In this document: positions 1 through 64,000 of the stretch, one piece after another
How the letters are laid out: the number at the start of each line of letters is the position of its first letter
Position numbering within the stretch: position 1 is the stretch's first letter
IMG/VR virus record: IMGVR_UViG_3300021400_000318
Reading direction: 5' to 3' (one strand)
From: an uncultured virus (IMG/VR IMGVR_UViG_3300021400_000318)
Lineage: Duplodnaviria > Heunggongvirae > Uroviricota > Caudoviricetes
DNA length: 64,000 nt
Made by a program: the position numbers and the translations under genes
The notes under the pieces: generated by a model
What the model saw: only the letters and a program-made list of their open reading frames with translations
Told to the model about the DNA's origin: nothing
Database searches by the model: none

Positions 1-2
1 CC

Positions 3-2843
3 CGTCAGTCCTGCCAATATCGCACTACCACATACACTCGTATGCTATCCGGTATGACAGGTTGGGATGAAGGACTTGAGAATGTTGCCTTCCAAATCGG
101 CAATACACCATTGATAGCAAGCGCATACGACATTCCCGATGCGGGACGCTACTCACTTTGGATTAACGGGGATATATACTTCGCAGGAACATTGAATAGA
201 ATTGACTCCTGGGGACGTGAAGTAGAAGACTATCCAGACCAAGGAGATTATTCCTCTGCTACTCAATACCATCTTAACGACCTCGTACACTATAACGGTA
301 CTGTATATCGCATGACGATTGACAATGACCGCACCAAAGGTGTTCTTCCTGGAACAAGTGTCGTTATCGACGGACAGACGGTCTATCCTTGGCAGAAGTG
401 GATATGGGCGGAGAGTATCAGTCCGGAAGGCCACTGGTCGAGTACAAAGACACCATACAAGGTTAACAGTATTGTCAACCTCTACACGAATATCTACATG
501 TCTAAGCGTCAGACAAGCAACGCTCCCATGCAGTTGCTCATGGACGAAAATGGGCGTTATATTACGACGGAGGACGGCGGATATATCATTGTTGATGATA
601 CAACAAACGATGATTGGGAGCTGTTGCTGAATGTTGGCGATATCACCAACGGACGTGACGGCGAGAATGCACTATACATCAATCTCACCAACGATACGGA
701 CAGTGTACTGACAGACGAAAAAGGCAACATAACAGGCAGTCTGCCTACTACCACAGGTCAGTTGTATAGTGGTACTACGTTGATAACGCAGGGTGTTGTG
801 TGGGGCATAAGCACGCAAAGTGGTTGCACTGCATCCATCAGTGCTTCTACTGGCGTTCTTAATATTCTCACGATGACAGCCGATGAAGCAAGTGTTGTTG
901 TTACGGCAACGTACAACGAACGCACCTACGGCAAGGTGTTCACCTTCAAGAAGCTGTACGGTCGTGATAAGATGTGGCTTGAACTTGGTAATGATGTCAT
1001 TAAGTATGACTTGGAGACAAAGACGTTCAGCCCTTCCTCTATCACTCTCTATGCCTACCGCACAAGCATACAGAACTACGATAAGGAACTGGTGACTGCT
1101 GATTCTGTCGGATGGATAGAAGTTGGGAACGACCACACGCATAAGCATAGTCGTGACGTCGTGGCTATTAGTATGTCATCGTTCACCAACGGACATCTTA
1201 TCGTTCTGTTACGTGACAGCAATGGCGACATACAGGACGTAGAGGATATAGTATTGGTGCAAGACACATTGCAACTGAAGCCAGTAGGACACTGGACTTC
1301 CACTTTGCATGTTATCAAAAACAATATCGTCGAGTTCTACGATGGTACTTTTGTTGCCTTGCAGGACAGTGTGGGTGTTCCCCCTGTCATATCGCTACTT
1401 ACCAACCAGAACGGCGATTATATTACTAACGAGAGTGGCGGTTATATCATTATCAACGATACCGTCAACACAACCTATTGGCGAAGACTTACGACGAATG
1501 GCAAGAACGGCGTTGACGGCAAGGATGGCGAAGACGGAAAGGACGGCGAGAATGCTGTTACCTACACGCTATCCGTCACACCGACCTCCTTTGTCCGTAA
1601 TGCTGATGGAAACTACAAATCCACTGCAACCGTCAAGATGCAGGTATATCGGAACGAGGGCGACACTTCAACGCTACTTGACAACATCATGCTCCCCAAA
1701 CTCAAGGTATATGTGGACGGCAATCTCTACACACCATCATGGGTGGCTGCTGAGAATGAGTGGCAATACACACTGCCAAAGGGCGCGTCGGTTGTGGAAG
1801 CACGGATTTATAACGGCGACAACATTATTGTCCGCCAGAGCATATCTATTGCACAAGACGGCTCAGAGGGTCTGCAGGGTTGTGTGGTACGTGTCAGCGA
1901 GTGGAAGGCAAGCACCCCATATCGTAACGATGAGGGTCGTAATGTGACCCCTGGCTTTATTGATGTTGTCGCAAGAGATGATTCTTCTCAAACGGAAGGT
2001 TATCGTTTCTACCAATTACAACGCCTTGCGGGTGATACATGGGTAGATGAATACAGAAATTCCACACCACCCGAAAATGACAGTCATTGGAAAGCCGTTT
2101 CAAACGTCGGTCCTATTTACACCTCACTGCTCATTGCAAAAAATGCTTTTATCAAATTCGGTGCAACCAACCAGTTTGTCGTGGTTAACAGTAACAACCA
2201 GATCGAGGCGGGCATGAAAGGCGACGGAAATATACGTTTCTTTGCGGGAAGTTCTGGAACAGCCGTCTCAGACGGCTCTATCAGTAATGCACCGTACCGT
2301 GTATATAAAGACGGCTCTTTCTATGCTACGAATGCACATATCGAAGGATACGTCAAGGCAACAGACGGAGAGTTTAAGGGAAAGATTACTGCACAGCAAG
2401 GGTCTATAGATGGAGATATCAGCGTTGGTCCGACAAGCGGACAGCACATGCTGATAACACCTAACGATAAACAGGTTACGGTTCATTCGATATCCTGGAC
2501 AGTAACAAAAGGCGTTCAGTTCTACAACGGCAGTGCATATCAAGGGGGACTCCAATTTGTAGGATATGACTTGACATTGTTTGCAGGATATAAAGGAAAT
2601 GTCAAAATTGATGCTGGAGGCTTTGAAATCGTTAACTCTGGAACGACGTACAACTGGATAAAAACAAACATCAACAATCTGGCAGCATGGATTGAATGGT
2701 GTTATAATAACGGAAATTCCTTACGCATAGGTGTAGCAAGAGGAAAGATTTACGCCACTGCGAATAAATCAGACTTCAAAACCTACAGTGAGGCCTACAC
2801 CAACGAACTTTACTTAGAAAACGGATTTTTAAAGATAAAATGA
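3..2843 (+). CDS. tail fibre / tail tip protein, 5'-truncated at window edge
   Basis: Frame is open from nt 3 (ORF track starts at 42); beta-rich, duplicated ~65-aa module, collagen-like GKDG/GEDG triplets; lies before the DGR target and lysis genes. Confidence 0.75.
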   Translation, partial: RQSCQYRTTTYTRMLSGMTGWDEGLENVAFQIGNTPLIASAYDIPDAGRYSLWINGDIYFAGTLNRIDSWGREVEDYPDQGDYSSATQYHLNDLVHYNGTVYRMTIDNDRTKGVLPGTSVVIDGQTVYPWQKWIWAESISPEGHWSSTKTPYKVNSIVNLYTNIYMSKRQTSNAPMQLLMDENGRYITTEDGGYIIVDDTTNDDWELLLNVGDITNGRDGENALYINLTNDTDSVLTDEKGNITGSLPTTTGQLYSGTTLITQGVVWGISTQSGCTASISASTGVLNILTMTADEASVVVTATYNERTYGKVFTFKKLYGRDKMWLELGNDVIKYDLETKTFSPSSITLYAYRTSIQNYDKELVTADSVGWIEVGNDHTHKHSRDVVAISMSSFTNGHLIVLLRDSNGDIQDVEDIVLVQDTLQLKPVGHWTSTLHVIKNNIVEFYDGTFVALQDSVGVPPVISLLTNQNGDYITNESGGYIIINDTVNTTYWRRLTTNGKNGVDGKDGEDGKDGENAVTYTLSVTPTSFVRNADGNYKSTATVKMQVYRNEGDTSTLLDNIMLPKLKVYVDGNLYTPSWVAAENEWQYTLPKGASVVEARIYNGDNIIVRQSISIAQDGSEGLQGCVVRVSEWKASTPYRNDEGRNVTPGFIDVVARDDSSQTEGYRFYQLQRLAGDTWVDEYRNSTPPENDSHWKAVSNVGPIYTSLLIAKNAFIKFGATNQFVVVNSNNQIEAGMKGDGNIRFFAGSSGTAVSDGSISNAPYRVYKDGSFYATNAHIEGYVKATDGEFKGKITAQQGSIDGDISVGPTSGQHMLITPNDKQVTVHSISWTVTKGVQFYNGSAYQGGLQFVGYDLTLFAGYKGNVKIDAGGFEIVNSGTTYNWIKTNINNLAAWIEWCYNNGNSLRIGVARGKIYATANKSDFKTYSEAYTNELYLENGFLKIK

Positions 2844-2844
2844 T

Positions 2845-3129
2845 ATGGCAGTTAAAATTAATTTTTCCGACATCACCATCTTTACGGACGTAGAGCATAA
2901 GGTGGCAACACGGCAGGATATTAAGAAGAATCTTGCCGATAGTATTTACCAACATGGGCAAGGCATCGTATTTCATGCACTGGCATTGAAAATATACAAC
3001 TCTAAAAACGATGTCGAACTTGATGACGATGAGTACAATCTGCTGATGGATTACGCCCGGCAGATGTGTACTCCAGCTATCATCGACGCACTGGAGGCTT
3101 ACGGAAATCAATCAACAACAATAAAATAA
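2845..3129 (+). CDS. small tail-associated hypothetical protein
   Basis: 94-aa ORF tightly coupled to the tail fibre gene. Confidence 0.5.
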   Translation: MAVKINFSDITIFTDVEHKVATRQDIKKNLADSIYQHGQGIVFHALALKIYNSKNDVELDDDEYNLLMDYARQMCTPAIIDALEAYGNQSTTIK

Positions 3130-3145
3130 AGAAAGGAAACAAATT

Positions 3146-4024
3146 ATGGCAGACGTAAAAGAAAAAGACTTGGGTAAGGTTTCAACATCTGACCTTTCGT
3201 CCATCAACACTGGTACACGTTATGTGCGCATGGTTGATAAGAACGGAAATTCCGTTGATGTGGAGTATTCCGCTTTTATGCGGGTGGCTGCTATGAACAC
3301 AGCGGCAAACAACTATGCCCGCAGGACCGACTTCGACCTTGCAGTGCTGAAGCAGGCAGTGGCAGACGGCAATCTTGAAAAGTACGGATTGAAGCCTGGT
3401 GATCAGAAAACTATCAACGGACATACCTACGTTATCGCAGGGTTAAACCCAATGAAAGGAACGACAACACCCTACCGACTGACACAGAACCATGTAGGGC
3501 TGATCGTCATTCCTCACACCACTCACGCATGGAATGCTGACGGCAAGACAACGGCGGTAAGCGGAGGTCATGGTGCAGGTTACGCTAACAGCGAACTTCA
3601 TGCCTACCTTCAGAGCGATATCCTGCCGATGTGCCAGAATGACCTTGGTGCCGCAAACCTTCTTGCGCATAGTAAGTTGCTGTCAACAGAAGTCAATGCC
3701 TCTGGTATTAATCGTTTTGGCGAAGCAAGTGGTTGCTCGTCTTCTTGGGCTTGGCAGAACAATCAGTATATATCAGCACTGTCAGAGGTGCAGGTATATG
3801 GCGGTACAGTATGGAGCAGTAGCGGCTTTGACACAGGCGAGGCTTGCCGACAGTTAGAGGTCTTCCAACGATACAGTCATACCGAGATATTCGGTGGTGA
3901 ATATCCGTGGCTTCGTGATGTGGTTTCCGCTTCCTATGCCGCTAGTGCGAACGACGGCGGCAACGCGAGCCATAACACCGCTTCGTATGGCCATTATGTC
4001 GCTGCGCTCGTCCTCTTCAAATAA
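3146..4024 (+). CDS. DGR target protein with C-terminal C-type-lectin-like variable region (probable receptor-binding/adhesin)
   Basis: 3' end carries the VR matching TR; C-terminal YPWLRDVVSAS...ASYGHYVAALVLFK is typical of CLec-fold DGR targets. Confidence 0.9.
   Translation: MADVKEKDLGKVSTSDLSSINTGTRYVRMVDKNGNSVDVEYSAFMRVAAMNTAANNYARRTDFDLAVLKQAVADGNLEKYGLKPGDQKTINGHTYVIAGLNPMKGTTTPYRLTQNHVGLIVIPHTTHAWNADGKTTAVSGGHGAGYANSELHAYLQSDILPMCQNDLGAANLLAHSKLLSTEVNASGINRFGEASGCSSSWAWQNNQYISALSEVQVYGGTVWSSSGFDTGEACRQLEVFQRYSHTEIFGGEYPWLRDVVSASYAASANDGGNASHNTASYGHYVAALVLFK
3920..4006 (+). repeat. DGR variable repeat (VR)
   Basis: 87 bp aligned without gaps to 4550-4636; 9 mismatches, all opposite TR adenines. 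Confidence 0.97.
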
Positions 4025-4041
4025 GAGGTTAATTAATCATT

Positions 4042-4061
4042 CAGCCCCCTTTGTGGGGCTG
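4042..4061 (+). promoter_or_regulatory. GC-rich hairpin downstream of VR (DGR target-recognition hairpin)
   Basis: cagcccc-ctttgt-ggggctg, 7-bp perfect stem just after the target stop codon. Confidence 0.75.
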
Positions 4062-4089
4062 CGTATCAAGTGTATAATGTAACAATAAT

Positions 4090-4527
4090 ATGAGTGTTGT
4101 AAAGTCAAAGAGAAACAAAAGTGGTGTCGAGTTCGAGATGATTCTGTTTCAGCTTGCGGACGGAATCGACAATCTCGTTGAGCACGACTTTTACGCAGAA
4201 GGAATGCTTGCTGTCAAGAATAAGATGTTTCTTGACATGAGAAGTAGAGCGTTGGAAGAATTGACGGACAAACTGGTGTTCTATATCAAGATAGCCAACT
4301 CGATATACCCTCAGTGTATCGCTGAGTGGGAAGAACGACGTGTAGCGCAAGGGAAGGCTATCGGAACTTGTTACGCCATTCTAACCAATATGCAGCGAAT
4401 CATGATGCGTCTTAGGATTCCAGACAACAAATACACACTCGATATTCAGAACGTTATGCGCATGATTAACAGCCTTAAGGCATGGCGAAAAAGTGATAAT
4501 AAATTGAAAACGAAATTAGGACAATAA
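4090..4527 (+). CDS. avd: DGR accessory variability determinant (Avd-like four-helix bundle)
   Basis: 145 aa, MSVVKSKR start, ANSIYP and WRKSD motifs; lies between VR and TR/RT. Confidence 0.85.
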   Translation: MSVVKSKRNKSGVEFEMILFQLADGIDNLVEHDFYAEGMLAVKNKMFLDMRSRALEELTDKLVFYIKIANSIYPQCIAEWEERRVAQGKAIGTCYAILTNMQRIMMRLRIPDNKYTLDIQNVMRMINSLKAWRKSDNKLKTKLGQ

Positions 4528-4549
4528 AGATACAGGTATGACTCTGAAG

Positions 4550-4636
4550 GTGGTTTCCGCTTCCAATGCCGCTAATGCGAACAACAACGGCAACGCGAAC
4601 AATAACACCGCTTCGAATGGCAATTATGTCGCTGCG
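4550..4636 (+). ncRNA. DGR template repeat (TR)
   Basis: AAC/AAT-rich invariant copy of VR, non-coding, between avd and RT. Confidence 0.95.
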
Positions 4637-4810
4637 ATTATCCCTCTGCGCTCCCAATGGCTAACAGACACACAAGTGTCAAAACAAAAAGCCTGCTAAG
4701 AGGATAAGGAGAGTCAGACCTTCTGCCCATAGGCAGTAAATAAGCAGGGTGACGCTGCCTGATACGTCAGATGTAGCTATCAGCACCCTGCCATTTAAAA
4801 AATAAAGAAT

Positions 4811-5956
4811 ATGGCAACACTTGAGCAACTGGTAGAACTGGATAAGCTGAATGAATGCACCGTTGAGTGCACGAAACAGAGCCGCTGGAAGGAATCCACC
4901 CAGCGTTATTTTGCTGATATGCTTACAAGAAACGTACAGTTGCAAGACGATATGCTGCACCACCGATACAAAGTATCTCCTACAATAGACTTCACTATTA
5001 ACGAACGTGGGCACATTCGGAATATCGAAGCTCCAGTTGTAAGGGACAGAGCCGTACAGAAGTCGATAATGAAGAGTGTGCTCACTCCGTCATTACGACC
5101 ATACCTTATCTATGATAATTATGCTTCATTGAAGCAGAGAGGTACGGCATTCGCCCGAAAACGTTTTGAGATAATGTTACGTCGCTTTATCAGAAAGAAC
5201 GGAACAGACGGATATATCCTGCTTGGTGACATTGCTAAATACTTCGAGAGCATCAGCCATGAAGCGTTGAAGCAGATGATTGCTCCGAGACTGGTCAACG
5301 AACCACAGGAGGTGATAGATTTGATTCATTATATGATTGACACCAGTTCGCACAGCGATTATGGACTGAATCTTGGCAGTGAAGCACCGCAAATCTTTGC
5401 AGTGTATTATATGAATCCGATAGATATATATGTCAAAGTGGTTCGTGGTGTAAAGTTCTACGGGCACTATATGGATGATTTTTTCAGTCTTGCTACAACA
5501 AAGGAAGAATTGGCGGAATTGTTGGATGATATTGAAGGGAAAGCAAAGGATATACATCTGGGCATAAACGGCAAGAAGACCCATATAATAAAACTCAGTC
5601 GTGGTTTTACGTTCTTGCAGGTCAGATACACGATAACCAAGACCGGAAAGATTCTGAAACGTCCGTCACATAGCAAGATAGTCCGTGAGCGTCGCAGGCT
5701 AAAGGCATTCCGTCGTATGTATGACAAGGGGCAGATGACAGAAAACGACATCTATAACTGCTATCAGTCATGGAGAGGCTCAGTAATACGCGAGCATAAC
5801 GCTTGTCGCAACATCGTTGCAAGTATTGATGCTCTGTATCAAAGCCTTTTCCCTGTTCACCAGGAAAGAGAGAAACCGAGTCGCAAGCGAATGGTAAAAG
5901 CGATTAACCATGAGACAGAGACAGAAGACTTAGAATATTGTTTAACATTAAAATAG
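4811..5956 (+). CDS. DGR reverse transcriptase
   Basis: RT motifs DRAVQ, GDIAKYFESI, GLNLGSEAPQ, YMDD; no endonuclease domain; adjacent to TR/avd. Confidence 0.95.
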   Translation: MATLEQLVELDKLNECTVECTKQSRWKESTQRYFADMLTRNVQLQDDMLHHRYKVSPTIDFTINERGHIRNIEAPVVRDRAVQKSIMKSVLTPSLRPYLIYDNYASLKQRGTAFARKRFEIMLRRFIRKNGTDGYILLGDIAKYFESISHEALKQMIAPRLVNEPQEVIDLIHYMIDTSSHSDYGLNLGSEAPQIFAVYYMNPIDIYVKVVRGVKFYGHYMDDFFSLATTKEELAELLDDIEGKAKDIHLGINGKKTHIIKLSRGFTFLQVRYTITKTGKILKRPSHSKIVRERRRLKAFRRMYDKGQMTENDIYNCYQSWRGSVIREHNACRNIVASIDALYQSLFPVHQEREKPSRKRMVKAINHETETEDLEYCLTLK

Positions 5957-5963
5957 TAAGATT

Positions 5964-6200
5964 ATGAACAAAGACAAGAATTTTGACAAACGTAATGCTC
6001 TAAGAGCAGAGTTGGCAGAACTGATGAGTGGACTAAGTGCTAACACATCACCTATCGGTGACTGGAAAGTAATTAAAGTGTATGAGGCGCGCATGTTAGG
6101 CAAGGAAGACCCCTACGACATGGAGGAACTTGCAGCCAAACGACAGGCAGCACGTGACCGCATCAATGAGATTCAGAATGAATTGAAGAAACTTGGCTAA
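5964..6200 (+). CDS. small coiled-coil hypothetical (possible tail-fibre assembly protein)
   Basis: 78 aa, DWKVIK...RQAARDRINE pattern, downstream of the DGR. Confidence 0.45.
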   Translation: MNKDKNFDKRNALRAELAELMSGLSANTSPIGDWKVIKVYEARMLGKEDPYDMEELAAKRQAARDRINEIQNELKKLG

Positions 6201-6484
6201 TGAAAAAGATTTTAGACTGGTTCGCAGGGTTGGAGAAGGACAAGATACTGCACGATGACATGGTGCTTACGGTCTCCCTGCTTGCCGCCTGTGTATGCAG
6301 GCTGTTAGTCAGCAAGGAGTGGTATAAGATAACCGCATGTGCTTTCTTCGCAGGCTTCATCGCTGGTGTAGCCAAGGAGATATACGATGAGTGGAAGTAC
6401 AAGGGTGCTGACGAACGTGACTGGGCTGCTGACATCTGCGGTCTTGTCCGTGGTACTCTTTTTTCTCTGTTATTAACCATTTAA
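6200..6484 (+). CDS. small membrane protein
   Basis: DKILH, KEIYDE, DWAADICG with hydrophobic segments. Confidence 0.55.
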   Translation: MKKILDWFAGLEKDKILHDDMVLTVSLLAACVCRLLVSKEWYKITACAFFAGFIAGVAKEIYDEWKYKGADERDWAADICGLVRGTLFSLLLTI

Positions 6485-6495
6485 CAACAATAATT

Positions 6496-6675
6496 ATGGA
6501 AAAGTACAAAGGATTCATTTATTTTGCTCTGATTTGCCTATACATATTGGGCACAATAGGAGGCATTGGCTATGCTTGCTACAATCACGCATACCTAATT
6601 GCCGTTGGTGTGGCTGCTGTCGCTCTGATGGCTTTGCCACAAGTTGTCAAATACTTTAAAATTCTGACAGAATGA
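6496..6675 (+). CDS. 59-aa two-TM membrane protein (lysis cassette; not in ORF track)
   Basis: Manual translation MEKYKGFIYFALICLYILGTIGGIGYACYNHAYLIAVGVAAVALMALPQVVKYFKILTE; stop overlaps the holin start. Confidence 0.7.
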   Translation: MEKYKGFIYFALICLYILGTIGGIGYACYNHAYLIAVGVAAVALMALPQVVKYFKILTE

Positions 6676-7169
6676 TAGAACAGATTAAGAATATGGCGGT
6701 GGGGATAGTACTGGCTATCCTCGCCTACTTGGAGCCAATAGAGAGTGAATTACAGAGTCTATTCCTGGTATTCTTTCTTAACTTCCTGTTTGGCTACCTA
6801 TCGGACATGGTGAAGGGCGAAGATTTCTCTCTTAAAAAGGCTCTTGTATGTATAGGTCACGCTGCAATCTTCTTTATCCTTTGTGCTGCCGTCTATGTCA
6901 TAGGCAGGCTAAAGGGACAGATGGGCGGATCAGTGCAATGCGTATCGTTCATCACGTACCTTGTGATATACTTCTATTCGCTGAACATCTTGCGCAACTG
7001 CAAGAAGATATTCAAGGATGATACGGCACCTTGGCACGTTGTTAATACTCTTTATTTCATTCTCCGCTTCAAGTTCATCGAGAAGATACCTTACCTAAAA
7101 GAGTATCTCGATACACAGAAGCAGGAGGCGGTAGAGCAGAAAACTATTCTTGATAAAGACGATAATTGA
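6672..7169 (+). CDS. holin
   Basis: Several TM helices, charged C-terminus, immediately upstream of the endolysin. Confidence 0.75.
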   Translation: MIEQIKNMAVGIVLAILAYLEPIESELQSLFLVFFLNFLFGYLSDMVKGEDFSLKKALVCIGHAAIFFILCAAVYVIGRLKGQMGGSVQCVSFITYLVIYFYSLNILRNCKKIFKDDTAPWHVVNTLYFILRFKFIEKIPYLKEYLDTQKQEAVEQKTILDKDDN

Positions 7170-7171
7170 CT

Positions 7172-7822
7172 ATGGTAATAAATCAAGCACAATTAATGAG
7201 AGCCGTCCCCAATCTGAACAAGAGTAAGGTTGACGAGTTCGTGGCATCATTCAATATGTATGCCCTACATTTCGGATTGACAACCAAACTGCGCATCGTT
7301 CACTATCTTGCGCAGGTATTCACGGAAAGTGGTGCACTTACGGCCACAAGCGAGAATATGAATTATTCGGCACAGCGATTGATGCAGGTATGGCCATCAC
7401 GTTTCAAGACCGTTGTCTTCGCTCAACAGTATGCCAACAGTCCAGAAAAACTCGCAAACTTAGTGTACGCTAATCGCATGGGGAATGGAGATGAAGCCTC
7501 TGGCGACGGATGGAAGTATCGAGGACGTGGGTATATAGGGCTGACAGGGCGACAGAATTATGCGGACTTCAACAAGTTCGACCTCTGCACGGAAGATGTC
7601 TTAATAAATCCCGACATAGTGGCTTCTTATCCACTTAACCAACTCTGTGCCCTCTGGTTCTGGGAGAAGTATGGACTCAATGCCATTGCCGACACCGACG
7701 ATGGCGGTACGATGGGCGAGCAGGTAGTGGAGCGTATCACCAAGAAAGTCAATGGCGGGCTGATAGGCATCTCCCAGCGGAAGTATTACTATCGTCGTTT
7801 TGCAAAGGAATTCGGCTTATGA
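7172..7822 (+). CDS. endolysin, glycoside hydrolase family 19
   Basis: LAQ..ES, ENMNYSA, YANRMGNG, GDGWKYRGRGYIGLTG, ITKKVNGG motifs. Confidence 0.92.
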   Translation: MVINQAQLMRAVPNLNKSKVDEFVASFNMYALHFGLTTKLRIVHYLAQVFTESGALTATSENMNYSAQRLMQVWPSRFKTVVFAQQYANSPEKLANLVYANRMGNGDEASGDGWKYRGRGYIGLTGRQNYADFNKFDLCTEDVLINPDIVASYPLNQLCALWFWEKYGLNAIADTDDGGTMGEQVVERITKKVNGGLIGISQRKYYYRRFAKEFGL

Positions 7823-8391
7823 GAAAGTTCATATTTGCATTAATAATCTTCATGTTCGCCGTGTCGGTGTGCCTTAACATCGGCATGTACCGGCACATTC
7901 AGACATGTGTTGTAAGAAGCGACACCGTATATAAGGAAAAGGTAGTTGAGGTGAAAGATACTGCACCTGGCATCAAGGAAGAAAAAGTAATCGGTCAGAT
8001 AACCTTTCCTGTTCTTTCCAGTTCTCCGCACATTGGAAAGAATCATGTAAAAGAAACAGGAAAATCTATACATGACACCGCTGATATAGCAAAAAAAGAC
8101 GAAAATCTTAACATGACATTGGACATAGTGCAGCGTAAGTACACCGACGATTCCACTTACACGGCATACGTTAGCGGCTTGAAGTATGATATCTACCCAC
8201 GGCTGGATTCTGTCATTGTCCGTCAGAAGATAATCGAGCGCACAATCACCAACAACATCTATCGCAACAGGAATGGCTTGAAGGTAAAACTTCGCCCTGC
8301 CATTGGAGGCGGTTACGATCCCCTCAACAGACAATGGGGCGTGTACGTTGGTGCAGCCGTATTGTTGGATTGGCAAGGTAAGACAAAGTAA
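7819..8391 (+). CDS. N-terminally anchored lysis-cassette protein (spanin-like)
   Basis: N-terminal TM, YTAYVSG, C-terminal beta strands; follows the endolysin. Confidence 0.5.
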   Translation: MRKFIFALIIFMFAVSVCLNIGMYRHIQTCVVRSDTVYKEKVVEVKDTAPGIKEEKVIGQITFPVLSSSPHIGKNHVKETGKSIHDTADIAKKDENLNMTLDIVQRKYTDDSTYTAYVSGLKYDIYPRLDSVIVRQKIIERTITNNIYRNRNGLKVKLRPAIGGGYDPLNRQWGVYVGAAVLLDWQGKTK

Positions 8392-8582
8392 GTTATATTG
8401 AATTTTAATTTAGGTTTATTTCTTTTTTGCCAAGCGAGGCAAAGGTAGTTTTTATTGTTTTAAGGTTAGTAGTTTTCTTATAATTTGTTTTAGTGTTTTT
8501 TTACTTTCAGCGGAAAGTTTTTTAGTTACTTTCATTCATGTTTCTTTTAGGTTAGTAGTTAGTTTTTTAGTTATTATTTTTC

Positions 8583-8618
8583 TCGGTAGCTGTTCGTGAG
8601 GAATCGCTACCGATTTTT
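8583..8618 (+). terminator. intrinsic terminator of the lysis operon
   Basis: tcggtagc...gctaccga stem followed by ttttt. Confidence 0.75.
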
Positions 8619-8799
8619 ACGTCCTCTCAGCGTTTTTCTACTTCACGCCCTAACAACTACCCACCTCGAAAGCAAAAATGTCTCACAGCGTCCGCAATCG
8701 TCCTCTATGAGAATCTAAGACTACCACCATTGCAACCGCAAAACCGCAACAGGCGCACCGTCATCCTACAACAGTTAATAATTGATAACGTCCAAAATC

Positions 8800-9013
8800 G
8801 ACCACTGGCCGTTAAGCGCAGTTAATTATCCGTTAATATTAGATTATTTTGACATTGTTGAGGCTCAGTTAAGTTAACCAACCGTTAAATTCGAATTCTA
8901 AAGTTTTACAAGCGTTCCAATTTTTGCCCCCTTACACTTATCCCACCCACCCGCCATTTGGCGAACAGCGAGGATTTTGCCCAAAAAAGTTCAAATGTGC
9001 AATTTTTCAACCG
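8800..9013 (+). repeat. dispersed intergenic repeat A, copy 1
   Basis: 24 bp identical to 51880-51903 (ttgttgaggctcagttaagttaac); gaggattttgcccaaaa shared with copy 3. Confidence 0.85.
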
Positions 9014-10264
9014 TTAATCTTTGTTTATCCCCAGAACATAGTCCATAACCATTCTGTTGGCTCTGTCGATCTTCTCCCTGTTGAAGTCAATGTAGATAGC
9101 CGTTGTCTTGTTCGTGGTCGAGTGACCGAGGGCAGCTGATATGGTAGCGTCTGGAATGTCGAGTTCGCTTGCGATGGTTGCCCATGTATGACGTGCCCAA
9201 TATGATGACAGTCCAGGAAAGGCAGAATGATGCACCTTGTGTAGCCTGTGTTTCTTTGAGCCACGTTTCCACTCTGGATTCTGCTCGTATGTGACAGGCC
9301 CTATCTCCTTTAGTCCCCTGTCGAACTTCTTGGTGAAGGTCGTTGGCTTGGATATTCCGTCAAGGAGGTTGAGCAGATGCCCCTTCCCACTGTAGCGGCT
9401 GATAATCTCCATCGCCTCTGGTTCTACTTTGATGGAGTACATCTTCTTCGTCTTGGCTCTCCTATAGACCAGATACCCTTCATTGGAAATCTCATACAGC
9501 AGACACAGGTCAGTAACATTGATGCCGATTAGGAAGAAGGACAGCTTGAACATGTCAAGGTAGCGTTGCTGATATGGTTCCACAGGATAGTTGAACAACT
9601 CTCTTAGTTGCTCCAGAGTGAGTGACCTCTTCTGTGTGGCCTCTGGACGGATCTTGAATTTGCGGAACGGATAGACACTTGTGATGTCGTTGTCTATCGC
9701 ATCATTGAACACGGCACGGATATTGCGAAGGTGGATATTCCTTCCGTTCTTGGCAGGATTGTACTTCATCAGAAACCTGTCGAAGCCGTCAAGCCATTCC
9801 TTGTTGATTTCCTCGAAGGTGCGAGTTCTTGCCTTGCTGTCATACTCCAGAACACGTTTTATCGTTATCTCGTATTTCTCCTTGGTGCTCTGTGCATCCC
9901 TTGTTGCAGCGTAAGCCTCCATCCTTGGCAGAAAGGCATTAGGCTCCACGTCTTTCGGTTCCAGTACCGCAAGTACCTTGTTCTTTATCTGTGTTGCGGT
10001 TAGTTTCGTCAGTTCACCATCAGCGGTAAGCCTCATCACGATATTGGCCACCTCTGTCTTTCTGGTATCAATATACGAGTTGAGTTTGTTCTTGTTCGGA
10101 TGGTCTTTGATTTTCTCCCTTACTGCATCCCACTGGGAAGGGAATATCCAGAGTTTGAGCGGAATGTATGCCGAGGAACCCTTCTTGTTGATTCCGATTT
10201 TGATTTGCGCTTCATCTGCTCTAATTGTCCTTTTGTCGAGATAAAGGTGTATTGATGCTGCCAT
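9014..10264 (-). CDS. int: tyrosine integrase (Bacteroidetes type, Arm-DNA-binding + SAM-like + catalytic domains)
   Basis: YWARHTWATIA, ALGH, and TTAIY catalytic Tyr; adjacent to a tRNA-derived att site. Confidence 0.95.
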   Translation of the reverse strand: MAASIHLYLDKRTIRADEAQIKIGINKKGSSAYIPLKLWIFPSQWDAVREKIKDHPNKNKLNSYIDTRKTEVANIVMRLTADGELTKLTATQIKNKVLAVLEPKDVEPNAFLPRMEAYAATRDAQSTKEKYEITIKRVLEYDSKARTRTFEEINKEWLDGFDRFLMKYNPAKNGRNIHLRNIRAVFNDAIDNDITSVYPFRKFKIRPEATQKRSLTLEQLRELFNYPVEPYQQRYLDMFKLSFFLIGINVTDLCLLYEISNEGYLVYRRAKTKKMYSIKVEPEAMEIISRYSGKGHLLNLLDGISKPTTFTKKFDRGLKEIGPVTYEQNPEWKRGSKKHRLHKVHHSAFPGLSSYWARHTWATIASELDIPDATISAALGHSTTNKTTAIYIDFNREKIDRANRMVMDYVLGINKD

Positions 10265-10269
10265 ATCTG

Positions 10270-10585
10270 TTGCGGTTAGTTGCGGTGTATTTGCGGTTTT
10301 TTCAGCAAAATTGCGGTTGAATTGCGGTGGATTTTGCCCTAAAAGTCCTCAAAGTTCCACATGATTTGACTTAAATCGTTTCTTCATTGCTCTCTTGAAA
10401 ACCCGATGTACAGGGCGTTTTTCTGCGGAGAGAACAGGATTCGAACCTGCGAAACCCTTTGGGGGTTTACACGCTTTCCAGACCTGCGACAAAAAGTTGT
10501 AAGTCGCTGATTTTGAACACTTTGAAAAATCGCTGTTTCCGACTTGCGGTGTATTTGCGGTTTTTTCGGTTTCAAAGTTGCGGTT
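10270..10585. repeat. TTGCGGT arm-type integrase-binding repeats flanking attP
   Basis: 8 TTGCGGT copies; a 24-bp direct repeat at 10280-10303 and 10544-10567 brackets the tRNA fragment. Confidence 0.75.
10424..10481 (-). other. attP core: 3' half of tRNA-Ser(GGA)
   Basis: Minus strand reads ctggaaagcgtgtaaacccccaaagggtttcgcaggttcgaatcctgttctctccgca (anticodon loop, long variable arm, T arm, acceptor 3' strand); 5' half absent. Confidence 0.9.
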
Positions 10586-10654
10586 TGCCCTATTCTCTGC
10601 CATATATGTTCTACAATGTTATAATCTCAGCCATAAAGTTAAAAATACGTAATA

Positions 10655-10698
10655 ATTAGACTATCTTAGTCTAATCTAAAAATATTTTCGTACCTTTG
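10655..10698 (+). promoter_or_regulatory. palindromic operator plus Bacteroidetes -7 box
   Basis: attagacta-tct-tagtctaat (10655-10675); tacctttg at 10691-10698. Confidence 0.6.
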
Positions 10699-10804
10699 CA
10701 TTGTGCAATCACTAATAACAGTGCAAATGTACGGAATTTCCGTTGTTGTACCAAATTGAGAGCACAAAGTAGTCTATTTATTAACGTTTTTAACACTAAG
10801 AGCA

Positions 10805-11017
10805 ATGAAAAAGTCAATGAAAGAGTTGTGGCTTCTCTGGAAAAAGTCAGTCGCTTGGGACGAGAAAACCTTGAAGCAGAAGTTGATTAGTGCATGGTTT
10901 AGCCTGTCGTTCCCACTTGTGGCCATCGTAGGCGGATCATGGTTAGCAGTTATCGCCATCGTGAACCTTGTTGTTGCTGCGTATTTCACTGTCAAGTATG
11001 TACCAGTTAGCGAGTAA
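10805..11017 (+). CDS. small membrane protein
   Basis: Two hydrophobic segments; AGAGCAATG start motif. Confidence 0.6.
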   Translation: MKKSMKELWLLWKKSVAWDEKTLKQKLISAWFSLSFPLVAIVGGSWLAVIAIVNLVVAAYFTVKYVPVSE

Positions 11018-11029
11018 GGAGGACAGATT

Positions 11030-11851
11030 ATGAAAAATGAAAATGTAAAGTTGTTCAAGCAGTTCCTCGTTCATCGTGGTCTTGACACGTTATTCAAAGG
11101 TTTGTACAGACAGTACCGCTTTGACAAGAACCCAGAGGACTTCGACCAGTACCTGGAGCAGGTAGATTCCTACTTCGTCATCGAGGAAGCGTTTGACTTC
11201 AACAAGATTAAGGCATCATCTTCATTTGACGGAGGCTATTGGGCGCAACTCTCCAAGCGTTGGCGCAAGTACATGAAGAAGCAGGCAGAGCACGGCTACT
11301 ACAGGGATGAGATTATTATCCCGAGAAGGCCTGTCATGAACGCAGACGGAAGCGTTCACGTATCACCGACTGCACCTTCACCCCACACGTCAGAGCCAGA
11401 GCGTACAGAACCAGAGATTGAGTATGACTGGTCTGGTATGAACCTTATCCCACTGAAGGCTACCGGTAAGCGTCAGATGGACCCACCAACAGCCCACCAG
11501 ATAAGGGTGTGCACTACCAGTGGCAACACTGTTGTTCTGAGCACGTATCTCTCATCGCCTCTCGTAGAGAACGGATTGATGACTATGGAAATGCAGGTTG
11601 ACCGAGACACCAACAGAATGGTGTTCGTGTTCGGCACCAGTTCACAGTACGCAGTCCGTCAGTACAGCAGTAACCTGTACTCTGTCGCTCACAAGTCCAT
11701 CATTGAATACCTCCAGAAGTATGTCAAGACCAAGTTCGACCCCAAGAAGGTGTACTACATCAGCACAGGTGACACCATCTGGAACAAGGATAAGACGAAG
11801 TGCGCTGTCGTTATCACCAACAAAGTAATTGAGAAGGAGAGATGTTTATGA
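11030..11851 (+). CDS. hypothetical protein
   Basis: 273-aa ORF with phage-like codon use. Confidence 0.6.
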   Translation: MKNENVKLFKQFLVHRGLDTLFKGLYRQYRFDKNPEDFDQYLEQVDSYFVIEEAFDFNKIKASSSFDGGYWAQLSKRWRKYMKKQAEHGYYRDEIIIPRRPVMNADGSVHVSPTAPSPHTSEPERTEPEIEYDWSGMNLIPLKATGKRQMDPPTAHQIRVCTTSGNTVVLSTYLSSPLVENGLMTMEMQVDRDTNRMVFVFGTSSQYAVRQYSSNLYSVAHKSIIEYLQKYVKTKFDPKKVYYISTGDTIWNKDKTKCAVVITNKVIEKERCL

Positions 11852-12072
11852 GTAATACCGCATTATCCAAGAAAGTCATTCTCATTGATGTCATGCTGAA
11901 TGGTTCTTTCGTCTGCCAAGTACAGATGCCTCATTGTGCTCTCTTTCCTGTCACCGACAGAGAGATACGCCAGTATGTTATTAATAAACGTCCGAGCCTA
12001 AAGGGTAAGGCTTTTAAGATTGCGCTCTCGAAAGCCGCCCCACTCTTGAAGCAGGACACAAACGTAGGATGA
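11842..12072 (+). CDS. hypothetical protein
   Basis: 76-aa ORF coupled to neighbours. Confidence 0.5.
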   Translation: MFMSNTALSKKVILIDVMLNGSFVCQVQMPHCALFPVTDREIRQYVINKRPSLKGKAFKIALSKAAPLLKQDTNVG

Positions 12073-12075
12073 GCT

Positions 12076-12480
12076 ATGACTATCACTATTTTCGCTTTGT
12101 TCGTAGCATACACCCTGTGTTGTATTGCTGATGGCCCAGACGTAAAGCCAATTATCAAAAGACGTCTGAGTAAGTATCTTGAGGTGCAGGCAAATCGCCT
12201 GCATCCCATCCAGTACGTCCATCCTGTTGTGAGGCAGCCTCGTGACAGTCGTCTGGAAAATGTCGTTAAATTCGGAGAGGATGAGGTATTGAGTACAATG
12301 AGACGCAAGCACTGCTCTCCAGAAATGGCTGTAAGGATAATTACTGAGGATAGCAAAAGTTATCTGGCAAAATCCATTGCAAAGGCTCTGCTCGATGGAG
12401 GGTTCGTTGAGTTCAAGACTGACAGGGATTTTACAGGTGCATTTTATGTTAGGGCTATTTACTACGCTGCAAAATATTGA
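12076..12480 (+). CDS. hypothetical protein, N-terminal hydrophobic
   Basis: 134-aa ORF in operon. Confidence 0.5.
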   Translation: MTITIFALFVAYTLCCIADGPDVKPIIKRRLSKYLEVQANRLHPIQYVHPVVRQPRDSRLENVVKFGEDEVLSTMRRKHCSPEMAVRIITEDSKSYLAKSIAKALLDGGFVEFKTDRDFTGAFYVRAIYYAAKY

Positions 12481-12484
12481 GACT

Positions 12485-12958
12485 ATGAGAAAGTTATATC
12501 AGTTCTTGTTTAAGATGTTTGTATCTCAGATATTCATCTGGAAGTTCTACACCATCAAGGAGTTCTTTCAGAGAGGTGGATATACCTTCACTCTCAAGCC
12601 TGGCTGTCAAGATGGCACGAATCTTTGGAACTATTGCAAGTACCTGTCCTATGAGGCTTTCGTAAAAGACTGGCCATATAACCACTGGCTTCGTGGTCAG
12701 TATTCAGAATATGTTATCTATGGAGTAAAGGCAGAGTACGAAAGTGTTCCAGAGCATGGATTTGTCTGCAGGATTCCAAAGAATGTTCCGAACTATCCGA
12801 ATGCCGCACTGGCAATAATAGTTAGCGGAATCGTCATCGTTGCCTGTTCTTTGTTCTGTCTGTCCGCTATAGTAGGATTCACCTTCATAGGTGCTGTAGT
12901 AACTTGCATTGGTGCCCTGCTGTATCGCCAGAGTATTCGTTCACCAAAAGAAAAGTAG
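12485..12958 (+). CDS. hypothetical membrane protein
   Basis: C-terminal TM pair; start at in-frame ATG 12485. Confidence 0.5.
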   Translation: MRKLYQFLFKMFVSQIFIWKFYTIKEFFQRGGYTFTLKPGCQDGTNLWNYCKYLSYEAFVKDWPYNHWLRGQYSEYVIYGVKAEYESVPEHGFVCRIPKNVPNYPNAALAIIVSGIVIVACSLFCLSAIVGFTFIGAVVTCIGALLYRQSIRSPKEK

Positions 12959-12963
12959 TAAGT

Positions 12964-13206
12964 ATGGCAGACCTGTTTGATAAAGACCCTGCATTTGTCT
13001 ACAGAGACAAGAAGGGTCGCTTCGCTACTCCAGAGAAAGCAATGGCAGACAAAGCCATCGAGGAAAACAAGATGCTACGTCTGCAGGTCGAGAAGTTCAG
13101 ACGTGCCTACCTTGCAGCCGCCGGTATGTCCTCGAAATACCATCGAGAGTTGGTGGAACTCAAAGATAGGGTCAAGAATCTACTGAAGGAAGGAGGTGCA
13201 GTATGA
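12964..13206 (+). CDS. hypothetical coiled-coil protein
   Basis: RDKKGRFAT motif followed by a coiled coil. Confidence 0.5.
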   Translation: MADLFDKDPAFVYRDKKGRFATPEKAMADKAIEENKMLRLQVEKFRRAYLAAAGMSSKYHRELVELKDRVKNLLKEGGAV

Positions 13207-13403
13207 TTACCTGTAATGAACCGCAAGTTGTTGCCACAAGCAGATATAGTATAGGTGAAACCTGTGCCATTCTCAATATCACCAGAAAGACTTTGGCCAA
13301 GTACACCAAGGCAGGTCTTATCAAATGTGGCTATCGGCCACAGACATACCGCAAGTTCTATACAGGGCTTAACATCATGAAGTTCTGGAGGGCTGCGGTA
13401 TAG
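13203..13403 (+). CDS. MerR-like HTH protein, probable excisionase
   Basis: YSIGETCAILNITRKTL...KFYTG; 66 aa, in the operon divergent from int. Confidence 0.7.
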   Translation: MITCNEPQVVATSRYSIGETCAILNITRKTLAKYTKAGLIKCGYRPQTYRKFYTGLNIMKFWRAAV

Positions 13404-13426
13404 TTTTCTTTTCATGCGGATTGTAG

Positions 13427-13459
13427 TGCCCATTGCCTGTTAAGGTGGTGGGCATTTTT
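13427..13459 (+). terminator. intrinsic terminator
   Basis: tgcccattgcct-gtta-aggtggtgggca followed by ttttt. Confidence 0.75.
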
Positions 13460-13464
13460 CATGC

Positions 13465-13571
13465 CGTCCAACAAACGTCCAACCCTCAACCCTTTTAAAT
13501 AAAGGCTTTACGAAGGACTACGAGGCTAAAAGCGTCCAACAAACGTCCAGCAAACGTCCACAACTAAAGAA
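13465..13571 (+). repeat. intergenic 11-bp iteron-like repeats (CGTCCAnCAAA)
   Basis: Five CGTCCA units; 21 bp identical to 23059-23079 inside the replication initiator gene. Confidence 0.85.
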
Positions 13572-13637
13572 TATATATGTATAGTTATTCCTTTCAGTCA
13601 TAACTCTACAAACAAATATACGTGCGTGTGCGCGATA

Positions 13638-14042
13638 TTACTGGAAACGATAGTACCTGTAACTCTTACCAGACAGTCCGAAACCAACTTCATCAAGTTG
13701 CATGTAGTCGTTGCCGAAGGAAATGTAATACACCAAAGTTCGAGTTTTCAGATATACCTCGTCAACGGAGTACTGGCTTGTTCCAGAGATAACGGATTTC
13801 TCATAGGCATACCTATATGAGCCATCTGTAAAGAACTGCAGGGTGTCGTGGTTCTCGACCTCCTTGTAATCTGTTGTCTGGATTGGTGCTGAATACCTGT
13901 TTACCCACTTTCCGATAACAGCCTGCCTGTTGTAGGCCGCTTTCTGTTCTGCAGGATTTGGCGCATCGTCACCGTCACCGCCTCCGCAGGATGCAAGGCA
14001 AACAGCGGCCACCATGATTGTAAAAAGTCTCTTCATATACAT
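13638..14042 (-). CDS. lipoprotein (lipocalin-like), possible superinfection exclusion
   Basis: Lipobox LAS-C, IGKW motif; co-oriented with the repressor. Confidence 0.65.
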   Translation of the reverse strand: MYMKRLFTIMVAAVCLASCGGGDGDDAPNPAEQKAAYNRQAVIGKWVNRYSAPIQTTDYKEVENHDTLQFFTDGSYRYAYEKSVISGTSQYSVDEVYLKTRTLVYYISFGNDYMQLDEVGFGLSGKSYRYYRFQ

Positions 14043-14068
14043 CTATACATTAAAGAATAAAAAACGTC

Positions 14069-14350
14069 TCATATCGAATCTATGACGGAATCACGGAACA
14101 TCTGGCCGTTGCCACACAACAGCCATTCAGCAGACACACCGTAGTCATGTACCAAGAAGGAAAGCCACTCTGGTTTAAGGAAGCGTTTCTCTGGTTCGTT
14201 GCGAATGGTGCAGAAATTCCAGTAGTTGATGCCGTACCTGTCAGTGAATGTTTTCATGCCTCTGATTTTTCGTTGCATCTGCAATGTGTCGATGGCAAGG
14301 AAGAAGCGTTTCGCTATTGCCACACCTTCTGGAGAAATCTTGATAATCAT
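14069..14350 (-). CDS. HTH DNA-binding protein
   Basis: RFFLAID...YGVSAEWLLCGNG, typical of XRE-like HTH. Confidence 0.7.
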   Translation of the reverse strand: MIIKISPEGVAIAKRFFLAIDTLQMQRKIRGMKTFTDRYGINYWNFCTIRNEPEKRFLKPEWLSFLVHDYGVSAEWLLCGNGQMFRDSVIDSI

Positions 14351-14369
14351 AGCGTATAGTATTTTCCGT

Positions 14370-14753
14370 TCAGATAGAAGATGTGCGCTTGTTGGCAGTC
14401 TTTTCAAAAACGCCATTATCCATCATGATAGAGAGCAGGCGTTCAAGGTTGCTTACATCCCTTTCGTGAATCTCGATGAGTTTGTCAATCCTGTCGAGAA
14501 GCTGCGGAACCAGATCTTGTTCGTTGACAGCCGAAACAGGAACATCTTTCAGCATTTCACCTTGGCCTGTCATGAGCCAGTCTGTGTTCAACTGAGGAAA
14601 CCTCGCACTGATAGCGTTCAAGGATGATTTGCGCATCCTGGAGTTCGTCTTGTCAACGAATCCGTTTGCCAGACCAGCCTCACGCTCGAATACTGACTTG
14701 TCAAGGCCGATGTGGCCGAGAAAATCCATCAATCTACCTTTTACTGCGTCCAT
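14370..14753 (-). CDS. CI-like repressor (XRE HTH)
   Basis: FEREAGLANG...FPQLNTDWLMTGQGEM; divergent from the Cro-like gene. Confidence 0.8.
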   Translation of the reverse strand: MDAVKGRLMDFLGHIGLDKSVFEREAGLANGFVDKTNSRMRKSSLNAISARFPQLNTDWLMTGQGEMLKDVPVSAVNEQDLVPQLLDRIDKLIEIHERDVSNLERLLSIMMDNGVFEKTANKRTSSI

Positions 14754-14787
14754 TGTTAAACTACATTAAATTTTAGTGCAATCTATG

Positions 14788-14815
14788 ATAATCTAAGATT
14801 ATTTTACTACCTTTG
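14788..14815 (+). promoter_or_regulatory. lysis/lysogeny switch operator and lytic promoter
   Basis: Palindrome ataatct-a-agattat (14788-14802) abutting tacctttg (14808-14815) between divergent HTH genes. Confidence 0.65.
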
Positions 14816-14863
14816 CACCATCATTATTTATATAACAATGCAAAAGTACAAAAAGTTATTTGA

Positions 14864-15103
14864 ATGGCAAACAAAAATGAAAGAAAACCGCAGAAAATGA
14901 CCCTAAAGGGCTATTATCAGAATCTTCCAGATGCCACGCATCCGAAGACTGATTTCATTACTCGCATCCAGAGCGAGTGCGGAGTATCGTTCACTACAGC
15001 CCGAAACTGGGTAATGGGTGTTACAAGGCCGGACAAAGAAGAAAATGTCCGCAAGTTGTCAGAAATGACAGGTATCAAGGCAGATGACTTATGGAGAAGT
15101 TAG
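14864..15103 (+). CDS. Cro-like HTH protein
   Basis: CGVSFTTARNWVMG..P helix-turn-helix. Confidence 0.75.
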   Translation: MANKNERKPQKMTLKGYYQNLPDATHPKTDFITRIQSECGVSFTTARNWVMGVTRPDKEENVRKLSEMTGIKADDLWRS

Positions 15104-15642
15104 AGTTCTACATCTATGAGAATGAGTTATGGTGCAAGTATGCCGATGGCCGCAACGAGATTGTGACCGAGCAGAGCACCGAACTGATTCAGTATTTGTT
15201 GGAGCGGATTCGGGAGCACTACCCAGAGGCTTACAAGGCTCTGGAGAAAGAATACAAGAATGTAGCCTTTTATGTGCCTCGCTACCAGTTCCTAATGGTT
15301 CGTAGGTTCTGTAAGTGCAACTTTGGCAAACTGGACCCAACGAAACTTGACGTTGAAACCTCTGGAGAGTTCAACTTCGAGAAGGTTGACTGTCCCCTGC
15401 GTGGAGAATGCAAGTTTGATGGGCTTATCTGTATGCCGAAGTTTAATACGAAGCTGTCGCAGGCTGAACTCCGAGTTATGCAGCTTGTGTACGAAGGAGC
15501 CAGTAGGGAAGAGATTGCCGAACGGCTCTACCTCTCGCCAAACACCGTCAAGAACCATGTCAAGTCGGTGTATTGCAAACTCGGCATCCATGAGAAGTCC
15601 GAGTTTATCCAGTATGCGAATAAGAATCATTTATTCAGTTAA
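15091..15642 (+). CDS. LuxR-type HTH transcriptional regulator
   Basis: LSQAELRVMQL..G...EEIAERLYLSPNTVKNHV..VYCKLGI; Cys-rich linker. Confidence 0.85.
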   Translation: MEKLEFYIYENELWCKYADGRNEIVTEQSTELIQYLLERIREHYPEAYKALEKEYKNVAFYVPRYQFLMVRRFCKCNFGKLDPTKLDVETSGEFNFEKVDCPLRGECKFDGLICMPKFNTKLSQAELRVMQLVYEGASREEIAERLYLSPNTVKNHVKSVYCKLGIHEKSEFIQYANKNHLFS

Positions 15643-15675
15643 TTTTATGTTCAACATTTTAAAGCACTAAGAGCA

Positions 15676-16620
15676 ATGGGATTGATTAAGAAAAGTAACG
15701 AAATCGCTATTCAGCGTAATGTGAAGATGATGGTTTACGGACAGGCAGGTATGGGTAAGACCACCCTCGCACTGTCAGCTCCGAAACCGCTGTTGCTTGA
15801 CTTCGATAACGGTGTCAAGCGTGTGAATAACTCTCACCTCGGAGAGGTCGGAATCGTCCAGATTACCAACTGGCAGGAGGTAGTAACCCTTCTGACTACG
15901 GAGAAAGCGGATCTGGCTCCGTTCGAGACCATCGTGGTTGACACCATCGGCAAGATGATGGACTTCATCATCGCCTACCGATGCGGAGGACGTAACCCAA
16001 GAGTACAGGATTGGGGTATGATTAACTCTGACTTCAAGTGGTTTGTTAACGCCCTGTCGGAACTCGGTAAGCACCTTATCTTCGTTGCACATCGAGACAC
16101 ACGTAAGGAAGGTGATGATACCGTATTCGTTCCGGCACTCCGAGAGAAGTCGTACAATGCCATCGTGACGGAACTTGACCTTCTGGGCTATCTGGAAATG
16201 AAGAATGAGAACGGCATCCAGAAGCGTTCCATCACCTTCGACCCTACCAGTCGCAACGATGGCAAGAACACCTGCCAGTTGGATGGTGTCATGTGGATAA
16301 ACAATATCCTCGACAAGAACGGACAGCCGACAGCCCCGAACGACTTCATCCAGAAGCGTATCATTGACAAGTACCAGAACATGATACAGGTCAAGGAGAA
16401 TGCGCAGGCCGAATACAATAAGGCTCTGGCCGAGATTAAGGAGGCAGTGGAGTTGATTACAGATGCACAGGGAGCGAACCACTTCATCGAGCATATCAAT
16501 GACTACAAGAATCTTGGAAACTCCGTCATCCTGTATGCAAGAGACCTGTTCTCTGCCAAGATGAAGAATCTGAAGTTGAAGTACAACAAGGAAACCAAGA
16601 AGTACGAGGATGCAGCCTAA
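15676..16620 (+). CDS. Sak4-like AAA ATPase / ssDNA annealing protein
   Basis: Walker A GQAGMGKT, LLLDFD, IVVDT. Confidence 0.85.
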   Translation: MGLIKKSNEIAIQRNVKMMVYGQAGMGKTTLALSAPKPLLLDFDNGVKRVNNSHLGEVGIVQITNWQEVVTLLTTEKADLAPFETIVVDTIGKMMDFIIAYRCGGRNPRVQDWGMINSDFKWFVNALSELGKHLIFVAHRDTRKEGDDTVFVPALREKSYNAIVTELDLLGYLEMKNENGIQKRSITFDPTSRNDGKNTCQLDGVMWINNILDKNGQPTAPNDFIQKRIIDKYQNMIQVKENAQAEYNKALAEIKEAVELITDAQGANHFIEHINDYKNLGNSVILYARDLFSAKMKNLKLKYNKETKKYEDAA

Positions 16621-17377
16621 GATTCAGTTTAAGTTCTACGCCACGCTGTTGGATGCGTATCAGAACTACATCGACAGCGACATCATCTGGGAGCGGTATT
16701 GGGGATTCTCTGAGAATCCTCCCCACTCTCCAGAGGAATTTAGAGAGACGCAGTTCCAGGCGTTGATTGACAGAATCAATCGTGTCCCCTTCGACAGCGA
16801 GAGGGCAGACAAAGGAACGGCATTCAATGAAGTCATAGACTGCATGGTCAAGGGCGAGAACTCAGACAAGATTAAGGTACAGAGAGTAAAGAATGATGAT
16901 GGAAAGATACTCGGTCTAAACGTTACCTATAACGAACGGACGTTCTACTTTCCCATCACTCTTTGCAGGGAGGTGGCTGACTACTACAAGGGAGCACTGA
17001 CGCAGCAGTTTGTTGAGGCTGTGTTACCCACCATCTACGGATACGTCCTGCTGTACGGCTACATCGACTATGTGCTTCCCTTCTGCACTCATGACTTGAA
17101 AACCACAGGTAGTTACTCTGTTGGAAACTACAAGAACCACTGGCAGCACCTTGTGTACCCCTATGCGTTATACCAGAACGGATGCAACGTGCCGGACTTC
17201 GAGTACAACGTGGTCGAGTTAGGAAAGAACAACTCCTACCAGACGTTCACTGAAAGTTACTCATACGTCCCAGAACGTGACGTTCCGAAGCTGACGCAGC
17301 ACTGTGAGGACTTCATCAGATTCCTGCAGGATAATAAGAGTTTGATAACAGACAAGAAAATATTCGCATTGATATGA
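16610..17377 (+). CDS. PD-(D/E)XK exonuclease-like protein
   Basis: GTAFN, GYIDY, DLKTT, Q...Y motifs; follows Sak4. Confidence 0.7.
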   Translation: MQPKIQFKFYATLLDAYQNYIDSDIIWERYWGFSENPPHSPEEFRETQFQALIDRINRVPFDSERADKGTAFNEVIDCMVKGENSDKIKVQRVKNDDGKILGLNVTYNERTFYFPITLCREVADYYKGALTQQFVEAVLPTIYGYVLLYGYIDYVLPFCTHDLKTTGSYSVGNYKNHWQHLVYPYALYQNGCNVPDFEYNVVELGKNNSYQTFTESYSYVPERDVPKLTQHCEDFIRFLQDNKSLITDKKIFALI

Positions 17378-18342
17378 ACAAAGAAGAAAAGAATATCGTT
17401 CCGGTAGCGGAACTTCAAGCAGAGCAACTTGAACTGAAGGTCAGTGAAAAGACCATCGGTAGCCTCACCACCAACGCCAAGGAGATTCGTGACTTGGTAA
17501 AGGCCGCTCTCCCAAAGTATGACATCAGTAACTATTCGTCTGATGACATTGCCAAGGCCAAGGCTGACAAGGCCCTGCTGAACAAGGCTCAGAAAACCCT
17601 CAATGACAAGCGTATCGCCTTCGAGAAGGAGTTTATGGCTCCATTCGGAGAGTTCAAGGAGATTGTTGCTGACACCTGCAAACTCATCAAGGATGCAGTA
17701 AGCAAGATTGATACTGTCATCAAGGAGGATGAGCAGCGTAGCAGGGATGAGAAGAAAGCCAGTATCGAGGCTCTGCCAGAGATACAGGAGTTTGAGGCTC
17801 TTGGCCTCTCCATCCAGACCATCTGGAATGAGAAGTGGCTGAACAAGACCACATCGTTGAAGTCCATCAGTACAGAGATAGCAGAAAAGACCAAGGCCGT
17901 CAAGACTGATCTTGAAACGCTGAAATCCTTTGCCGAGGACTACGATGTTCTGATTGTCCGCTACAAGGAGAGTTTGAATCTGAACGACACTGTAGCCTAT
18001 GCCAACCAACTGAAAGCCCAGAGGGAGGCTACCAAGGCCGCAGAGGCCGCCAAAGAGGAAGCACCTGCCAACACTCCATCCGAACAGACAAGCGAGGCTC
18101 CTGCAGGACAGCAAGAGGCTCAAACGGAAAGCACTGCACCATCCAACAGCAACGATGACGCAGAGGCAGACGCTATGGATGCTTTCGCAGCCGCTATGGG
18201 TATAGAGGTCGAGGCTCCCAAGCAGGAGCAGAAACCTGTTGTCTATCCAAGAACGTATGAGATTAACGCTACAGATGAGCAGTTCAAAGATATTGAGGCT
18301 TATCTGAGCCAGTTAGGAGTAAACTTCACTATTCAAGATTAA
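17374..18342 (+). CDS. DUF1351-like coiled-coil protein
   Basis: AKADKALLNK...KRI...FMAPF pattern; recombination module. Confidence 0.65.
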   Translation: MNKEEKNIVPVAELQAEQLELKVSEKTIGSLTTNAKEIRDLVKAALPKYDISNYSSDDIAKAKADKALLNKAQKTLNDKRIAFEKEFMAPFGEFKEIVADTCKLIKDAVSKIDTVIKEDEQRSRDEKKASIEALPEIQEFEALGLSIQTIWNEKWLNKTTSLKSISTEIAEKTKAVKTDLETLKSFAEDYDVLIVRYKESLNLNDTVAYANQLKAQREATKAAEAAKEEAPANTPSEQTSEAPAGQQEAQTESTAPSNSNDDAEADAMDAFAAAMGIEVEAPKQEQKPVVYPRTYEINATDEQFKDIEAYLSQLGVNFTIQD

Positions 18343-18346
18343 GACT

Positions 18347-18859
18347 ATGCCAAACCAAGTAACAGGATTTATCCTACAGATTGGCCATACCGTTTCCGTA
18401 CCCACCCGGAACGGTCAGCCATTCCAGAAACGAGAACTGATTCTGGATGCGTCAAACTATGACCGTTTCACTGGTCGTAAGATTGAGAACTATCCTTCCA
18501 TGGAGTTCACACAGAACAACTGTGCCAAGTTAGACAACTTCAAGGTCGGTGACCTCGTTACAGTATCTTTCGTGCTCTCTGGAGTAAAGTCAGAGAAAGA
18601 CGGACAGGTTAACTACTTTACGCACGTCAAAGGCTATGACATCGTGCCGTTCCAGAGACAGAACGTAAATCAAGGCGCACAAGGAGGCCAAGCCTCTGCA
18701 CCCTCACAACAGCCCGCCCAAGGACAACAAATGTCTCAGCAAGGCCAAAATACGGCTCAAACGGCTGCATCTGGAGCACCTGCACAACAGCCCTTCCCAC
18801 CTGCTGTTGACGAGAACGGAAACCCGATTAACGGAAACGCAGACGATTTACCATTCTAA
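18347..18859 (+). CDS. ssb: single-stranded DNA-binding protein (DUF3127-like)
   Basis: OB-like N-terminus, Q-rich linker, acidic DDLPF tail. Confidence 0.8.
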   Translation: MPNQVTGFILQIGHTVSVPTRNGQPFQKRELILDASNYDRFTGRKIENYPSMEFTQNNCAKLDNFKVGDLVTVSFVLSGVKSEKDGQVNYFTHVKGYDIVPFQRQNVNQGAQGGQASAPSQQPAQGQQMSQQGQNTAQTAASGAPAQQPFPPAVDENGNPINGNADDLPF

Positions 18860-18862
18860 GGT

Positions 18863-19303
18863 ATGGCACTCTACAACTTGAAGAATCCGTATGACCGCCA
18901 GAGGTTCAAGGAGAAGTGTAATGCACTTGTCTTGAAGCAGGAGTATGTGGAACTGAAAACGAAGCATACCAACAGGACGTTGGCGCAGAACAGTTACCTG
19001 CACCTCATCCTCGGCTACTTTGCCAGTGAGTTCGGCTATACTCTGGATGAGGTCAAGATTGACTTCTACAAGAGAAAGTGTAATGCGGACATCTACGTTG
19101 TGGAGAGAGTGAATAAGAGAGGCCGCACGGTGAAAACCCTTCGCAGTTCTTCGGACCTTGACAAACTGGAAATGACACGAAGTATCGAGCGTTTCCGAAA
19201 CTGGTCCTCGGCTGAGTGCGGCCTTTATATTCCATCTGCCAATGAGGGAGAAGCGTTATTCTATGCTCAACAGCAAGTAGAGCAGTATCAGAATTATATG
19301 TAA
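18863..19303 (+). CDS. NinB-like recombination protein
   Basis: RTLAQNSYLH...RSSSDLDKLEM..SIE. Confidence 0.65.
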   Translation: MALYNLKNPYDRQRFKEKCNALVLKQEYVELKTKHTNRTLAQNSYLHLILGYFASEFGYTLDEVKIDFYKRKCNADIYVVERVNKRGRTVKTLRSSSDLDKLEMTRSIERFRNWSSAECGLYIPSANEGEALFYAQQQVEQYQNYM

Positions 19304-19316
19304 CCAAATTGAAATT

Positions 19317-19685
19317 ATGTCAAAAGTAATTGTAGAATTATCAGAGTATAATGACCTCAGAGACAGATATAAGACAAAGTGCGAAGAGGTAAAGAAACTC
19401 AAGGAAGACCTTCATCAACTCAAAGAAGAGGGCAAGGTTGCCGTCATGGTGCAGTCACCTTTAGGCAGACTGTTCGGTTCGGAGCCAACTATCATTGAGA
19501 TTGTCGGTATGGATGAGGTACGTTCCAAGATTGAGCAGAAAATCATTGATGATGAGGCTGCAAAGGTCAACTCCAAACTCATCAAGGAACTTGCTGAAGC
19601 CAAGGCCAAGTTATCGGATAGCAAGGACTATATTAAGTATCTTCAGAACCGCAGTCTGTGGCAGAGAATAAGAAACATTTTTTAA
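19317..19685 (+). CDS. hypothetical coiled-coil protein
   Basis: 122-aa ORF ending RSLWQRI. Confidence 0.5.
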   Translation: MSKVIVELSEYNDLRDRYKTKCEEVKKLKEDLHQLKEEGKVAVMVQSPLGRLFGSEPTIIEIVGMDEVRSKIEQKIIDDEAAKVNSKLIKELAEAKAKLSDSKDYIKYLQNRSLWQRIRNIF

Positions 19686-19705
19686 ACCATCAAAGTAATA
19701 AAGTT

Positions 19706-20416
19706 ATGTTAGCAAATCTGTTAGATTATCGCCCCGAAAAGATTGAGTTTGTCTTGACCGAGGCACAGCGTGAAATGTACAAAGACGTTCTGACCATCTG
19801 TAACGGTGCAAAGAATGCCGATGATGCCATCAAGGTTTTCAACGAGAAGTTCAACTGCCTGTTCCCAGAAGGCGAACTGGCCACCAGGAAGTACGATGCT
19901 CATGAAATCGGTGAGATTCGTGAAGAGTACTGTCTGAAGCAGGAGAACGAGGCTCCCATGCGCAAGGATGAGTTAGAGACTACTCTGGAACGCATTAAGG
20001 CCATGAAGAAGAAGGCCGAGGATGCCTACAACTCCGTCCTGTTGGAGATTGCCGATCTCGCTGCAAGGGTGAAGAAAGGCACTACCGACTTTTCCCTTCC
20101 TGCAACCCAGACCGTCCGTATCGCTCTGAACGGAAACTTCTGTTTCTTCTCATGGGTGGACGGCCGGATGCAGTTGGTCAAGGTAGAGGAAATCCCAGAA
20201 TGGGACAGAAACTCTCTCTGGAGCCAAGAGGATTGGAACCGCAAGGCCATGAAGGAGGTGTTCGGTATCGAGTTCCCAGAAATCAAGAAGCCTGCCAGTG
20301 CAGACGATGATGATGCCGATAAGGGCGATGATGACCTTCCGTTCCCTTCAGAGGAAGAGGTGGCAGCTGAACAGCAGGCCGCTGAGAAGAAGGGCAAAGG
20401 CAAGAAGAGTAAGTAA
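19706..20416 (+). CDS. hypothetical protein with internal DDDLPF motif
   Basis: Long ORF with acidic tail. Confidence 0.55.
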   Translation: MLANLLDYRPEKIEFVLTEAQREMYKDVLTICNGAKNADDAIKVFNEKFNCLFPEGELATRKYDAHEIGEIREEYCLKQENEAPMRKDELETTLERIKAMKKKAEDAYNSVLLEIADLAARVKKGTTDFSLPATQTVRIALNGNFCFFSWVDGRMQLVKVEEIPEWDRNSLWSQEDWNRKAMKEVFGIEFPEIKKPASADDDDADKGDDDLPFPSEEEVAAEQQAAEKKGKGKKSK

Positions 20417-20470
20417 TCAAGTTCGGTGAGGTGTGGTTTTCCATGCCTCACCTTTCCCACATCAAGAGCA

Positions 20471-21649
20471 ATGAAATATCAGTTAAGAGAATACCAAAGG
20501 GATGCAAGTATAGCGGCTGTCAAGTGCTTCAAGTCCAAGGGCAAAAGGAACGGCTTGCTCGTTCTGCCTACAGGAGCAGGAAAGAGCCTCGTTATAGCAG
20601 ACATCGCATCGAAACTGGATGGTCCCCTGTTGGTGTTCCAACCGTCAAAGGAGATTCTTGAACAGAACTTTGCCAAGTTGCAGAGTTACGGCTGTTGGGA
20701 TGCCGGCATCTATTCAGCGTCAGTAGGCCATAAGGACATCAACCGTATCACCTTCGCCACCATCGGAAGCGTCATGAATCACATGGAGGACTTTGCTCAC
20801 TTCAAGAACGTCATGATAGATGAGTGCCATGGAGTGAACAGCAAGGCTGGCCAGTATAAGGAGTTTCTGGAGGCAGAGGACAGGAAGGTTGTAGGACTGA
20901 CGGCAACACCATACCGCCTCTGTAGTTATATGAGCGGAAGCATGTTGAAGTTCATCACCAGAACGAAGCCACGTATTTTCGATGACGTTTTGTACTACTG
21001 CCAGATTTCAGACCTGTTGGCCAAGGGCTACCTCGCCAACCTGCATTACTATGACCTAACGACATTGAACCTCGACAGGGTACGTTCCAACTCCACAGGA
21101 GCAGACTTCGATGACGAGTCCTTGAAGGAGGAATACATCAGAAGCGGTTTCTATGACAAGTTGACCACTACCACCATCCGAGTATTGAGACCAAAGAGCG
21201 GAATACCCAGAAAGGGAGTGCTAACCTTCACCAGATTCATAGAAGAGGCCGATAGTCTTGTTGGAAAACTGAGGGCTGTAGGTATCAATGCCGATATTGT
21301 CACAGGAGAGACACCGAAGAAGGAGCGTGAATCCATCTTGGAACAGTTCAAGGCAGGAAAAATCAAGGTAGTTGCAAACGTTGGCACCCTCACAACAGGT
21401 TTCGACTATCCAGAACTTGATACTGTCATCCTTGGCCGTCCTACTAAATCCCTCGCTCTCTACTACCAGATGGTAGGCAGAGCCATCCGACCCTGCAAAG
21501 GTAAGGACGGATGGATAATAGACCTCGGAGGCTCATACAGACGATTCGGCAGTGTTGCCGACTTGAAGATAGACCTTGAAGCACCATGCTCTTCAAGATG
21601 GTGCGTGACCTCTCACGGAAAACAACTAACGAACGTATTATTCAGATGA
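20471..21649 (+). CDS. superfamily II DEAD/H helicase
   Basis: LREYQ, PTGAGKS, DECH, GLTATP, QMVGRAIR; start at the AGAGCAATG ATG. Confidence 0.92.
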   Translation: MKYQLREYQRDASIAAVKCFKSKGKRNGLLVLPTGAGKSLVIADIASKLDGPLLVFQPSKEILEQNFAKLQSYGCWDAGIYSASVGHKDINRITFATIGSVMNHMEDFAHFKNVMIDECHGVNSKAGQYKEFLEAEDRKVVGLTATPYRLCSYMSGSMLKFITRTKPRIFDDVLYYCQISDLLAKGYLANLHYYDLTTLNLDRVRSNSTGADFDDESLKEEYIRSGFYDKLTTTTIRVLRPKSGIPRKGVLTFTRFIEEADSLVGKLRAVGINADIVTGETPKKERESILEQFKAGKIKVVANVGTLTTGFDYPELDTVILGRPTKSLALYYQMVGRAIRPCKGKDGWIIDLGGSYRRFGSVADLKIDLEAPCSSRWCVTSHGKQLTNVLFR

Positions 21650-22014
21650 AGAAGAAAATATATATCAGCGGCCCTATCAGTGGCTATGACATCGAAGAGC
21701 GTAGGGAGACCTTCGCTACAGCAAAGAAGTTCCTGGAAATAGAAGGATATGAAGTTTGTAACCCATTGGAGAATGGCCTGCCATCAGATGCAGATACCCA
21801 TCAACACATGAGAGCGGACTTGAAGATGCTCGTACAGTGTGATGAGATTTTCCTTCTGAACAAGTGGAACCACAGTGCAGGATGCTTTGTAGAGTTTATG
21901 GTGGCTGTTGCCATTGGATGCAAGTTGCGTTTCTGTGACATGTTCACCTCCATCCCAGAAAGAAAGATATTCGCAGACGGTTGCCTGCAGTCATTTACAG
22001 CGTTTTTCAAATAA
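21646..22014 (+). CDS. DUF4406-like (nucleoside deoxyribosyltransferase-like) protein
   Basis: KIYISGPISG, NP, CDEI..L..W..S.GC..E. Confidence 0.75.
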   Translation: MKKKIYISGPISGYDIEERRETFATAKKFLEIEGYEVCNPLENGLPSDADTHQHMRADLKMLVQCDEIFLLNKWNHSAGCFVEFMVAVAIGCKLRFCDMFTSIPERKIFADGCLQSFTAFFK

Positions 22015-22016
22015 CT

Positions 22017-22508
22017 ATGCCATACTATATCAAGCGTTGGTCAAAGAAGGCCAAATCCGAAAGCAAAGAGGCTAAAACGAAGTCAAAAGTCAGCAAGCCT
22101 CGCAAGCCAAATCTGGTAAAGAAACTGGATCGTGTCTTTGCCCTGTATATCAGACTGCGTGACGTAATGCCTAACGGCTACGTCAGGTGTATCTCATGTG
22201 GAAACATCAAGGCGTTTGAAGATGTTGACTGCGGTCACTACCATTCCAGAACACACATGGGAACCAGATTCGATGAGCAGAATTGTAATGCTGAATGTAA
22301 GTTTTGCAACCGCTTCTCGGCTGACCATCTTGATAAGTATGCCATCAATCTGGTCAAGAAGATTGGCCAACAGAGATTTGACATGCTGAGAGTGAAGGCC
22401 AAGACCCCTAAACACTTCATGGACTTCGAACTGGAGCAGATGATTGAGCACTACACCAGAGAGGTTAAGAAGTTGAGTACGCTGAAAGGTATCAAGGTGA
22501 ATCTGTAA
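22017..22508 (+). CDS. NinG/Rap-like Holliday-junction endonuclease
   Basis: FALYIRLRD, CISCG, DCGHY.SR, RFDEQNCNAEC..CN. Confidence 0.85.
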   Translation: MPYYIKRWSKKAKSESKEAKTKSKVSKPRKPNLVKKLDRVFALYIRLRDVMPNGYVRCISCGNIKAFEDVDCGHYHSRTHMGTRFDEQNCNAECKFCNRFSADHLDKYAINLVKKIGQQRFDMLRVKAKTPKHFMDFELEQMIEHYTREVKKLSTLKGIKVNL

Positions 22509-22528
22509 ACTTCGTTAAAAATGACGTT

Positions 22529-22566
22529 AAAAGTATTTGTTATTCAAATATTATTCGTTACCTTTG
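22529..22566 (+). promoter_or_regulatory. class II promoter (ATTTG-N5-CAAAT over -33; TAnnTTTG -7)
   Basis: aaaagtatttgttattcaaat...tacctttg; near-identical at 32635, 45710, 54411. Confidence 0.7.
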
Positions 22567-22695
22567 CAAGCGTAACACCATCCGCTGAGTGGCATCAGTC
22601 TGGAAGATATAACAAGGCTCTGTCGAGTAGTATTCCTATGCCACCTCCATCATTGGAGAGGAACACGAAAGACGGGGCTTTTGATTTGAAATAAT

Positions 22696-23472
22696 ATGTC
22701 TGAAAGTTGGATAAAGATATACCGAAGATTCCTCGATTGGGAGTGGTACGGCAAATCAGAAATGGTTCATCTGTTTCTACATTTGCTTCTGAAAGCCAAT
22801 GTAGAGGACAAACGATGGCAGGGTATTGTCATCAAGCGTGGCCAACTCATTACAGGGCGTGGCAGTCTTATCGTAGAGACTGGTATATCGGAGAGAACTA
22901 TCCGCACCTGCCTCCAGAAACTACAGGAAACAGGCGAAATAATAGTAGAAGCGTCCAACCGTTTTAGTCTCATAACTATCTGCAATTATGATAGTTATCA
23001 AGAACGAGAAGCCGAAAGCGTCCAGCAAACGTCCAACCAACGTCCGGCCACTGACCAACAAACGTCCACAACTAAAGAAGATATAGATTCTTCTGTCGAA
23101 GAATCAAACAAAACAAATATAACACGCACGAAGAAAACAAAGGCAGATGTGGCAGCTGACACCAAGAAGCGTATGTCAGACTTCTACAACTCCCTCATCC
23201 CTTACGTCCAGATGTACGGAAAGCAGATGGTTCGTGAGTTCTACAACTACTGGAGTGAGACAAACAAATCTGGTAGCAGGATGCGTTGGGAAATGGAAAA
23301 GACGTGGGTTCTTGAAAAGAGGCTACAGTATTGGAGCAGAAACGAAAAATCATATAGCACTAAGAGCAATGAAAATAGTCAGTCAGATAATAGAACAAGG
23401 GAGGAAAGAGATAGAGGTGCATCGGACCTCGTTACCAGACTGCTTGCCGAAAACAAGCCAGTTGGCCAGTAA
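22696..23472 (+). CDS. replication initiator (lambda O/DnaD-like N-terminal wHTH)
   Basis: WIKIYR..LDWEWY, LLLKAN, RGQ.ITGR, ITICNYDSYQ; internal iterons. Confidence 0.85.
   Translation: MSESWIKIYRRFLDWEWYGKSEMVHLFLHLLLKANVEDKRWQGIVIKRGQLITGRGSLIVETGISERTIRTCLQKLQETGEIIVEASNRFSLITICNYDSYQEREAESVQQTSNQRPATDQQTSTTKEDIDSSVEESNKTNITRTKKTKADVAADTKKRMSDFYNSLIPYVQMYGKQMVREFYNYWSETNKSGSRMRWEMEKTWVLEKRLQYWSRNEKSYSTKSNENSQSDNRTREERDRGASDLVTRLLAENKPVGQ
23019..23130 (+). repeat. iteron array and AT-rich tract, probable origin of replication
   Basis: Five 11-bp-period units cgtccagcaaa/cgtccaaccaa/cgtccggccac/tgaccaacaaa/cgtccacaact within the initiator gene. Confidence 0.75.
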
Positions 23473-24175
23473 GTTCGGGAATCTCGTTTCCTTCATCACC
23501 GAGTTCAATCCAGACGTACAGATTCAGTTTGGAATGAACAAGGAAGTGGCGTATTTCTGTGACACCCCTACACTGGCCACCCTAAGAGCTGAGTATGGAA
23601 CCAATGCAGCAACAGTATGGCTCGTTCCACAGATAAAGGATTTGAGCGAGTACTGCGGATGCAAGGGAAAGATTACTGATAGCCAGATGGAGCAGTGTGC
23701 AGGTATTATCGCAATGACCTATCCGTTCTTGAAGGTATCTGAACTGATGCTGTTCTTTGTGAACTTCAAGGCAGGGCAGTATGGAAAGTTCTACGGTTCA
23801 GTTGACCCTCTTACGATCACAACAGCCCTGCGAGAGTTTATCAAGGAACGTGCAGCCGCCTACGAAAAGCATGAGAGAGAGGAAAGGGAACGTGCTGATG
23901 CCGAGTATAAGAAAACCGCCATCACCTATGACGAATATCTGTCAAAGAAAGGAAAAAGGATTTTAAAGGCCGCAGAGAGTTTAAAACCTGGCAAGCCTAC
24001 AACTACCCCACCCGAAGAGCGCAAACGTAACAGCGAGGACTACACGAAGTCCTGCGCGGAAAATCTGATAAACAACGCATACCACTGCAAGCCAGATGAC
24101 TTGAAGATGATGCGTGATATGTTTAAGAACAAGTATGGATGCACACCAGAAGAATATATCGAACGTAATAAGTAA
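23369..24175 (+). CDS. replication-associated protein (DUF6633-like; helicase-loader position)
   Basis: LKVSELMLFF..FKAGQYGKFYGSVDP; likely start is the in-frame AGAGCAATG ATG at 23369. Confidence 0.7.
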   Translation: MKIVSQIIEQGRKEIEVHRTSLPDCLPKTSQLASKFGNLVSFITEFNPDVQIQFGMNKEVAYFCDTPTLATLRAEYGTNAATVWLVPQIKDLSEYCGCKGKITDSQMEQCAGIIAMTYPFLKVSELMLFFVNFKAGQYGKFYGSVDPLTITTALREFIKERAAAYEKHEREERERADAEYKKTAITYDEYLSKKGKRILKAAESLKPGKPTTTPPEERKRNSEDYTKSCAENLINNAYHCKPDDLKMMRDMFKNKYGCTPEEYIERNK

Positions 24176-24327
24176 GCCTATGAAGTGTTCCAAGTGTAAG
24201 TACTATATGAATAGCAAAATGTTCGGCAGTGGATGCAACTGCCCAGGAGTAAAGCCCTGCGACATTGAGCGCAAGAGAAAGAAAAACAAGTACCACAAGA
24301 GAGATAACAAGAAAAGGAGAGAGAAGT

Positions 24328-24618
24328 ATGCCGATACGACCAGAGAATAAGAAGCGATACCCCAAGAATTGGAAGGAGATACGTGCCTCCATTCTTGAAC
24401 GTGCTCACAATCATTGTGAGTTTTGCGGACGTAAGAATCATTCCTACTTCTGGAATGAGAAAACAGGAAAGATGGTTAAGGTAGTGCTCACCATCGCACA
24501 CCTCGACCATACTCCAGAGAACTGTGACCCAGAGAATCTACGTGCTCTCTGTCAAGCCTGTCATAACAGGTATGATGCGAAGCACAGGGCTGAGACAAGA
24601 AAACAATCGAAGAAATGA
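24328..24618 (+). CDS. HNH endonuclease
   Basis: YPKNWKEIR, CEFCG, LTIAHLDH.PENC...NLRALCQACHN. Confidence 0.85.
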   Translation: MPIRPENKKRYPKNWKEIRASILERAHNHCEFCGRKNHSYFWNEKTGKMVKVVLTIAHLDHTPENCDPENLRALCQACHNRYDAKHRAETRKQSKK

Positions 24619-24768
24619 AATACAAGGCAAGTAAACAGGTTGTGCGTTTGGTCAATGAGATTATGACGCATGTAGAGAATGCAAAAGAAGAATTGGATAG
24701 GTTGAACATCGGCAACTGCCATGATGAGTTGAACCATATCCGCACTATGGATATAAAACTTGAATACG

Positions 24769-25326
24769 ATGAACAAGAAGAGATTGAATGAATTAGCCAG
24801 AAGCATCCATGAGACAGCCACCACTCACGGATGGCATGAAGAGAAGAAATCTGATGCCCACTGGCTCTGTATGGTGATGACTGAGATTGCCGAAGCTGTT
24901 GAGGCCCATCGTAAAGGCAAAAGAGCAAAGATGAACTTCTTTATCAAGTTGACTGATGTCAATGATATAACGGACGGCTATTGGAAGGTGTGCTATGACA
25001 CCTTCATCAAAGGCAGTCTGGAGGAAGAGTTTGCCGACATCGTTATCAGAATACTCGATTTCGCCAACGAAAAGTTTGGTGATAATATGGAATGGCAAGA
25101 ATGGTGCGTCAGAGACCTATCCAGTAAGACGTCGTTCACAGAGAAAGCCTTCTCCTTGCTAAGATGGATGACCTCTGACGATATAGGCATGAGTGAGATA
25201 ACGCTGTTCGTACAGTACGTGTATTCCTGGGCCAAGACCTTTGAAATAGATCTGGACTGGCACATTGATGCGAAGATGCGCTACAATGCCATGAGGCCAT
25301 ACCGGCATGGTAACAAGGCGTACTAA
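24769..25326 (+). CDS. MazG-like nucleotide pyrophosphohydrolase
   Basis: EIAEAVEA, EEEFADIVIRILD, KMRYN..RPYRHG. Confidence 0.75.
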   Translation: MNKKRLNELARSIHETATTHGWHEEKKSDAHWLCMVMTEIAEAVEAHRKGKRAKMNFFIKLTDVNDITDGYWKVCYDTFIKGSLEEEFADIVIRILDFANEKFGDNMEWQEWCVRDLSSKTSFTEKAFSLLRWMTSDDIGMSEITLFVQYVYSWAKTFEIDLDWHIDAKMRYNAMRPYRHGNKAY

Positions 25327-25391
25327 CAGTCAACACCTGTTAATGTATAAATCAGTATAGTCGCAACTTCAAAAGAAGATAAAAATGGAGC

Positions 25392-25575
25392 ATTTTGACA
25401 GCAGTTAACATTGGGAAAGTTCAGTTAAGTTAATGGAAAGTTAAATTCGTTCATAAACGAGCCACAGCAGTTCCCAATTTTGCCCCCTTTATACTTATCC
25501 ACTCACTGGAAATTATGAGCACCTTGCGAATTTCGCTCAAAACGTACAAAATGTGCAAAAAGTCAATCGTTAAAC
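25392..25575 (+). repeat. dispersed intergenic repeat A, copy 2
   Basis: cagttaagttaa...ttttgccccctttatacttatccac...caccttgcg...aaaacgtacaaaat shared with the other copies. Confidence 0.8.
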
Positions 25576-25606
25576 TTAGTCAATGTGCATGAAACTTTTC
25601 GTTTTA

Positions 25607-25641
25607 TCGTTTTGATATTCAGAAATTTTGTTTTAACTTTG
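25607..25641 (+). promoter_or_regulatory. class I (early island) promoter
   Basis: tcgttttgatattcagaaa...taactttg; TTTG-N19-TAnnTTTG; five copies. Confidence 0.8.
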
Positions 25642-25670
25642 CCAGAGCAAACTTTTAAAATATTAGAGCA

Positions 25671-25922
25671 ATGAAATCGTACAAAGTAACAAGAGAAATT
25701 CAGAAAGAGAACGTGCATCCCGCAAGTGCAGCAGATATGTATATTACCACCGAGAAGGGAACGTTGAAGGAGTTCCAGATAAATGGTGATGCACAGAAAT
25801 ACCTCGCTGACTTACGGAAGAAGGCTTTCCAAAACAGAAAGTTTGTAAAGGTAACAAACAATGGAAAGAATCAGTTCAGAGCCCACACGGCAGAAGGAGT
25901 TTATATCTATTCAGTTAAGTAA
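25671..25922 (+). CDS. hypothetical early protein
   Basis: AGAGCAATG start, first gene after a class I promoter. Confidence 0.65.
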   Translation: MKSYKVTREIQKENVHPASAADMYITTEKGTLKEFQINGDAQKYLADLRKKAFQNRKFVKVTNNGKNQFRAHTAEGVYIYSVK

Positions 25923-25936
25923 TAAAGTTAAGAGCA

Positions 25937-26173
25937 ATGAAATCGGTAAAATGTACTAACTCAGAAAGAAAGACTGTGCGGTTCTGCCTCAACGGACATG
26001 AGACAGATCAGATTATTGTTACTGCCATCCAAGATGGTGAGTACTGGTTCCAAATCGGAATGTATAAGACGCTGAAGAATGCCAAGAAGCAGGCCATCCG
26101 ACAGATGGCACTACAAGGCTACACTCTCGACCAGAAGGAACTTGATGCGTTGACAATAGAAAGTTTACTATAA
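25937..26173 (+). CDS. hypothetical early protein
   Basis: AGAGCAATG start. Confidence 0.65.
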   Translation: MKSVKCTNSERKTVRFCLNGHETDQIIVTAIQDGEYWFQIGMYKTLKNAKKQAIRQMALQGYTLDQKELDALTIESLL

Positions 26174-26185
26174 AGTATCAGAGCA

Positions 26186-26473
26186 ATGGAATTGTATGTA
26201 TTAAGAAACGATGAGTTATGTGGTGTTTGCCACTGCCCTACTTTCGAGAACAAGAATGATGCTGAACGTGAAGCCGCCTTCAAGTGCAGACGGCACAGTG
26301 TCATCGTCATTGACGAAAACCAGATGTATGAGCCTTGCAACCCGAAAAAGCTCACGCCAGATTGTATGGTGTGTGCCAGGTGTGCCACTACTGTTGAGAA
26401 GCGGAAAGCCTACGTGCAGTCGCTTGGATTTGATACAATAGATGCTTACCTAAAGGCCAGAAGGAATGATTAA
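26186..26473 (+). CDS. Cys-rich hypothetical early protein
   Basis: AGAGCAATG start. Confidence 0.6.
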   Translation: MELYVLRNDELCGVCHCPTFENKNDAEREAAFKCRRHSVIVIDENQMYEPCNPKKLTPDCMVCARCATTVEKRKAYVQSLGFDTIDAYLKARRND

Positions 26474-26852
26474 GCCAAGATTCATTTACCTGCAAAGCGA
26501 CTGCGGCCACTACGAGATAAAGGCAAGGCTCGTATCACAGCAGAATGGCTATTCCAACGACTATGGAGGCACGAAGAAGATTTACACCGGTGCAGTTTGG
26601 AACGTTGAGATTATGAAGGACAGACAGAGAGTATCAGACATCAATGGTTTCCACTATGGGAAGTATGGAGAAAAGGCTCTCTGTCAAGGTGGTGTGAAAC
26701 TGAACAAGAACACCATCCTCTTTGGAGCCTCGCTAACAGGACTGTTCACCAGAGCCTTGAAGGAGGTCGATACAGAGAAGATACGAAAGCAATGGCATAA
26801 GGAATATGCCGAAGCAAGGAAGAAAGAATATCAGTATGATTGCAGGAGTTAA
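26466..26852 (+). CDS. hypothetical protein
   Basis: 128-aa coupled ORF. Confidence 0.55.
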   Translation: MIKPRFIYLQSDCGHYEIKARLVSQQNGYSNDYGGTKKIYTGAVWNVEIMKDRQRVSDINGFHYGKYGEKALCQGGVKLNKNTILFGASLTGLFTRALKEVDTEKIRKQWHKEYAEARKKEYQYDCRS

Positions 26853-26882
26853 CCGCCCTGCGTAACTAAATTTATAAGAGCA

Positions 26883-27893
26883 ATGAAATTGTTAAAGTTG
26901 AACATTGGCGATACATTAGTATTCGACCACAGCGATTACACTGATTACGGAATCGTGTATGCAGTAAGTGAAAACGGCCAGAAAGCCCATGCAGCGTTCG
27001 TGGATGATGGCGGTGGTGAAGATTGCCTCTGGCTCATGGAAGTCCAGATTACCAAGAAAGGTATCGAGACATCAGAAGGAGGCTATGACGTTACTCTCGA
27101 CAAAGACCTGCTTGACAGAGCAAAGGAAGGAAGCGATATGGAGTTCCGCCTTGTATCACTCATGAAGGATGCAGCCTCAACTCCAGATTACGTCAGTCTG
27201 TTCCTTGATGACAACATGGACAAGGATGATGAGTTGTCTGTGTTGCATGATGTCATAGATACTTTACGTAATGGCAACGAGAAGTTCCGTGAGGTCTATG
27301 ATTTAATAGCAGATGACTGTGAGTTCAATGTTATTGTAAGTGAGAAACAAAAGGACGCTTTCGCCAAGGACTTGAAGGAACTGGTAACGAAGTATAATGC
27401 CAACTGTCCTGCACTCCGTAAGATGATGCCTGTCACTGAGCGTATCAAGACGTTCGAGGATGCCTGCATTGAAACCAATGTTGACATCAAACTTTTCAAG
27501 AACGATGCCGACGGTTGGGATGCAGACATCGTTGCGTACATGAAGTTACGCATCATAGCAGAAGCTCTCAATGAAGGTTGGAAGCCTCAGTATACGAAAG
27601 AAGAATGCCGTTGGTACCCTTGGTTTACCTTCTGGCCAGAGGAAGAGTTGAAGGAGAAATCAGAGCAATGGAAGAAAGACCATGCGTTGTGGCTCTTTGG
27701 TGGTAGCTCGATCAACGGTGCGTATTGCGGTATCGCTGCTACGTACTCGAACAACGCTGGGTCGTTCTCGAACTCGTACCTCTCGGCTCGCCTTGCTGTC
27801 AAGTCAGAGGAACTGGCAGTCTATTTTGGTAAGCAGTTTATTTCCATTTGGGCTGACTATGTACTGTTTAACCGTAAAGATTCTAAGAAATGA
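26883..27893 (+). CDS. hypothetical protein with C-terminal CLec-like (VR-like) segment
   Basis: RIKTFEDAC, AYMKLRIIAEALNEGW, FGGSS.NGAYCG...SARLA; AGAGCAATG start. Confidence 0.65.
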   Translation: MKLLKLNIGDTLVFDHSDYTDYGIVYAVSENGQKAHAAFVDDGGGEDCLWLMEVQITKKGIETSEGGYDVTLDKDLLDRAKEGSDMEFRLVSLMKDAASTPDYVSLFLDDNMDKDDELSVLHDVIDTLRNGNEKFREVYDLIADDCEFNVIVSEKQKDAFAKDLKELVTKYNANCPALRKMMPVTERIKTFEDACIETNVDIKLFKNDADGWDADIVAYMKLRIIAEALNEGWKPQYTKEECRWYPWFTFWPEEELKEKSEQWKKDHALWLFGGSSINGAYCGIAATYSNNAGSFSNSYLSARLAVKSEELAVYFGKQFISIWADYVLFNRKDSKK

Positions 27894-28165
27894 AAAGGGT
27901 GTACAAATATCCGCTCGACATTCAAGACGAAGTGATTGTCATGATGCCGAAGGGTGCAAGGGTTCTTTCCGTTCAAGTACAGAACGGAAGGCCCTGCCTT
28001 TGGGCAGCTGTTGACCCAAGCGAAACGGAATTAGAGAAACGTCTATTCCGTATTGCCGGAACAGGACACCCGATATATGACGATGTGGTTGACGGTTTCA
28101 TCGGAACAATACAGTTGTATGACGGAAAGTTAGTGTTTCATGTATTCGAAGCGAAGTATGAATAA
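27890..28165 (+). CDS. conserved phage hypothetical protein
   Basis: VYKYPL..MPKGA.VLSVQ.Q...LWA.VD..GTGH..IGT....LVFHVFE. Confidence 0.7.
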   Translation: MKRVYKYPLDIQDEVIVMMPKGARVLSVQVQNGRPCLWAAVDPSETELEKRLFRIAGTGHPIYDDVVDGFIGTIQLYDGKLVFHVFEAKYE

Positions 28166-28766
28166 GATGATGTTCAATGAGAAGTACGGTCTGCAAAAGG
28201 CCGTACTATCTCGCACTAAGACCAAGACAAGACGTAACGGCAATAAGGTGGCCAAGAAGTATGCCGCTTATTGTGTTGCCAATGAAATGAAAGGGAACGA
28301 AGATTACCTTTCCCTTGAAGAGTATGCCATCAGCAAAAGCCCATTCAAGGTTGGCGATGTTGTTGCCATCCAACAGAGTTACAAGGAACTGTTGGAGGAA
28401 GAGTATATGCCAACGAGTATCGAGAATGAGGTCATCAGAATGGTCGAGCAGAATCATATCGGATGCACAAACAAGATGTATGTTAAGGCCGAGTTGATGC
28501 CTCACCATGTCCGTATAACGGAGGTAAGGTTTGAGCAGCTGAAATGTATCTCAAATGAAGAGTGCCTGGAGGAAGGTATCTACAGGAGAGACGATGTAAT
28601 AGATTGCAACATGAATCCTGTTGTCCGATACCAGTACTACGAAACTCCAGAAATGTTTTCCACTCCCAGAGACGCTTTCGCATCGCTCATTGACAAGATA
28701 AGCGGAAAAGGTACTTGGGAGAAGAATGAATATGTTTATGTCTATGGAATTGAAAGGATAGATTAG
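28158..28766 (+). CDS. ASCH/PUA-like domain protein
   Basis: FN....AVL...KTKTRR, NKMYVK, IT.VR.EQL..IS.EECL.EG, GTWEKN. Confidence 0.6.
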   Translation: MNKMMFNEKYGLQKAVLSRTKTKTRRNGNKVAKKYAAYCVANEMKGNEDYLSLEEYAISKSPFKVGDVVAIQQSYKELLEEEYMPTSIENEVIRMVEQNHIGCTNKMYVKAELMPHHVRITEVRFEQLKCISNEECLEEGIYRRDDVIDCNMNPVVRYQYYETPEMFSTPRDAFASLIDKISGKGTWEKNEYVYVYGIERID

Positions 28767-28768
28767 TT

Positions 28769-29230
28769 ATGAAGAGCAGTACAATAGTTGACGGTATAAA
28801 AGTACCTACAGAAGTAGAAGAGTTTTCTGACATCAGCACCATAGAAGTTGAGGTTGGAACAACAGGTTATAAGGGTGGAGATACAGGACATGGAGGCCGC
28901 ACGTATTTCCGCATCAAGGATTTGTGTGATACTGATATGCGTTGTGACTTTGAGCCTATAGGCACTGGCAACCATGTTGGAGAGGTCACGATCAGTTTTG
29001 GTGGTGATTCAGAATTGAACACCTTCATGGATGGACTGAGATTTGCGGCGGACAGTCTTGAAGGACAGGTCAATGGAAAGATGTCTGTGGAGCCTCGCTT
29101 CACCCATGAGGAAACGGCATTAATGCTCCAGATTATCCAGTCGAAACACTGTGTGCAGTTTCCGAATGAAATACGGAATGGTATTTTGAAGCGAATCAAG
29201 AGTAAACTCGAAAAACGTTACGAGGAATAA
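28769..29230 (+). CDS. hypothetical protein
   Basis: GTTGYKGGDTGHGGRTYF conserved-looking core. Confidence 0.6.
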   Translation: MKSSTIVDGIKVPTEVEEFSDISTIEVEVGTTGYKGGDTGHGGRTYFRIKDLCDTDMRCDFEPIGTGNHVGEVTISFGGDSELNTFMDGLRFAADSLEGQVNGKMSVEPRFTHEETALMLQIIQSKHCVQFPNEIRNGILKRIKSKLEKRYEE

Positions 29231-29235
29231 GAGAT

Positions 29236-29499
29236 ATGGATAAGGAAGCAAAGCGCATCTATAACCGCAAGTATTACGAAGGTCATAAAGGGCAAATTAA
29301 GGCCGCTCGCAGGCTTTTGTCCTACACCCCTACACCTGCAAGCATCGAGGCCCATCGTGAAGCCTCACGGAATTACTACAGGCGCAAGAAGGAAATGGAA
29401 ACTCCAGAGGAACGAGAAGCCAGACTTGCGAAACGAAGAGAGAAGTATAAAAAGGGTAAATCGTTACGCAATGTTAAGCCTCCAGAAGAATCATGTTAA
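29236..29499 (+). CDS. basic hypothetical protein
   Basis: 87 aa, K/R-rich. Confidence 0.45.
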   Translation: MDKEAKRIYNRKYYEGHKGQIKAARRLLSYTPTPASIEAHREASRNYYRRKKEMETPEEREARLAKRREKYKKGKSLRNVKPPEESC

Positions 29500-29532
29500 T
29501 CTTCTGTAATGTGCTGAAAATCAACAGATTTT

Positions 29533-29567
29533 TCGTTTTGATATTCAGAAATTTCGCAGTAACTTTG
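29533..29567 (+). promoter_or_regulatory. class I promoter
   Basis: tcgttttgatattcagaaa...taactttg. Confidence 0.8.
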
Positions 29568-29605
29568 CAACAGCATTTAAGTTAAACCCATAAAAGAAAA
29601 GAGCA

Positions 29606-29989
29606 ATGGATAAGTCAAAAGAAATTGAGATTCTGCAATCACTGAAAGGAGATACCTACTTTCAAGATTTCTTCGGAGCACACGACATCGACCAGATGTG
29701 CGAGAACATCAGAAACGACTTCGGTCTTGAATACTGCTGTCAGTTCTACAAGAAGGCCGCTATCTTCGAGCAGAAAGTTAAGGACGCTGAGAAGAAGGCA
29801 AAGGAGGATAAGCAGAACTTCATCAGAGACATCATTGACGGATTCGATGGTAATGTTCCGATGGAGATTTACGACCGTCTTGAAGCCGAGGTTGGAATCC
29901 TGTTTATCATCAACTGGAAACGAGACCAAGAGTATAAGCTGACTGACAAGGAAATCGACTGGCTGATAACTCTGGCCAACAAGAAGTAA
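29606..29989 (+). CDS. hypothetical early protein
   Basis: AGAGCAATG start. Confidence 0.65.
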   Translation: MDKSKEIEILQSLKGDTYFQDFFGAHDIDQMCENIRNDFGLEYCCQFYKKAAIFEQKVKDAEKKAKEDKQNFIRDIIDGFDGNVPMEIYDRLEAEVGILFIINWKRDQEYKLTDKEIDWLITLANKK

Positions 29990-30036
29990 AGGTAACGGGG
30001 AGGCCAACCACCTCCCCACCCTAAAAGATAAGAGCA

Positions 30037-30288
30037 ATGAAAATCGAAGAAAAGAAAATCAAGGATGGTGCCCGTGAGTACAAGTTTGACAACGGTGCAT
30101 GGGTGAAACTCGACATCGACGGAGAGTACGGTTCTTGGGAGTACCAAGAGGATGATGATGAGGAAACCTACATGGAAGGTGGAATCTGGTTTGACGGCAA
30201 GCATATTGAGGACTACGATGGCTGTTTTGAACTGCCAGAGGAAGTCAAGGTTGCATTGAAGGATTTGGGTTTCACCATGGATGATTGA
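30037..30288 (+). CDS. small acidic early protein
   Basis: AGAGCAATG start; D/E-rich, DYDGCFELP. Confidence 0.65.
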   Translation: MKIEEKKIKDGAREYKFDNGAWVKLDIDGEYGSWEYQEDDDEETYMEGGIWFDGKHIEDYDGCFELPEEVKVALKDLGFTMDD

Positions 30289-30290
30289 CT

Positions 30291-30581
30291 ATGGCCATGA
30301 CTACAGAAGAAACGAAGCAATCAGCATACCAGAGAATCAAGGAGCAACTTGACAAGTTGTTTGTTCCTGGTTCCATCCCCAATGTCAAAGCCTTCAAGAA
30401 GATTATCGCTGACCTCAGAAAACGTATCAAGTTACTTGAAGCAGGAACTCCCTTCTTTGCCTCTGGCATGGAAGATGTCTCTAAGGCTCAGTCGACAATC
30501 GCCAGACTGAGTGGTGAATTACAGGCATATCAAGAACGGTATGCCATGATACAGGAACGTTTAAAATCGAACGCAGTATGA
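30291..30581 (+). CDS. hypothetical coiled-coil protein
   Basis: Coupled ORF. Confidence 0.5.
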   Translation: MAMTTEETKQSAYQRIKEQLDKLFVPGSIPNVKAFKKIIADLRKRIKLLEAGTPFFASGMEDVSKAQSTIARLSGELQAYQERYAMIQERLKSNAV

Positions 30582-30793
30582 AGAAACCAGATGTTGAAGT
30601 AATCTTTGACCCAGAGCAGTTCAAGGGCCTCACGGCCAAATATATTGTGAGATTTATCAGAAAGAATGAGCGTACAGCCATTGTCGGTGACAAGTATGGT
30701 GTAGACAGACATATCATCCGTTATGCCACCGTAAAGGACTGGACCGAGTATAGAGAACATAATCCTTATTCTGAAACGTATGGAAGAAATTAA
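30578..30793 (+). CDS. hypothetical protein
   Basis: Overlapping start/stop coupling. Confidence 0.45.
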   Translation: MKKPDVEVIFDPEQFKGLTAKYIVRFIRKNERTAIVGDKYGVDRHIIRYATVKDWTEYREHNPYSETYGRN

Positions 30794-32396
30794 GTTGTTA
30801 TATATTGACCTGTTTTGTGGCGCAGGCGGCACGTCAACAGGTGTCGAGAAAGCCACCATCCACGGAGAGAAATGCGCCAAGGTGATAGCGTGTGTGAATC
30901 ACGATCCCAATGCGATAGCCTCACACGCTGCCAACCATCCAGAGGCAGTACACTTTACTGAGGATATAAGGACTTTAGAGTTATCACCCTTATTACTGCA
31001 CCTCCAGAAGAAAAAAGCCGAATATCCGAACGCATACGTAGTCCTATGGGCCTCGCTTGAATGCACTAACTTCAGCAAAGCAAAAGGTGGAATGCCAAGA
31101 GACGCAGACAGTCGTACTCTGGCTGAACATCTGTTCCGTTACATCGAAGCCATTGACCCAGACTATATCCAGATAGAGAATGTCGAGGAATTTATGTCTT
31201 GGGGAGATATGGATGAGTACGGCCATCCTATCAGCAAGGACAAAGGACGGCTGTATATGCGATGGATAGGCAATGTCAAGAAGCATGGCTATGATTATGC
31301 GTACAGGGTTCTCAATTCAGCAGACTATGGAGCCTACACCAGTCGTAAGCGTTTCTTCGGCCAGTTCGCCAAGAAGCACCTCCCTATCGCTTTTCCAGAA
31401 GCGACACACTCCAGAACAGGAGATAGCAACGGACTGTTTGGCTCGTATCAGAAATGGAAGCCAGTACGTGATGTCCTTGACTTCAAGGATGAAGGTGAAT
31501 CCATCTTTGGCAGGAAGAAGCCGTTGGTAGAGAAAACACTTGAACGCATCTATGCAGGACTGGTCAAGTTTGTCGCAGGAGGCAAGGAAGCGTATGATGC
31601 GTACATGATAAAGTACAACTCTATGAGCCAGAGAGGAACTTATCAGCCGCCAAGTATTGATGAGCCTTGTCCTACTGTTGCCACCCAGAACCGCCTTGGT
31701 GTAGTCAAAATATCGTACCTCTCCAAACAGTTCTCTGGAGAGCCAGAAAGTAAGAATATAAGCGTTGATGGCCCTGCAGGAGCGATAACGACTATCGACC
31801 ATCACGCTCTTGTCAGTGCGAGTTTCTTGGATATGCAGTATGGCAATGGCACTCCGTCATCAGTAGAACGCCCTGCACCAACCGCAACCACCAACCCGAA
31901 GTATCAGTTAGTGACAGCTGACCACTGGTTGATGGATACGTCCTTCAATAACTTTGGCAGTTCCATCGAAGAGCCATCCAGAGTTATCACAGCCAACAGG
32001 AAATGGCACTACCTTATGAATCCTCAGTTTGCCAGTAAGGGTGGCTCTGTGGATTCTCCTTGCTTCACTCTGATAGCGAGGATGGATAAGATGCCTCCGT
32101 ATCTCATCAGTACGGAAGAAGGTGTAGGTATCGAGGTCTATGATAGTGATAGTCCTATGACTGTCAAGATTAAGGAGTTCATGGCAGCGTATGGCATCTA
32201 TGACATCAAAATGCGGATGCTGAAAATCTCTGAGTTGAAGCGTATCATGGGTTTCCCTGTTGACTACGTATTGAAGGGCAGTCAGGCAGAACAGAAGAAG
32301 TTTATCGGCAATGCTGTAGAGGTAGGAATGGCCAGAGTGTTATGCGAAGCCCTCTGCTATCGCCTTGAAGATATTGAAAGGAGAAAGGCAGTATGA
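30780..32396 (+). CDS. DNA (cytosine-5)-methyltransferase
   Basis: IDLFCGAGG, SLECTNFS, IENVEEF, R.RFF, IGNAV motifs. Confidence 0.92.
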   Translation: MEEIKLLYIDLFCGAGGTSTGVEKATIHGEKCAKVIACVNHDPNAIASHAANHPEAVHFTEDIRTLELSPLLLHLQKKKAEYPNAYVVLWASLECTNFSKAKGGMPRDADSRTLAEHLFRYIEAIDPDYIQIENVEEFMSWGDMDEYGHPISKDKGRLYMRWIGNVKKHGYDYAYRVLNSADYGAYTSRKRFFGQFAKKHLPIAFPEATHSRTGDSNGLFGSYQKWKPVRDVLDFKDEGESIFGRKKPLVEKTLERIYAGLVKFVAGGKEAYDAYMIKYNSMSQRGTYQPPSIDEPCPTVATQNRLGVVKISYLSKQFSGEPESKNISVDGPAGAITTIDHHALVSASFLDMQYGNGTPSSVERPAPTATTNPKYQLVTADHWLMDTSFNNFGSSIEEPSRVITANRKWHYLMNPQFASKGGSVDSPCFTLIARMDKMPPYLISTEEGVGIEVYDSDSPMTVKIKEFMAAYGIYDIKMRMLKISELKRIMGFPVDYVLKGSQAEQKKFIGNAVEVGMARVLCEALCYRLEDIERRKAV

Positions 32397-32614
32397 TTAC
32401 GTATGTTCCTACAATACACCATAAGAGCCATCCAAAAGTGATGACATGCCCATTTGGTGAAAGAGACCTCCAGAATGATGAGTGTTATTCTGGTAATGGT
32501 CATAACAAATGCCCTTACTTCGTCCGTTACGAATGGTGTAATGAGCATGACGGTTGCGTTTCCTGCACCCATCCGCCCAAGCCAAAGTATATCGAATTGG
32601 GCCTATTTGGGTAG
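32393..32614 (+). CDS. Cys-rich hypothetical protein
   Basis: 73-aa coupled ORF. Confidence 0.45.
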   Translation: MITYVPTIHHKSHPKVMTCPFGERDLQNDECYSGNGHNKCPYFVRYEWCNEHDGCVSCTHPPKPKYIELGLFG

Positions 32615-32634
32615 TGAAACTCTCAAAAAGATTT

Positions 32635-32672
32635 AAAAGTATTTGTTTTTCAAAGAAATTTAACTATCTTTG
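32635..32672 (+). promoter_or_regulatory. class II promoter
   Basis: aaaagtatttgtttttcaaa...tatctttg. Confidence 0.75.
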
Positions 32673-32690
32673 CAGCAAAGTTACAGAACT

Positions 32691-33794
32691 ATGAAGTATG
32701 ACTATCTTATAGTAGGAGCCGGTCTATTCGGTTGCACCTTCGCTCGTTTGGCCACGAACGCAGGCAGAAAATGTATGGTAATTGACAGAAGGCCGCAATT
32801 CGGAGGTAATACGTATTGCGAAGAGATTGATGGAATCACCGTTCACAAGTACGGTCCTCATATCTTTCACACCTCTAATGAGGACGTTTACAGGTTTGTC
32901 ACCTCTCTGGTCAAGGTTGAGCCGTTCACAAACAGCCCCCTTGCTCGCTTTGGAGGAAAGTTGTACAACCTGCCGTTCAACATGAATACGTTCAATCAGA
33001 TGTGGGGTGTCACCACACCTGCCGAGGCAATGAACAAGATTAAGCGTCAGAGTTGGTTTGTAGGTGACATCGAGAATCTGAGAGATAAGGCAATCTCGCT
33101 CGTAGGAAAGGACATCTACAAGAAATTGATTAAGGGCTACACCGAAAAGCAGTGGGGAAAGAAATGCGTTGAACTCCCTGCATCCATCATTACTCGCCTA
33201 CCAGTCAGATTCACGTTCGACAACCGTTATTTTAATGACCGCTATGAGTTTATCCCTGTCGGGGGTTACAACACCCTAACCGATGCACTTCTGAGAGGTA
33301 TAGCGGCTGTACCTTGCGTTGACTTCTTTGATGCTAAGAGAGACGTGTTCGAAATGGCTGAGAAGGTTGTATTCACAGGAAGGATAGATCAGTTCTACGA
33401 CTACAGGTTTGGTGAACTCGAATATCGTTCCCTCCTGTTCAAAAGTAAAGTGCTCGACACAGATAACTTTCAAGGGAATGCAGTCATCAATGATACGAGT
33501 AAGAAGGTCAAGTACACCAGAGTTATTGAGCACCGCCATTTCCAACCTCCGAAGATGAATATCAATAAGACGGTTGTTACTTACGAATATCCTGCATCAG
33601 TCGAAGAAACAGGTGAACCGTACTACCCGATTAACGATGAAAGGAATACAGCCATCTATCAGCAATACAAGGCACTGGCCGATAAGGAAGAAAAAGTGTT
33701 GTTTGGTGGTAGACTGGCAGAGTACAGATATTATGATATGGACGATGTAATAGAATCAGCGATGAAGTTATGGAAATCAGAATTGAACCGATAG
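32691..33794 (+). CDS. glf: UDP-galactopyranose mutase
   Basis: YDYLIVGAGLFG, HKYGPHIFHT, GYTEKQWG, RLPVRFTFDNRYFND, EPYYP, GRLAEYRYYDMD. Confidence 0.95.
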   Translation: MKYDYLIVGAGLFGCTFARLATNAGRKCMVIDRRPQFGGNTYCEEIDGITVHKYGPHIFHTSNEDVYRFVTSLVKVEPFTNSPLARFGGKLYNLPFNMNTFNQMWGVTTPAEAMNKIKRQSWFVGDIENLRDKAISLVGKDIYKKLIKGYTEKQWGKKCVELPASIITRLPVRFTFDNRYFNDRYEFIPVGGYNTLTDALLRGIAAVPCVDFFDAKRDVFEMAEKVVFTGRIDQFYDYRFGELEYRSLLFKSKVLDTDNFQGNAVINDTSKKVKYTRVIEHRHFQPPKMNINKTVVTYEYPASVEETGEPYYPINDERNTAIYQQYKALADKEEKVLFGGRLAEYRYYDMDDVIESAMKLWKSELNR

Positions 33795-34273
33795 ACAGGA
33801 AACATGCGAAAGATACCTGGCAGTATAGGAACGACCCAGACATCTGGAAGTTCACGTCCTGCGATACTCCTTTGCCTGCAACTCTGAACACAGAAGAGCA
33901 GTGCTATATCTTTCGAGGGCAGGACCCAAAGAACAGAATGTATGCCATCATGGTAGATGGCGTGGCCGTAGGAGCTGTTACATTGAAGCAGATTGGCTTT
34001 GGGACAGCCGCCATCGGATATTATATTCTGATGAAAGAACTATGGGGAAACGGCATCTGCAAGGAAGCTGTTCGACAGGTCATGGAGATTGGCTTTGGCG
34101 AGTTGGATCTTGATTTGCTGTACCTCTGGGTACACTCGGATAATGTCGCATCGTTCAAGGTTGCTCGCTCCCTTGGATTCTATAGTGTGGCCATGTCTTT
34201 TACGAACATGAATGTGCATAGACTTGAAATGACAAAGACTGTATGGAAAAGCAAGAAAAACGAATTGAAGTAG
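33770..34273 (+). CDS. GNAT (RimJ/RimL-like) acetyltransferase
   Basis: IGYYI....WGNG, V...N.AS..V...LGF. Confidence 0.85.
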   Translation: MEIRIEPIDRKHAKDTWQYRNDPDIWKFTSCDTPLPATLNTEEQCYIFRGQDPKNRMYAIMVDGVAVGAVTLKQIGFGTAAIGYYILMKELWGNGICKEAVRQVMEIGFGELDLDLLYLWVHSDNVASFKVARSLGFYSVAMSFTNMNVHRLEMTKTVWKSKKNELK

Positions 34274-34857
34274 TAGAACTCAAAGTAAGCGAACTGAACT
34301 ATGAGTTTGAGAACCCACGTAAGCCTCTCACTCCAAAGCGCAAGCAGGCCTTGGAGGAATCTCTGGAGAAGTTAGGTGATTTCGGTGTCATCGTCATTGA
34401 TGAGAAGAATAGTATTCTCTCTGGCAACCAGAGAGTGAAGATACTCCTTTCTCTCGACCCGAACAGGAAGGTGCTCTGTAAGCGTCTCATTGGATATACC
34501 GATGGCGAGAAGAAAGCCGTAAACATCAAAGCCAACACCCATGCAGGTGAATGGGATATGAAGAAACTTGCCGAATGGACTGGCGACCTCCATATCGACC
34601 TCTCAACCGACTTGACCGTATTGAATACCAAGGAGCCAAAGATTAAGGACATGGAACTGATTCGGTACGAGAAGTATGACTACGTGATGATTGTCTGCAG
34701 GAACGAGGTTGACTATAACAACCTCATCCGTGCTCTCGGTATTGAGGATAAGAAAGTACTCATCGCTCATACCAGAGACAAGGACAGAAAGATTAAGGCA
34801 CGTGCCATCTGGTATGATGACATGAAAGCCCAGATTGTACCTAAAAAGAAGAAATGA
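34243..34857 (+). CDS. ParB/Srx-like N-terminal domain protein
   Basis: NPR, SLEKLG, IVIDE...ILSGNQRV, N..AGEWD. Confidence 0.8.
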   Translation: MEKQEKRIEVVELKVSELNYEFENPRKPLTPKRKQALEESLEKLGDFGVIVIDEKNSILSGNQRVKILLSLDPNRKVLCKRLIGYTDGEKKAVNIKANTHAGEWDMKKLAEWTGDLHIDLSTDLTVLNTKEPKIKDMELIRYEKYDYVMIVCRNEVDYNNLIRALGIEDKKVLIAHTRDKDRKIKARAIWYDDMKAQIVPKKKK

Positions 34858-35891
34858 TGAAAGACTTCAATGTTTTGTTTACGTGCTGTGCGAACCACTT
34901 CAAGGAGCGTGCTGACAGCCTAAGAGAGAACGAGGATGGCGTTAAGGTCGGTATCTATGCGGCCAACTGCAATCCAGATAATCTGCCGCCAGACGATTTG
35001 GTTGACGGAAACTTCATCGTACCACCCATCACGGCACCAGAGTACCTTGATAAGATACTCGCAATCTGTCTCAGTCACGGAATAGACATCATCATCCCGA
35101 CTGCTACTGTAGAGTTGCGGATGATGGCAGAGAACAAGGGATTCTTTGAGCGTCACGGTATCAAGGTGTCTGTAGCATCACCAGAGGCTATATCTGTCTT
35201 GAATGACAAAATGGCCTTACAGCGTGCCTACGGCTCTCTCATGCCCATCCAATCCACCCCAAAGACAATAGACGATTTAGCGGACTTCTACAGGCTTCTG
35301 CCGAAAGATTCTGGAGTTTGCTGCAAACTCTCTGACCATGCAGGAGGAAACGGCTTCGCCATTATTGATGATGAAAAGGCAACAGACATCACCCTGTTCA
35401 ACAAGTTCGGGGAGAATACGTATATCAGCAAGGCTACCCTTGCTCAGATTGTATTGAAGAATCCTGGTCGCATCATTGTGCAGGAGTATGTCAAAGGTAT
35501 TGACTTCTCTGTAAGTGTTCTGGCATGGAAAGGTGCTGTTACACATATTGTCGGCTATGCAGGCTACCAGATGAGTTATGGTGCTATCGTGAATGGAGAG
35601 ATACGCTACAACAGCAAGGCTTATGAGATAGCGACGAAGCTGACAAAGGAACTCGGTCTTGATGGTAACGCATGTTTCGACTTCCGCATCAAGGATGACG
35701 GAACGGTGGTGCTTCTGGAGGTAAACCCCAGAGTTAACGCCTCACTGCCATTCGTTTGGAAGGCAGGAGTGAATATGCTGTACCTCAGATGTAAAAATCT
35801 GTATGGTGATTACTCCGACATGTATCAGTACAACAATATCAAGTTTGGACTAAAAATGAAGAAGTATCATGGAAGCAGGTATTTCCTTTAA
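34854..35891 (+). CDS. ATP-grasp ligase
   Basis: DIIIPT..E, NDK, IVQEYVKG, LLEVNPR. Confidence 0.85.
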   Translation: MMKDFNVLFTCCANHFKERADSLRENEDGVKVGIYAANCNPDNLPPDDLVDGNFIVPPITAPEYLDKILAICLSHGIDIIIPTATVELRMMAENKGFFERHGIKVSVASPEAISVLNDKMALQRAYGSLMPIQSTPKTIDDLADFYRLLPKDSGVCCKLSDHAGGNGFAIIDDEKATDITLFNKFGENTYISKATLAQIVLKNPGRIIVQEYVKGIDFSVSVLAWKGAVTHIVGYAGYQMSYGAIVNGEIRYNSKAYEIATKLTKELGLDGNACFDFRIKDDGTVVLLEVNPRVNASLPFVWKAGVNMLYLRCKNLYGDYSDMYQYNNIKFGLKMKKYHGSRYFL

Positions 35892-36603
35892 CATCTATGT
35901 AATGTCCTACCAGAGATATGACCGCATCGTTACCCAGAACCTCTTCGAGTACTGTACGTATGTGGTCAGAGAGGAAGAGGCAGAGAAATACAGGGAGGCA
36001 GGAGTAAAGAACCTGCTCATCATTCCCAAGGACTGTCCTGTCTGGAACTTCATGGACACTCTCTGGTGGACGATCTGGAACACTCCAGAGGACGTTATCT
36101 TCATCGCAGACGATGACATCACTCGTTTCATCTACAGGATGAATAACTGGTTGGCAATAGATACCGCCAACTTCAACAATCCTGTTGAGACGGTGACGGC
36201 AGAGATAGAGCGCATCGCTCAGATTCTTGTTGACCTAAATTTGGGTCTGGCGTATGACGGACCACAGAAAACGCTCTTCGCCTATGACAGAGAATGGAAC
36301 TTCAAAGGAATGCCTGGTCACTGTCGGTGGGTGAACAAGAAGGCTCTCAAAGCCAAGTACGACTGCAAGGACATGGCCTCATCTGATATTGACATGGCCA
36401 TGCAGGAAATGTTGCTCAACCGCATCACCTTGCAGCCGAAGTATTTCCTGTCTGACGCAGGCCAGATGGAAACCAACGCAGGCGGTGAGACGAATACCAG
36501 AGAAGAGACATTCCAAGGCCGTCTGGCGATGGAGAACAAATGGGGTAAGTATTATCAGTATGATGTGCGCAAGAATCAAGCCAAAATCAACATAAAAAGG
36601 TAA
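35869..36603 (+). CDS. GT-A glycosyltransferase, GREB1/TET-associated (TAGT)-like
   Basis: IYVMSYQR, YVVREEE..KY, ADDDI, DID..MQ, N.GG, KWG pattern. Confidence 0.7.
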   Translation: MEAGISFNIYVMSYQRYDRIVTQNLFEYCTYVVREEEAEKYREAGVKNLLIIPKDCPVWNFMDTLWWTIWNTPEDVIFIADDDITRFIYRMNNWLAIDTANFNNPVETVTAEIERIAQILVDLNLGLAYDGPQKTLFAYDREWNFKGMPGHCRWVNKKALKAKYDCKDMASSDIDMAMQEMLLNRITLQPKYFLSDAGQMETNAGGETNTREETFQGRLAMENKWGKYYQYDVRKNQAKINIKR

Positions 36604-36693
36604 AAGAAATTTATTGCGTTAAACTTTGGTAACTATTTGGAAATCAGCTAATTATTTGGTAACTTTGCAAATAAAACCAATAAAGCAAAGAAT

Positions 36694-37695
36694 ATGATGA
36701 ACAAAGGTGGTTATACACGACATTCACACAATATGTTTGAGGTGTCAAGCCTCATTCAGAAAGCGTTAAGGCGTAGGGATGCCAATATGGCTTACTATGC
36801 CGCAAACGAGTTGATACCAAAGTACAGGAACTATCTCTGGAAGAGACTTCTCACTGTATCGGCAGAGGACTGTTTCGACATGATTACTGGCCGTATCGTT
36901 CAACTCCACACACATGACACCAACAAACAGGATGATAAGAACATCGCTGTTGCCGTTTCTACACTGTTGAACGCAAGAAAGAACAGGGATGCAGACTACT
37001 TCGCCTGCAACCTCTTGAACTCCAGAGACACGAAAGATATATCAATCTATTGTGAGGAACTTGTAGATGACAAGACGTGCGCATCCAAGAACGGACATTG
37101 TATGTTTGACCTCGCAATCTGTCTGAGAAACGCTATTGACGCAGGTGATGATGAGTATGCCGGCTATGCCTGCAATGAACTGTTGGTCTATTACAGGAAC
37201 TTCGCTTGGAAAACGCTCATCATGAAAGCAAAGGAAATGGGCTTCGAACCAGTGGTTGCAGAGGTACGTGCTTTAAAGGCCGCAGACGAGATAACAAAGC
37301 AGTCATCTATCCTCTACTATGCCAAAGCCTTAACAACGTTACTAAAAGTCCGCAAATGGCGTAATATCGAAAATTTCCTGCCATCCTTCATATACAATGA
37401 CAAGATAGACCTCAGAATGTTCGACAATGTGCAGTACCGTATACCAGATTACGTCTATGACTGTCATACCTATATTGGCAAGGTGAGAGGCCGCACGAAA
37501 CAGGAGTTTATCGTTGATGAGCAGGCCGCTCTCACTCCACATATACAGGGAGAGTACGATAACGCCAGTTGGTCACATTTCTTCTGGCTGTGCGAACACG
37601 GATTCTATCGGGAGGACTATACTCCGCATCCTGCCAAGGAGCGTATGAAGGAACTTGAAACAGGAACCGTACAACTAAATCTGTTTGGCGAATGA
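36694..37695 (+). CDS. MgsA/RarA C-terminal-like helical repeat protein
   Basis: SLIQKALRR, LWKRLLTVSAED, IPDYVYDCHT. Confidence 0.65.
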   Translation: MMNKGGYTRHSHNMFEVSSLIQKALRRRDANMAYYAANELIPKYRNYLWKRLLTVSAEDCFDMITGRIVQLHTHDTNKQDDKNIAVAVSTLLNARKNRDADYFACNLLNSRDTKDISIYCEELVDDKTCASKNGHCMFDLAICLRNAIDAGDDEYAGYACNELLVYYRNFAWKTLIMKAKEMGFEPVVAEVRALKAADEITKQSSILYYAKALTTLLKVRKWRNIENFLPSFIYNDKIDLRMFDNVQYRIPDYVYDCHTYIGKVRGRTKQEFIVDEQAALTPHIQGEYDNASWSHFFWLCEHGFYREDYTPHPAKERMKELETGTVQLNLFGE

Positions 37696-38075
37696 GAAAA
37701 GTATCAGATGCAGTAGCCGCCAAGTTGGCGGCAAAGACACAACGAAGGAAGAGTAAACTTCTGAAAGCCCTTGCCGAAAGCAAGGGTATCGTTGCGTATG
37801 CCTGCGAGGCTGCAGGTGTAAGCAGAAATACGTATTATGAGTGGCTGAAGAGTGATGATGATTTCAAGCAGAAAGCGGAAGAAATCACCGAAGCAACCCT
37901 TGACAGAGTTGAGGCTAAACTGCTGGAGGCTATCAATGATGAAAATTTAACAGCCATCATTTTCTATCTTAAAACGAAAGGCAGGAACAGAGGCTATGTA
38001 GAGAGGATAGAGAATGAGCACATGGGAAACGCTTTCGAGAAGCTGATGAAGGAATTGCCAGACGAAGAAGAATGA
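37692..38075 (+). CDS. terS: terminase small subunit (HTH)
   Basis: ACEAAGVSRNTYYEW, AIIFYLKTKGRNRGYVE; directly before terL. Confidence 0.85.
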   Translation: MRKVSDAVAAKLAAKTQRRKSKLLKALAESKGIVAYACEAAGVSRNTYYEWLKSDDDFKQKAEEITEATLDRVEAKLLEAINDENLTAIIFYLKTKGRNRGYVERIENEHMGNAFEKLMKELPDEEE

Positions 38076-39586
38076 ACGTAGAGGAAAAGGGAAGAAGCAG
38101 AATGCAGGCATGGAGAAACGACTGGCCACTGTTTGCCAAAGAAGTGCTCCATGCTCGACTTGACGATGAGCAGATAGCGATACTGCGTGCCGTCCAGACT
38201 GAGAGGATGGTTGCTGTCGCTTCTGGAACGGCAAGAGGCAAGGACTATATCGCTGCCGTTGCCGCCATCTGTTTCATGTACCTTACCCCACGTTTCGACA
38301 AAGAAGGAAACCTCGTAAAGAACACGAAGATTGCCATGACAGCACCTACAGGCCGACAGGTGAAGGATATTATGATACCAGAGGTGTCACGTCTTTTCAA
38401 GAAGGCAGGCATCCTCCCTGGCGTTCTGTTATCTAACGGCATCCGCACCACCTATCAAGAATGGTATTTGACTGGCTTCAAATCGTCAGCAGACAACACC
38501 GAGGCTTGGTCTGGATTCCATGCTGTGAACACGATGTTCATAGTCACTGAGGCATCTGGTATTCCAGAGGCCACGTATAATGCCATCGAAGGTAACTTGC
38601 AAGGTAATTCTCGCCTGCTATTAGTATTCAACCCAAACGTAACAACAGGCTATGCAGCGAAAGCCATGAAGTCACCACGTTTTAAGAAGTTCCGTCTAAA
38701 CAGCCTCAACGCAGAGAACGTGGTAAAGAAGAAGAATATCATTCCCGGACAGGTGGACTACGAATGGGTAAAGGATAAGGTGGAGAACTGGGCAACGCCA
38801 ATCCGTCAAGATGAGTTTGATGAAGGCATGGGCGACTTCCGTTGGGAAGGTGCTTTCTACCGTCCTAACGACCTGTTCCGTGTCAAGGTGCTTGGCATGT
38901 TTCCGAAAGTGTCTGAGGATATCCTTATCCCTTACGAATGGGTGGAACTGGCCATCAAGCGTTGGCATAAGTTGAAGGAGGAAGGATTTACCACCAAGAA
39001 ACACGCACGCGTCGGTGTCGATGTCGCAGGCATGGGTAGAGACTGTAGCGTTCTGTTGCCTCGTTACGGATCATGGGTTCCGAAAATCGAGGTTCATCAG
39101 TCTGGAGGAAATGCCGACCACATGAAGATAGCAGGAAAGACTGTCATCTATCTGCAAGATGAGAAAGCCAAGGCGTTCATTGACACCATCGGTGAGGGCG
39201 CAGGTGTATATTCCCGACTGCAGGAGTTGGAGTATTATAACTCATATTCCTGCAAGAACTCGGAAGGAGCGAGAGGCCTGCATGACATCACAGAGCAGTA
39301 CACGTTCGCCAACATGAGGGCGTATCTCTTCTGGTGTGTTAGGGACTGGTTGAATCCGAAGAATGGCTTTGCACCCGCACTGCCTCCAGATGACCTGTTA
39401 GTTGAAGAGGCTACAGATATCCACTGGTCATTCCTCAGCAACGGCTCGATAATCATTGAGAAGAAGGATGAAATCAAGAAGCGTCTGAAACGCTCTCCAG
39501 ACCGCTTTGATGCTCTGGCCATGACATTTTATCCACATGATTATGACTACGCAAATGATGAAAAGTTGCTAAATAATTTGCTGTAA
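38072..39586 (+). CDS. terL: terminase large subunit
   Basis: SGTARGKD, TAPTGRQ, EASG, NPN, GVDVAGMG.D, SPDRFDAL. Confidence 0.92.
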   Translation: MNVEEKGRSRMQAWRNDWPLFAKEVLHARLDDEQIAILRAVQTERMVAVASGTARGKDYIAAVAAICFMYLTPRFDKEGNLVKNTKIAMTAPTGRQVKDIMIPEVSRLFKKAGILPGVLLSNGIRTTYQEWYLTGFKSSADNTEAWSGFHAVNTMFIVTEASGIPEATYNAIEGNLQGNSRLLLVFNPNVTTGYAAKAMKSPRFKKFRLNSLNAENVVKKKNIIPGQVDYEWVKDKVENWATPIRQDEFDEGMGDFRWEGAFYRPNDLFRVKVLGMFPKVSEDILIPYEWVELAIKRWHKLKEEGFTTKKHARVGVDVAGMGRDCSVLLPRYGSWVPKIEVHQSGGNADHMKIAGKTVIYLQDEKAKAFIDTIGEGAGVYSRLQELEYYNSYSCKNSEGARGLHDITEQYTFANMRAYLFWCVRDWLNPKNGFAPALPPDDLLVEEATDIHWSFLSNGSIIIEKKDEIKKRLKRSPDRFDALAMTFYPHDYDYANDEKLLNNLL

Positions 39587-39623
39587 TTAAGTAAGATTAA
39601 AAAAGTTTTGTAACTTTGCAACC

Positions 39624-39691
39624 GAAATCGTTTCTTTTGACGATTTCATTGCTCTTAGTGCTTCGGTTCGTGACGAATAGGAGCACTTTTT
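39624..39691 (+). ncRNA. putative small RNA antisense to the AGAGCAATG translation-start motif
   Basis: taactttg -7 box at 39611-39618; hairpin gaaatcgt/acgatttc; unpaired attgctctt; terminator agtgcttc...ggagcact-tttt; complementary to at least 18 gene starts. Confidence 0.75.
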
Positions 39692-39709
39692 CTGTTAATA
39701 AGCGTTATT

Positions 39710-39940
39710 GGCCACTGGATGCAATCAATCGTTAAGCAACCGTTAAAACTCCGTTAGCATTAACTAATCTTGACAAAGGGAAAGTCAAGTTAAGTTAATG
39801 ATTTGTTAAATCCTTCTCCTAAAGTTCTATAAAAGTTCCAAAAACGGCCACCCTTATACTTATCCATCCGCATGGAATTAAGGCCACTATGAGGATTTTG
39901 CCCAAAACGGTTGAAATGTGCAAAAAGTTATCTGTTAATC
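39710..39940 (+). repeat. dispersed intergenic repeat A, copy 3
   Basis: 25 bp identical (39813-39837) to 51917-51941; cccttatacttatcc; gaggattttgcccaaaa. Confidence 0.85.
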
Positions 39941-39971
39941 TTCTGTAATGTATTGATAATTAAAAGTTTAA

Positions 39972-40006
39972 TCGTTTTGACATTCAGAAAATAATGTGTA
40001 ACTTTG
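39972..40006 (+). promoter_or_regulatory. class I promoter
   Basis: tcgttttgacattcagaaa...taactttg; 41 bp (39998-40038) identical to 52123-52163. Confidence 0.8.
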
Positions 40007-40047
40007 CCAGAGCAAACAGCAATAAAATAACTTAAAAGTAAAGAGCA

Positions 40048-40290
40048 ATGGAAACGTCAAGAATTAGTTTGAATCAGATTGAGGTTGACACAGCAACCTA
40101 TCGTTGGAACCTCGGTAGAGCACCCAAAGGAAAAGGCCAGTGGTATTTCGCCATCGGTAACAGGAGAGAAGCAATGGATGACATCACGAAAGCGTTTGCC
40201 ACAGGGTATATGTCTTACACGGATGCCGTCAAGGTTGCTAAGAGAGAAGCCCAAAAGAAGGGCGTTACTACCATCTACGTCTTACCGTAA
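40048..40290 (+). CDS. hypothetical early protein
   Basis: AGAGCAATG start; GRAPKGKGQWYF. Confidence 0.65.
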   Translation: METSRISLNQIEVDTATYRWNLGRAPKGKGQWYFAIGNRREAMDDITKAFATGYMSYTDAVKVAKREAQKKGVTTIYVLP

Positions 40291-40496
40291 TGCAGAAAGA
40301 TATGGAAAAATGGTATGAAGTCAAGCAGGCAGGCGTGGTCCCTTGCATGGTCAACCCAGAGGAACTGAAGAAGGATCACGGATGGATGATAGCCCACTGT
40401 TTCAAAGGTAGGCTGATATTCGAGAACTACAGCAGGGCGATGCTCTGTTGGTATGAGAGAAAGGATAATAAGAACTGGCCACTGCCAGAAAACTAA
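40290..40496 (+). CDS. hypothetical protein
   Basis: TAATG coupling. Confidence 0.5.
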   Translation: MQKDMEKWYEVKQAGVVPCMVNPEELKKDHGWMIAHCFKGRLIFENYSRAMLCWYERKDNKNWPLPEN

Positions 40497-40508
40497 AGAA
40501 TAAGAGCA

Positions 40509-40751
40509 ATGAAACTGATAGGAACGTATAAGATACCAGAGTATGCCATCTGTGCCATAGAATATGGTGACAACACCTGCATGACGGCAGAGGATGACAA
40601 GCTGATGAAAGATTTCCTCGAAAGAGAGTTTCCGAATGGATATGTGGTTGACTGGCATACGAACGATCCGCAAGGTGAGCCGTATTTCTCCAGTAACCCT
40701 GCCTTCGGGCTACCAACGACTGTAGTGGATGCAGATTTTTATGAACCCTAA
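40509..40751 (+). CDS. hypothetical early protein
   Basis: AGAGCAATG start; IPEYAICAIEYGD, PYFSSNPAFGL. Confidence 0.65.
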   Translation: MKLIGTYKIPEYAICAIEYGDNTCMTAEDDKLMKDFLEREFPNGYVVDWHTNDPQGEPYFSSNPAFGLPTTVVDADFYEP

Positions 40752-40764
40752 AAGTATAAGAGCA

Positions 40765-41775
40765 ATGAAATCAGAATTAGTAGTAGAGAAGTTTGCTGAC
40801 TTGATAATAGAGCGGATGGAACAGATGAAAGAAACGAAATGGGAGAAAGGTTGGATTGGTACCACGTTTGGAGAAATGCCGATGAACATCAGAGGCAGGG
40901 AGTATAACGGAACGAACGCGTTCCTGCTTTTCCTTCTTGCAAGCATGAAGGACTGGAAGTACCCCCTGTTTGCAACCTTCCACCAGATTAAGGAACTTGG
41001 AGGAAGTATCAACAAGGGGGCAGAATCGTTCCCTGTACTCTACTGGAAGATTGTGTATAAGACAAAGGATGGTGAGAAGATTGATAGTCTCGATGGACTT
41101 TCCAGAGAAGAGAGAAAAGCCTGTACGTACTATCCTGTGTTGAGGTCGTATAACGTATTCAACATCAGTCAGACCAACTTGGAGGAAGTTGCACCGAAGG
41201 TCATAGAGAAGCTGAAGGCCAAGTTCCATATTGAAGAGCCTCCGAAGGACACTCTTGGAATGTATGAGAATGCAGACATTGACGATATGCTGACGTACCA
41301 GAAGTGGCTTTGTCCCATTCACTACCAGAATCCGTCAAATGAAGCCTACTACCGTCCAAGTAAGGATGAGATAGTAGTGCCTATGAAAACGCAGTTCTAC
41401 GATGGCACAAGCGAAGAGAAGAAGTATATCAGCGGAATGCGGTTCTATGATGTCCTTCTGCACGAAATGGCTCACTCAACAGGTCATGACAGCCGTCTGG
41501 CCAGAGGCAAGGGCAATCCTTTTGGCTCTAAGGAGTATGCCAAGGAGGAACTGGTTGCAGAACTCACCGCAGCCATCATCGGCCAGACACTCGGCTTTGA
41601 CCCTAAGATTATGGATAACAACGCATGTTATCTGGATTCGTGGATAAAGACCATGAAGAAAGAACCAAAGTTTATCGTCTCTGTCCTGGCTGATGTCAAC
41701 AAGGCAGCTCAGATGATTCTTGAAGTAGTGAATAATGAACATAAAGTATTAGTAGAAACGGAGGAAGAATCATGA
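40765..41775 (+). CDS. ardC: ArdC-like antirestriction protein (ssDNA-binding + zincin-like domain)
   Basis: W.KGW, Y.G.N, TFHQ....GG...KG, Y.VFN..QT, AYY.P..D.I..P, LHEMAHSTGH, YAKEELVAEL. Confidence 0.85.
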   Translation: MKSELVVEKFADLIIERMEQMKETKWEKGWIGTTFGEMPMNIRGREYNGTNAFLLFLLASMKDWKYPLFATFHQIKELGGSINKGAESFPVLYWKIVYKTKDGEKIDSLDGLSREERKACTYYPVLRSYNVFNISQTNLEEVAPKVIEKLKAKFHIEEPPKDTLGMYENADIDDMLTYQKWLCPIHYQNPSNEAYYRPSKDEIVVPMKTQFYDGTSEEKKYISGMRFYDVLLHEMAHSTGHDSRLARGKGNPFGSKEYAKEELVAELTAAIIGQTLGFDPKIMDNNACYLDSWIKTMKKEPKFIVSVLADVNKAAQMILEVVNNEHKVLVETEEES

Positions 41776-41963
41776 AGTATCAAGTAAAGATAATAGAAAC
41801 CCTCTCTCGCATTGTCGAGGTGGATGCTCAGAATAGCGATGAGGCTTGGGATAAGGTGAAGGCACAATATGATAACGAAGAGATTGTTCTGGGCTCAGAA
41901 GATTTCGATGGATATGAGATATATGGTCTTGGGAAGGTCAAGGATGGAAACGAAAACCAGTAA
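41772..41963 (+). CDS. DpnD/PcfM-like small protein
   Basis: Y.V.I.ETL.R.VEV.A...EA...V...Y..EEIVL..EDF. Confidence 0.75.
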   Translation: MKYQVKIIETLSRIVEVDAQNSDEAWDKVKAQYDNEEIVLGSEDFDGYEIYGLGKVKDGNENQ

Positions 41964-42183
41964 GGCTATAGGATTGTTCAAGGATGGCAGGTTGCGGGAT
42001 GCGCTTGCCATCTTCAAAACCTTCAAGATTGGCTTCACGAAGGATGAGCGCAGGACCATCCAGATAGCCAGTGAGACACTGAATGGATCTGGCCAGTTCT
42101 ACCAGAGACTTGGCATTGATACCGCTCTGGAGGTGCAAAAGTCAATAACTGTTATCAAGCAGAAGTACATGAAAGTCCTATAG
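41944..42183 (+). CDS. hypothetical protein
   Basis: KTSKA...AL.IF..F.IGF..FYQ.LGID. Confidence 0.6.
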   Translation: METKTSKAIGLFKDGRLRDALAIFKTFKIGFTKDERRTIQIASETLNGSGQFYQRLGIDTALEVQKSITVIKQKYMKVL

Positions 42184-42220
42184 TTAATCTTAGTTTATGT
42201 GCCGAAAATCTCTGGAAGCA

Positions 42221-42255
42221 TCGTTTTGATATTCAGAAATAATTGGTTAACTTTG
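42221..42255 (+). promoter_or_regulatory. class I promoter
   Basis: tcgttttgatattcagaaa...taactttg. Confidence 0.8.
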
Positions 42256-42284
42256 CCTGTGCAAACCTATAAAATTAAAGAGCA

Positions 42285-42524
42285 ATGAAAGATAGAAGTC
42301 AAAAGGCGAAGTTCGCTAACAGAATCGCAAGATTCGACAGAAACACCCAACAGGTTGTGGTTGAGTTCAAAGATGGAAGTAGCATGGTAGTAGAAAAGAA
42401 GGATGGTGAATACATTTTCTGTAATGAAGGAAAGTGCATCACAGGCTTCGACAACATCATGCATGCCGCTGAGAAAATGATAGATGATAAGTTAGTATCA
42501 GATATCTACATTGACAGTTTGTAA
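42285..42524 (+). CDS. hypothetical early protein
   Basis: AGAGCAATG start. Confidence 0.6.
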   Translation: MKDRSQKAKFANRIARFDRNTQQVVVEFKDGSSMVVEKKDGEYIFCNEGKCITGFDNIMHAAEKMIDDKLVSDIYIDSL

Positions 42525-42541
42525 CTTAAAAGTAAAGAGCA

Positions 42542-42748
42542 ATGAAATTAGTCGAAATCAAGTTCAAGAAGTTTGGAAAGGAGTACACCAAGAAAGGTGC
42601 TTACATCTATTCCGTCAAGAAGAATGGTCAGCGTTACGCTCATCCTGCATGGTACGAGGCAAGAGGAAACGAGCAGACGCAGGAAGATGTTCTGACCCGC
42701 CTCCAGACGTTGAATCCAAATTCACGTTTTGAGATAGCAGAAAGATAG
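42542..42748 (+). CDS. hypothetical early protein
   Basis: AGAGCAATG start. Confidence 0.6.
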   Translation: MKLVEIKFKKFGKEYTKKGAYIYSVKKNGQRYAHPAWYEARGNEQTQEDVLTRLQTLNPNSRFEIAER

Positions 42749-42771
42749 TTAAACCCCTAAAAGATAGAGCA

Positions 42772-43128
42772 ATGAAATTAGTTACGAAAGAAGTAGAGAA
42801 ACGATTGCAGAAATATCCGCTCTACAGCCAAGACGGCAAGAAGAAGGAAGCAATCTGCGTAGTGAAGTTCTTTATGTGTGGTGTCAACTACACGTGGTAC
42901 GTTCTGGAAGCCGATTTGGAGAATAAGATTCTCTATGGCATCACCATCAACAGCCACGGTGAAGCTGAATACGGCTACACCAGTCTGTCTGAACTTGAAA
43001 CAGTCAAGAACAGTTGGGGGCTTGGAGTGGAGCGAGACCTGTACTTCGAGCCAACGAAGTTGTCAGACATTGACGATGACATCTTGAAGAAGTTCTTGGA
43101 TAACCTTTATTCGGAGGATGCAGCATGA
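42772..43128 (+). CDS. DUF2958-like protein
   Basis: PLYSQD...VKFF...TWYV.E...EYGY.SL.EL...VERDLYF.P. Confidence 0.8.
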   Translation: MKLVTKEVEKRLQKYPLYSQDGKKKEAICVVKFFMCGVNYTWYVLEADLENKILYGITINSHGEAEYGYTSLSELETVKNSWGLGVERDLYFEPTKLSDIDDDILKKFLDNLYSEDAA

Positions 43129-43273
43129 GTAAGATGAAAGATTGTTGCGAGAGTTGCAGGCATTGGAAGAACATGGGCCTCCATTACTATGAATGTACTA
43201 ACAGGTGGAGCCAGAACTATGGCAGAAGCATGAGTAGAGGACAGTCTTGTAACCAGTTTGAAGAGGATTGACT

Positions 43274-43558
43274 ATGGGAAAGAAGTCTGACGAAGGAACG
43301 ATGTTCACCCCTGCATATCTCTACGATAAGGATGGAAAGGAAATAGGAGTGACGAACTACGACAACAAGTCGATTGCCTATGCCATGGCCAACTATCAGT
43401 TGGTAGAATCGGCACAGACATACGATCAGATGTTTGGCAAGGTAACTGTTGAGCGGAAAAGTTTCTCTGCATCAGCACTTGAAAAGGTCAAGGATAAGAG
43501 AAAGTACGGTGAGTGCCTGCTGTTTTGGGTAGGTGCTCCCTTGATTGTTAACAAGTAA
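43274..43558 (+). CDS. hypothetical protein
   Basis: ORF in early island 2. Confidence 0.5.
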   Translation: MGKKSDEGTMFTPAYLYDKDGKEIGVTNYDNKSIAYAMANYQLVESAQTYDQMFGKVTVERKSFSASALEKVKDKRKYGECLLFWVGAPLIVNK

Positions 43559-43833
43559 TCAGAATAAGTTATGAAACAGGTATATGTATTATCGTACAAC
43601 GCAGGTGTATTAGGAGTGTTCTGGTCAAAGGCCAAGGCACTGGCAGAGAAGAGAGACTATATAGATAACGACTACAAGGGTGTTAAGGTTGAAGAATTTT
43701 ATGTTTACTAAGATTATGGCGATGAAATACAAGATAGAGAACGGAAAGCACTTGCAGGCTATTCGTAGTCCTTATGATGGACGTGTAACTGGTTGGATAG
43801 ACATTACCGACAAAAACAATAAGAAATAAGATT

Positions 43834-44211
43834 ATGGCACAGGAAGTAAATATCAGTCAGTCGAACATCAAGATAGAACTGACACATATGATGAAGCAGT
43901 ACTACGATTTTAAGGAGAAGTATCCAGAGGCATTGTTACTCTTCAGATGCGGTGATTTCTACGAAACCTACGAGGAAGATGCTGTAGAAAGTGCAAAGAT
44001 ACTCGGTATCACTCTCACCAAGCGGACTTCTGACAAGACGAAGATGGCAGGATTCCCTCATCACGCCCTCGACACCTATCTGCCGAAACTGATAAGAGCC
44101 GGCAAGAGGGTTGCCATCGTTGACCAGTTGGAAGACCCCAGACTTACCAAGAAGTTAGTGAAAAGAGGAATAACAGAATTAGTAACACCAAATAAAAACA
44201 AAGAGCAATGA
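43834..44211 (+). CDS. stand-alone MutS domain I (mismatch-recognition) protein
   Basis: MMKQY...[21 protein letters not shown]...A.ILGITLT...MAGFP.HALD.YL.KL..G..VAI.DQ. Confidence 0.9.
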
Positions 44212-44849
44212 ACACGTATTCAAAGTATTGTCCTAATGTCTTCGTGGCAAAATGCGAAGAGAGGCATGAGAAAGGCGAAACGATTTTAGTAACTACAAAG
44301 TACGGTAAGGAGAATGAGCACATCGTGCATAATCTGGTAATGGAGCGTGGCGGTTTCTTCTACTACTCCATCACCAGAGCGGATGGTTTCAACTGCCAGG
44401 AACGTGCGAAACGGAAAGCCGAAAAGTACGAGCAAGCAGCCATCAATGCAGATAGGCGCAGCAAAGAGTTTTTCCAGAAGTCAGAGAAACACGCTGATTT
44501 CCTCTCTCTTGGAGAGCCTATCAAAGTAGGGCATCATTCAGAGCGCAGACATCGAAAGATGATTGAAGACGCATGGAACAACACAGAAAAGATGGTCGCT
44601 GAAATGGATAAAGCAGAATCATATCGTGATAAAGCCGATGCATGGGAGCGACATTCCGAAGACATCAATCTTTCAATGCCAGAGAGTATCGAGTATTACC
44701 GTGACCGACTGGAAAAGGCTACAGCCTACCATCAAGCAATGAAAGATGGCAAGATTGAACGCAGTCATTCCTACTCTCTGACCTATGCAAAGAAAGCGGT
44801 CAATGAGGCCCAGAAAAACTACGATATAGCAACCAAGTTGTGGGGCTAA
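44208..44849 (+). CDS. DUF3560-like protein
   Basis: [15 protein letters not shown] motif; AGAGCAATG start. Confidence 0.8.
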
Positions 44850-45205
44850 AGAATTAGGATGAATCCGTTGGCGGTACACACCTGTTTCAAGGTACAGGGC
44901 ATCCACAAGCGCAAAGAGAGTTATCCGTATTTTCGGAGGCGAAGTCCCTTTGAAGTTGCACTCTCGAAACATTAGAAACAGACAAAAACAGGAGCTTGAA
45001 AGCGGACGCAAGAAGTCGAGCCAACAAAGAGACATGAAAACTGTGTTGGGGCTTTTAGAACTGTGCAGGAACAGTCCGAATATGTCACGCGAAAAGGTTT
45101 TGACAGGTTAAGTGACACCCAAAGACCACGTTACGGAGTACATGGCAAGGCAAGTGGAAAGGAAGCACCTCTACCTTCGCCCTTTCCAGAAAAAGAACAG
45201 ATAAT

Positions 45206-45409
45206 ATGGCACAGTCAAACGAAACGAAATGTCACCACACCAGAATGGATGGCCGTAAGGTTATCTGGGAGTACATGGGAATCACCATGCTTGAACCATC
45301 CAAGAAAGCAGGTAAAGACCCCTGCAAGAATTGTTGGGCGAAGGATCTGTGTGACAAGGATGAGTGTGGCCGCAATTTATATCCATTATTCGTAAACAAA
45401 GTGAAATGA
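45206..45409 (+). CDS. Cys-rich hypothetical protein
   Basis: CKNC...C...C. Confidence 0.45.
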   Translation: MAQSNETKCHHTRMDGRKVIWEYMGITMLEPSKKAGKDPCKNCWAKDLCDKDECGRNLYPLFVNKVK

Positions 45410-45709
45410 GAAATAGAGTAAAGACAAGAACGGAATCATGGCTGATTCAGCAGATGTGGAACTGCCGTCAAGAAGCCAACCTGTACCAGACGGAGAGATT
45501 CAAGAACAATCCGTCTCGCTTTCTTGCTGCATCCTACATGCAGCGAAGCCAAGAGAACTACAGCGTACAATTAAGGCTCTACAGAGGATTTTTAGCCTCT
45601 CACCCTAACAACTACCCACGCTCAGAAAAATAACGTCTCAAAACGTTTTATTTTGGCTCATCTTTTAGGTTGGATAGTGGGAATTTGAGAAATTCAAATA
45701 ATTTTGGTT

Positions 45710-45747
45710 AAAAGTATTTGTTTTTCAAATAATTCTCACTATCTTTG
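45710..45747 (+). promoter_or_regulatory. class II promoter (portal operon)
   Basis: aaaagtatttgtttttcaaat...tatctttg. Confidence 0.75.
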
Positions 45748-45775
45748 CGACTGTAATTACAAAAATCTTTAAAAG

Positions 45776-47230
45776 ATGGGCGATATATCGAAAGTTATAG
45801 ATTTCAAGAGCGGTGACAGGAACGCCATTGTTAACGCCTTGAAGCGGAAGTCTGTTAAGGTTGCAGACTGGGATGAATCAGTTAAGGACTATGAGCCTAC
45901 CCTGCACAAAATTGTAAAGGACACTGAAGTGCTGAAGGATAAGATTCGTTCTGACGGTACTGTTGAGAAGTCAGCCAGAATCTATGTTGGTCTGGAGAAG
46001 CTGTTATGTAAGCGTCTCTCCGAGTTTACCTTTGCCATTCCAGTAAAGCGAATTTACTCAAACACCAACAACGAGGATGGCAAGCCGAATAATGTTAGAC
46101 AGGCCATCACAAAGGCTATTGAAGCAATCTATAAGAACGTCCGTATTGATTCCGTCAACTTGAAACGTGCTCTGAAATACTATGCAGCCTGCGAGATTTT
46201 TACTGTATGGTATGCCGTCAAGAAGAAGAATACCCTGTATGGCTTTGATTCTAACTACAAGTTGAAGTGTAAGACTTACTCTCCGATGGACGGAGTTAAG
46301 TTATACCCTCTCATTGATGAGTTGGATGATATGCTCGCTATGTCCTTCGAGTACCATAAGAAGGACGTAAATGGCGAAGATGTGCTGTTCTTTGAGACCT
46401 ATACTGAAAATCGCCATTACATCTGGAAGCAGAACCTCTCTGGAGGCGGTTGGGATGAAGTACTGACCGAGGTAGGCGAAGAGGGAGAACAGTCTGGCGA
46501 AGAGATTATCCTTATGAAGATTCCTGGTGTTTACGGCTACCGTAATGTTCCTGTCTATTACGGACTGACCAATCTCAGAGAGGAAATCGAATACACCCTG
46601 TCTCGTAACTCGAATGTTATTGCCTACAACTCCGCACCTGTACTCAAAATCTCTGGAGGCATCAAGGGTAGTGAGGATAAGGGTGAGAGCCGAAGGATAT
46701 TCCGCACAGAGAACGGTGGTGATGTTGCCTACGTATCATGGCAGCAGGCCATCGAGGCATTGAAGTATCATGTTGACACCATGCTTAAACTCTACTGGAT
46801 GCAGGCTCAGATGCCAGATATTTCCTTCGACAACTTGAAGAGCCTTGGCAATATCGGATTTGATGCTCGCCAGACCCTTCTCACCGATGCCCACTTGAAG
46901 GTCGGTGATGAGGCAGGCGCATGGATAGAGTTCTTGGAACGTGAATGTAATGTCGTTAAGGCGTTCTTGAAAAAGATATGTCCGAAGGAATGGGTTAATG
47001 AGATTGATAATGTTGACGTTGAACATGTCCTCACTCCATTTATCCAGAACGATGAACTGGCAGAGATTAACAAGCGCATGAAGGCTAATGGTGGCAAAGC
47101 CATCGAGAGCCAGTTGGAATCCATTCAGCGTTATGGCAAGTCTGATGACGCAAATGCCACCTTGGGACAGATACAGGCAGAAGAGAAGGTTGCCACCGAG
47201 AATCGGGCAAACGCTTTCAACCTTGGATAG
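45776..47230 (+). CDS. portal protein (SPP1 gp6-like)
   Basis: 484 aa, after terL and before the head genes; EY..SRNS...AY..AP, PDISF. Confidence 0.8.
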   Translation: MGDISKVIDFKSGDRNAIVNALKRKSVKVADWDESVKDYEPTLHKIVKDTEVLKDKIRSDGTVEKSARIYVGLEKLLCKRLSEFTFAIPVKRIYSNTNNEDGKPNNVRQAITKAIEAIYKNVRIDSVNLKRALKYYAACEIFTVWYAVKKKNTLYGFDSNYKLKCKTYSPMDGVKLYPLIDELDDMLAMSFEYHKKDVNGEDVLFFETYTENRHYIWKQNLSGGGWDEVLTEVGEEGEQSGEEIILMKIPGVYGYRNVPVYYGLTNLREEIEYTLSRNSNVIAYNSAPVLKISGGIKGSEDKGESRRIFRTENGGDVAYVSWQQAIEALKYHVDTMLKLYWMQAQMPDISFDNLKSLGNIGFDARQTLLTDAHLKVGDEAGAWIEFLERECNVVKAFLKKICPKEWVNEIDNVDVEHVLTPFIQNDELAEINKRMKANGGKAIESQLESIQRYGKSDDANATLGQIQAEEKVATENRANAFNLG

Positions 47231-47276
47231 CAAGTAATGTAAGAGCAATGATATTGTTAAATTAAAACGATTGATT

Positions 47277-48455
47277 ATGAATGTAAAGAACATCATTTCG
47301 ATGGATGAACTGTCGTATGTGTCACGTCAGTCATTCACAGAGAAGATTGCCATCCAAAGACTGGCAACCTATGACACACAGTTACAGCAGAAACGTGACA
47401 ATCTCGCACCTATCTCCGAAGCACAGGCCAAGGAGATTAAGGACTTCTGGAGCAAGAAACTCATGTGGCATGACGGACTTCTAAATATGAAGTATTACGA
47501 TGTCTATAATGCCGTTGAGCAGGACAGGTCAAAGTTGAAGCTGTATATCCCAGACAGTTTCTTTTATGCGTTCATTGATGAGTACTTCACCAATCCACAG
47601 CGCAGTACGGCTCTTGATGACAAGAATATGTATGACATGTACTTCCCGAACGTCAAGCGTCCAAAGACTATTGCACGTAAGGTTGACGATGTGTACTTGA
47701 ATGAGAACTATGAGCCGATTTCTGTCGAGGACTTCATCAAAACCTGCAAGGAGCACAAGGAGGTCATCGTTAAGTCTGCCATCGGATCGTGGGGAGGCCA
47801 CGGTGTGAAGTTCTGGGATGCCGAGAAAGATAGCGTAGAGACACTTCTGAACTATATCTATACCCAGAATGCAGAGTATTTCAGAGGCTCATCAGTGTAT
47901 AAGCAGTACATCGTACAGGAGGTGTTTAAACAGCACAAGGACTTGGCAGACATCAATTCGAGCAGTGTCAACACCATCCGAGTGATGACCCTGTTCCGTA
48001 ATGGCAATGTCAAGGCTCTGTCATCAGTGCTTCGCATGGGTGTTGACGGCAGTCGTGTAGATAACTGCAGTAGCGGTGGAATTGTTTGCGGCATCACAGA
48101 GGATGGGCACTTGAAGGAAGTTGCCTATGATGGAGCGGCCAACCGCTTCTACCGCCATCCGCAGGGTGTCGAGTTCATAGGACGTGTTGTTCCTGCATAC
48201 GCTGAGTGTGTTGCTATGGCAGAGAAATTGGCGTACCGCTTCTATGGAGCCTCACGCCTAATCTCTTGGGATTTCGCTGTTGCGGAAGATGGAACGCCCA
48301 CACTGATTGAAATGAATATCTCGTTTGGTGAGTTGGACTTCCATCAGTTGTGTAACGGACCTATCTTCGGTGATGACACAAAGGACATCATTGATGAAGT
48401 CTTTGACCACAGCCATACTTTAAAGGAAATCATTAAGTTGTACGATAAAGAGTAA
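47277..48455 (+). CDS. sugar-transfer-associated ATP-grasp protein
   Basis: LDDK, P.TI, GGHGV, VQE...QH.....N.SSVNTIRV.T, DN.SSGG, WDFA..EDG.P.LIE.N. Confidence 0.8.
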   Translation: MNVKNIISMDELSYVSRQSFTEKIAIQRLATYDTQLQQKRDNLAPISEAQAKEIKDFWSKKLMWHDGLLNMKYYDVYNAVEQDRSKLKLYIPDSFFYAFIDEYFTNPQRSTALDDKNMYDMYFPNVKRPKTIARKVDDVYLNENYEPISVEDFIKTCKEHKEVIVKSAIGSWGGHGVKFWDAEKDSVETLLNYIYTQNAEYFRGSSVYKQYIVQEVFKQHKDLADINSSSVNTIRVMTLFRNGNVKALSSVLRMGVDGSRVDNCSSGGIVCGITEDGHLKEVAYDGAANRFYRHPQGVEFIGRVVPAYAECVAMAEKLAYRFYGASRLISWDFAVAEDGTPTLIEMNISFGELDFHQLCNGPIFGDDTKDIIDEVFDHSHTLKEIIKLYDKE

Positions 48456-48460
48456 CCAAT

Positions 48461-48838
48461 ATGAAAACATCACATAAGATTCGTGTAAAGATTGCGAACA
48501 TGTTTATCTCTCTGGCGATGTGGCTAACACCTAAAGCCCAGAAAATGCTCATTCAGAAGATGGATAAGTATAAGGCGCAGCAGATAGGAACCGCTTGGGG
48601 CTTGACGAAGAAGGACATCAACAAGTTCCTGGAGGCCAACCCAGACACGCCCAAGAAGGAGGCGAGGGAAGCCGCCATCAAGGAGATTCTTGGTGAGCAA
48701 CGTGAGGCCATCCTTACTACCGCTGCATCCATCATCGAGTATCGGACGTACAACAAGCACGGCCAGACAATCATTGAATCAAGATTGAACGTCTATGTCC
48801 CCAAGGAAACCGAAACCGATGCCGAGGCAGAAGCCTAA
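48461..48838 (+). CDS. hypothetical protein
   Basis: 125-aa ORF. Confidence 0.5.
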   Translation: MKTSHKIRVKIANMFISLAMWLTPKAQKMLIQKMDKYKAQQIGTAWGLTKKDINKFLEANPDTPKKEAREAAIKEILGEQREAILTTAASIIEYRTYNKHGQTIIESRLNVYVPKETETDAEAEA

Positions 48839-49025
48839 ACGAGAGATAGGGAATCACAGGTGCGGAGAGTGTGCGAATGTAGTTGAAGAGACGAAGTTCA
48901 ACACTCTCAGCATTAAAGGAGAGCCGACAATGGGCAGATGTCCCCACTATAAGGAAGGAAAGTTCTGCGTCCTGTTAAGTGATAGAAGTTGCATCAATTT
49001 CAAACCAAGGAATGAAGTCAAGTAA
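48795..49025 (+). CDS. Cys-rich hypothetical protein
   Basis: CGEC...GRCP...LLS...C. Confidence 0.5.
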   Translation: MSPRKPKPMPRQKPKREIGNHRCGECANVVEETKFNTLSIKGEPTMGRCPHYKEGKFCVLLSDRSCINFKPRNEVK

Positions 49026-49398
49026 ATACCCTGCCATCGCCTATGGCAAACTGACGTTTGAAGAGAGCCGTTACCAGAGAGGTGACAAGTGGTGGTATGC
49101 CTCCACCCTTCTACGTGCCTGCCATGAAGCAGAACTGGAGCCGTTCGAGTACCCTGTTGCCTGCTATGATATGGCAAACAAGTATTTCCCTCTGGATAAT
49201 ATGGATGATTTCGTCTGGCAGATGAAGCGGACGTTGGAAGCAGACTATGAGAACTACCCAATAATATTGGATGATTTAGGCCAGGTTGCCGATGGCAATC
49301 ATCGCATCTGCCATGCCATTCTGGATGGTAAGACAAGCGTTCTCGCCTACAGGCTCCAGACGATGCCAGAACCAGACTTTATAAAGGAAGAAAGTTAA
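49012..49398 (+). CDS. ParB/Srx-like small protein
   Basis: YPIILD..G..ADG.HR..HA. Confidence 0.7.
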   Translation: MKSSKYPAIAYGKLTFEESRYQRGDKWWYASTLLRACHEAELEPFEYPVACYDMANKYFPLDNMDDFVWQMKRTLEADYENYPIILDDLGQVADGNHRICHAILDGKTSVLAYRLQTMPEPDFIKEES

Positions 49399-51497
49399 TG
49401 GCAAGAATAAGGACACCGAACCAGAAGAAAGCGTATAATGCTCTGAACAACCGACTGACACAGTACGTTAGTCAAGTTCAGAGCATCTATGATATGGCCA
49501 ACAGGAGGATGGCAGAGATAGCCGCCTCTACTGACTATGACGGAGAGGTGCCCTTCTCATTCAAGGACTACCCAGAGTTAGCCGAAGCTGTCAAGGACGT
49601 ACAGGCTCAGTTTGTCAATGAGATTGGAACTACCATCATGCGTGGAACCTCAGAGGAATGGAGGCAGAGTAATCTCATACAGGACCTATTGGCCGATAAG
49701 GTATTGAAGCACTATCGGGCGCAGGTACGAGGCAAGCGTTTCAAGCAGTACTACCAGACGAACAGTGATGCCCTCAAAGCCTTCCAGAACCGCAGAGACA
49801 GAGGAATGAACCTGTCTGCCAAACTCTGGGGACAGGCTGACGAATATACGATGGAAACAGAGGCTGCAATTTCCTGCACTATCAGCAATGCCATCGAGAA
49901 GGGAATGTCGGCTATAACGTTGTCAAAACGTCTCTCAAAGTACCTGCAGGACTACCCTTCACTACTGCATGATTATTGGGAAACCTACGGTAAGGCAGCG
50001 AATATCCATGACTGCGAGTATCGAAGCATCCGTCTGGCACGATCTGAAATCAATATGGCCTATCGCACTGCCGAGCAGGAGCGTTGGAAGCAGTTTGATT
50101 TTGTCCTCGGGTATGAAATCAAGCTGTCCGGTAGCCATCCGCACACAGACATCTGTGACGATTTGAAGGGCAGGTACCCAAAGGATTTCGTCTGGACTGG
50201 TTGGCACCCTAACGATATGTGCTATGCTGTTCCTATCATTATGAGTGAGGAAGAATACTGGAGTGAAAACAGAAGAAAATCTGACGAGCAGATTACGGAC
50301 GTTCCTCAGCCATACAAGGATTGGGTTGCAGGAAATGTCAACAGGATAAAGTCTGCTGACAGAAACGGAACATTACCATATTTCCTCAAAGAGAATCCAG
50401 ATTTCCGAAAATACATGGGTACAGACTATGTGGCAGAATGGAGGCATCGTACCAGAAATGCAGATGAAATACAACTTGCATGGAATAACAGGAAGGCCAT
50501 GAAAGAAAGTTCTGACTATTTCCCTCTTACCAACCTTCGTAAACATGCACACTATGTAGGCTATGATATGTCTGAGTTTGAACAGTTCATCCGCACTACT
50601 GATTTGAAGTATGATAAGAATGGAATAAGTAAGCTGTTCGAGGACGCATACGATAAGTACGAGGCAGAGTATTTCGAGAAGAGAGCAAGCGTCAACGCCT
50701 CTTATACACGTCTGAATGGACTTCTGAACTCTGCCAAACTTTGTGTCGGCCCATACAGGGTGCAGTCTGCTATAAACGAAATGGAATTGGCTATAGGCAA
50801 TTATTCAACTATCACGGCACATGTTGGCCAGTCGTATTCCTCCAAGAGGTTTGATGAAGCGTACCGGTCAGCAAGAAAGAAACTGAATGCAGCCGCCAAA
50901 GCCGCAAACACAGCCAACGATGCGGATATAGAAAATGCTCTCGGCATCAAGAAGGGACACCCGATGCCTTTCCTGGAGGCTGACCAAGGAAGGGGAAATA
51001 TCCGTTATACTGGTCGTTTGTTAAATCCATACTCCATCAACTGTCAAGTATGTGTCGTAGCAGACGAACTCCGTAGAAGAGGATATGATGTGACTGCCCT
51101 TGGAAGAATCGAAGGTAGCGGAATGGTTGATAAGATTGCTCACCATACAGAGTTACCTTGGTTTGAAAAGAACACTGGTAGAATACCCATCAAGAAACGT
51201 ATCGGAATGTCTGGAAAATCTGTCAGCGACATCTACATTGAACTGGAAACAATGACAACAGCCAAAGGACGTTATCATATTGATTGGGGATGGGCAGGAG
51301 GCACAGAAGGCCATATTGTCTGCCTCGAACGCAGGGCAAATGGAACGCTTCGTTACTATGACCCACAGAACGGACAGCCGTATGACATCTTTGATATTAT
51401 CAGAAGAAGTAACAGAAACTTCCCTCTGAATGTATTGAAGGTTGATGATTTGCTTGTTGACCCGCGAATTATTAGGTCAATAGTTAAACCTTTGTAA
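49398..51497 (+). CDS. minor head (MuF-like) protein with C-terminal papain-fold toxin-like domain
   Basis: RLARSEINMAYR, CDDL.G.YPK.F.WTGWHP..C N-half; C-terminal NCQVCVVA.ELRRRGYDV, GH, YYDPQ. Confidence 0.75.
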   Translation: MARIRTPNQKKAYNALNNRLTQYVSQVQSIYDMANRRMAEIAASTDYDGEVPFSFKDYPELAEAVKDVQAQFVNEIGTTIMRGTSEEWRQSNLIQDLLADKVLKHYRAQVRGKRFKQYYQTNSDALKAFQNRRDRGMNLSAKLWGQADEYTMETEAAISCTISNAIEKGMSAITLSKRLSKYLQDYPSLLHDYWETYGKAANIHDCEYRSIRLARSEINMAYRTAEQERWKQFDFVLGYEIKLSGSHPHTDICDDLKGRYPKDFVWTGWHPNDMCYAVPIIMSEEEYWSENRRKSDEQITDVPQPYKDWVAGNVNRIKSADRNGTLPYFLKENPDFRKYMGTDYVAEWRHRTRNADEIQLAWNNRKAMKESSDYFPLTNLRKHAHYVGYDMSEFEQFIRTTDLKYDKNGISKLFEDAYDKYEAEYFEKRASVNASYTRLNGLLNSAKLCVGPYRVQSAINEMELAIGNYSTITAHVGQSYSSKRFDEAYRSARKKLNAAAKAANTANDADIENALGIKKGHPMPFLEADQGRGNIRYTGRLLNPYSINCQVCVVADELRRRGYDVTALGRIEGSGMVDKIAHHTELPWFEKNTGRIPIKKRIGMSGKSVSDIYIELETMTTAKGRYHIDWGWAGGTEGHIVCLERRANGTLRYYDPQNGQPYDIFDIIRRSNRNFPLNVLKVDDLLVDPRIIRSIVKPL

Positions 51498-51560
51498 AAC
51501 TGAAATGGTTATGAAACAATCAAAGAAAATACTTCGTATCTTTGCAAAAACAAAATAGTT

Positions 51561-51803
51561 ATGGATAAGAAGGAGTATATCAAGAAGTCCAACGCCATCA
51601 TAGAAAAGATGCTCGAATTGGAGAATGATTTTGCCGCTTTGGTACACGACTACTACCAAGCCTCCCCCAAGGAGAAAGGCAAAAGTGGCACTGATTTCTA
51701 TAAGGAGATGAGTGGAGTGATTGATACCTGTGAAAGAGGCGTGTTCTCTCTTCTGGATAAGTTGAAGGATCCCGATTCCATACAGGCTTATGATACAAAG
51801 TGA
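51561..51803 (+). CDS. small protein after MuF-toxin (candidate immunity)
   Basis: 80 aa with its own tatctttg box upstream. Confidence 0.45.
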   Translation: MDKKEYIKKSNAIIEKMLELENDFAALVHDYYQASPKEKGKSGTDFYKEMSGVIDTCERGVFSLLDKLKDPDSIQAYDTK

Positions 51804-51861
51804 ATAAGTTGAAACTTTTTACTGTCACCAATATGGGTGCCAAGATGGATGCAGAAGGCCA

Positions 51862-52030
51862 TTTTGACACCCATTAACTTTGTTGAGGCTCAGTTAAGTT
51901 AACGAACCGTTAAATTCTTCTCCTAAAGTTCTATAAAAGTTTATAATATTACCCCCTTTATACTTATCCACAAGCAAGAAAATAAGGCCACCTTGCGGAT
52001 TTCGCAAAAACGTACAAAATTCTGTCAAAA
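51862..52030 (+). repeat. dispersed intergenic repeat A, copy 4
   Basis: Shares 24- and 25-bp identical blocks with copies 1 and 3; contains TTATCCACA at 51964-51972. Confidence 0.85.
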
Positions 52031-52096
52031 ATTAGGAATCTGACGTAAAAAGTACAAACGTTAAACATTTGTAACGTGCTGAAAATAAATGATTTT

Positions 52097-52131
52097 TCGT
52101 TTTGATATTCAGAAATAAAGCGGTAACTTTG
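52097..52131 (+). promoter_or_regulatory. class I promoter
   Basis: tcgttttgatattcagaaa...taactttg. Confidence 0.8.
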
Positions 52132-52172
52132 CCAGAGCAAACAGCAATAAAATAACTTAAAAGAATTGAGCA

Positions 52173-52505
52173 ATGAAATCGTACAGTATTTATCAGATTA
52201 AGGATGATGCCACCATTGCAAGGTACATCAAGTTTATGGGCCTCGACTTCTTGAAGGATAATAACCTTTGCGAGGTTGACGGTGATTTATGCAAACTCGA
52301 CAGCGACATGTACGAGAAAGTCTATGAAGGCACCATCGCATTAGGGCAGGATGATGAAGATACACTGAACTTAATCTACAGAATGTTCCAAGGAAGGAAG
52401 CCTGTCGCATACAAGGGAACCTCGCTGTCAGTATCAGACGTGGTAGTTCTGGACGGAACAGCATATTATGTGGATGACTATGGATTTGAGAAGATTGACT
52501 TTTAA
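52173..52505 (+). CDS. YodL-like protein
   Basis: Y.IYQ, Y..VYEG, L..IY..F....P..Y.G.SLSVSDVV.L...AYYVD.YGF. Confidence 0.85.
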   Translation: MKSYSIYQIKDDATIARYIKFMGLDFLKDNNLCEVDGDLCKLDSDMYEKVYEGTIALGQDDEDTLNLIYRMFQGRKPVAYKGTSLSVSDVVVLDGTAYYVDDYGFEKIDF

Positions 52506-52516
52506 ATAGAAACGAT

Positions 52517-52822
52517 ATGAGTTACAGTCAGAAGAAAGTGCTTGACTATTACAAGCAGACCAAGGGACAGTTTTGTGTCTATGCGTTCAACCAAGACACG
52601 AAGTTAAGAGAATCGGCATACGTAAGACTGAACTGCCTTGATGCCTTGCAGGAAATGATGAGCAAGGCACAGGCAGGATTCCTTGTGCTCGCTCTTGATA
52701 TAAAAGGAAGCACTATAGCAGATGTCTGGGAGTTGAAGAATAATGCTCGCATCAGTTATGACCTCTGCAGGCAGTGGGCTGTTAAGACCTACGTGATGTC
52801 AAACGCTATATCTAAGATTTAA
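52517..52822 (+). CDS. hypothetical protein
   Basis: ORF in early island 3. Confidence 0.5.
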   Translation: MSYSQKKVLDYYKQTKGQFCVYAFNQDTKLRESAYVRLNCLDALQEMMSKAQAGFLVLALDIKGSTIADVWELKNNARISYDLCRQWAVKTYVMSNAISKI

Positions 52823-52834
52823 GGAGAAGCTATT

Positions 52835-53092
52835 ATGAAAGAGAAGAAAGTTTATACGCTCGTAAAGACAAGGACGTTCCTGTATAACCGTCCAGATCAG
52901 GTTCGCAACGTAGAAGGTACTCTGGATGAACTGACAGAGTATTTCAGTTACACCCTCTCCACAGGCCATGAATACGATTCCAAGGTGAATAAGAACCCAA
53001 AGACGATAAGGTCTCTGATTAAGTCAGTCAACAGAGGCTATGAGGCAATGGGTATGTTCTGTTACGTAGAGTTAGCGGAGAAGCAAGATTAA
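52835..53092 (+). CDS. hypothetical protein
   Basis: GTLDELT.YFSYTL..G...NKNPKTI.SL. Confidence 0.6.
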   Translation: MKEKKVYTLVKTRTFLYNRPDQVRNVEGTLDELTEYFSYTLSTGHEYDSKVNKNPKTIRSLIKSVNRGYEAMGMFCYVELAEKQD

Positions 53093-53110
53093 CCATCAAT
53101 ATTAAGAGCA

Positions 53111-53608
53111 ATGAAAGAAGTCTTTTTTAACGATTTAGGCAATCTGTCAGAAAGAGATTGCAAGGCCATCCGAAATATTATGGATGGTGTGAGTTACTAC
53201 AAGTTTGATGTAAGCTGGTCGAACGTCAATGGCAACTGCCGGCTGATTGTCAATACTGACTATCCGAAGGCCACTGACGAAGAGGTTAAGAACATGTTCA
53301 TGCACGTCCTTTCCTGTAAGGCTGCAGGACTGGCACACCAGAAGAAGATTCTGGAAGAGTTTGCCACTCTCCATTATCAGCATCCAGAAGGTGTGGTTAT
53401 GTACGAATGGTGCAATCGCCTGTTTTTCTACTTTGGTGACAGAGACAAGGCGCAGCAGGTTCTTGACCATCCAGAGTGTGGTATCTGTATCACCTGTACG
53501 GAGCCAGACAACTGGCCAGTGGCCTCCATCCCAGTAGCAGGTATGCAGGAAGCCCTAACGAAATTCAGAGAGAAGGAAGTAGAAGTGTATTACGTAAGAT
53601 TATATTGA
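53111..53608 (+). CDS. hypothetical early protein
   Basis: AGAGCAATG start. Confidence 0.6.
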   Translation: MKEVFFNDLGNLSERDCKAIRNIMDGVSYYKFDVSWSNVNGNCRLIVNTDYPKATDEEVKNMFMHVLSCKAAGLAHQKKILEEFATLHYQHPEGVVMYEWCNRLFFYFGDRDKAQQVLDHPECGICITCTEPDNWPVASIPVAGMQEALTKFREKEVEVYYVRLY

Positions 53609-53610
53609 TT

Positions 53611-53970
53611 ATGGGATTCTGTAGCAAGAAAGAAGAAGCCGTTTACAACAGGCTTGTAGGGAATGGAAGCGAGAAGGTTTACCTCTTGCAGCAGGGCGAC
53701 AGCCACTTGACGAATCAGAGTCTTGTCATAATGGGAATCTTCACAAGCGAGGACGAACTTGAGAAGGGAGCCAGAAAGCTGCTTCAAGACAACCTCTCCC
53801 ACAATTTCTGGGCTTGGGAATGGAACAGCGACAGGCAGGATGAGAAGGATGCCCAGAGAGACTATATCGAGAGTGAGGCGAAGCGGTTCATGGAGGACTT
53901 TCAGACCTATCTTGGCGATGTCCTTCTTATCGCTACTGAAGTTGAACTAAACGTTGTAGGGGAGATTTGA
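53611..53970 (+). CDS. hypothetical protein
   Basis: In-frame ATG after the upstream stop. Confidence 0.5.
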   Translation: MGFCSKKEEAVYNRLVGNGSEKVYLLQQGDSHLTNQSLVIMGIFTSEDELEKGARKLLQDNLSHNFWAWEWNSDRQDEKDAQRDYIESEAKRFMEDFQTYLGDVLLIATEVELNVVGEI

Positions 53971-53971
53971 C

Positions 53972-54280
53972 ATGGAAACGATTGCATCCTTCGCCTTCTA
54001 CGGCTATGACTACACAGTATTTAGAGCAAACATAATATTCAAAGTCAAGCGGACGAGCAGGCGTACAGGGAAAAGCCAGTGGGCCTATACAGGCGAGTCA
54101 GAGATTTTCGACGATTGCGACGATAAGGAACTGAACGACCTCCTTGAAATCTGCAACGACAGGATTTTCCTTGCAAAGGTAATACGGCGTCACAGAGCGT
54201 CCAAAAAAGCCATCAGCGCACTATTTACCGCCAAAGACAGGAAAACGTCTCACAGCGTAAGCAATGAGGTTCAAACGTAA
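53972..54280 (+). CDS. hypothetical protein
   Basis: 102-aa ORF; 3' end overlaps a repeat-B copy. Confidence 0.45.
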   Translation: METIASFAFYGYDYTVFRANIIFKVKRTSRRTGKSQWAYTGESEIFDDCDDKELNDLLEICNDRIFLAKVIRRHRASKKAISALFTAKDRKTSHSVSNEVQT

Positions 54281-54410
54281 CGCAAAGACTTTTTAATATT
54301 TCTTTTCTTGCCAGAGGGACGGACATCGGCTATCAGCCAGTCTGCCCCTCTTATCATATTATTAATTGAAAAGTTAAAGATATTTGCCATTCAAATAGTT
54401 AATTGTTGTG

Positions 54411-54448
54411 AAAAGTATTTGTTTTTCAAATAAGTTTAACTATCTTTG
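54411..54448 (+). promoter_or_regulatory. class II promoter (head/tail operon)
   Basis: aaaagtatttgtttttcaaat...tatctttg; extra ATTTG-N5-CAAAT at 54382-54396. Confidence 0.75.
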
Positions 54449-54522
54449 CGACCGAAAGCGTGTGTTGATGCACGTGACAGAACACTGAACGTACTGAACT
54501 TTGCTCATGGTGCTTTACGTTG

Positions 54523-54557
54523 ATGGTCTGCCTGTGTTCCACTCGCAGACCATTTTT
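54523..54557 (+). terminator. terminator/attenuator in the leader of the structural operon
   Basis: atggtctgc...gcagaccat-tttt, between the promoter and the scaffold start. Confidence 0.65.
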
Positions 54558-54576
54558 AAACTAAAATTAAAGCAAA

Positions 54577-55311
54577 ATGAACAAGCATTTCAGAAAAGTT
54601 CAAGATGTGCTGAAAACGAGAAAGGAGATTAAGGCGCTCGGGTTCAGCCGTAAAGAGTTAAAGGGTATCGCTGCCAAAGTTGCCGATAAACTTGACCTCG
54701 ATGATGAAGCAAGTGACGAAGATGTTGAGAAAGCGATTAACGATGAGGTTGATGCCGTTATCCCTTTCCTTCAGACTGCACAGAGCCTTGCTGACCGCCG
54801 TCTCCAAGAGTACAAAGACGCTCATCCTGCCGATGACGATGACGACGATGACGATGACCTTAACGACCCAGATGACGATGAGGGTGATAAGAGTCCATCG
54901 AACAAGGGCAAGAAGGGCAAGGGCAACAAGAACCAGACTGCCACTGAGAAACTTCTTGGCGAACTGACAAACACCATTAAGGGTCTCCAAACCGAAATCG
55001 CTGACCTAAAGAGCGGCAAGACTGCTGACAGCAGAAAGGCCAAACTGGAGGCACTGGTTAAGGACACTGGCCGTTTCGGTGAACGTACTCTCAAATCTTT
55101 CGCCCGCATGTCGTTCAAGGATGATGAAGAGTTCGAAGCCTACCTGGATGAGGTACAGGAGGAACTTGATGCCGAGAACAAGGAGAGAACCGAGAAGGGT
55201 CTTGACAAGTTAGGCACACCCCCTGCCGTCAGAACGGATGGCGGACACGAAACACACAAGGACGATGAAGTTATGTCGGATGATGATGTCAAGGATCTGG
55301 CCAAAGACTGA
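54577..55311 (+). CDS. capsid scaffolding protein
   Basis: Acidic/coiled-coil, first gene of the head cluster. Confidence 0.7.
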   Translation: MNKHFRKVQDVLKTRKEIKALGFSRKELKGIAAKVADKLDLDDEASDEDVEKAINDEVDAVIPFLQTAQSLADRRLQEYKDAHPADDDDDDDDDLNDPDDDEGDKSPSNKGKKGKGNKNQTATEKLLGELTNTIKGLQTEIADLKSGKTADSRKAKLEALVKDTGRFGERTLKSFARMSFKDDEEFEAYLDEVQEELDAENKERTEKGLDKLGTPPAVRTDGGHETHKDDEVMSDDDVKDLAKD

Positions 55312-55346
55312 TTCTCTGCTATGTCAAACAATTAAAACCAAGTACA

Positions 55347-55769
55347 ATGGGAGCAAAAACCAATCTCGGTAAGAAGGATGCCACTCTGGTTGAAGCCGGA
55401 CTGGATTCTGTTGTTATCCGTCATTATGGCTCTGGTATCACTGGTGGTCGCTCACTCGATATGACTGGCTTCACTGGTACCGCCATTAAGGCAGGTCACA
55501 TGACCATCAAGACACTGGATGAGGATGGTAAGAACTACACGTTCAAGCCAATGCCAGTTGCCCAGGACGGTGTTCACTATGCGGCCCTCCCTGCAAGCCA
55601 TGAGTATGCAGGTGTTGTGGTTGCCTCTAAGCCTGCTGACCAAGCAATGGTCGGCATTATGGATGATGGCCGTGTCAACGATGAGGCTATGCCTTATCAG
55701 TTTGCGGATGCTGCACAGCGTGCCGCAGTCAAGGCCGCTCTGCCTAACCTTATTTTCGAACACGATTAA
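55347..55769 (+). CDS. head decoration protein
   Basis: GGRSLD..G, IKAGH, PMPV, G.VN...PY; between scaffold and MCP. Confidence 0.65.
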   Translation: MGAKTNLGKKDATLVEAGLDSVVIRHYGSGITGGRSLDMTGFTGTAIKAGHMTIKTLDEDGKNYTFKPMPVAQDGVHYAALPASHEYAGVVVASKPADQAMVGIMDDGRVNDEAMPYQFADAAQRAAVKAALPNLIFEHD

Positions 55770-55782
55770 AAGCAAGTAGAGT

Positions 55783-57117
55783 ATGAAAGCATCAATGTTT
55801 ATTGAATGGATTAGTTCCATCTGGCCCAAACTGGGTCTCTATGTGAAGGAGAAGACTGCGCCTATCAAGCGCACCTATCTCCATAAAACCATGCTTCGTA
55901 AGGTGTATTCTCCAGACCAGAAGTGGGAGGGCACCAGTGCCAAGACTACGTATGTAGCCGCTGACATGGTGGCAATGGATTCACCACTGCCCATCAAGAA
56001 GCGTGGAAGTATTGCTACCTCCAACGGTAAACTGCCGAAGGTAGGTATGAAGAAAATCATGCGTGAGACGGAGATTAACACCGTTAACATCATGAAGGCT
56101 CATTACGCAACAGCCACTACCGATGAGGCTAAGAAGGCTGAGAAGCGTCGCATCCTCCAGAGCCTCACCAACGATGGTGTGGCATGTTCTGTTGGTATTG
56201 ACGAGAAGAACGAGGCTAACTTCCTTACTGGTCTCTCTGACGGTGTTGTTCTCGTTGAGGACGAAGAGAATACCGGCACAGGTCTGCGTGTTGACTACGG
56301 CTATCTGGATGAGAATACCTTTGGTACCATCGTCAAGGGCCACGTTAGCTACGAGGACTTCGAGAACGTCAAGAGGAAGGCTGATGCTGACGGCAACACT
56401 ATCGTCAAGTTAATGGTTGCCACCTCCAAGCTGAACGAAATCCGCAAGGAGCGTTGGGCTCGCGAGTTGGTTGCTGATGCAGAGGATAAGGTTTACACCG
56501 ACACAACCACGCTCAAAGTACCTTCCAAGAAGAAGTTTATCGCTGCTCTGGAGGATGAGTTTGACATCAAGGTTGAAGAGGTTGACCGCACCGTCATCTT
56601 CGAGAAGAACGGCAAGCAGAAGTCTGTCAAGCCTTGGAACGCAGAGCGTATCATCTTCCTGTGTAACGAGGAAGTTGGTTCTCTGGTTTATGGCACACTG
56701 GCTGAAGCTACCAATCCTGTTGAGGGCGTCAAGTATGCCACTGTTGATGAGTACAAACTTATCTCCAAGTACTCTAAGACCGACCCGCTGCAGGAGTTCA
56801 CGAACGGCCAGGCTCTTGTCCTGCCTGTCATCGAGGACGTTGACCAGATTTACATCTTGGACTGCTCCGAGGATAAGTCTGCCGAGGTTGACACTACAGC
56901 CGAGGAAGCCGATACTGCTGATATTTACATCACCATCAACAACAAGAAGTACTCTAAGACCGAAGTTGCTGCACAGTTGACGGCTATGGGTTACAAGACC
57001 TCTGCAACCGCCAAGGATGAAACCATCATGAAGAAGTTTAACGCTCTGAGTGATGAGGAAGAGGAAACGTTCCTCGCTGCCGTGACAGAGATTACTGAGG
57101 GCGGTGGTGGCAATTAA
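55783..57117 (+). CDS. major capsid protein
   Basis: 444 aa, VAADMVAMDSPLP.K.R, G.LPK.G; synteny. Confidence 0.8.
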   Translation: MKASMFIEWISSIWPKLGLYVKEKTAPIKRTYLHKTMLRKVYSPDQKWEGTSAKTTYVAADMVAMDSPLPIKKRGSIATSNGKLPKVGMKKIMRETEINTVNIMKAHYATATTDEAKKAEKRRILQSLTNDGVACSVGIDEKNEANFLTGLSDGVVLVEDEENTGTGLRVDYGYLDENTFGTIVKGHVSYEDFENVKRKADADGNTIVKLMVATSKLNEIRKERWARELVADAEDKVYTDTTTLKVPSKKKFIAALEDEFDIKVEEVDRTVIFEKNGKQKSVKPWNAERIIFLCNEEVGSLVYGTLAEATNPVEGVKYATVDEYKLISKYSKTDPLQEFTNGQALVLPVIEDVDQIYILDCSEDKSAEVDTTAEEADTADIYITINNKKYSKTEVAAQLTAMGYKTSATAKDETIMKKFNALSDEEEETFLAAVTEITEGGGGN

Positions 57118-57130
57118 ACTCTGATGTGAT

Positions 57131-57457
57131 ATGGGAAAGACAGTCAAACAGGCACTGATAGATGCCATCCACTACCCGATACCTGTTGGGTTCGTAGAGA
57201 ACGCTATTATTGAGCGTCAGCTGAATGATGATGACGAATACACGTATGAAGTCTCTCAGTCCAAAGAGTTCAAAGGTGCTTTGGCTGACTGTCTTTACTC
57301 TCTCCTGCAAGCCGTATCAGTCCATGAATCGGATAAGAGCGTAGGCACACTGACCGATAAGGACAAAGAGAGGCTTTTGGTTAGAATAAACGCACTTTAT
57401 GAAGCCATCGGTGAGGACCATCCACTTGGTCAGCCGATGGTTTACATAGGAGGATAG
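57131..57457 (+). CDS. head-tail connector
   Basis: ADCL..L....SV.E; position after MCP. Confidence 0.6.
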   Translation: MGKTVKQALIDAIHYPIPVGFVENAIIERQLNDDDEYTYEVSQSKEFKGALADCLYSLLQAVSVHESDKSVGTLTDKDKERLLVRINALYEAIGEDHPLGQPMVYIGG

Positions 57458-57460
57458 GAA

Positions 57461-57805
57461 ATGGCTGTACTGGACTTTGCCGCTCACTATCTCGGTTATC
57501 TGGATTCCCTTTCAGAGGGTTATACAGACAGAAAAACTGGTGATTACGTTGACGGAAAGGAGAAATGGATTGACGACTACTGTAGATGCGACATCGTACC
57601 TGCAGGACAGGCCAACCAGATTCCCATCCCAGACGGACAGGTAGAGACCTATTCGTACACCATCTACAACCTCCCTCGCTCATGCCGAGAGTTCAAGTAC
57701 GGAGATAGAATCCGTGTCAAGATGTACGGCAATGACGATGATGTGCGTGAGTTCACTGTCAAAGGCTTCCATCGCTATCAAATGCAGTGTAAGATATGGG
57801 TATAA
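57461..57805 (+). CDS. head closure protein
   Basis: Synteny; EFTVKGFHRYQ. Confidence 0.55.
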   Translation: MAVLDFAAHYLGYLDSLSEGYTDRKTGDYVDGKEKWIDDYCRCDIVPAGQANQIPIPDGQVETYSYTIYNLPRSCREFKYGDRIRVKMYGNDDDVREFTVKGFHRYQMQCKIWV

Positions 57806-58278
57806 GGATGACCACCTCCACCTCTGCCATTGACAGGCTGTTCAAGAAATCGTTTGAGATTATCAAGAACGAAATCTTCATGGCCTTCACCAAACTCGGT
57901 GAGGAATGTGTGGTAAAAATCCGAGACCGCTCACAGGACGAAAGTTGGTATGACCACACGTCCAACCTGCGCTCTTCCATTGGCTACGCCATCTATGACT
58001 ACGGAGTGAAACAGATTGAATCTGCCTTCAATGTTGTAGGAAGCGGCAGTCAAGGCTCCACGGAGGGAAAGCGCATGGTAGAGCAACTGGCAAGAGAATA
58101 CACCAATACCTTTGCTCTGGTAGTGATAGCCGCCATGAACTATGCGGAATACGTTGAGGCCATCGAAGGCAAGGACGTTCTTGCATCCACAGAACTCTGG
58201 GCCAAGGCAGATGTAGATAAACGCCTCCAGAGAGCCAAGGAATCAGCGATACGAAAAATCAATGCCATACAGATATGA
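57796..58278 (+). CDS. HK97 gp10-like tail completion protein
   Basis: W.D.T.NLRSSIGY, AAMNYAEYVE. Confidence 0.7.
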   Translation: MGIRMTTSTSAIDRLFKKSFEIIKNEIFMAFTKLGEECVVKIRDRSQDESWYDHTSNLRSSIGYAIYDYGVKQIESAFNVVGSGSQGSTEGKRMVEQLAREYTNTFALVVIAAMNYAEYVEAIEGKDVLASTELWAKADVDKRLQRAKESAIRKINAIQI

Positions 58279-58685
58279 AATCCGATATAGACATCAAAGA
58301 TGACGTTTACAAGGTCATACTCGACAGCCCCCTTCATCAAGCCGTGACAGGAGAATTGAGCAAGCGCAAGAGACCGCATAACTCCAAGAAGGAGGATATT
58401 GTTATCTCTATCCTTGCCAATGAGACCAAGCAGGCTCAGATGGCCTACGTGAATGTCAACGTCTATGTAGCAGGAAAGAATGTCAAAGGACAGATCGAGG
58501 AAGATACAGTGAGGCTTCGTGCTCTCTGCCAACTCTCCTTTGAACTGTTCGAGAACGTCAAGGGCAATGATTTCCGGCTGACAATCTCAGACGGCAAGTA
58601 TGAGTGTGGTCAGCGTGTCATCGAGACCGAGACAGGAGAGAATATCATTAATAACAAGCTATTGTATCAAATCATAAACGAATAG
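58275..58685 (+). CDS. tail terminator
   Basis: RP..S..EDIVIS, VNVNVYV; synteny. Confidence 0.6.
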   Translation: MKSDIDIKDDVYKVILDSPLHQAVTGELSKRKRPHNSKKEDIVISILANETKQAQMAYVNVNVYVAGKNVKGQIEEDTVRLRALCQLSFELFENVKGNDFRLTISDGKYECGQRVIETETGENIINNKLLYQIINE

Positions 58686-58689
58686 TACA

Positions 58690-59364
58690 ATGAATAAGCC
58701 GATTGGTTGGGGTAAATGTTTTATCATCGTCAAAGACCTTGATGCTGTTGGAGCAAAGTGGATTCTGCTCCCCACCCCGAAAGAAGATTCCACGCAGTTG
58801 ACACCTACCAAGGGTGACAAGAAGGAAGCCACCATCGAAGGTGGTGAGAACGAGGACGTGAAGTACGGCAAGAACAAGTACGAACTCGCCTACACTATCC
58901 GCAGAAACACTGAGCGAAAGAAGCCATTCGCTGATGTTGATGGTGTTGTCGCTCACCGTTATGCTGTCTTTGTGCAGCCCGAGAACGTTAATGTTCCTGG
59001 TCCCCTGCTGATGAAGACTGTAGTATCTCTGGAAGACCCATTCGACACCACCGATGGCGGTCAGCTGACGTACACTCACGATGCACTGAAGCCCGAAAGC
59101 GGCAACACTGTTCAGTGGGCCAAGATTAACATCGACCTCTCTGCGTATGAGGAAGGTGCCGAGATTGCCGACAACGCCATCGTCTTTACGGACGTTGACG
59201 CTGAATCAACCTCTGCAACATTCACAGCAGTTGATCCAGAAAGCACTGGATATTCCAGTAAGAATCCTTCTGCGGAAGGCTGGTATATCAAGAACGGTAC
59301 TCGCTACCTGTTGGCCGAGGACACCGCTGTTGTCGAAGGAACCACCTACTACACTCGTTCGTAG
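58690..59364 (+). CDS. major tail (tube) protein
   Basis: WGKC, P.E.ST.LT..KGDK.EA..EGG; C-terminal extra domain. Confidence 0.7.
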   Translation: MNKPIGWGKCFIIVKDLDAVGAKWILLPTPKEDSTQLTPTKGDKKEATIEGGENEDVKYGKNKYELAYTIRRNTERKKPFADVDGVVAHRYAVFVQPENVNVPGPLLMKTVVSLEDPFDTTDGGQLTYTHDALKPESGNTVQWAKINIDLSAYEEGAEIADNAIVFTDVDAESTSATFTAVDPESTGYSSKNPSAEGWYIKNGTRYLLAEDTAVVEGTTYYTRS

Positions 59365-59407
59365 TCTCTCCTATCCCTTTGCCGCCTTGGGTCAATAGGC
59401 GGCACAT

Positions 59408-59480
59408 GCTTTGATAGCTCAGTTGGTAGAGCATTAGATTTTTAATCTGAGGGTCACAGGTTCGAATCCTGTTCAAGGCA
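59408..59480 (+). tRNA. tRNA-Lys(UUU)
   Basis: Cloverleaf: acceptor gctttga/tcaaggc, D arm gctc/gagc, anticodon loop tttttaa, T loop ttcgaat; CCA not encoded. Confidence 0.92.
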
Positions 59481-59502
59481 CTTAAATCAAAATTGTCGCA
59501 GT

Positions 59503-60216
59503 ATGGATGATAGCATAAAGATAGTACAAGATATTGCCGATACCATCTTAGACCGCCCAAAAGGCTTCTCAGTGGGTCATCGGCATTTCTATTTATGGCC
59601 AGTCACTCTTGGCAAGATGTTCCTCACCCAGAGAATAGTGGAGCAGTTGGAGATAAACTCCCAGAACCTAAAGTTGAACCCATACGTTGAGGCCCTTCGT
59701 CTTGTAGAGACCAAGAAGGATGACTGTTGCCTGCTTCTCGCCTACCATACGCTAAAGACAAAGAAGGAGGTCAACAATACCACCACAGTAAAGGCAAGGA
59801 CGAACATTCTGTCAAAGGAACTCGGCAATGATGACATAGCCACACTGCTCATCCTCTGTCTGACATGGGATAAGACAGCCACCTTCATGCACCATACCAA
59901 GATTGACAAGGAACTGGAACGCATGAAGGAGGTCAGCAAGTGCAAGAAGAATAAGAACACCTTCCAGTTCGGAGGCGTGTCAATATACGGCTCCATCATA
60001 GACCAAGCATGTGAACGCTACGGATGGACCTTCGATTACGTGGTATGGGAAATATCATTCATGAACCTGCAACTCATGTTGAAGGACAGCATCAAGTCAG
60101 TATATCTGACGGACGAAGAGGCCAAGAAGTGCCATGTGCCGATAGACGGACGCTCTGTTGACGGCAATGACGCAGAACTGATGAAGCAGGTTATCAGCGA
60201 AGGCAACTGGAACTAA
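59503..60216 (+). CDS. tail assembly chaperone
   Basis: Between tail tube and tape measure; FGG.SIYG..ID.ACERYGWT.DYVVWEIS. Confidence 0.65.
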   Translation: MDDSIKIVQDIADTILDRPKGFSVGHRHFYLWPVTLGKMFLTQRIVEQLEINSQNLKLNPYVEALRLVETKKDDCCLLLAYHTLKTKKEVNNTTTVKARTNILSKELGNDDIATLLILCLTWDKTATFMHHTKIDKELERMKEVSKCKKNKNTFQFGGVSIYGSIIDQACERYGWTFDYVVWEISFMNLQLMLKDSIKSVYLTDEEAKKCHVPIDGRSVDGNDAELMKQVISEGNWN

Positions 60217-60454
60217 CAGCCACGCCCCACACACAAGAAAAGGTATCATCGCACAAGAAAGATATGAACAGGTTGGCGGGATTGCCGTGTGACAAAGATG
60301 ACACGAAAAAAGGACGTGCGTGTGCGTGATGATTCTCAGCGTTTCAGAGCCGCCTCCCTTGCAACTTATCCACCCCAGAGATAAAAACGTCACAGCGAGG
60401 CTACAATGAAGTTCAAACGGAAAGCAACGAATAACAATATAACATCATATATCA

Positions 60455-63400
60455 ATGGCAGGAATAAAATTCGACATTACTGGTGATAACAGGAACGTTT
60501 TGCAGTCCTTCAATGAGGTGCAGAGCGGTGTAAAGCAGATGCAGCGGCAGGTTGAGGATAGCGGTGCGAGCATAGAGGATATGTTCAAGCGTATCGGTGC
60601 TGTTGCAGGTCTCACCTTTGCAGGAGTAAGTGCGAAGGAATTTGTTAGGAATGTGATGAACGTCCGAGGTGAGTTCCAGAAGTTAGAAGTTGCCTTCACC
60701 ACCATGCTCCAGTCAGAGGAAAAGGCTGCATCGTTGATGAACCAGTTAGTAAAGACTGCCGCCATCACTCCCTTTGACTTGAAAGGTGTGGCAGACGGAG
60801 CGAAACAACTTCTTGCCTATGGTATAGCAGCCGATGAGGTGAATGATACTCTTGTTCACCTTGGAGATATTGCCGCAGGCCTCTCCATCCCACTTGGTGA
60901 CCTTGTGTATCTGTATGGTACCACGATGGTACAGGGCAGAATGTTCACACAGGACTTGCGCCAGTTCCAAGGCCGTGGTATTCCCATCGCTGATGAGTTG
61001 GCTAAGCAGTTCGGTGTTGCCAAGGATAAGGTAGGTGAACTTGTCACCGCAGGTAAGGTCGGTGCAGAGCAGGTTAAGAAGGCCATCATGGATATGTCTT
61101 CCGAGGGAGGCAAGTTCGGTGGCCTTATGGAAGAGCAGGCTAAAACCATCAACGGCCAGATAAGTAATATCGAAGACGCCATAGATGTTATGTTCAACAA
61201 TATCGGTAAGCAGAATGAGGGTATCATCAACACTGCACTATCTGGCGTATCGACACTGGTAGAGAACTATGAAGCTGTCGGTAAGGCTATTGCCAGTGCT
61301 GTAGCGGTCTATGGTGTGTATAAGGCAGCGATAATGACCGTTACCGCCATACAGGCACTACAGACTGCCGGTATTTGTGCTCTTACTGCCGCAGAGACAG
61401 TCCACTACGGATGGCTAGTGCTCGTTGAGAAAGCCCAGAAACTCTTGAATGCTACCATGCTGTCGAATCCGTATGTTCTTGTGGCAACAGCCATCGCAGG
61501 TGTTGTCGCTATTATGATGAACATGAAGTCTCAGCAGGATTTGGTAAATGATGCCGAGGAAGAGTACAACCGTAAGAAGGAAGAGGCTATTGCCAAGGAG
61601 GAAGAGCATAAGCGCAAGATTGAGGAACTGCTGTCTATCGCAGGCGATGAGCAACTGTCAACAGAGAACAGAAGACTTGCCCTCGTTCGTCTTGAAATGC
61701 AATACCCTTCCATCTTCAAGAAGTATGATACCGAGGCAGAGAAACTGAAACATATTCTCGACATCAAGAATCAGATTGCCGAGATTGACGGAAAGAACTC
61801 TGTCAAGAATAAGAGCAATGAACTTGATAGCGTCAATGCCAGAATCAAGGAGTTGCAGGCTATTCGTGTCAACCGCTTCCTGTCTCAGCACGGAGGCTAT
61901 GTCACCTCTGGACGTAACAGGACTGACAAGGAGAATGCTGAACTGACAAACCTTCTTAGGAAGCGTGGAGAACTCCAGAACTCCATCAGTAAGGAGCAAG
62001 GCCAGTCTTACCTCGCCAACCTCACTGGAATCAGCAACGATGACCTCCAGAAGCAGATAAACGAGCGCAGGAACCTCCTTGCTAAGATGCAGATAACCGA
62101 GAAGAAGTATGGCCGTGTTCAAGCAGGTGGAGCTAAGGGAATGTATTCCGCTGATGAGTTGCAAGGTCAGTTGCAGATTCTCGAAGCAGAGCAGAACAAG
62201 CGTAATGAGGCTAAGTACACTCCTGCACAGCAAAAGGCAATGGCCAAGAAGGCTCTTGATAAGGCTAATAAAGCCCTTGCTGACTTTGATAAATCCACAA
62301 CCAAGTACACCACAGCCGAGGCAGAGGAAGCACGTAAGAAACTTACCGATGCCGTTTCTGAGGCTGAGAAGGAATACAAGAAGTTCGGTGGCAAGACAGG
62401 CGGCAAGAAAACAGACCCTGCAAAGACATTGAAGCAGAAACAGCGGTACACCGATCTTGAAGCAGAACTTGAAAGGAAGGGCAGTCGTGATGCCATCAAC
62501 CTTGAACACTCCACAAGGCAAGCCGAGATAGACGCTATGGAGGAAGGTTCCAAGAAAACCATCGCTCAGATACGTCTTGACTATGACAGGCGCAAGGAAG
62601 AGATTGACAGGGGCTATGAGGACTTGCGTATCAGAAAGATTGAGGATGCCAAGAAACTCTGGGAAGCCGATCCTGCCAACAAGGGTAAGGTGTTTGACGA
62701 AACCACCATTGACACCTCCTACACCGATGCAGAGCGCAAGAACTATGAGGCTCTGCTGAAGGCCAATGAGACAGAGCTTGCTCGCAGTCTGAAAGCCCAG
62801 GCTGATATGGAGATACAGGCCATCCGTGACTACTTGAAGGAGTATGGTACTTATCAACAACAGAAACTCGCCATCGCACAGGAGTATGCCGATAAGATTG
62901 CCAAAGCCCAGAGGGAAGGAAACACTACCGAGGTAAGGCGGCTTCGTGCTGAACAGATGGTAACGGAGGGCGATGCCAAAGCCAGAGAACTTGCAGGAGG
63001 CATTGATTTCAGTACCGTTCTCACCAACGTAGGCAATGTTGCCAAGGCTCTTGCGGAAGAGACCTACAAGAGAGTACAGGACTACAAGGGTACTGATGAA
63101 TACAAGAACAGCAGTGCCGAGAGCAAGAAGGCCATATCCGACCTGGAGGCACGTCTTATCGAGAACGGTGGCGCAGGTTCAGCCTCTCCACTCAGTGCAA
63201 AGACATGGAATGATGTCACAAAGTCCGCAGAACGTTATGACAAGGCTCTGAAAGAACTGCAGGAGAAAACCAAGGAGCACTCCCTTGCCGTTGAGGCTCG
63301 TAAGCAGGCTGAGGAACAGTTGGCCCTCACCGTTGAGGGAACGGAAGAGCATCTTGACGCTCTCAATGTTGTTGCAGAGGCCATCAAGGAAGAGAATGCC

Positions 63401-64000
63401 ACTGGCGAAGCACAACAGCAGGCACAGGGTAATGTGCAGGCAGCAGCACAGGACGTACAGAACGCTTCCAACAGAGCCGCCAAGGGCTTGCAGGACTTCG
63501 AGAAGGTTCTTGGAAACATCACCTCTGGAACACTTTCTGGATTCGCCAATGGTGTTGCAGGAATCATCAGTTCTCTGGCAGGAAAGACGGAGAAAGCCGC
63601 TGACGGCCTTGTAGGAGCCATAGGAGGAAAGACTGGTGGCCTTATCGGTGCCATACTGCAAATCATTGATGCACTTGGTGATGACCCTGCAGGATTCATC
63701 TCCAACATTCTTGACAAGGTAGCGAACGTGATTGATAAGATACTCAGTCAACTCCTTACTGATATAGTACCTGCCGTCTTGGAGGGTGTTGGAAAAATCC
63801 TCGCTTCCGTCCTTGATGGTGTGGCCAACCTGGTTACGTTCGGTCTCGCAGGAGATTTATTCGGTGGTCTCTTCGGAGGCAAGAGCCATGAGGAAGAGTT
63901 CAAGGAGGATCTGGAGGACTGGAAATCGAAGATTGAGGCGAACACGTATGCCGTTGAGCAGCTGACTAAGAAGATGACCGATAAGACCAAATCTCCATCC
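60455..64000 (+). CDS. tape measure protein, 3'-truncated (absent from ORF track)
   Basis: Open frame from MAGIKFDITGDN to window end; TPFDL..VA.GAKQLLAYG, LGDIAAG, DLRQFQGRGIP tape-measure motifs. Confidence 0.9.
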   Translation, partial: MAGIKFDITGDNRNVLQSFNEVQSGVKQMQRQVEDSGASIEDMFKRIGAVAGLTFAGVSAKEFVRNVMNVRGEFQKLEVAFTTMLQSEEKAASLMNQLVKTAAITPFDLKGVADGAKQLLAYGIAADEVNDTLVHLGDIAAGLSIPLGDLVYLYGTTMVQGRMFTQDLRQFQGRGIPIADELAKQFGVAKDKVGELVTAGKVGAEQVKKAIMDMSSEGGKFGGLMEEQAKTINGQISNIEDAIDVMFNNIGKQNEGIINTALSGVSTLVENYEAVGKAIASAVAVYGVYKAAIMTVTAIQALQTAGICALTAAETVHYGWLVLVEKAQKLLNATMLSNPYVLVATAIAGVVAIMMNMKSQQDLVNDAEEEYNRKKEEAIAKEEEHKRKIEELLSIAGDEQLSTENRRLALVRLEMQYPSIFKKYDTEAEKLKHILDIKNQIAEIDGKNSVKNKSNELDSVNARIKELQAIRVNRFLSQHGGYVTSGRNRTDKENAELTNLLRKRGELQNSISKEQGQSYLANLTGISNDDLQKQINERRNLLAKMQITEKKYGRVQAGGAKGMYSADELQGQLQILEAEQNKRNEAKYTPAQQKAMAKKALDKANKALADFDKSTTKYTTAEAEEARKKLTDAVSEAEKEYKKFGGKTGGKKTDPAKTLKQKQRYTDLEAELERKGSRDAINLEHSTRQAEIDAMEEGSKKTIAQIRLDYDRRKEEIDRGYEDLRIRKIEDAKKLWEADPANKGKVFDETTIDTSYTDAERKNYEALLKANETELARSLKAQADMEIQAIRDYLKEYGTYQQQKLAIAQEYADKIAKAQREGNTTEVRRLRAEQMVTEGDAKARELAGGIDFSTVLTNVGNVAKALAEETYKRVQDYKGTDEYKNSSAESKKAISDLEARLIENGGAGSASPLSAKTWNDVTKSAERYDKALKELQEKTKEHSLAVEARKQAEEQLALTVEGTEEHLDALNVVAEAIKEENATGEAQQQAQGNVQAAAQDVQNASNRAAKGLQDFEKVLGNITSGTLSGFANGVAGIISSLAGKTEKAADGLVGAIGGKTGGLIGAILQIIDALGDDPAGFISNILDKVANVIDKILSQLLTDIVPAVLEGVGKILASVLDGVANLVTFGLAGDLFGGLFGGKSHEEEFKEDLEDWKSKIEANTYAVEQLTKKMTDKTKSPS

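Follow-up and report, generated by a model that had tools for sequence, protein, structure and literature searches.

Tagged gene starts in the window

The window analysed here is a stretch of 64,000 nucleotides from an uncultured virus of the Caudoviricetes (IMG/VR record IMGVR_UViG_3300021400_000318), a temperate Bacteroidales phage with no close named relative in the annotated phage set (best terL match 29.9%). Nineteen of its gene starts, all at non-structural genes and opening ORFs of 68-392 aa each, carry one short sequence fused to the start codon, namely AGAGCAATG at 18 starts and GAGCAATG at 52173, and all were found where a sequence-only reading of the window had placed them.

All 19 tags lie on the forward strand. 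The leftmost opens the first gene (70 aa) of the rightward early operon (10799..10807; predicted duplex -34.9; 3/3 orthologues tagged), followed by the starts of a Sak4-like annealing protein (AAA_24; 15670..15678), which has the longest match to the RNA described below, and of a DNA helicase (20465..20473), each tagged in 12/15 orthologues, and by a DUF6633 gene that begins within the 3' end of a DnaD-like gene (23363..23371; 7/9 orthologues tagged). The others form groups behind class I promoters: four tags in a small-gene cluster (25665..26885; ATG at 25671, 25937, 26186 and 26883) behind the promoter at 25634; two (29600..30039; ATG at 29606 and 30037) behind that at 29560; three (40042..40767; ATG at 40048, at 40509 for DUF6926 and at 40765 for an ArdC-like anti-restriction protein) behind that at 39999; four (42279..44210; ATG at 42285, 42542, 42772 for DUF2958 and 44208 for DUF3560, the last tagged in 13/18 orthologues) behind that at 42248; and two (52168..53113; GAGCAATG at 52173 in a YodL-like gene, and 53111) behind that at 52124. 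Pfam domains begin near the N-terminus of two of these products, ResIII from residue 2 (20471) and ArdC-N from residue 7 (40765), and thus support both start calls. Three partial copies, CCAGAGCAAAC, had been described as the beginnings of class I leaders; they exist, begin 1 base past the -7 promoter box and may be only partly transcribed.

In total, AGAGCAATG occurs 23 times (21 on the forward and 2 on the reverse strand), against 0.94 +/- 0.86 and a largest count of 3 in 100 dinucleotide shuffles. The copies additional to the earlier list comprise three on the forward strand (ATG at 27668, 47248 and 61818) and two on the reverse strand (39647-39655, the seed of an RNA, and 10385-10393, in a 12-aa uORF before the integrase). 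Two of the forward copies are out of frame, one within the gene starting at 26883 (27662..27670, opening a 12-aa ORF; net pairing -6.7) and one within the tape-measure gene (61812..61820; net pairing -6.9), and are probably due to chance. The third opens a tagged 5-aa uORF behind the portal gene and ahead of an ATP-grasp gene (47242..47265; net pairing -18.8), orthologues of which open with AGAGTA-ATG in 3/8 cases. Comparison with 60 other starts confirmed that the tag is absent from DGR, lysis, terminase, portal, capsid and tail genes. The stronger statement that it never marks structural genes holds for every virion and lysis start in the window and needs qualification beyond it, because 5/32 putative scaffold orthologues open with A/CAAGCA-ATG and a tagged uORF lies behind the portal.

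The tagged genes make up 19/54 of those in the non-structural blocks and are called early from gene function. Genes with a leader of their own (gap of at least 12 nt) are tagged in 12/14 cases; those abutting the preceding stop are mostly skipped (7/33 tagged). The proposed bias towards AAA after the ATG was borne out, positions +4 to +6 matching at 79/95/89% of tagged and 48/50/50% of other starts, as was that of the third codon (T at +7 in 53% versus 10%).

The tag could in principle be a host or ribosomal signal. In lysogen genomes, matches to AAGAGCAATGAA fall inside the prophage in 16/16, 12/13 and 10/13 cases genome-wide; this restriction to the prophage shows that it does not belong to the host's own signals. 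AGAGCA matches the 16S 3' tail at no more than 3/6 positions, the tail being taken from related hosts, which may not include the window's own host (canonical CACCTCCTT, matched in 3/5 genomes), so that the tag has neither the complementarity nor the usual spacing of a Shine-Dalgarno sequence. A further explanation would make the tag an enhancer of translation, or the site of a phage or host RNA-binding protein, with the antisense RNAs secondary or positive in effect. Its exact register with the ATG fits this, as do the A-rich leaders (A at -6, -12 and -13), which agree with the Bacteroidetes initiation rules in the available text of PMC7797042. However, position -3 is G in 19/19 tagged starts instead of the favoured A, and the virion genes, whose products are highly needed, lack the tag.

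Candidate RNA genes carrying the complementary seed

The reverse complement of the tag lies behind terL. A Bacteroidetes -7 promoter box, TAACTTTG (39611..39618, forward strand; consensus as in the available text of PMC7366714), stands 25 nt past the terL stop and is kept in its strict form, TAnnTTTG, in 36/39 aligned relatives. It precedes RNA-1, a candidate antisense RNA of ~70 nt (39624..39692, forward strand; fold z=-5.1, matched by 0/200 shuffles), which consists of a 5' hairpin (39624-39647), a single-stranded seed (39648-39656), a terminator hairpin with a GUGA loop (39657-39687) and a final U run. The complement proper, CATTGCTCT, occupies 39647..39655, and its ATTGCTC is invariant in 39/39 relatives, which were themselves picked by the seed. 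The layout is constant across these relatives and the stems are variable: the 5' hairpin is found in 37/39 and the 3' hairpin in 38/39, the seed is unpaired above 0.7 in 38/39, and the terminator stem has two-sided changes at 8/9 pairs (97 cells versus 32.7 shuffled). At locus L009 a gene has been inserted between terL and the RNA, leaving promoter and RNA undamaged. RNA-1 thus has the sequence features of a stand-alone sRNA gene, with its own promoter and terminator and an exposed seed complementary to start regions elsewhere.

Structure-aware binding was predicted at -10.2 to -21.0 kcal/mol for the 19 tagged starts and -1.1 to -10.2 kcal/mol for the 60 others, a difference that is partly circular because the tag itself had served to select the sites. 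Opposite the AUG, RNA-1 has a CAU that sits within the stem of its hairpin, which would have to open. No contig covers the RNA-1 bin in three RNA runs, which consist of assembled contigs only and so prove nothing either way. Neither RNA-1 nor RNA-2 (described below) had a gathering-score match in Rfam, the C4 and c4-2 models included, and weak E-value matches (BTnc049, rli60, SCARNA7 and RgsA) were rejected as far under the cut-offs. The relative L015 has a separate c4-2 match elsewhere in its sequence. The combination of tag and antisense RNA was unreported in the freely accessible main-text literature searched.

These features also bear on whether the repeat acts as DNA, either as a repressor operator or stoperator or as a crossover point for cassette shuffling, with the reversed copies as by-products. 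Tagged genes do occur in clusters of small genes that vary in content and share long repeats upstream, and the phage encodes HTH proteins; the long repeat ahead of the class I promoters has no unusual ssDNA fold (z=-1.0). The site is, however, non-palindromic, locked to the ATG and oriented with the gene, conserved single-copy genes (Sak4, helicase) are tagged as well, and the reversed copies lie in exposed parts of promoter-terminator units with covarying stems. We regard a DNA-level role as scarcely credible.

The other reverse-strand copy belongs to the 12-aa uORF (10349..10395; net pairing -13.3) between the integrase and the 3' part of a tRNA-Ser(GGA) gene (10425..10481, reverse strand), the likely attP core; a complete tRNA-Ser(GGA) is found at the equivalent place in 4/5 related integrase loci. 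The uORF is predicted to pair with the RNA-1 seed and also with its 5' arm. Of ten related integrase leaders, four have like sites, five lack them and one has a partial site. In a swap test on four integrase sites, that of L316 paired no better with its own RNA (-33.5) than with a swapped one (-34.3). For G027 and G032, whose integrases lie on other contigs than their RNAs, we rejected the idea that a change in the length of the integrase site is compensated in the RNA; it is visible in the register, and the energy agrees in only one of the two.

RNA-2 (54441..54557, forward strand) comprises a promoter box (54441-54448), a structured leader and a terminator before a putative scaffold gene, so labelled from its place ahead of the capsid gene. 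In most relatives the loop of RNA-2 reads CATTGCTC; here it has decayed to CTTTGCTCA (54499-54507). The seed is intact in phages without RNA-1. A reading of RNA-2 as a reverse-strand gene was ruled out, as the frames differ among relatives, and a separate late-gene tag, GTACAATG, was unsupported (4 copies, no mirror).

RNA-2 has a conserved terminator and, as expected of an attenuator that senses an RNA in trans by T-box-like logic, an alternative helix, in which 6 pairs link the upper part of the terminator with the first hairpin (88% of the cells are paired, and 17 have two-sided changes, against 7.1 after shuffling). This raises the alternative of an RNA-RNA switch for the late genes, in which tagged early mRNAs would be the ligand, the head-operon leader the sensor and attenuator, shifted when early starts pair with its loop, and RNA-1 a sponge that sets the threshold. 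For transcripts ending before the 3' strand of the terminator, the alternative helix reaches a probability of at least 0.4 in 16/24 leaders, scaffold starts frequently end in CAATG, and the loop tracks the tag in one relative (G033, below). Against such a switch, the terminator forms with a probability of at least 0.78 in all 24 full-length leaders, holding the loop open has no single direction of effect (helix lowered in 7/16, unchanged or raised in 9/16), and the loop seed, decayed here, is absent from no fewer than 11 loci in which RNA-1 and the tags are kept. We consider this switch unlikely.

Co-occurrence in relatives and the proposed regulation

Scanning with a loose pattern yielded 80 loci, to which a stricter pattern added 13; 70/93 adjoin terL, and most of those away from it were dismissed as chance. 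The model R1 matched 30 of 151 genomes of one family, with seed and hairpin together only in the already-known locus; most other matches resemble ordinary terminators, and we therefore claim neither a host nor a wider family. When a displaced RNA-1 was sought in G012, G021, G022 and G030, just a weak seedless look-alike came up.

At least two tagged starts were present in 38/40 loci with an antisense element versus 1/57 without one, a comparison confounded by kinship because most of those 57 belong to phages that are more remotely related. The flanks of the tag were also found to covary with the RNA: across 193 starts and 17 RNA types the own RNA fits best (0/100000 permutations), on both the upstream (P=0.0002) and the downstream side (P=0.0008), with P=0.30 in a control of 819 untagged starts and P=0.002-0.003 when reduced to 7-8 clades. 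The relation fails in 4/17 types (G031, rank 14 of 17; G027, 15; G032, 12; G034, 12). Two relatives have switched seeds. G002 has the seed CATTGCTTTT and AAGCA-ATG at 4/4 starts, with a leader loop that remains CATTGCTC and does not match them; in G033 RNA-1 is broken, the leader loop is CATTGCTAC and 5/8 starts are TAGCA-ATG. Survival of the AGCA core in G033 would suit an enhancer or protein site, but that explanation accounts neither for flanks that track each phage's RNA variant nor for the co-occurrence of tag and antisense gene, and we hold it to be very improbable. The tag is best read as a docking site of the RNA and not as an initiation signal.

The main points of the sequence-only reading stand: the tag at early gene starts is confirmed, is phage-specific, marks non-structural genes and no virion gene of the window, and is complementary to the RNA at 39.6 kb. 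From these sequence relations we consider it likely that a single multi-target antisense RNA represses early and anti-defence genes which the phage itself has tagged. What the sequences show is the tag itself, its restriction to phage DNA, a conserved layout of the RNA gene, the co-occurrence and the flank covariation; transcription of RNA-1, its pairing in the cell, the repressive sign and the timing are what we infer.

On this proposal the phage would have written a docking tag onto the start codons of its independently translated non-structural genes. RNA-1, made from the host-type promoter that precedes it behind terL, would make first contact through the exposed UUGCUCUU stretch, whereupon its 5' hairpin would open and pairing would spread across the AUG and first codons, blocking ribosome loading simultaneously on about 19 genes; any gene coupled to the stop codon of a tagged one would be silenced alongside. 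On entry, before RNA-1 builds up, anti-defence, recombination and replication genes would fire. Later, or in the lysogen, the tagged genes would be kept off, together with integrase mRNA reading through from the host tRNA-Ser gene. The head-operon leader would supply a second copy of the seed and could replace RNA-1.

Comparison with known regulatory systems

The master regulators known to control early phage genes are mostly proteins, such as RegA of T4, which shuts down an early gene set. According to the source text available, Aca repressors of anti-CRISPR operons likewise shut an early or anti-defence set after the entry burst with one regulator, and the L5 stoperator system shuts down a gene set with one phage regulator (PMC3203893, in part). 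Unlike these proteins, the candidate regulator here is an RNA that would read the tag by base pairing. This gut and rumen Bacteroidales phage family seems to hold an RNA counterpart of the operator-repressor regulon, and possibly a naturally evolved template for a programmable translational off-switch in hosts that lack Shine-Dalgarno pairing and Hfq. The tag may also help to recognise which unknown ORFs are early or anti-defence genes.

The c4 and CI RNAs are cut from the transcript of the very operon that they regulate and act on sites in one leader. RNA-1, in contrast, is encoded behind terL as a unit with a promoter and a terminator to itself, not in the leader of a controlled operon, and its predicted targets are numerous and scattered. 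As a candidate trans-acting antisense RNA of similar size in a temperate phage, directed against the phage's own lytic-side genes, it resembles c4 RNA of P1/P7 (PMC8546580, in the text available) and CI RNA of P4. GibS, an sRNA of Bacteroides thetaiotaomicron, pairs over start codons with no obvious Hfq or ProQ, as far as the available text of PMC7366714 describes it. Both are trans-encoded Bacteroidales RNAs with start-codon pairing, predicted in the case of RNA-1. GibS is host-encoded, with two or three named targets and a long unstructured seed, whereas RNA-1 is phage-encoded, faces about 19 of the phage's own genes with a common evolved tag and holds its seed between two hairpins.

A close parallel is SAS of Cluster K mycobacteriophages, an asymmetric phage-private repeat of 11-19 copies whose role is stated to be unknown in the available portions of PMC3203893 and PMC11373665; those portions name no antisense RNA for it. 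Like the tag, SAS marks non-structural starts, is rare in the host and has a reversed copy, which is single in SAS and lies in a hairpin loop in 4/6 Cluster K phages examined, whereas two are present here, one being the integrase uORF. The two share no sequence: SAS is a 13-bp element with a Shine-Dalgarno core (GGGATAGGAGCCC, from the accessible text of PMC3203893) placed 3-9 bp before the start, whereas AGAGCA directly adjoins the ATG, and the host group here does not use Shine-Dalgarno pairing. A broader scheme, in which timing is set by RNA only, with a tag regulon, RNA-1 as silencer, a leader that senses early mRNAs for capsid read-through and the same logic explaining SAS, is in our view unlikely; if true, it would make mRNA start regions the ligands of attenuators. 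SAS may work as the tag is proposed to, and its function becomes testable in Cluster K phages, which grow on a laboratory host.

Tagged genes and their surroundings

The window belongs to a temperate Bacteroidales phage with DGR, lysis, integrase, replication, terminase, portal, capsid and tail genes, and relatives of its terL were found in Prevotella, Bacteroides and Parabacteroides genomes. The start tag, AGAGCA fused to the ATG of many non-structural genes, was counted as AGAGCAATG, which occurs 21 times on the plus strand and twice on the minus strand, where 0.94 copies are expected from shuffled sequences. The 18 sites listed in the sequence-only reading, together with GAGCAATG at 52173, were borne out, each opening an ORF of 68-392 aa. 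Two extra plus-strand copies (ATG 27668 and 61818) are internal to a gene and out of frame, and a third (ATG 47248) belongs to a 5-aa uORF behind the portal gene.

Tagged genes include those for a Sak4-like annealing protein, a helicase, DUF6633, an ArdC-like anti-restriction protein, DUF3560, DUF2958, DUF6926, YodL and small unknown ORFs, functions which suggest that these are early genes. A single promoter class precedes five clusters of them. The tag is present at 19 of 54 genes of the non-structural blocks, mainly where a gene has a leader to itself; with gaps above 300 nt omitted and start calls rough for some untagged genes, a gap of at least 12 nt to the previous stop was seen for 12/14 tagged vs 7/33 untagged genes (P=6e-5).

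Across 36 relatives, the tag is conserved at Sak4 (12/15), helicase (12/15) and DUF3560 (13/18) genes. The claim that it never marks structural genes, assessed with AGCA/GAGTA endings in these relatives, held for capsid (0/34), MuF (0/33) and tape-measure (0/33) genes but not strictly for portal (1/33), terL (1/34) and putative scaffold genes (5/32). In lysogens, AAGAGCAATGAA is nearly confined to the prophage (16/16, 12/13 and 10/13 for the three of 20 genomes with the most matches), and AGAGCA agrees with the SD consensus at no more than 3/6 positions. The 16S tail in related hosts is canonical (3/5 matched). Ribosomes of Bacteroidetes initiate without SD pairing and prefer A at -3 (PMC7797042); the tag has G at this position. 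The tag is not a host signal.

Several other features were noted in the window. A second promoter class (AAAAGTATTTGTTTTTCAAA ahead of a -7 box; 22518-22575, 32624-32681, 45699-45756 and 54400-54457) stands before the DnaD-like, UDP-galactopyranose mutase, portal and scaffold genes, and a LuxR-type HTH gene at 15091 is one candidate for its activator. Related promoter regions with -7 boxes overlapping on both strands (10678-10731 and 14808-14861) are likely divergent switch regions. A 150-250 nt repeat (8849-9021, 25391-25640, 39756-40005 and 51860-52130) lies upstream of three class I promoters, one copy ending at the integrase stop; it contains TTAA-rich blocks and TTATCCAC, which resembles a DnaA box, and showed no unusual folding as single-stranded DNA. 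The DGR (3920-4013, 4550-4643 and 4811-5956) has variable and template repeats that are 87% alike and an adjoining reverse transcriptase. Sugar or peptide modification genes surround the terminase and portal genes (32670-37695 and 47280-48455), encoding UDP-galactopyranose mutase, GNAT, ParB-like, two ATP-grasp proteins and a glycosyltransferase. The MuF-type minor head protein (49398-51497) has hits to a Bxa ADP-ribosyltransferase family and carries a C-terminal papain-fold deamidase domain; behind it lies a small gene that has a separate promoter (51537). A tRNA-Lys(TTT) lies within the tail genes (59408-59481).

Two elements bearing the reversed tag

One reversed tag copy lies 60 nt past the terL stop, within RNA-1, a candidate antisense RNA of ~70 nt (39624-39692, plus strand) whose seed (39647-39655) is the tag's reverse complement. 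Its parts are, in order, TAACTTTG as the promoter box (39611), a hairpin of 9 bp, single-stranded AUUGCUCUU, a terminator with a GUGA loop and a run of U; its fold has z=-5.1, and no Rfam family matched it. A total of 160 terL loci yielded 43 distinct candidates, from which five were removed (one false, two decayed and two seed variants, the latter retained for tests) and one was re-anchored, giving a final alignment of 39 with the window. The promoter box is present in 36/39, the 5' hairpin (too variable to align, hence folded singly in each sequence) in 37/39, the 3' hairpin in 38/39 and an unpaired seed in 38/39; in the terminator stem, 8/9 pairs have two-sided changes, the structure being derived from the same alignment. 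One relative carries an extra gene between terL and the unit, the promoter of which is preserved, and RNA-1 is thus an independent gene, not a tail of terL. At another locus (L080, a short contig), a unit resembling RNA-1 lies 33 nt past terL and carries another seed (TTCATATTATCTT).

The second element, RNA-2, is a head-operon leader before the putative scaffold gene (54441-54557, plus strand), with a promoter and three helices, the last a terminator. Its helices are paired in 98.5% of cells, with two-sided changes at 7/19 pairs, and CATTGCTC occupies the loop in most relatives. Among 97 loci, both seeds occur in 13, the leader seed alone in 7, RNA-1 alone in 11 and RNA-1 with the leader out of view in 9. 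Three genomes (G012, G022 and G030) lack RNA-1, but their starts are tagged and their leader loop is intact; in the window, RNA-1 is present and the RNA-2 loop has decayed. In genome G033, RNA-1 is broken, the leader loop reads CATTGCTAC and 5/8 starts are TAGCA-ATG; the leader loop of genome G002 does not match the change in its own starts. A bolder reading, that RNA-2 may be an attenuator, an RNA switch sensing early mRNAs, draws on a conserved alternative helix, which could compete with the terminator, but folding revealed no single direction of switching. The simplest view of RNA-2 is that of a further antisense RNA ending at a terminator. One locus with both elements (L015) also encodes a c4-2 RNA (17701-17776; Rfam RF02944, over the gathering score).

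Covariation and proposed action

Among 97 distinct terL loci of at least 15 kb, two or more tagged starts were found in 38/40 loci with an antisense element vs 1/57 without, the negatives being mostly more distant phages. Covariation was examined at flanks -10..-5 and +4..+12 of 193 unique AGCA-ATG starts from 27 genomes with 17 RNA types, omitting G033 (broken RNA) and genomes with <4 sites or without RNA-1. The phage's own RNA fits its start flanks better than the RNAs of others (0/100000 permutations; upstream P=0.0002, downstream P=0.0008), and 819 untagged control starts showed no covariation (P=0.30). With same-strand sites only and genomes pooled by terL identity into the number of clades given in brackets, P was 2e-5 (17), 4e-5 (12), 0.002 (8) and 0.003 (7); flank covariation failed in four of the 17 RNA types (G031, G027, G032 and G034). 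The seed of G002 is CATTGCTTTT and its starts are AAGCA-ATG in 4/4, and in phages whose seeds predict T, this base stands at -7 in 5/7, 4/6, 5/7 and 4/8 starts, the position being mostly A elsewhere. The tag-and-mirror system is real, conserved and covarying.

Structure-aware binding to RNA-1, a partly circular measure, was predicted at -10.2 to -21.0 kcal/mol for the 19 tagged starts vs -1.1 to -10.2 kcal/mol for 60 other starts. Pairing at the start codon usually blocks initiation (PMC7366714). RNA-1 would nucleate on AGAGCAA, after which its 5' hairpin would open across the AUG and following codons, repressing about 19 entry points and, with them, the coupled genes. With RNA-1 under a host-type promoter, anti-defence and replication proteins could be made in a burst as the phage enters, their genes falling silent later or in lysogeny.

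The remaining reversed tag stands at the start of a 12-aa uORF that has the integrase gene (9014-10264, minus strand) on one side and the tRNA-Ser piece of attP on the other; this site is complementary to the RNA-1 seed and 5' arm. Comparable sites are present in four of ten related integrase leaders, partial in one and absent from five. As the uORFs differ in length (2, 3 and 12 codons), it is the pairing site and not the peptide that is conserved. In a lysogen the host tRNA-Ser gene comes before this stretch, so that integrase mRNA made by read-through could be silenced by the RNA.

Comparison with known systems

RNA-1 would act in the manner of GibS and of the c4 and CI RNAs, and unlike c4 it is a stand-alone gene with many dispersed targets; no Rfam model matched it. 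Among the openly available papers listed in our literature search, none described a phage RNA that mirrors a tag at the starts of many genes of the same phage. The start-associated sequences (SAS) of Cluster K mycobacteriophages are distributed like the tag, lone reversed copy included, but differ in sequence (PMC3203893 and PMC11373665). The reversed SAS of phage Anaya is intergenic and lies in a hairpin loop, and the surrounding region has matches in 180 phage records. An anti-SAS loop was found in 4/6 examined Cluster K phages, two being without by the pattern used; it lies on the gene strand in a predicted hairpin loop at 59870-59882 of L325 (JF704106), and likewise in L455, L458 and L459 (unpaired 0.97-0.99). 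From these predicted folds, the hairpin is a candidate antisense RNA for the SAS genes. The tag-and-mirror system would represent a new variation on phage antisense control.

Follow-up and report, generated by a model that had tools for sequence, protein, structure and literature searches.

What do the enzymes encoded directly ahead of the terminase genes in this gut phage genome modify, and which of their genes form the unit that evolution keeps together? The first-pass annotation of the window (the whole stretch of 64,000 nucleotides analysed here) had proposed a glf-centred cluster that adds galactofuranose to DNA during packaging. We found that the conserved unit consists of a ParB-like protein, a TAGT-family glycosyltransferase (GT) and a stand-alone MgsA-C-like protein before the terminase, and that it is not centred on glf. 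Packaging-linked DNA glycosylation is still the best reading, and the GT belongs to a DNA-type family; galactofuranose is no more than a plausible sugar, and the C5-cytosine methyltransferase (C5-MTase) of the original proposal is unrelated to the module.

Organization of the locus

All genes named in the first-pass annotation were present on the + strand and were supported by profile or structure matches. A promoter (32635..32673) of a Bacteroidota sigma-A-like type with a phage-specific extended upstream box lies ahead of the first gene. It is followed by glf (32691..33794; Pfam GLF E 9e-73), coding for a UDP-galactopyranose mutase of the HIFHT type, and by genes for a GNAT N-acyltransferase (33770..34273; Acetyltransf_3 E 1e-19), the ParB-like protein (34243..34857; phrog_620 E 1e-20), a PylC-like ATP-grasp amide ligase (34854..35891; ATPgrasp_Ter E 1e-15, PylC-like_N E 3e-11) and the GT-A glycosyltransferase (35869..36603; TAGT E 1.4e-4, phrog_842 E 1e-6). 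From glf through the GT gene, consecutive genes overlap by 4-31 bp, in agreement with the overlapping arrangement described earlier. The 90-bp gap between the GT gene and the MgsA-C-like gene (36694..37695) holds a separate, second Bacteroidota-type promoter (36636..36668), which precedes the MgsA-C-like gene, terS (37692..38075; PHROG terS E 3e-13) and terL (38072..39586; phrog_2 E 6e-28), the three being coupled by ATGA overlaps.

The glf start is likely the ATG at 32691, because the TTG at 32670 selected by the ORF finder falls within the promoter box. The C5-MTase gene (30780..32396; PF00145 E 2e-30) is a neighbour outside the module; a 73-aa ORF and the promoter lie between it and glf. 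A second, sugar-transfer-associated ATP-grasp gene (47271..48455; + strand; ATPgrasp_ST E 5e-36) lies behind the portal gene; the TTG start of its ORF may overshoot the true start. The genome is siphovirus-like, temperate, as indicated by an integrase gene at 9014-10264, and without its own nucleotide pathway.

The "class II promoter" previously assigned upstream of glf proved to represent a real motif class. In a scan of the window, AAAAGTATTTGTTTTTCAAA...TATCTTTGC had exact matches at 32635, 45710 and 54411 and a single-mismatch copy at 22529, and it was absent from the - strand of the window with up to four mismatches allowed. The TTTG/TAnnTTTG pattern, which we take to be the Bacteroidota promoter consensus, occurred 14 times in the window as TTTG-N15-22-TAnnTTTG, whereas 30 Markov controls contained 1.7 on average and never more than 4. 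The glf and portal promoters have an exact 20-mer in common. Equivalents of the glf promoter also lie 5' of glf in the related loci L001-L003 and L064, and those of the second promoter were present in L001, L004, L048 and L054. A sigma-70 scan, with 20 sites for a mean of 16.1, did no better than chance and was discarded as aimed at the wrong promoter type. RNA contigs from three metatranscriptome runs covered parts of the module, the terminase and ATPgrasp_ST, with hardly any coverage of the MTase; we give them no weight, as their depth was low, the runs had been identified by means of this stretch, and DNA may have been carried over.

Conserved core and accessory genes

The three-gene core was complete in 74/75 GT-anchored loci, with the MgsA-C-like gene in all 75 and ParB in 74. 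When loci were found via MgsA-C alone, the core was complete and in the order ParB, GT, MgsA-C in 59 of 60. Bare triads of these genes made up 26/80. The same core is kept in phages of Bacteroidota, Bacillota and Microbacterium with different terminase types, the last including cultured phages of Microbacterium cluster EC, with 56 records. The MgsA-C-like gene, previously treated as a bystander, is a core member. It is not universal beside ParB and TAGT genes, since CS266P2 and Javan291 have ParB and TAGT genes ahead of the terminase but lack an MgsA-C-like gene, as well as TET, ThyS and Thy1. Moreover, locus L161 has an MgsA-C gene with neither GT nor ParB within 3.1 kb upstream.

The genes around this core have exchangeable tailoring functions: Glf, GNAT, the ATP-grasps, PLP decarboxylase, PIG-L, WbqC and UDP-glucose dehydrogenase. 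Glf occurred in 31/75 related loci and was both present and absent next to GTs that are 96-98% identical, which rules it out as a core gene and as the centre of the cluster. GNAT was found in 49/75 loci (two GNAT queries pooled) and the PylC-like ATP-grasp in 65/75. The latter accompanied 21/22 rows of the clade of the window GT (support 100/99) and is an accessory typical of that clade. Homologues of ATPgrasp_ST are located inside the module or next to it in L065, L066, L088, L097 and L184, and the displaced gene behind the portal gene probably belongs to the module as well. A C5-MTase was present in 2/75 related loci; it is therefore not part of the modification cluster, and with no TET gene found it was rejected as the source of a 5mC acceptor.

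The window Glf shares its HIFHT motif with 1I8T, whereas 4MO2 has HIFRT. We must also note that HIFRT-type Glf was observed in 4/4 Glf loci with PIG-L and HIFHT in 0/24, a lead only, as these loci are close kin.

The glycosyltransferase

The GT model (pLDDT 91.9) adopted a GT-A fold nearest to the TAGT structures (PF20691 / phrog_842). The closest viral folds were TAGTs and the PKO111 glucosyl-HMC transferase (TM 0.73-0.76, E 1e-10 to 1e-12), whereas the GT-As in the PDB reached a TM of at most 0.53. All 30 matches in an Atlas search with the window GT were TAGT clusters, with a best score of 0.98. Among 48 members of the GT family, 46 matched phrog_842 (beta-glucosyl-HMC-alpha-glucosyltransferase), 37 matched TAGT at E up to 0.01, and none matched a GT2 or LPS family. 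The first-pass annotation had regarded a grouping with LPS or capsule transferases as decisive against its proposal. This did not refute it: by family matches and by fold, the GT groups with DNA glycosyltransferases and not with LPS enzymes. The window GT scored 22.3 bits against the TAGT profile, under the curated Pfam cut-off of 27.5, which the GTs of CS266P2 and Javan291 exceed.

Residues R16, D81-83 and D173 were present in 96-100% of 28 diverse rows. As reported in the preprint by Pyle (10.1101/2023.12.21.572611), R...DDD...EDY/F is the motif of DNA-acting GT-A enzymes. The window GT retains the R and DDD, and the Glu position is Ser; in its clade this position is Ser or Thr, and it is Glu in CS266P2, Javan291 and others. 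The protein is acidic (pI 5.2) and soluble, with a highest 19-residue hydropathy of 0.93 (0.48-1.79 across ten proteins). No similarity to RB69 ORF003c was detected, and a tblastn search of cultured phages with the window GT returned no match. The link to cultured phages was found via the MgsA-C-like and ParB proteins.

The ParB-like and MgsA-C-like proteins

The ParB-like protein (204 aa, with a GxxR motif) is composed of an N-terminal nucleotide-binding domain and a short family-specific C-terminal domain; a profile search found no HTH_ParB match in it. Residues N24, G61, R64, N98 and E143 were invariant in 29 rows. The C-terminal profile is common to the ParBs of cluster EC, CS266P2 and Javan291 and did not match the TET-linked ParB of phage Cooper, in which the gene order is ParB-TET-terS-terL. 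Phage DNA dioxygenases are activated by ParB proteins with N- and C-terminal domains and no DNA-binding domain (PMC13229309).

In structure comparisons, the MgsA-C-like protein came closest to the C-terminal domain of MgsA, with 97 residues superposed at an rmsd of 1.3 (Z 11.7). The five top VIA matches were all MgsA C-terminal structures, at Z 10.7-11.7, which is under the caution level of Z 13 for helical folds. Relatives of the protein match PF12002, and the domain is duplicated in the window protein. The model was all-helical and no AAA Pfam match was found, so there is no AAA+ module. A PDB sequence search with the protein gave no match, and weaker helical fold matches, e.g. questin oxidase (Z 8.0), were rejected as noise. 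Conserved residues are Q22, R26, E58, D59, K96, R98, D99, D256 and H258.

Search for a priming enzyme

No Tet_JBP match was detected in 23 records, with the Cooper enzyme detected as positive control, although a very divergent oxygenase could escape such a search. TET/JBP was also absent from 136 neighbour proteins. ThyS (PF00303) was found in 0/15 records (the RB69 positive control was detected twice) and Thy1 in 2/18. The ORFs of the window scanned against Pfam (sets of 12, 32 and 30) contained neither TET/JBP nor thymidylate synthase, in line with the earlier remark that no obvious TET/JBP is encoded there. According to Pyle (10.1101/2023.12.21.572611), ~65% of phage DNA-type glycosyltransferases have no known priming enzyme and were set aside, and GTs without 5mYOX or ThyS were considered less likely to act on DNA.

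Proposed function and alternatives

We consider it rather probable that the module glycosylates DNA at the packaging stage, by a TET-independent route and with the sugar further acylated. The system would be post-replicative, with expression at the packaging stage, and would need neither TET/JBP nor priming of the thymidylate-synthase type. By analogy with the phage thymine dioxygenases, ParB may engage double-stranded phage DNA and activate or position the machinery. The GT would then transfer a sugar to DNA, here plausibly galactofuranose supplied by Glf and otherwise a host NDP-sugar; the sugar is graded as plausible because Glf is an optional accessory. A phage Glf has been proposed as the source of the galactose on phage RL38JI DNA (PMC13326640). 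The ATP-grasps could attach an amino acid or amine through an amide bond, and the GNAT could cap the amine; a PLP decarboxylase is added in relatives, and the window phage lacks it. The acceptor is the least certain step. It may be created or exposed by the MgsA-C-like protein, or the GT may attack an unmodified base, a DNA end or a backbone group. The likely purpose would be to block restriction or CRISPR nucleases. Several observations speak against this reading: the searches above revealed no known priming enzyme, and the window GT is acidic, scores below the TAGT cut-off and has Ser in place of the motif Glu. Since galactofuranose offers neither a carboxyl nor an amino group, the ATP-grasp substrate is unaccounted for, and Glf is dispensable in close relatives. 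In the literature consulted, we found no reported DNA modification for any phage with the exact triad.

The MgsA-C-like protein is, tentatively, a candidate priming factor. It is also conceivable, if doubtful, that ParB, TAGT and the MgsA-C-like protein represent a third way, widespread among phages, of coating their DNA with sugar. MgsA-C itself would then be the priming catalyst, creating or exposing the sugar acceptor on DNA via its conserved E-D, K-x-R-D and D-x-H residues and replacing TET or thymidylate synthase, and the products of the swappable cassettes would be aminoacylated furanose, amino-sugar or uronate adducts of a kind that has yet to be described on DNA.

The main rival, which we regard as unlikely, is that the cassette glycosylates capsid or tail proteins of the virion, for which mycobacteriophage Che8 offers a precedent; ParB and the MgsA-C-like protein would then serve as scaffolds at the prohead or the packaging motor. 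The promoter class that the cassette has in common with the portal gene and a putative head operon would suit such a role, as would the lack of a priming enzyme in the record searches above and tailoring genes that look like surface-glycan chemistry. Late expression in itself is equally consistent with virion glycosylation, which does occur in phages, as cited second-hand in PMC11256854. However, the named members of the TAGT/phrog_842 clan act on DNA, the near-constant linkage to ParB has no obvious role in protein glycosylation, and the core stays constant in Bacteroidota, Bacillota and Microbacterium phages despite their different terminase types.

The soluble, acidic character of the GT and the lack of a known DNA acceptor would also fit a GT that modifies a small molecule, a nucleotide signal or a host protein as counter-defence, or that builds a free aminoacyl-sugar metabolite; ATP-grasp, decarboxylase and GNAT enzymes also build small molecules. 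We consider this improbable, given that the pre-terminase position recurs in very different phages and that the anti-restriction genes of this genome sit behind the other promoter class. Least probable is lysogenic conversion, in which the cassette would alter the O-antigen, capsule or wall polymer of the host and exclude other phages. The phage is temperate, surface-glycan loci typically contain Glf, WbqC, DegT and PglF-like genes, and such a role was put forward earlier for the DLP3 GT, as a suggestion only. Against it stand the absence of flippase and membrane transferase genes, the low maximal hydropathy of the GT, the lack of any GT2/LPS match in its family, and a core that is kept in lytic cluster EC phages and is common to hosts with unrelated envelopes.

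Comparison with known systems

The module resembles the post-replicative 5mYOX (TET/JBP)-ParB-GT clusters (PMC8256090; 10.1101/2023.12.21.572611; PMC13229309) in its TAGT/JGT-like GT-A with R...DDD...D, a ParB with N- and C-terminal domains, the terminase neighbourhood and secondary sugar-tailoring genes. It differs in that 5mYOX is missing, the C5-MTase shows no linkage, Ser/Thr takes the place of the motif Glu, an MgsA-C-like gene is the third core gene, and the ParB C-terminal profile does not match the Cooper ParB. With the pre-replicative pathways to glycosylated 5-hydroxy(methyl)cytosine (T-even, RB69, RL38JI; PMC13326640) it shares a phage-encoded UDP-galactopyranose mutase (RL38JI) and a GT related to the phrog_842 glucosyl-HMC transferase, whereas it has no thymidylate-synthase homologue and no detectable similarity to RB69 ORF003c.

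The Microbacterium cluster EC phages have an identical core in identical order (MgsA-C profile E 3e-66), a ParB that is 29% identical including the C-terminal domain, and a GT that is weakly alignable with its key motifs kept. In these phages UDP-glucose dehydrogenase replaces Glf, ATP-grasp and GNAT, and a few small genes lie between the cassette and terS. Their ParB, GT, UDP-glucose dehydrogenase and "AAA-ATPase" genes have been noted with no function given (PMC7302621, PMC12614000); the "AAA-ATPase" label is wrong, as the product has no ATPase domain. As cultured, genetically workable carriers of the core, the cluster EC phages make it accessible to experiment.

Stenotrophomonas DLP3 and DLP5, Vibrio KarBoss and Arthrobacter KellEzio also combine an MgsA-C-like gene, ParB and a glycosyltransferase, with PIG-L, an epimerase and DegT in DLP5 and KarBoss, and an adjoining terminase in DLP5. 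Unlike the window module, they have a GT-B fold and another ParB C-terminus, and MgsA-C is adjacent only in KarBoss. The DNA of DLP3 and DLP5 (MgsA-C-like, ParB and GT-B with PIG-L and DegT) is restriction-resistant, with 15/15 and 32/36 enzymes failing, respectively. DLP5 carries a weak Thy1-like gene, which, together with the different GT fold, means that its resistance supports packaging-stage DNA glycosylation only indirectly.

For part of the class of orphan phage DNA-type GTs, these results identify a constant third partner and define a minimal gene set. If DNA is the target, gut phages of Bacteroidota and Bacillota would have a new DNA chemistry and a nuclease-evasion route; if it is the virion, phage particle glycosylation would extend to gut phages. 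The MgsA/RarA/WRNIP1 proteins are widely conserved, and the C-terminal domain of MgsA has long been regarded as an oligomerisation scaffold. The phage protein shares the helical collar fold of the cellular MgsA/RarA C-terminal domain and, presumably, similar sequence motifs; it differs from the cellular proteins in having no AAA+ or lid domain, in its duplication and in a DxHT tail of its own. Were DNA the target, a function might follow for this domain in MgsA/RarA/WRNIP1 as well.

Gene layout and phage context

All the genes named by the first-pass annotation, which had proposed DNA hypermodification, were present in the window. On the plus strand, glf (32691-33794), GNAT (33770-34273), ParB-like (34243-34857), ATP-grasp (34854-35891) and the glycosyltransferase (GT; 35869-36603) are consecutive overlapping genes. 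A 90-bp gap holding a promoter separates the GT from the gene for a stand-alone MgsA/RarA C-terminal-like protein (MgsA-C; 36694-37695), which is joined to terS (37692-38075) and terL (38072-39586) by ATGA coupling. Scanning with what we take to be the Bacteroidota promoter consensus returned 14 patterns, two classes among them, where 30 controls averaged 1.7. Twenty bases of the glf-preceding class recur unchanged ahead of the portal gene (45710) and ahead of 54577; from gene order, we infer scaffold and capsid genes at 54577-57117, where no Pfam match was found. Another copy, with one base different, lies at 22529 and precedes a probable replication gene, so this class can be called "late" only provisionally. 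The second class (CGTTTTGATATTCAGAAA...TAACTTTGC) has five near-identical copies (25608, 29534, 39973, 42222 and 52098), preceding small-gene blocks that include ArdC-N/MPTase (40729), MutS-I (43834), DUF3560, YodL and DUF2958.

The window covers the greater part of a temperate phage genome, with integrase, reverse transcriptase, portal and terminase present. Its host is probably a Prevotella-like member of the Bacteroidota, since the nearest GTs among bacterial assemblies (80-82% identical) are carried by Prevotella MAGs. Related sequences come from gut metagenomes, many of sheep and cattle. The reverse transcriptase (4811-5956; RVT_1, E 8e-14) lies behind probable tail genes with a small ORF (4090-4527) upstream, and the 3146-5956 region looks like a diversity-generating retroelement. 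After the portal region, a 699-aa protein (49398-51497) has a C-terminal match to Gln_amidase (E 1e-13), a glutamine deamidase domain of papain fold; we read it as a probable minor head protein of the MuF type bearing a polymorphic toxin domain.

Conservation of the ParB-GT-MgsA-C triad

GT-anchored searches yielded 104 loci after three duplicates were excluded; counts were made on the 75 that extend at least 5 kb upstream and at least 3.5 kb downstream. MgsA-C was present in 75/75 and ParB in 74/75, followed by ATP-grasp (65), Orn/DAP-type PLP decarboxylase (58), GNAT (49), Glf (31), PIG-L (13), WbqC (6) and C5-MTase (2). Thinning to 27 distinct GTs left ParB and MgsA-C in all 27, Glf in 14 and the MTase in one. 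The reverse search used MgsA-C motifs alone; it confirmed 594 matches, of which the best 80 were kept, and this set overlaps the GT-anchored one by at least four contigs. The GT profile built beforehand matched 63 of these 80 loci, and with profiles rebuilt from the 80 loci the counts were 71 for GT and 63 for ParB with GT. The order ParB, GT, MgsA-C held in 59 of the 60 loci with at least 3 kb upstream, and bare triads accounted for 26 of the best 80 (six distinct GTs). The ParB-GT-MgsA-C system is real and conserved.

Glycosyltransferase and tailoring genes

The predicted GT structure is a confident model with a GT-A fold. Among viral structures it most resembles TAGTs and a glucosyl-HMC transferase, which rank well above generic GT2 proteins, and profile scans and the Atlas concur on the TAGT assignment. 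In the preprint by Pyle et al., R...DDD...EDY/F is the motif of DNA-acting GT-As (trypanosome JGT included), TarP is their best PDB match, and ~65% of GT contigs have no priming enzyme. The window GT retains R16, DDD and D173, with the Glu of EDY/F replaced by Ser.

Pathway-type genes among 136 neighbour proteins were of the sugar/amide tailoring kind, namely epimerases, PglF-like dehydratase, DegT, PIG-L, WbqC, UDP-glucose dehydrogenase, Glf, GNAT, ATP-grasps, decarboxylase and Mur ligase. In thymine hypermodification, PLP decarboxylases and GNATs work on DNA-linked amino acids, and butirosin side-chain synthesis uses an ATP-grasp/decarboxylase pair; both are possible parallels. The clade of the window GT comprises 22 rows (support 100/99), with ATP-grasp in 21; the window phage has probably lost the decarboxylase, because most rows carry one. 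Five loci have homologues of its second ATP-grasp, which lies behind portal (47271-48455), inside the module or next to it. A radical SAM gene is inserted between MgsA-C and terS in L060 (13734-14561), L038 and L086.

The window Glf shares the motif HIFHT with E. coli Glf (1I8T) and lacks the HIFRT of 4MO2, presumably the Campylobacter enzyme that accepts GalNAc through the HIFRT Arg. Four related loci (L054, L055, L091 and L092) combine HIFRT-type Glf, PIG-L and two to three ATP-grasps, which suggests a route from GalfNAc through de-N-acetylation to acylation. Between PIG-L and ParB or Glf, L095 encodes a protein of ~310 aa (7758-8678) that matches no Pfam family and has homologues in L091-L094; it is a candidate tailoring enzyme, and ATP-grasp is absent from some of the loci having it. 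GTs 96-98% identical were found both with and without glf, so either the host provides UDP-Galf or UDP-Galf is not the sole GT donor. For RL38JI, PMC13326640 proposes that a phage Glf feeds DNA galactosylation.

Priming step and the MgsA-C-like protein

Tet_JBP was found in 0/23 records, including 11 with a completeness of 90% or more, and an identical search picked up gp2 of Mycobacterium phage Cooper. ThyS was found in 0/15 records (RB69 control positive). Among the 136 neighbour proteins there was no oxygenase and one canonical Thy1. With Tet_JBP and ThyS absent, the known routes to a base hydroxyl are missing, unless the enzymes are too divergent for detection. Cooper gp2 (L200:785-1753) is labelled queuine tRNA-ribosyltransferase, yet matches Tet_JBP (E 4e-6 and 4e-8). 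PMC13229309 describes ParB in TET systems as an activator of the dioxygenase on double-stranded DNA that requires both of its end domains; PMC8256090, citing Iyer 2013, has ParB proposed to steer modification during packaging.

The third constant gene of the module encodes the MgsA-C-like protein, which adopts the collar fold of MgsA, lacks the ATPase and has its domain duplicated in the window phage. Residues Q, R, E-D, K-x-R and D-x-H-T are retained as far as KellEzio, and in DLP5 and KarBoss the retained set is Q-K-x-x-R-R, E-D and D-x-H-T, a conservation that partly reflects how loci were selected. The Atlas clusters nearest the window protein (36694-37695) are mostly viral, Nucleocytoviricota being commonest, so giant viruses may have relatives of it.

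Target of the cassette and comparison with known systems

We consider DNA the probable target of the cassette. Glycosylation of the virion would be an unlikely reading, and action on a small molecule or host protein a less likely one still; the host surface, like any other target, seems very improbable. With DNA as the favoured target, the cassette is best filed under sugar hypermodification of phage DNA, as a form whose priming is unexplained. Literature searches, which did not reach Iyer 2013, Freeman 2023 or supplements, turned up no publication describing a ParB-TAGT-MgsA-C unit. The first of these reportedly defined TAGTs and their gene neighbourhoods.

Among cultured phages, ParB, GT and MgsA-C-like homologues occur in Microbacterium cluster EC (56 records). 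In the Jayden genome, ParB is followed by GT, UDP-glucose dehydrogenase and MgsA-C-like in turn, close before the genome end and terS. The pairwise match between cluster EC and window GTs is weak (E 0.002), and their motifs align. PMC7302621 and PMC12614000 list the cluster EC genes without assigning them a function. The "AAA-ATPase" label in one such phage (L108:7983-8603) is misleading, the protein being the MgsA C-terminal-like domain alone. CS266P2 and Javan291, by contrast, have ParB and TAGT immediately before the terminase and no MgsA-C-like gene, which argues against MgsA-C being indispensable. DLP3/DLP5, KarBoss and KellEzio carry a distant MgsA-C-like gene and ParB, partnered instead by a GT-B. 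A weak Thy1-like gene was found in DLP5, and none in KarBoss or KellEzio. According to PMC7326821 and PMC5834331, 15/15 restriction enzymes failed on DLP3 DNA and 32/36 on DLP5 DNA.

Follow-up and report, generated by a model that had tools for sequence, protein, structure and literature searches.

A candidate small RNA gene behind terL of a Bacteroidota-type temperate phage mirrors a tag built around the start codons of about twenty phage genes

Positions 39624-39691 of a temperate, Bacteroidota-type phage, present in a stretch of 64,000 nt that was analysed as a whole (the window), are proposed to encode a conserved trans-acting phage sRNA of ~68 nt. The sRNA would be made from its own TAnnTTTG promoter, in or just past the 3′ end of terL, and the terS-terL mRNA would end in the same sequence. 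The invariant sequence UUUCAUUGCUCUU is predicted to be held out between a hairpin on the 5′ side and a GUGA-loop terminator, and this seed would pair with a tag, (UA)AGAGCAAUG(AAA), built around the start codons of ~20 phage mRNAs. The duplex over the AUG would keep off the 30S subunit and the initiator tRNA, with the tagged set repressed jointly, and decay of the tagged mRNAs would probably be faster too. In its favoured role the RNA would brake replication and accessory genes, in dosage or in time, after transcription of the terminase operon has come on. It is very likely that the unit behind terL is a real RNA gene, and base-pairing control of the tagged starts is probable. The full reading, in which an antisense sRNA acts in trans to occlude the tagged start codons, is assigned a probability of roughly 0.6 on the basis of sequence comparisons, from which we infer that the RNA is transcribed, that it pairs in the cell, that the sign of the effect is repression, and when it acts.

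The phage has an integrase gene at 9014-10264 on the minus strand (Pfam). A Sak4-like AAA_24 gene at 15676 (314 aa) and a ResIII/Helicase_C helicase, listed as a gene at 20426 and with a tagged ATG at 20471, were also recognized with Pfam. C5 methylase, sugar and ATP-grasp genes are found at 30-37 kb, TerS at 37692-38075, TerL at 38072-39586, an ArdC-like anti-restriction gene at 40765 and the portal gene at 45776. The TerL ORF of 504 aa shows no match to Pfam and was assigned with PHROGs (phrog_2, E 6e-28). The window DNA is present in ruminant gut metagenome runs, with 20 runs among the matches listed, and the phage family is common in ruminant and other gut Bacteroidales, as a single viral collection gave matches to more than 545 relatives of TerL. 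A blastn search with 38000-41000 against deposited phages gave no match, and a tblastn search with TerL against deposited phages showed <60% identity in all 347 records, with ~30% in the best rows listed. Thus there is no isolated relative to work with. Contigs of four RNA runs that align to 37000-43000 match terS/terL in part, and also several genes further downstream, with a likeness of 90-99%, and cover none of 39613-40600. These are contigs and not reads, which cannot show small RNAs; thus the empty region 39613-40600 says little on expression either way.

The RNA unit lies at 39611-39691 on the plus strand and begins 25 nt past the terL stop codon (39586). All of the elements named in a sequence-only reading of this DNA, i.e., a TAnnTTTG box, a hairpin, an exposed linker and a terminator, are present when the sequence is read directly. 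The promoter-like box TAACTTTG (39611-39618, plus strand) fits the Bacteroidota -7 promoter box, the consensus of which is given as TAnnTTTG (PMC7366714), and would place the transcription start near 39623-39625. In relatives a TAnnTTTG-like box is found at an equal distance ahead of the first hairpin, and in some of these it overlaps the terL stop codon. Hairpin 1 (gaaatcgt/acgatttc, 39624-39647) has a stem of 8-9 bp, with 9 bp between GAAAUCGU and ACGAUUUC in the MFE fold, and its final C is the C of the CAU within the seed. The linker AUUGCUCUU (attgctctt, 39648-39656) is single-stranded in the MFE fold. The seed is at 39644-39656, and its core CAUUGCUCU (39647-39655) mirrors AGAGCAAUG; the reverse complement of the RNA unit contains the tag AGAGCAATG. 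The intrinsic terminator (39657-39691) consists of an outer stem, 39657-39664/39680-39687, an inner stem with a GUGA-containing loop, and a T run with five T at 39687-39691. GUGA in the terminator loop is conserved among relatives, and a plus-strand T run follows there too. It should be noted that a terminator scan of 39300-40300 reported hairpin 1 (39624-39647) as the sole plus-strand terminator-like site and thus missed the terminator of the unit itself (39657-39691).

No terminator was found between the terL stop codon and the RNA unit, and thus the 3′ end of the terL mRNA would carry the seed too. In sharing its terminator with the upstream mRNA, with none between, the unit is similar to a 3′UTR-derived sRNA. 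It also has the appearance of a trans-encoded sRNA: a match to the promoter consensus and an intrinsic terminator lie around a short non-coding unit, and a conserved, apparently unpaired seed shows complementarity to the start sites of putative target mRNAs. The promoter-like box directly before the RNA makes independent transcription likely.

To follow the unit in other phages, TerL relatives were collected at 80 loci of viral contigs and 80 loci of genomes. Most relatives with a TerL identity of at least ~65% share a layout after the terL stop codon: the TAnnTTTG box, then a hairpin whose sequence varies, then UUCAUUGCUCUU, and lastly a terminator whose loop includes GUGA. A covariance model, R1, built from 34 distinct copies (alignment A1), finds matches on the plus strand directly after terL in 66/81 viral-contig sources (E <= 8e-5) and in 12/80 genome loci (E <= 3.4e-4), with a thirteenth genome locus, L165, at E 0.03. 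The R1-positive genome loci are Prevotella, Bacteroidaceae, Parabacteroides and Paludibacteraceae records, and TerL identity among R1-positive loci is ~65-99%. The window has a single R1 match, 39622-39690, with 74 bits.

The stems of the RNA show changes on both sides of 16/21 pairs (hairpin 1, 5/8; terminator, 11/13) in the model-fitted alignment A4 (45 hits, 43 distinct), which leans towards the model. In A4, 77.5% of cells pair versus 62.4% in shuffles, and the covariation score is 0.483 versus 0.230 in shuffles (0/500 reach it), with values of 0.11-0.15 when partners are slid. A MAFFT-only alignment also gives a covariation score above that of shuffles (0.39 versus 0.21; 0/500 reach it). 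While the stems diverge, the seed columns UUCAUUGCUC are unchanged in 41-43 of the 43 distinct copies. There are 120 cells with G-U or U-G but only 40 with A-C or C-A, an excess that points to the plus strand as the RNA. The earlier description of a discrete unit is thus borne out as a conserved plus-strand RNA with a promoter-like box and a terminator. An Rfam search for a prior description, which the same reading had proposed, matched no family: Rfam 15 at the gathering threshold found only a tRNA at 59408 in the window, and on 39400-40100 at E <= 10 there were chance-level matches of 14-20 bits against cut-offs of 38-99 bits. In six related loci, Rfam revealed tRNAs and one c4-2 RNA (RF02944), the latter at L089:17701-17776, away from the RNA unit.

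These data bear on the possibility that there is no RNA gene, and that the site is a terL terminator joined to a chance copy of the tag or to a minus-strand copy that starts a small ORF; a variant of this explanation has the tag pairing with host 16S rRNA. A minus-strand ATG does open a 20-codon ORF in the window. However, the ORFs at this position vary from 3 to 62 codons among relatives, their peptides are unrelated (37 distinct among 44 copies), the ATG is lost in two lineages (L136 and L093), and the G-U excess fits the plus strand only. The minus-strand ORF was therefore rejected as a gene, and no consistent ORF is found on either strand of the RNA unit among relatives. Two Prevotella 16S rRNAs have no tag complement of 7 nt or longer, and their best duplexes are -7.9 and -9.6 kcal/mol. 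The absence of an RNA gene, in either form, is thus very improbable.

Exact copies of the tag AGAGCAATG number 23 in the window, 21 on the plus strand and two on the minus strand (39655 and 10393), where ~0.5 copies per 128 kb are expected by our own arithmetic. With up to one mismatch there are 38 matches, as against 22.0 +/- 4.3 in 100 shuffles, none of which reaches 38. Among 9-mers that end in ATG, the tag is the most frequent in the window and in most related loci. Of the 21 plus-strand tags, 18 include the start codon of an ORF of 68-392 aa, and the other three head short ORFs of 5 (47248), 12 (27668) and 42 codons (61818). By a rough greedy ORF count, ~18/94 plus-strand ORFs beyond 10.6 kb are tagged, or about one in five. 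The tag sites have the consensus taAAaa.TAAGAGCAATGAAA and are mostly 9-21 nt past the stop codon of the upstream gene, in tightly packed operons. Thus the complementarity of the linker to a start motif of many genes, as originally noticed, holds at 21 exact plus-strand sites and involves an invariant seed. The lengths of pairing given at that time were recomputed and all are the same (19, 17, 17, 17, 16, 16, 15, 15 and 14 nt).

Eleven of the plus-strand tags are at 10.8-30.3 kb. The first, at 10799-10807, belongs to a 70-aa ORF (ATG 10805) and allows 17 nt of perfect pairing, as does the tag of the Sak4-like AAA_24 gene (15670-15678, 314 aa). The tag at the ResIII/Helicase_C helicase start (20465-20473) allows 14 nt. 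The longest perfect pairing, 19 nt at 23356-23374, is around the tag at 23363-23371, which includes an in-frame ATG of a DUF6633 gene. An 83-aa ORF, the first gene past a promoter at 25634, has its tag at 25665-25673 (16 nt); it is followed by tags of a 78-aa ORF at 25931-25939 (17 nt), a 95-aa ORF at 26180-26188 (9 nt), and a 336-aa ORF, phrog_11581, at 26877-26885 (15 nt). The tag at 27662-27670 heads only the 12-codon ORF, which is within the 26883-27893 gene. Those at 29600-29608 (10 nt) and 30031-30039 (14 nt) belong to ORFs of 127 and 83 aa, respectively.

Six further tags form a group at 40-43 kb, the ArdC cluster. They are at 40042-40050 (80-aa ORF, first gene past a promoter at 39999), 40503-40511 (80-aa ORF, 14 nt), 40759-40767 (the ArdC-like anti-restriction gene, 336 aa from the tagged ATG, 16 nt), 42279-42287 (79-aa ORF, first gene past a promoter at 42248), 42536-42544 (68-aa ORF, 14 nt) and 42766-42774 (118-aa ORF, 13 nt). 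Single tags, named here by their ATG, are found at 44208 (44202-44210; 213-aa ORF, phrog_17519, 12 nt), 47248 (47242-47250; the 5-codon ORF, just ahead of an ATP-grasp gene), 53111 (53105-53113; 165-aa ORF, 14 nt) and 61818 (61812-61820; the 42-codon ORF, out of frame within the long ORF 60455-64000). In addition, a variant tag, TGAGCAATG, is present on the plus strand at 52167-52175, at the start of a 110-aa ORF that is the first gene past a promoter at 52124, and perfect pairing there extends over 15 nt (52168-52182). The tagged genes are mainly in replication and accessory regions, but not exclusively; the first description of the targets as early/replication genes is too narrow, as tags are also found at 40-43 kb and at the four single positions. 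Eight large ORF starts were checked for the tag, those of TerS, TerL, portal and five others, and none has it.

The minus-strand copy at 10385-10393 heads a 12-codon ORF 123 nt upstream of the integrase start, in an attP-like region. It was considered as a second sRNA and rejected, as its fold is no better than that of shuffles (z 0.15) and it gives no strong R1 match.

In five host genomes the 14-mer TAAGAGCAATGAAA has 12 copies, all on a prophage-bearing contig. This distribution, and the lack of a complement in the two 16S rRNAs, show that the tag is a property of the phage and not of the host translation system.

The calculated duplex energy is -22.0 kcal/mol at the median of the 21 tagged sites (-17.4 to -35.5), versus a median of -10.95 kcal/mol for 72 other ORF starts; unfolding costs are ignored in both. 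The seed-tag duplex covers -8 to +6 or more around the AUG. The idea that the RNA acts as a translation guide, offered at first as an alternative, finds no support because the pairing covers the AUG itself. Bacteroidota do not use Shine-Dalgarno (SD) pairing, and initiation depends on an open, A-rich start region; in this phylum the sRNA GibS pairs across start codons and represses (PMC7366714). Start occlusion is thus the most economical reading.

An RNA that pairs with the tag might also have another outcome, such as cleavage at gene junctions (e.g., by RNase III on duplexes of 14-19 bp), stabilization or processing of polycistronic mRNAs, or tethering of ribosomes for re-initiation. The position of the tags 9-21 nt after upstream stop codons in tight operons would suit these outcomes, as would perfect duplexes of up to 14-19 nt. 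However, the duplex takes in the AUG and the next codon, which is hard to square with activation, and the sole tested Bacteroides case, in the source as available, is one of repression (PMC7366714). No nuclease partner was identified. These outcomes are considered unlikely, and occlusion of the start codon is retained as the preferred reading.

The seed is also present on a second unit. This unit, of ~113 nt and here termed type 2, is found 1-10 kb downstream of terL in many relatives. Its parts are a TAnnTTTG box, a covarying hairpin at the 5′ end (GCGUAUGAAG..UACGC), a second hairpin in the middle, and a terminator (alignment A3), and it is unrelated to the first RNA scaffold. The middle loop displays CAUUGCUC in 15 distinct sequences from 41 loci. 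Model R2, which represents type 2, matches in 60/81 viral sources and 11/80 genome loci. Neither scaffold fits an Rfam family, including those of the c4 clan CL00128. In ten loci (L096, L097, L098, L125, L151, L152, L154-L156 and L163) the first RNA is absent because another gene directly follows terL, and there the seed is found on type 2. The converse, loss of the type 2 seed with the seed of the first RNA kept, is seen in the group L129-L150 and in the window. The window homologue of type 2 is at 54454-54556 on the plus strand (R2 40.4 bits, E 5e-6) and has a TATCTTTG box upstream; its loop reads CUUUGCUCA, i.e., the seed is degenerate. All 65 loci with at least three tags keep the seed on one or both scaffolds.

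Co-occurrence of seed and tag was assessed in 137 viral and genome loci of at least 15 kb, a set from which shorter loci were dropped and in which many near-duplicates remain. At least three tags on the gene strand are present in 65/78 loci with a seed RNA versus 0/59 without, a comparison that is confounded by relatedness, as the seed-RNA state changes only 7 times on a TerL tree (FastTree, 118 rows). Relatives that keep the start motif at three or more sites but lack a seed RNA, an outcome that would have spoken against the original proposal, are thus absent from this set, and 46/59 loci without a seed RNA carry zero tags. No more than three independent contrasts with support come from the tree; the tag changes together with the seed RNA in ~2.2 of these and in the opposite direction in 0 (sign test p 0.25-1). 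At the level of single starts, 'AG' precedes AGCAATG in 208/299 unique ORF starts of seed-RNA loci versus 8/75 elsewhere. Both the seed RNA and the tag are absent from more distant TerL relatives (Chryseobacterium, Emticicia, Chitinophaga, Pedobacter and others). Further 9-mers that are enriched in such remote relatives (L209, L216, L228, L194 and others) were considered as alternative start tags and were rejected, as they represent tandem or CRISPR-like repeats or scattered sites.

Compensatory changes between seed and tag, also looked for on the suggestion of the sequence-only reading, are present in one lineage and contradicted in another locus. The L175 lineage has the seed CAUUGCUUU, a C>U change, and its starts are AAAGCAATG three times and GAAGCAATG once, with no AGAGCAATG; against a 70% 'AG' baseline this pattern has a chance of ~0.01 by our own arithmetic. 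A search for relatives of L175 gave only L237 and L238, which are the same phage, and thus the compensatory case rests on one lineage. Counting against co-variation, L119 has AAAGCAATG at three starts though both of its RNAs retain the C seed. The observed seed changes are all C>U, which keeps G-U pairing, yet A+T-rich DNA undergoes this mutation more often than any other. In favour of co-variation, the L093/L315 lineage shows no tag within the +/-10 kb examined, its seed has drifted in two different ways, and the scaffold is partly left. Against it, four loci (L085, L158, L172 and L184) retain the RNA, and their tags number only 0-3 over the +/-10 kb examined.

It had also been argued that targets extend their pairing into different flanks of the RNA by co-evolution. 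Lineage-specific matching of the flanks is mixed. With the window-type flank TTAGTG, at least four extra matches occur on 4/73 own targets versus 1/99 targets of other classes; values for TTATGT are 0.45 on own targets versus 0.07-0.23 elsewhere; and for TTGCCA the count is 0/16. Co-evolution of the flanks is therefore at most weakly suggested.

Conservation of the seed should also be considered in relation to a different partner, a protein or a factor in RNA stability, with the RNA real and the match to the tag a relic of an inverted gene-start copy. The reverse complement does resemble a gene start (TAAGAGCAATGAAATCGT), and some targets open with codons identical to the 5′ arm of the hairpin (ATGAAATCGT at 25671 and 52173). 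However, a fossil would not stay invariant in 41-43/43 copies amid turnover of the stems, would not recur on a second, unrelated scaffold, and would not decay exactly where the tag is missing, as in L093/L315. A relic is thus quite unlikely.

Another explanation is prophage immunity or superinfection exclusion, whereby RNA made in a lysogen would silence tagged genes both in the lysogen's own leaky transcripts and in related phages that enter the cell, as c4 and CI RNAs do. Immunity determinants usually diversify into specificities. The seed and tag, however, are identical across lineages at 65-75% TerL identity and in several host genera, an invariance that argues against a role in immunity specificity and fits a code frozen by many targets; in addition, the gene is at the end of the terminase operon, outside of the lysogeny module. 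Agreeing with immunity are the temperate nature of the phage, shown by its integrase, an RNA promoter that lacks the palindrome TAACTTTGCCAGAGCAAA common to four operon promoters, and the c4-2 RNA (RF02944) of a relative, by which RNA-based control exists in the group. c4 RNA itself acts in trans on Ant synthesis (PMC8546580). On balance an immunity function is also unlikely. In the favoured reading, a brake on replication and accessory genes, the brake would be tied to late transcription, because terminase-operon transcripts would carry the seed at their ends too.

If true, about twenty genes, including those of recombination, helicase, replication and anti-restriction functions, would be under the translational control of a single 68-nt RNA, and this would be the first phage regulon set by a tag that is embedded in start codons and read by an RNA. 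It would show post-transcriptional timing by phages in hosts without SD pairing, and the tag and anti-tag would form an orthogonal pair for translation control in Bacteroides and Prevotella. Literature searches found this RNA and tag undescribed, although most subscription journals are outside of such searches and absence from print is unproven; searches with sequence strings gave primer-type hits only. More tentatively, phages of SD-poor hosts may have evolved an address tag with a mirror RNA, whereby one sRNA, kept on one or both of two interchangeable scaffolds, gates the tagged fifth of the genome; the tag code would be frozen across host genera because ~20 targets must co-change. Such a scheme, which may explain the start-associated sequences (SAS) of Cluster K mycobacteriophages (see below), is a possibility to which we give somewhat less than even weight.

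Several known systems share features with the proposed RNA. In enterobacterial 3′UTR-derived sRNAs of the CpxQ, SroC and DapZ type, the 3′ end of a parent mRNA carries the regulator. The phage RNA is similar in that its seed is between the stop codon of an mRNA and the terminator of that mRNA, and differs in the promoter-like box directly ahead. The CI RNA of P4 is a small structured phage RNA that blocks expression by pairing in trans with phage mRNA. c4 RNA of P1/P7 (clan CL00128) is likewise small, structured and phage-borne, and its pairing in trans with phage mRNA blocks expression (PMC8546580). However, c4 controls one operon, icd-ant, via two short sites and is processed from that operon, whereas the RNA described here would have ~20 dispersed targets, its site is the start codon, and it has no Rfam match.

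T4 RegA and RegB are similar in that one factor acts on the start regions of ~30 early mRNAs through a short shared element and brings about a joint shutdown; the RegA element overlaps the AUG and that of RegB overlaps the SD (PMC3014915). In T4, however, proteins do this work, and the sites of RegA have a loose definition, whereas an RNA with a near-exact element is proposed in the present case. No translational repressor was named among the 45 window ORFs scanned against Pfam or PHROGs.

GibS and other sRNAs of Bacteroides thetaiotaomicron belong to the same phylum and have the same promoter type, an intrinsic terminator and a conserved single-stranded seed, and GibS pairs across the start codons of SD-less mRNAs, as is proposed for the phage RNA (PMC7366714). 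GibS differs in that it is chromosomal and pairs imperfectly with, in the account available, two validated targets (PMC7366714), whereas the RNA described here is phage-borne and would read one shared, near-exact tag of 9-14 nt around the AUG in roughly one fifth of the genome. The two RNAs are unrelated in sequence and by Rfam.

The SAS of Cluster K mycobacteriophages are phage-specific short motifs, in one orientation, at 13-19 mostly non-structural gene starts; they are not present in the host, precede unrelated gene families, and have one opposite-orientation copy per K1 genome (PMC3203893). The SAS is a 13-bp sequence, GGGATAGGAGCCC, with the SD core inside it and placed 3-9 bp ahead of the start (PMC3203893). 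By contrast, the tag AGAGCAATG includes the ATG and is used in a host without SD, and it is not a member of SAS; the two are alike only in their broad behaviour, as phage-specific motifs of one orientation with an inverted copy. As a side observation and a lead only, the inverted SAS copy of Anaya is in a hairpin loop of a conserved non-coding gap. The function of SAS was still called unknown in 2024 (PMC11373665), and the available text of the two reports proposes no RNA partner (PMC3203893, PMC11373665). A tag that is mirrored by an RNA provides a testable idea for the function of SAS, which has been unexplained since 2011 (PMC3203893, PMC11373665).

A second conserved RNA family, about 113 nt in length, is found in the window at 54454-54556 (+) and in TerL-related phage loci, among them L096 (19942-20056), L151 (18949-19061) and L129 (12641-12763). 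A search of Rfam gave no match for this family. Its members have their own TAnnTTTG box, the Bacteroidota -7 promoter motif, followed by a 5′ hairpin (GCGUAUGAAG..UACGC) that shows covariation, a middle hairpin that is variable, and a terminator. The terminator contains, on its 3′ side, a segment similar to the first hairpin's 5′ arm, which makes an alternative pairing possible. The family acts as a second carrier of the seed. The candidate sRNA downstream of terL also has a structural variant. In one relative (L300, 11500-11620) the top of its terminator hairpin is inverted, with CCGACTTTCACAAGCC in place of GGCTTGTGAAAGTCGG; the stem is kept, and the GUGA loop is replaced by its complement.

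A promoter-like site, TAACTTTGCC(A/T)G(A/T)GCAAA, recurs almost unchanged at four places in the window (25634-25651, 39999-40016, 42248-42265 and 52124-52141), each time about 35-45 nt ahead of a first gene that carries the start-codon tag. The sites form a palindrome, TTTGC-N4-GCAAA, that overlaps the -7 box. With up to one mismatch allowed, there are 7 matches over both strands, against 0.36 expected. The palindrome may be an operator, or it may represent -7 boxes placed face-to-face. The sRNA promoter does not have it.

A tag in minus orientation (10385-10393) opens an ORF of 12 codons, 123 nt upstream of int. It lies within an attP-like region (10265-10600) that adjoins the integrase gene, where TTGCGGT repeats (10270-10330 and 10545-10590) flank a fragment similar to a tRNA 3′ end, on the minus strand at about 10425-10480. 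The phage also carries a tRNA-Lys with anticodon UUU (59408-59481), and in the tagged genes the second codon is most often AAA.

The window has a reverse transcriptase (RVT_1) gene at 4811-5956 near an ORF of 933 aa (42-2843) that has no match in Pfam; this arrangement may be a diversity-generating retroelement beside a tail-fibre-like gene. Unusual cargo genes are found at 32670-37695, 47271-48455 and 49398-51497. These encode a UDP-galactopyranose mutase, two ATP-grasp proteins, one of which has the portal gene on one side and head genes on the other, and a protein of 699 aa whose C-terminal domain is Gln_amidase (papain-fold glutamine deamidase).

A related phage has a c4-2 RNA (RF02944, 61.9 bits; L089, 17701-17776), distinct from both seed RNAs; antisense-RNA control of the P1 type is present in this phage group too. 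Cluster K1 mycobacteriophages have a single start-associated sequence (SAS) in opposite orientation (Anaya, L312:39871-39883; record ~59870-59882), within a 385-nt gap devoid of genes (gp96-gp97 in Anaya). Its position is the loop of a strong hairpin (z -3.99 for a fold of 161 nt), and the gap shows 88% identity in Adephagia (L386:1948-2379). The gap could encode an anti-SAS RNA, in parallel with the tag and seed RNA of the window.
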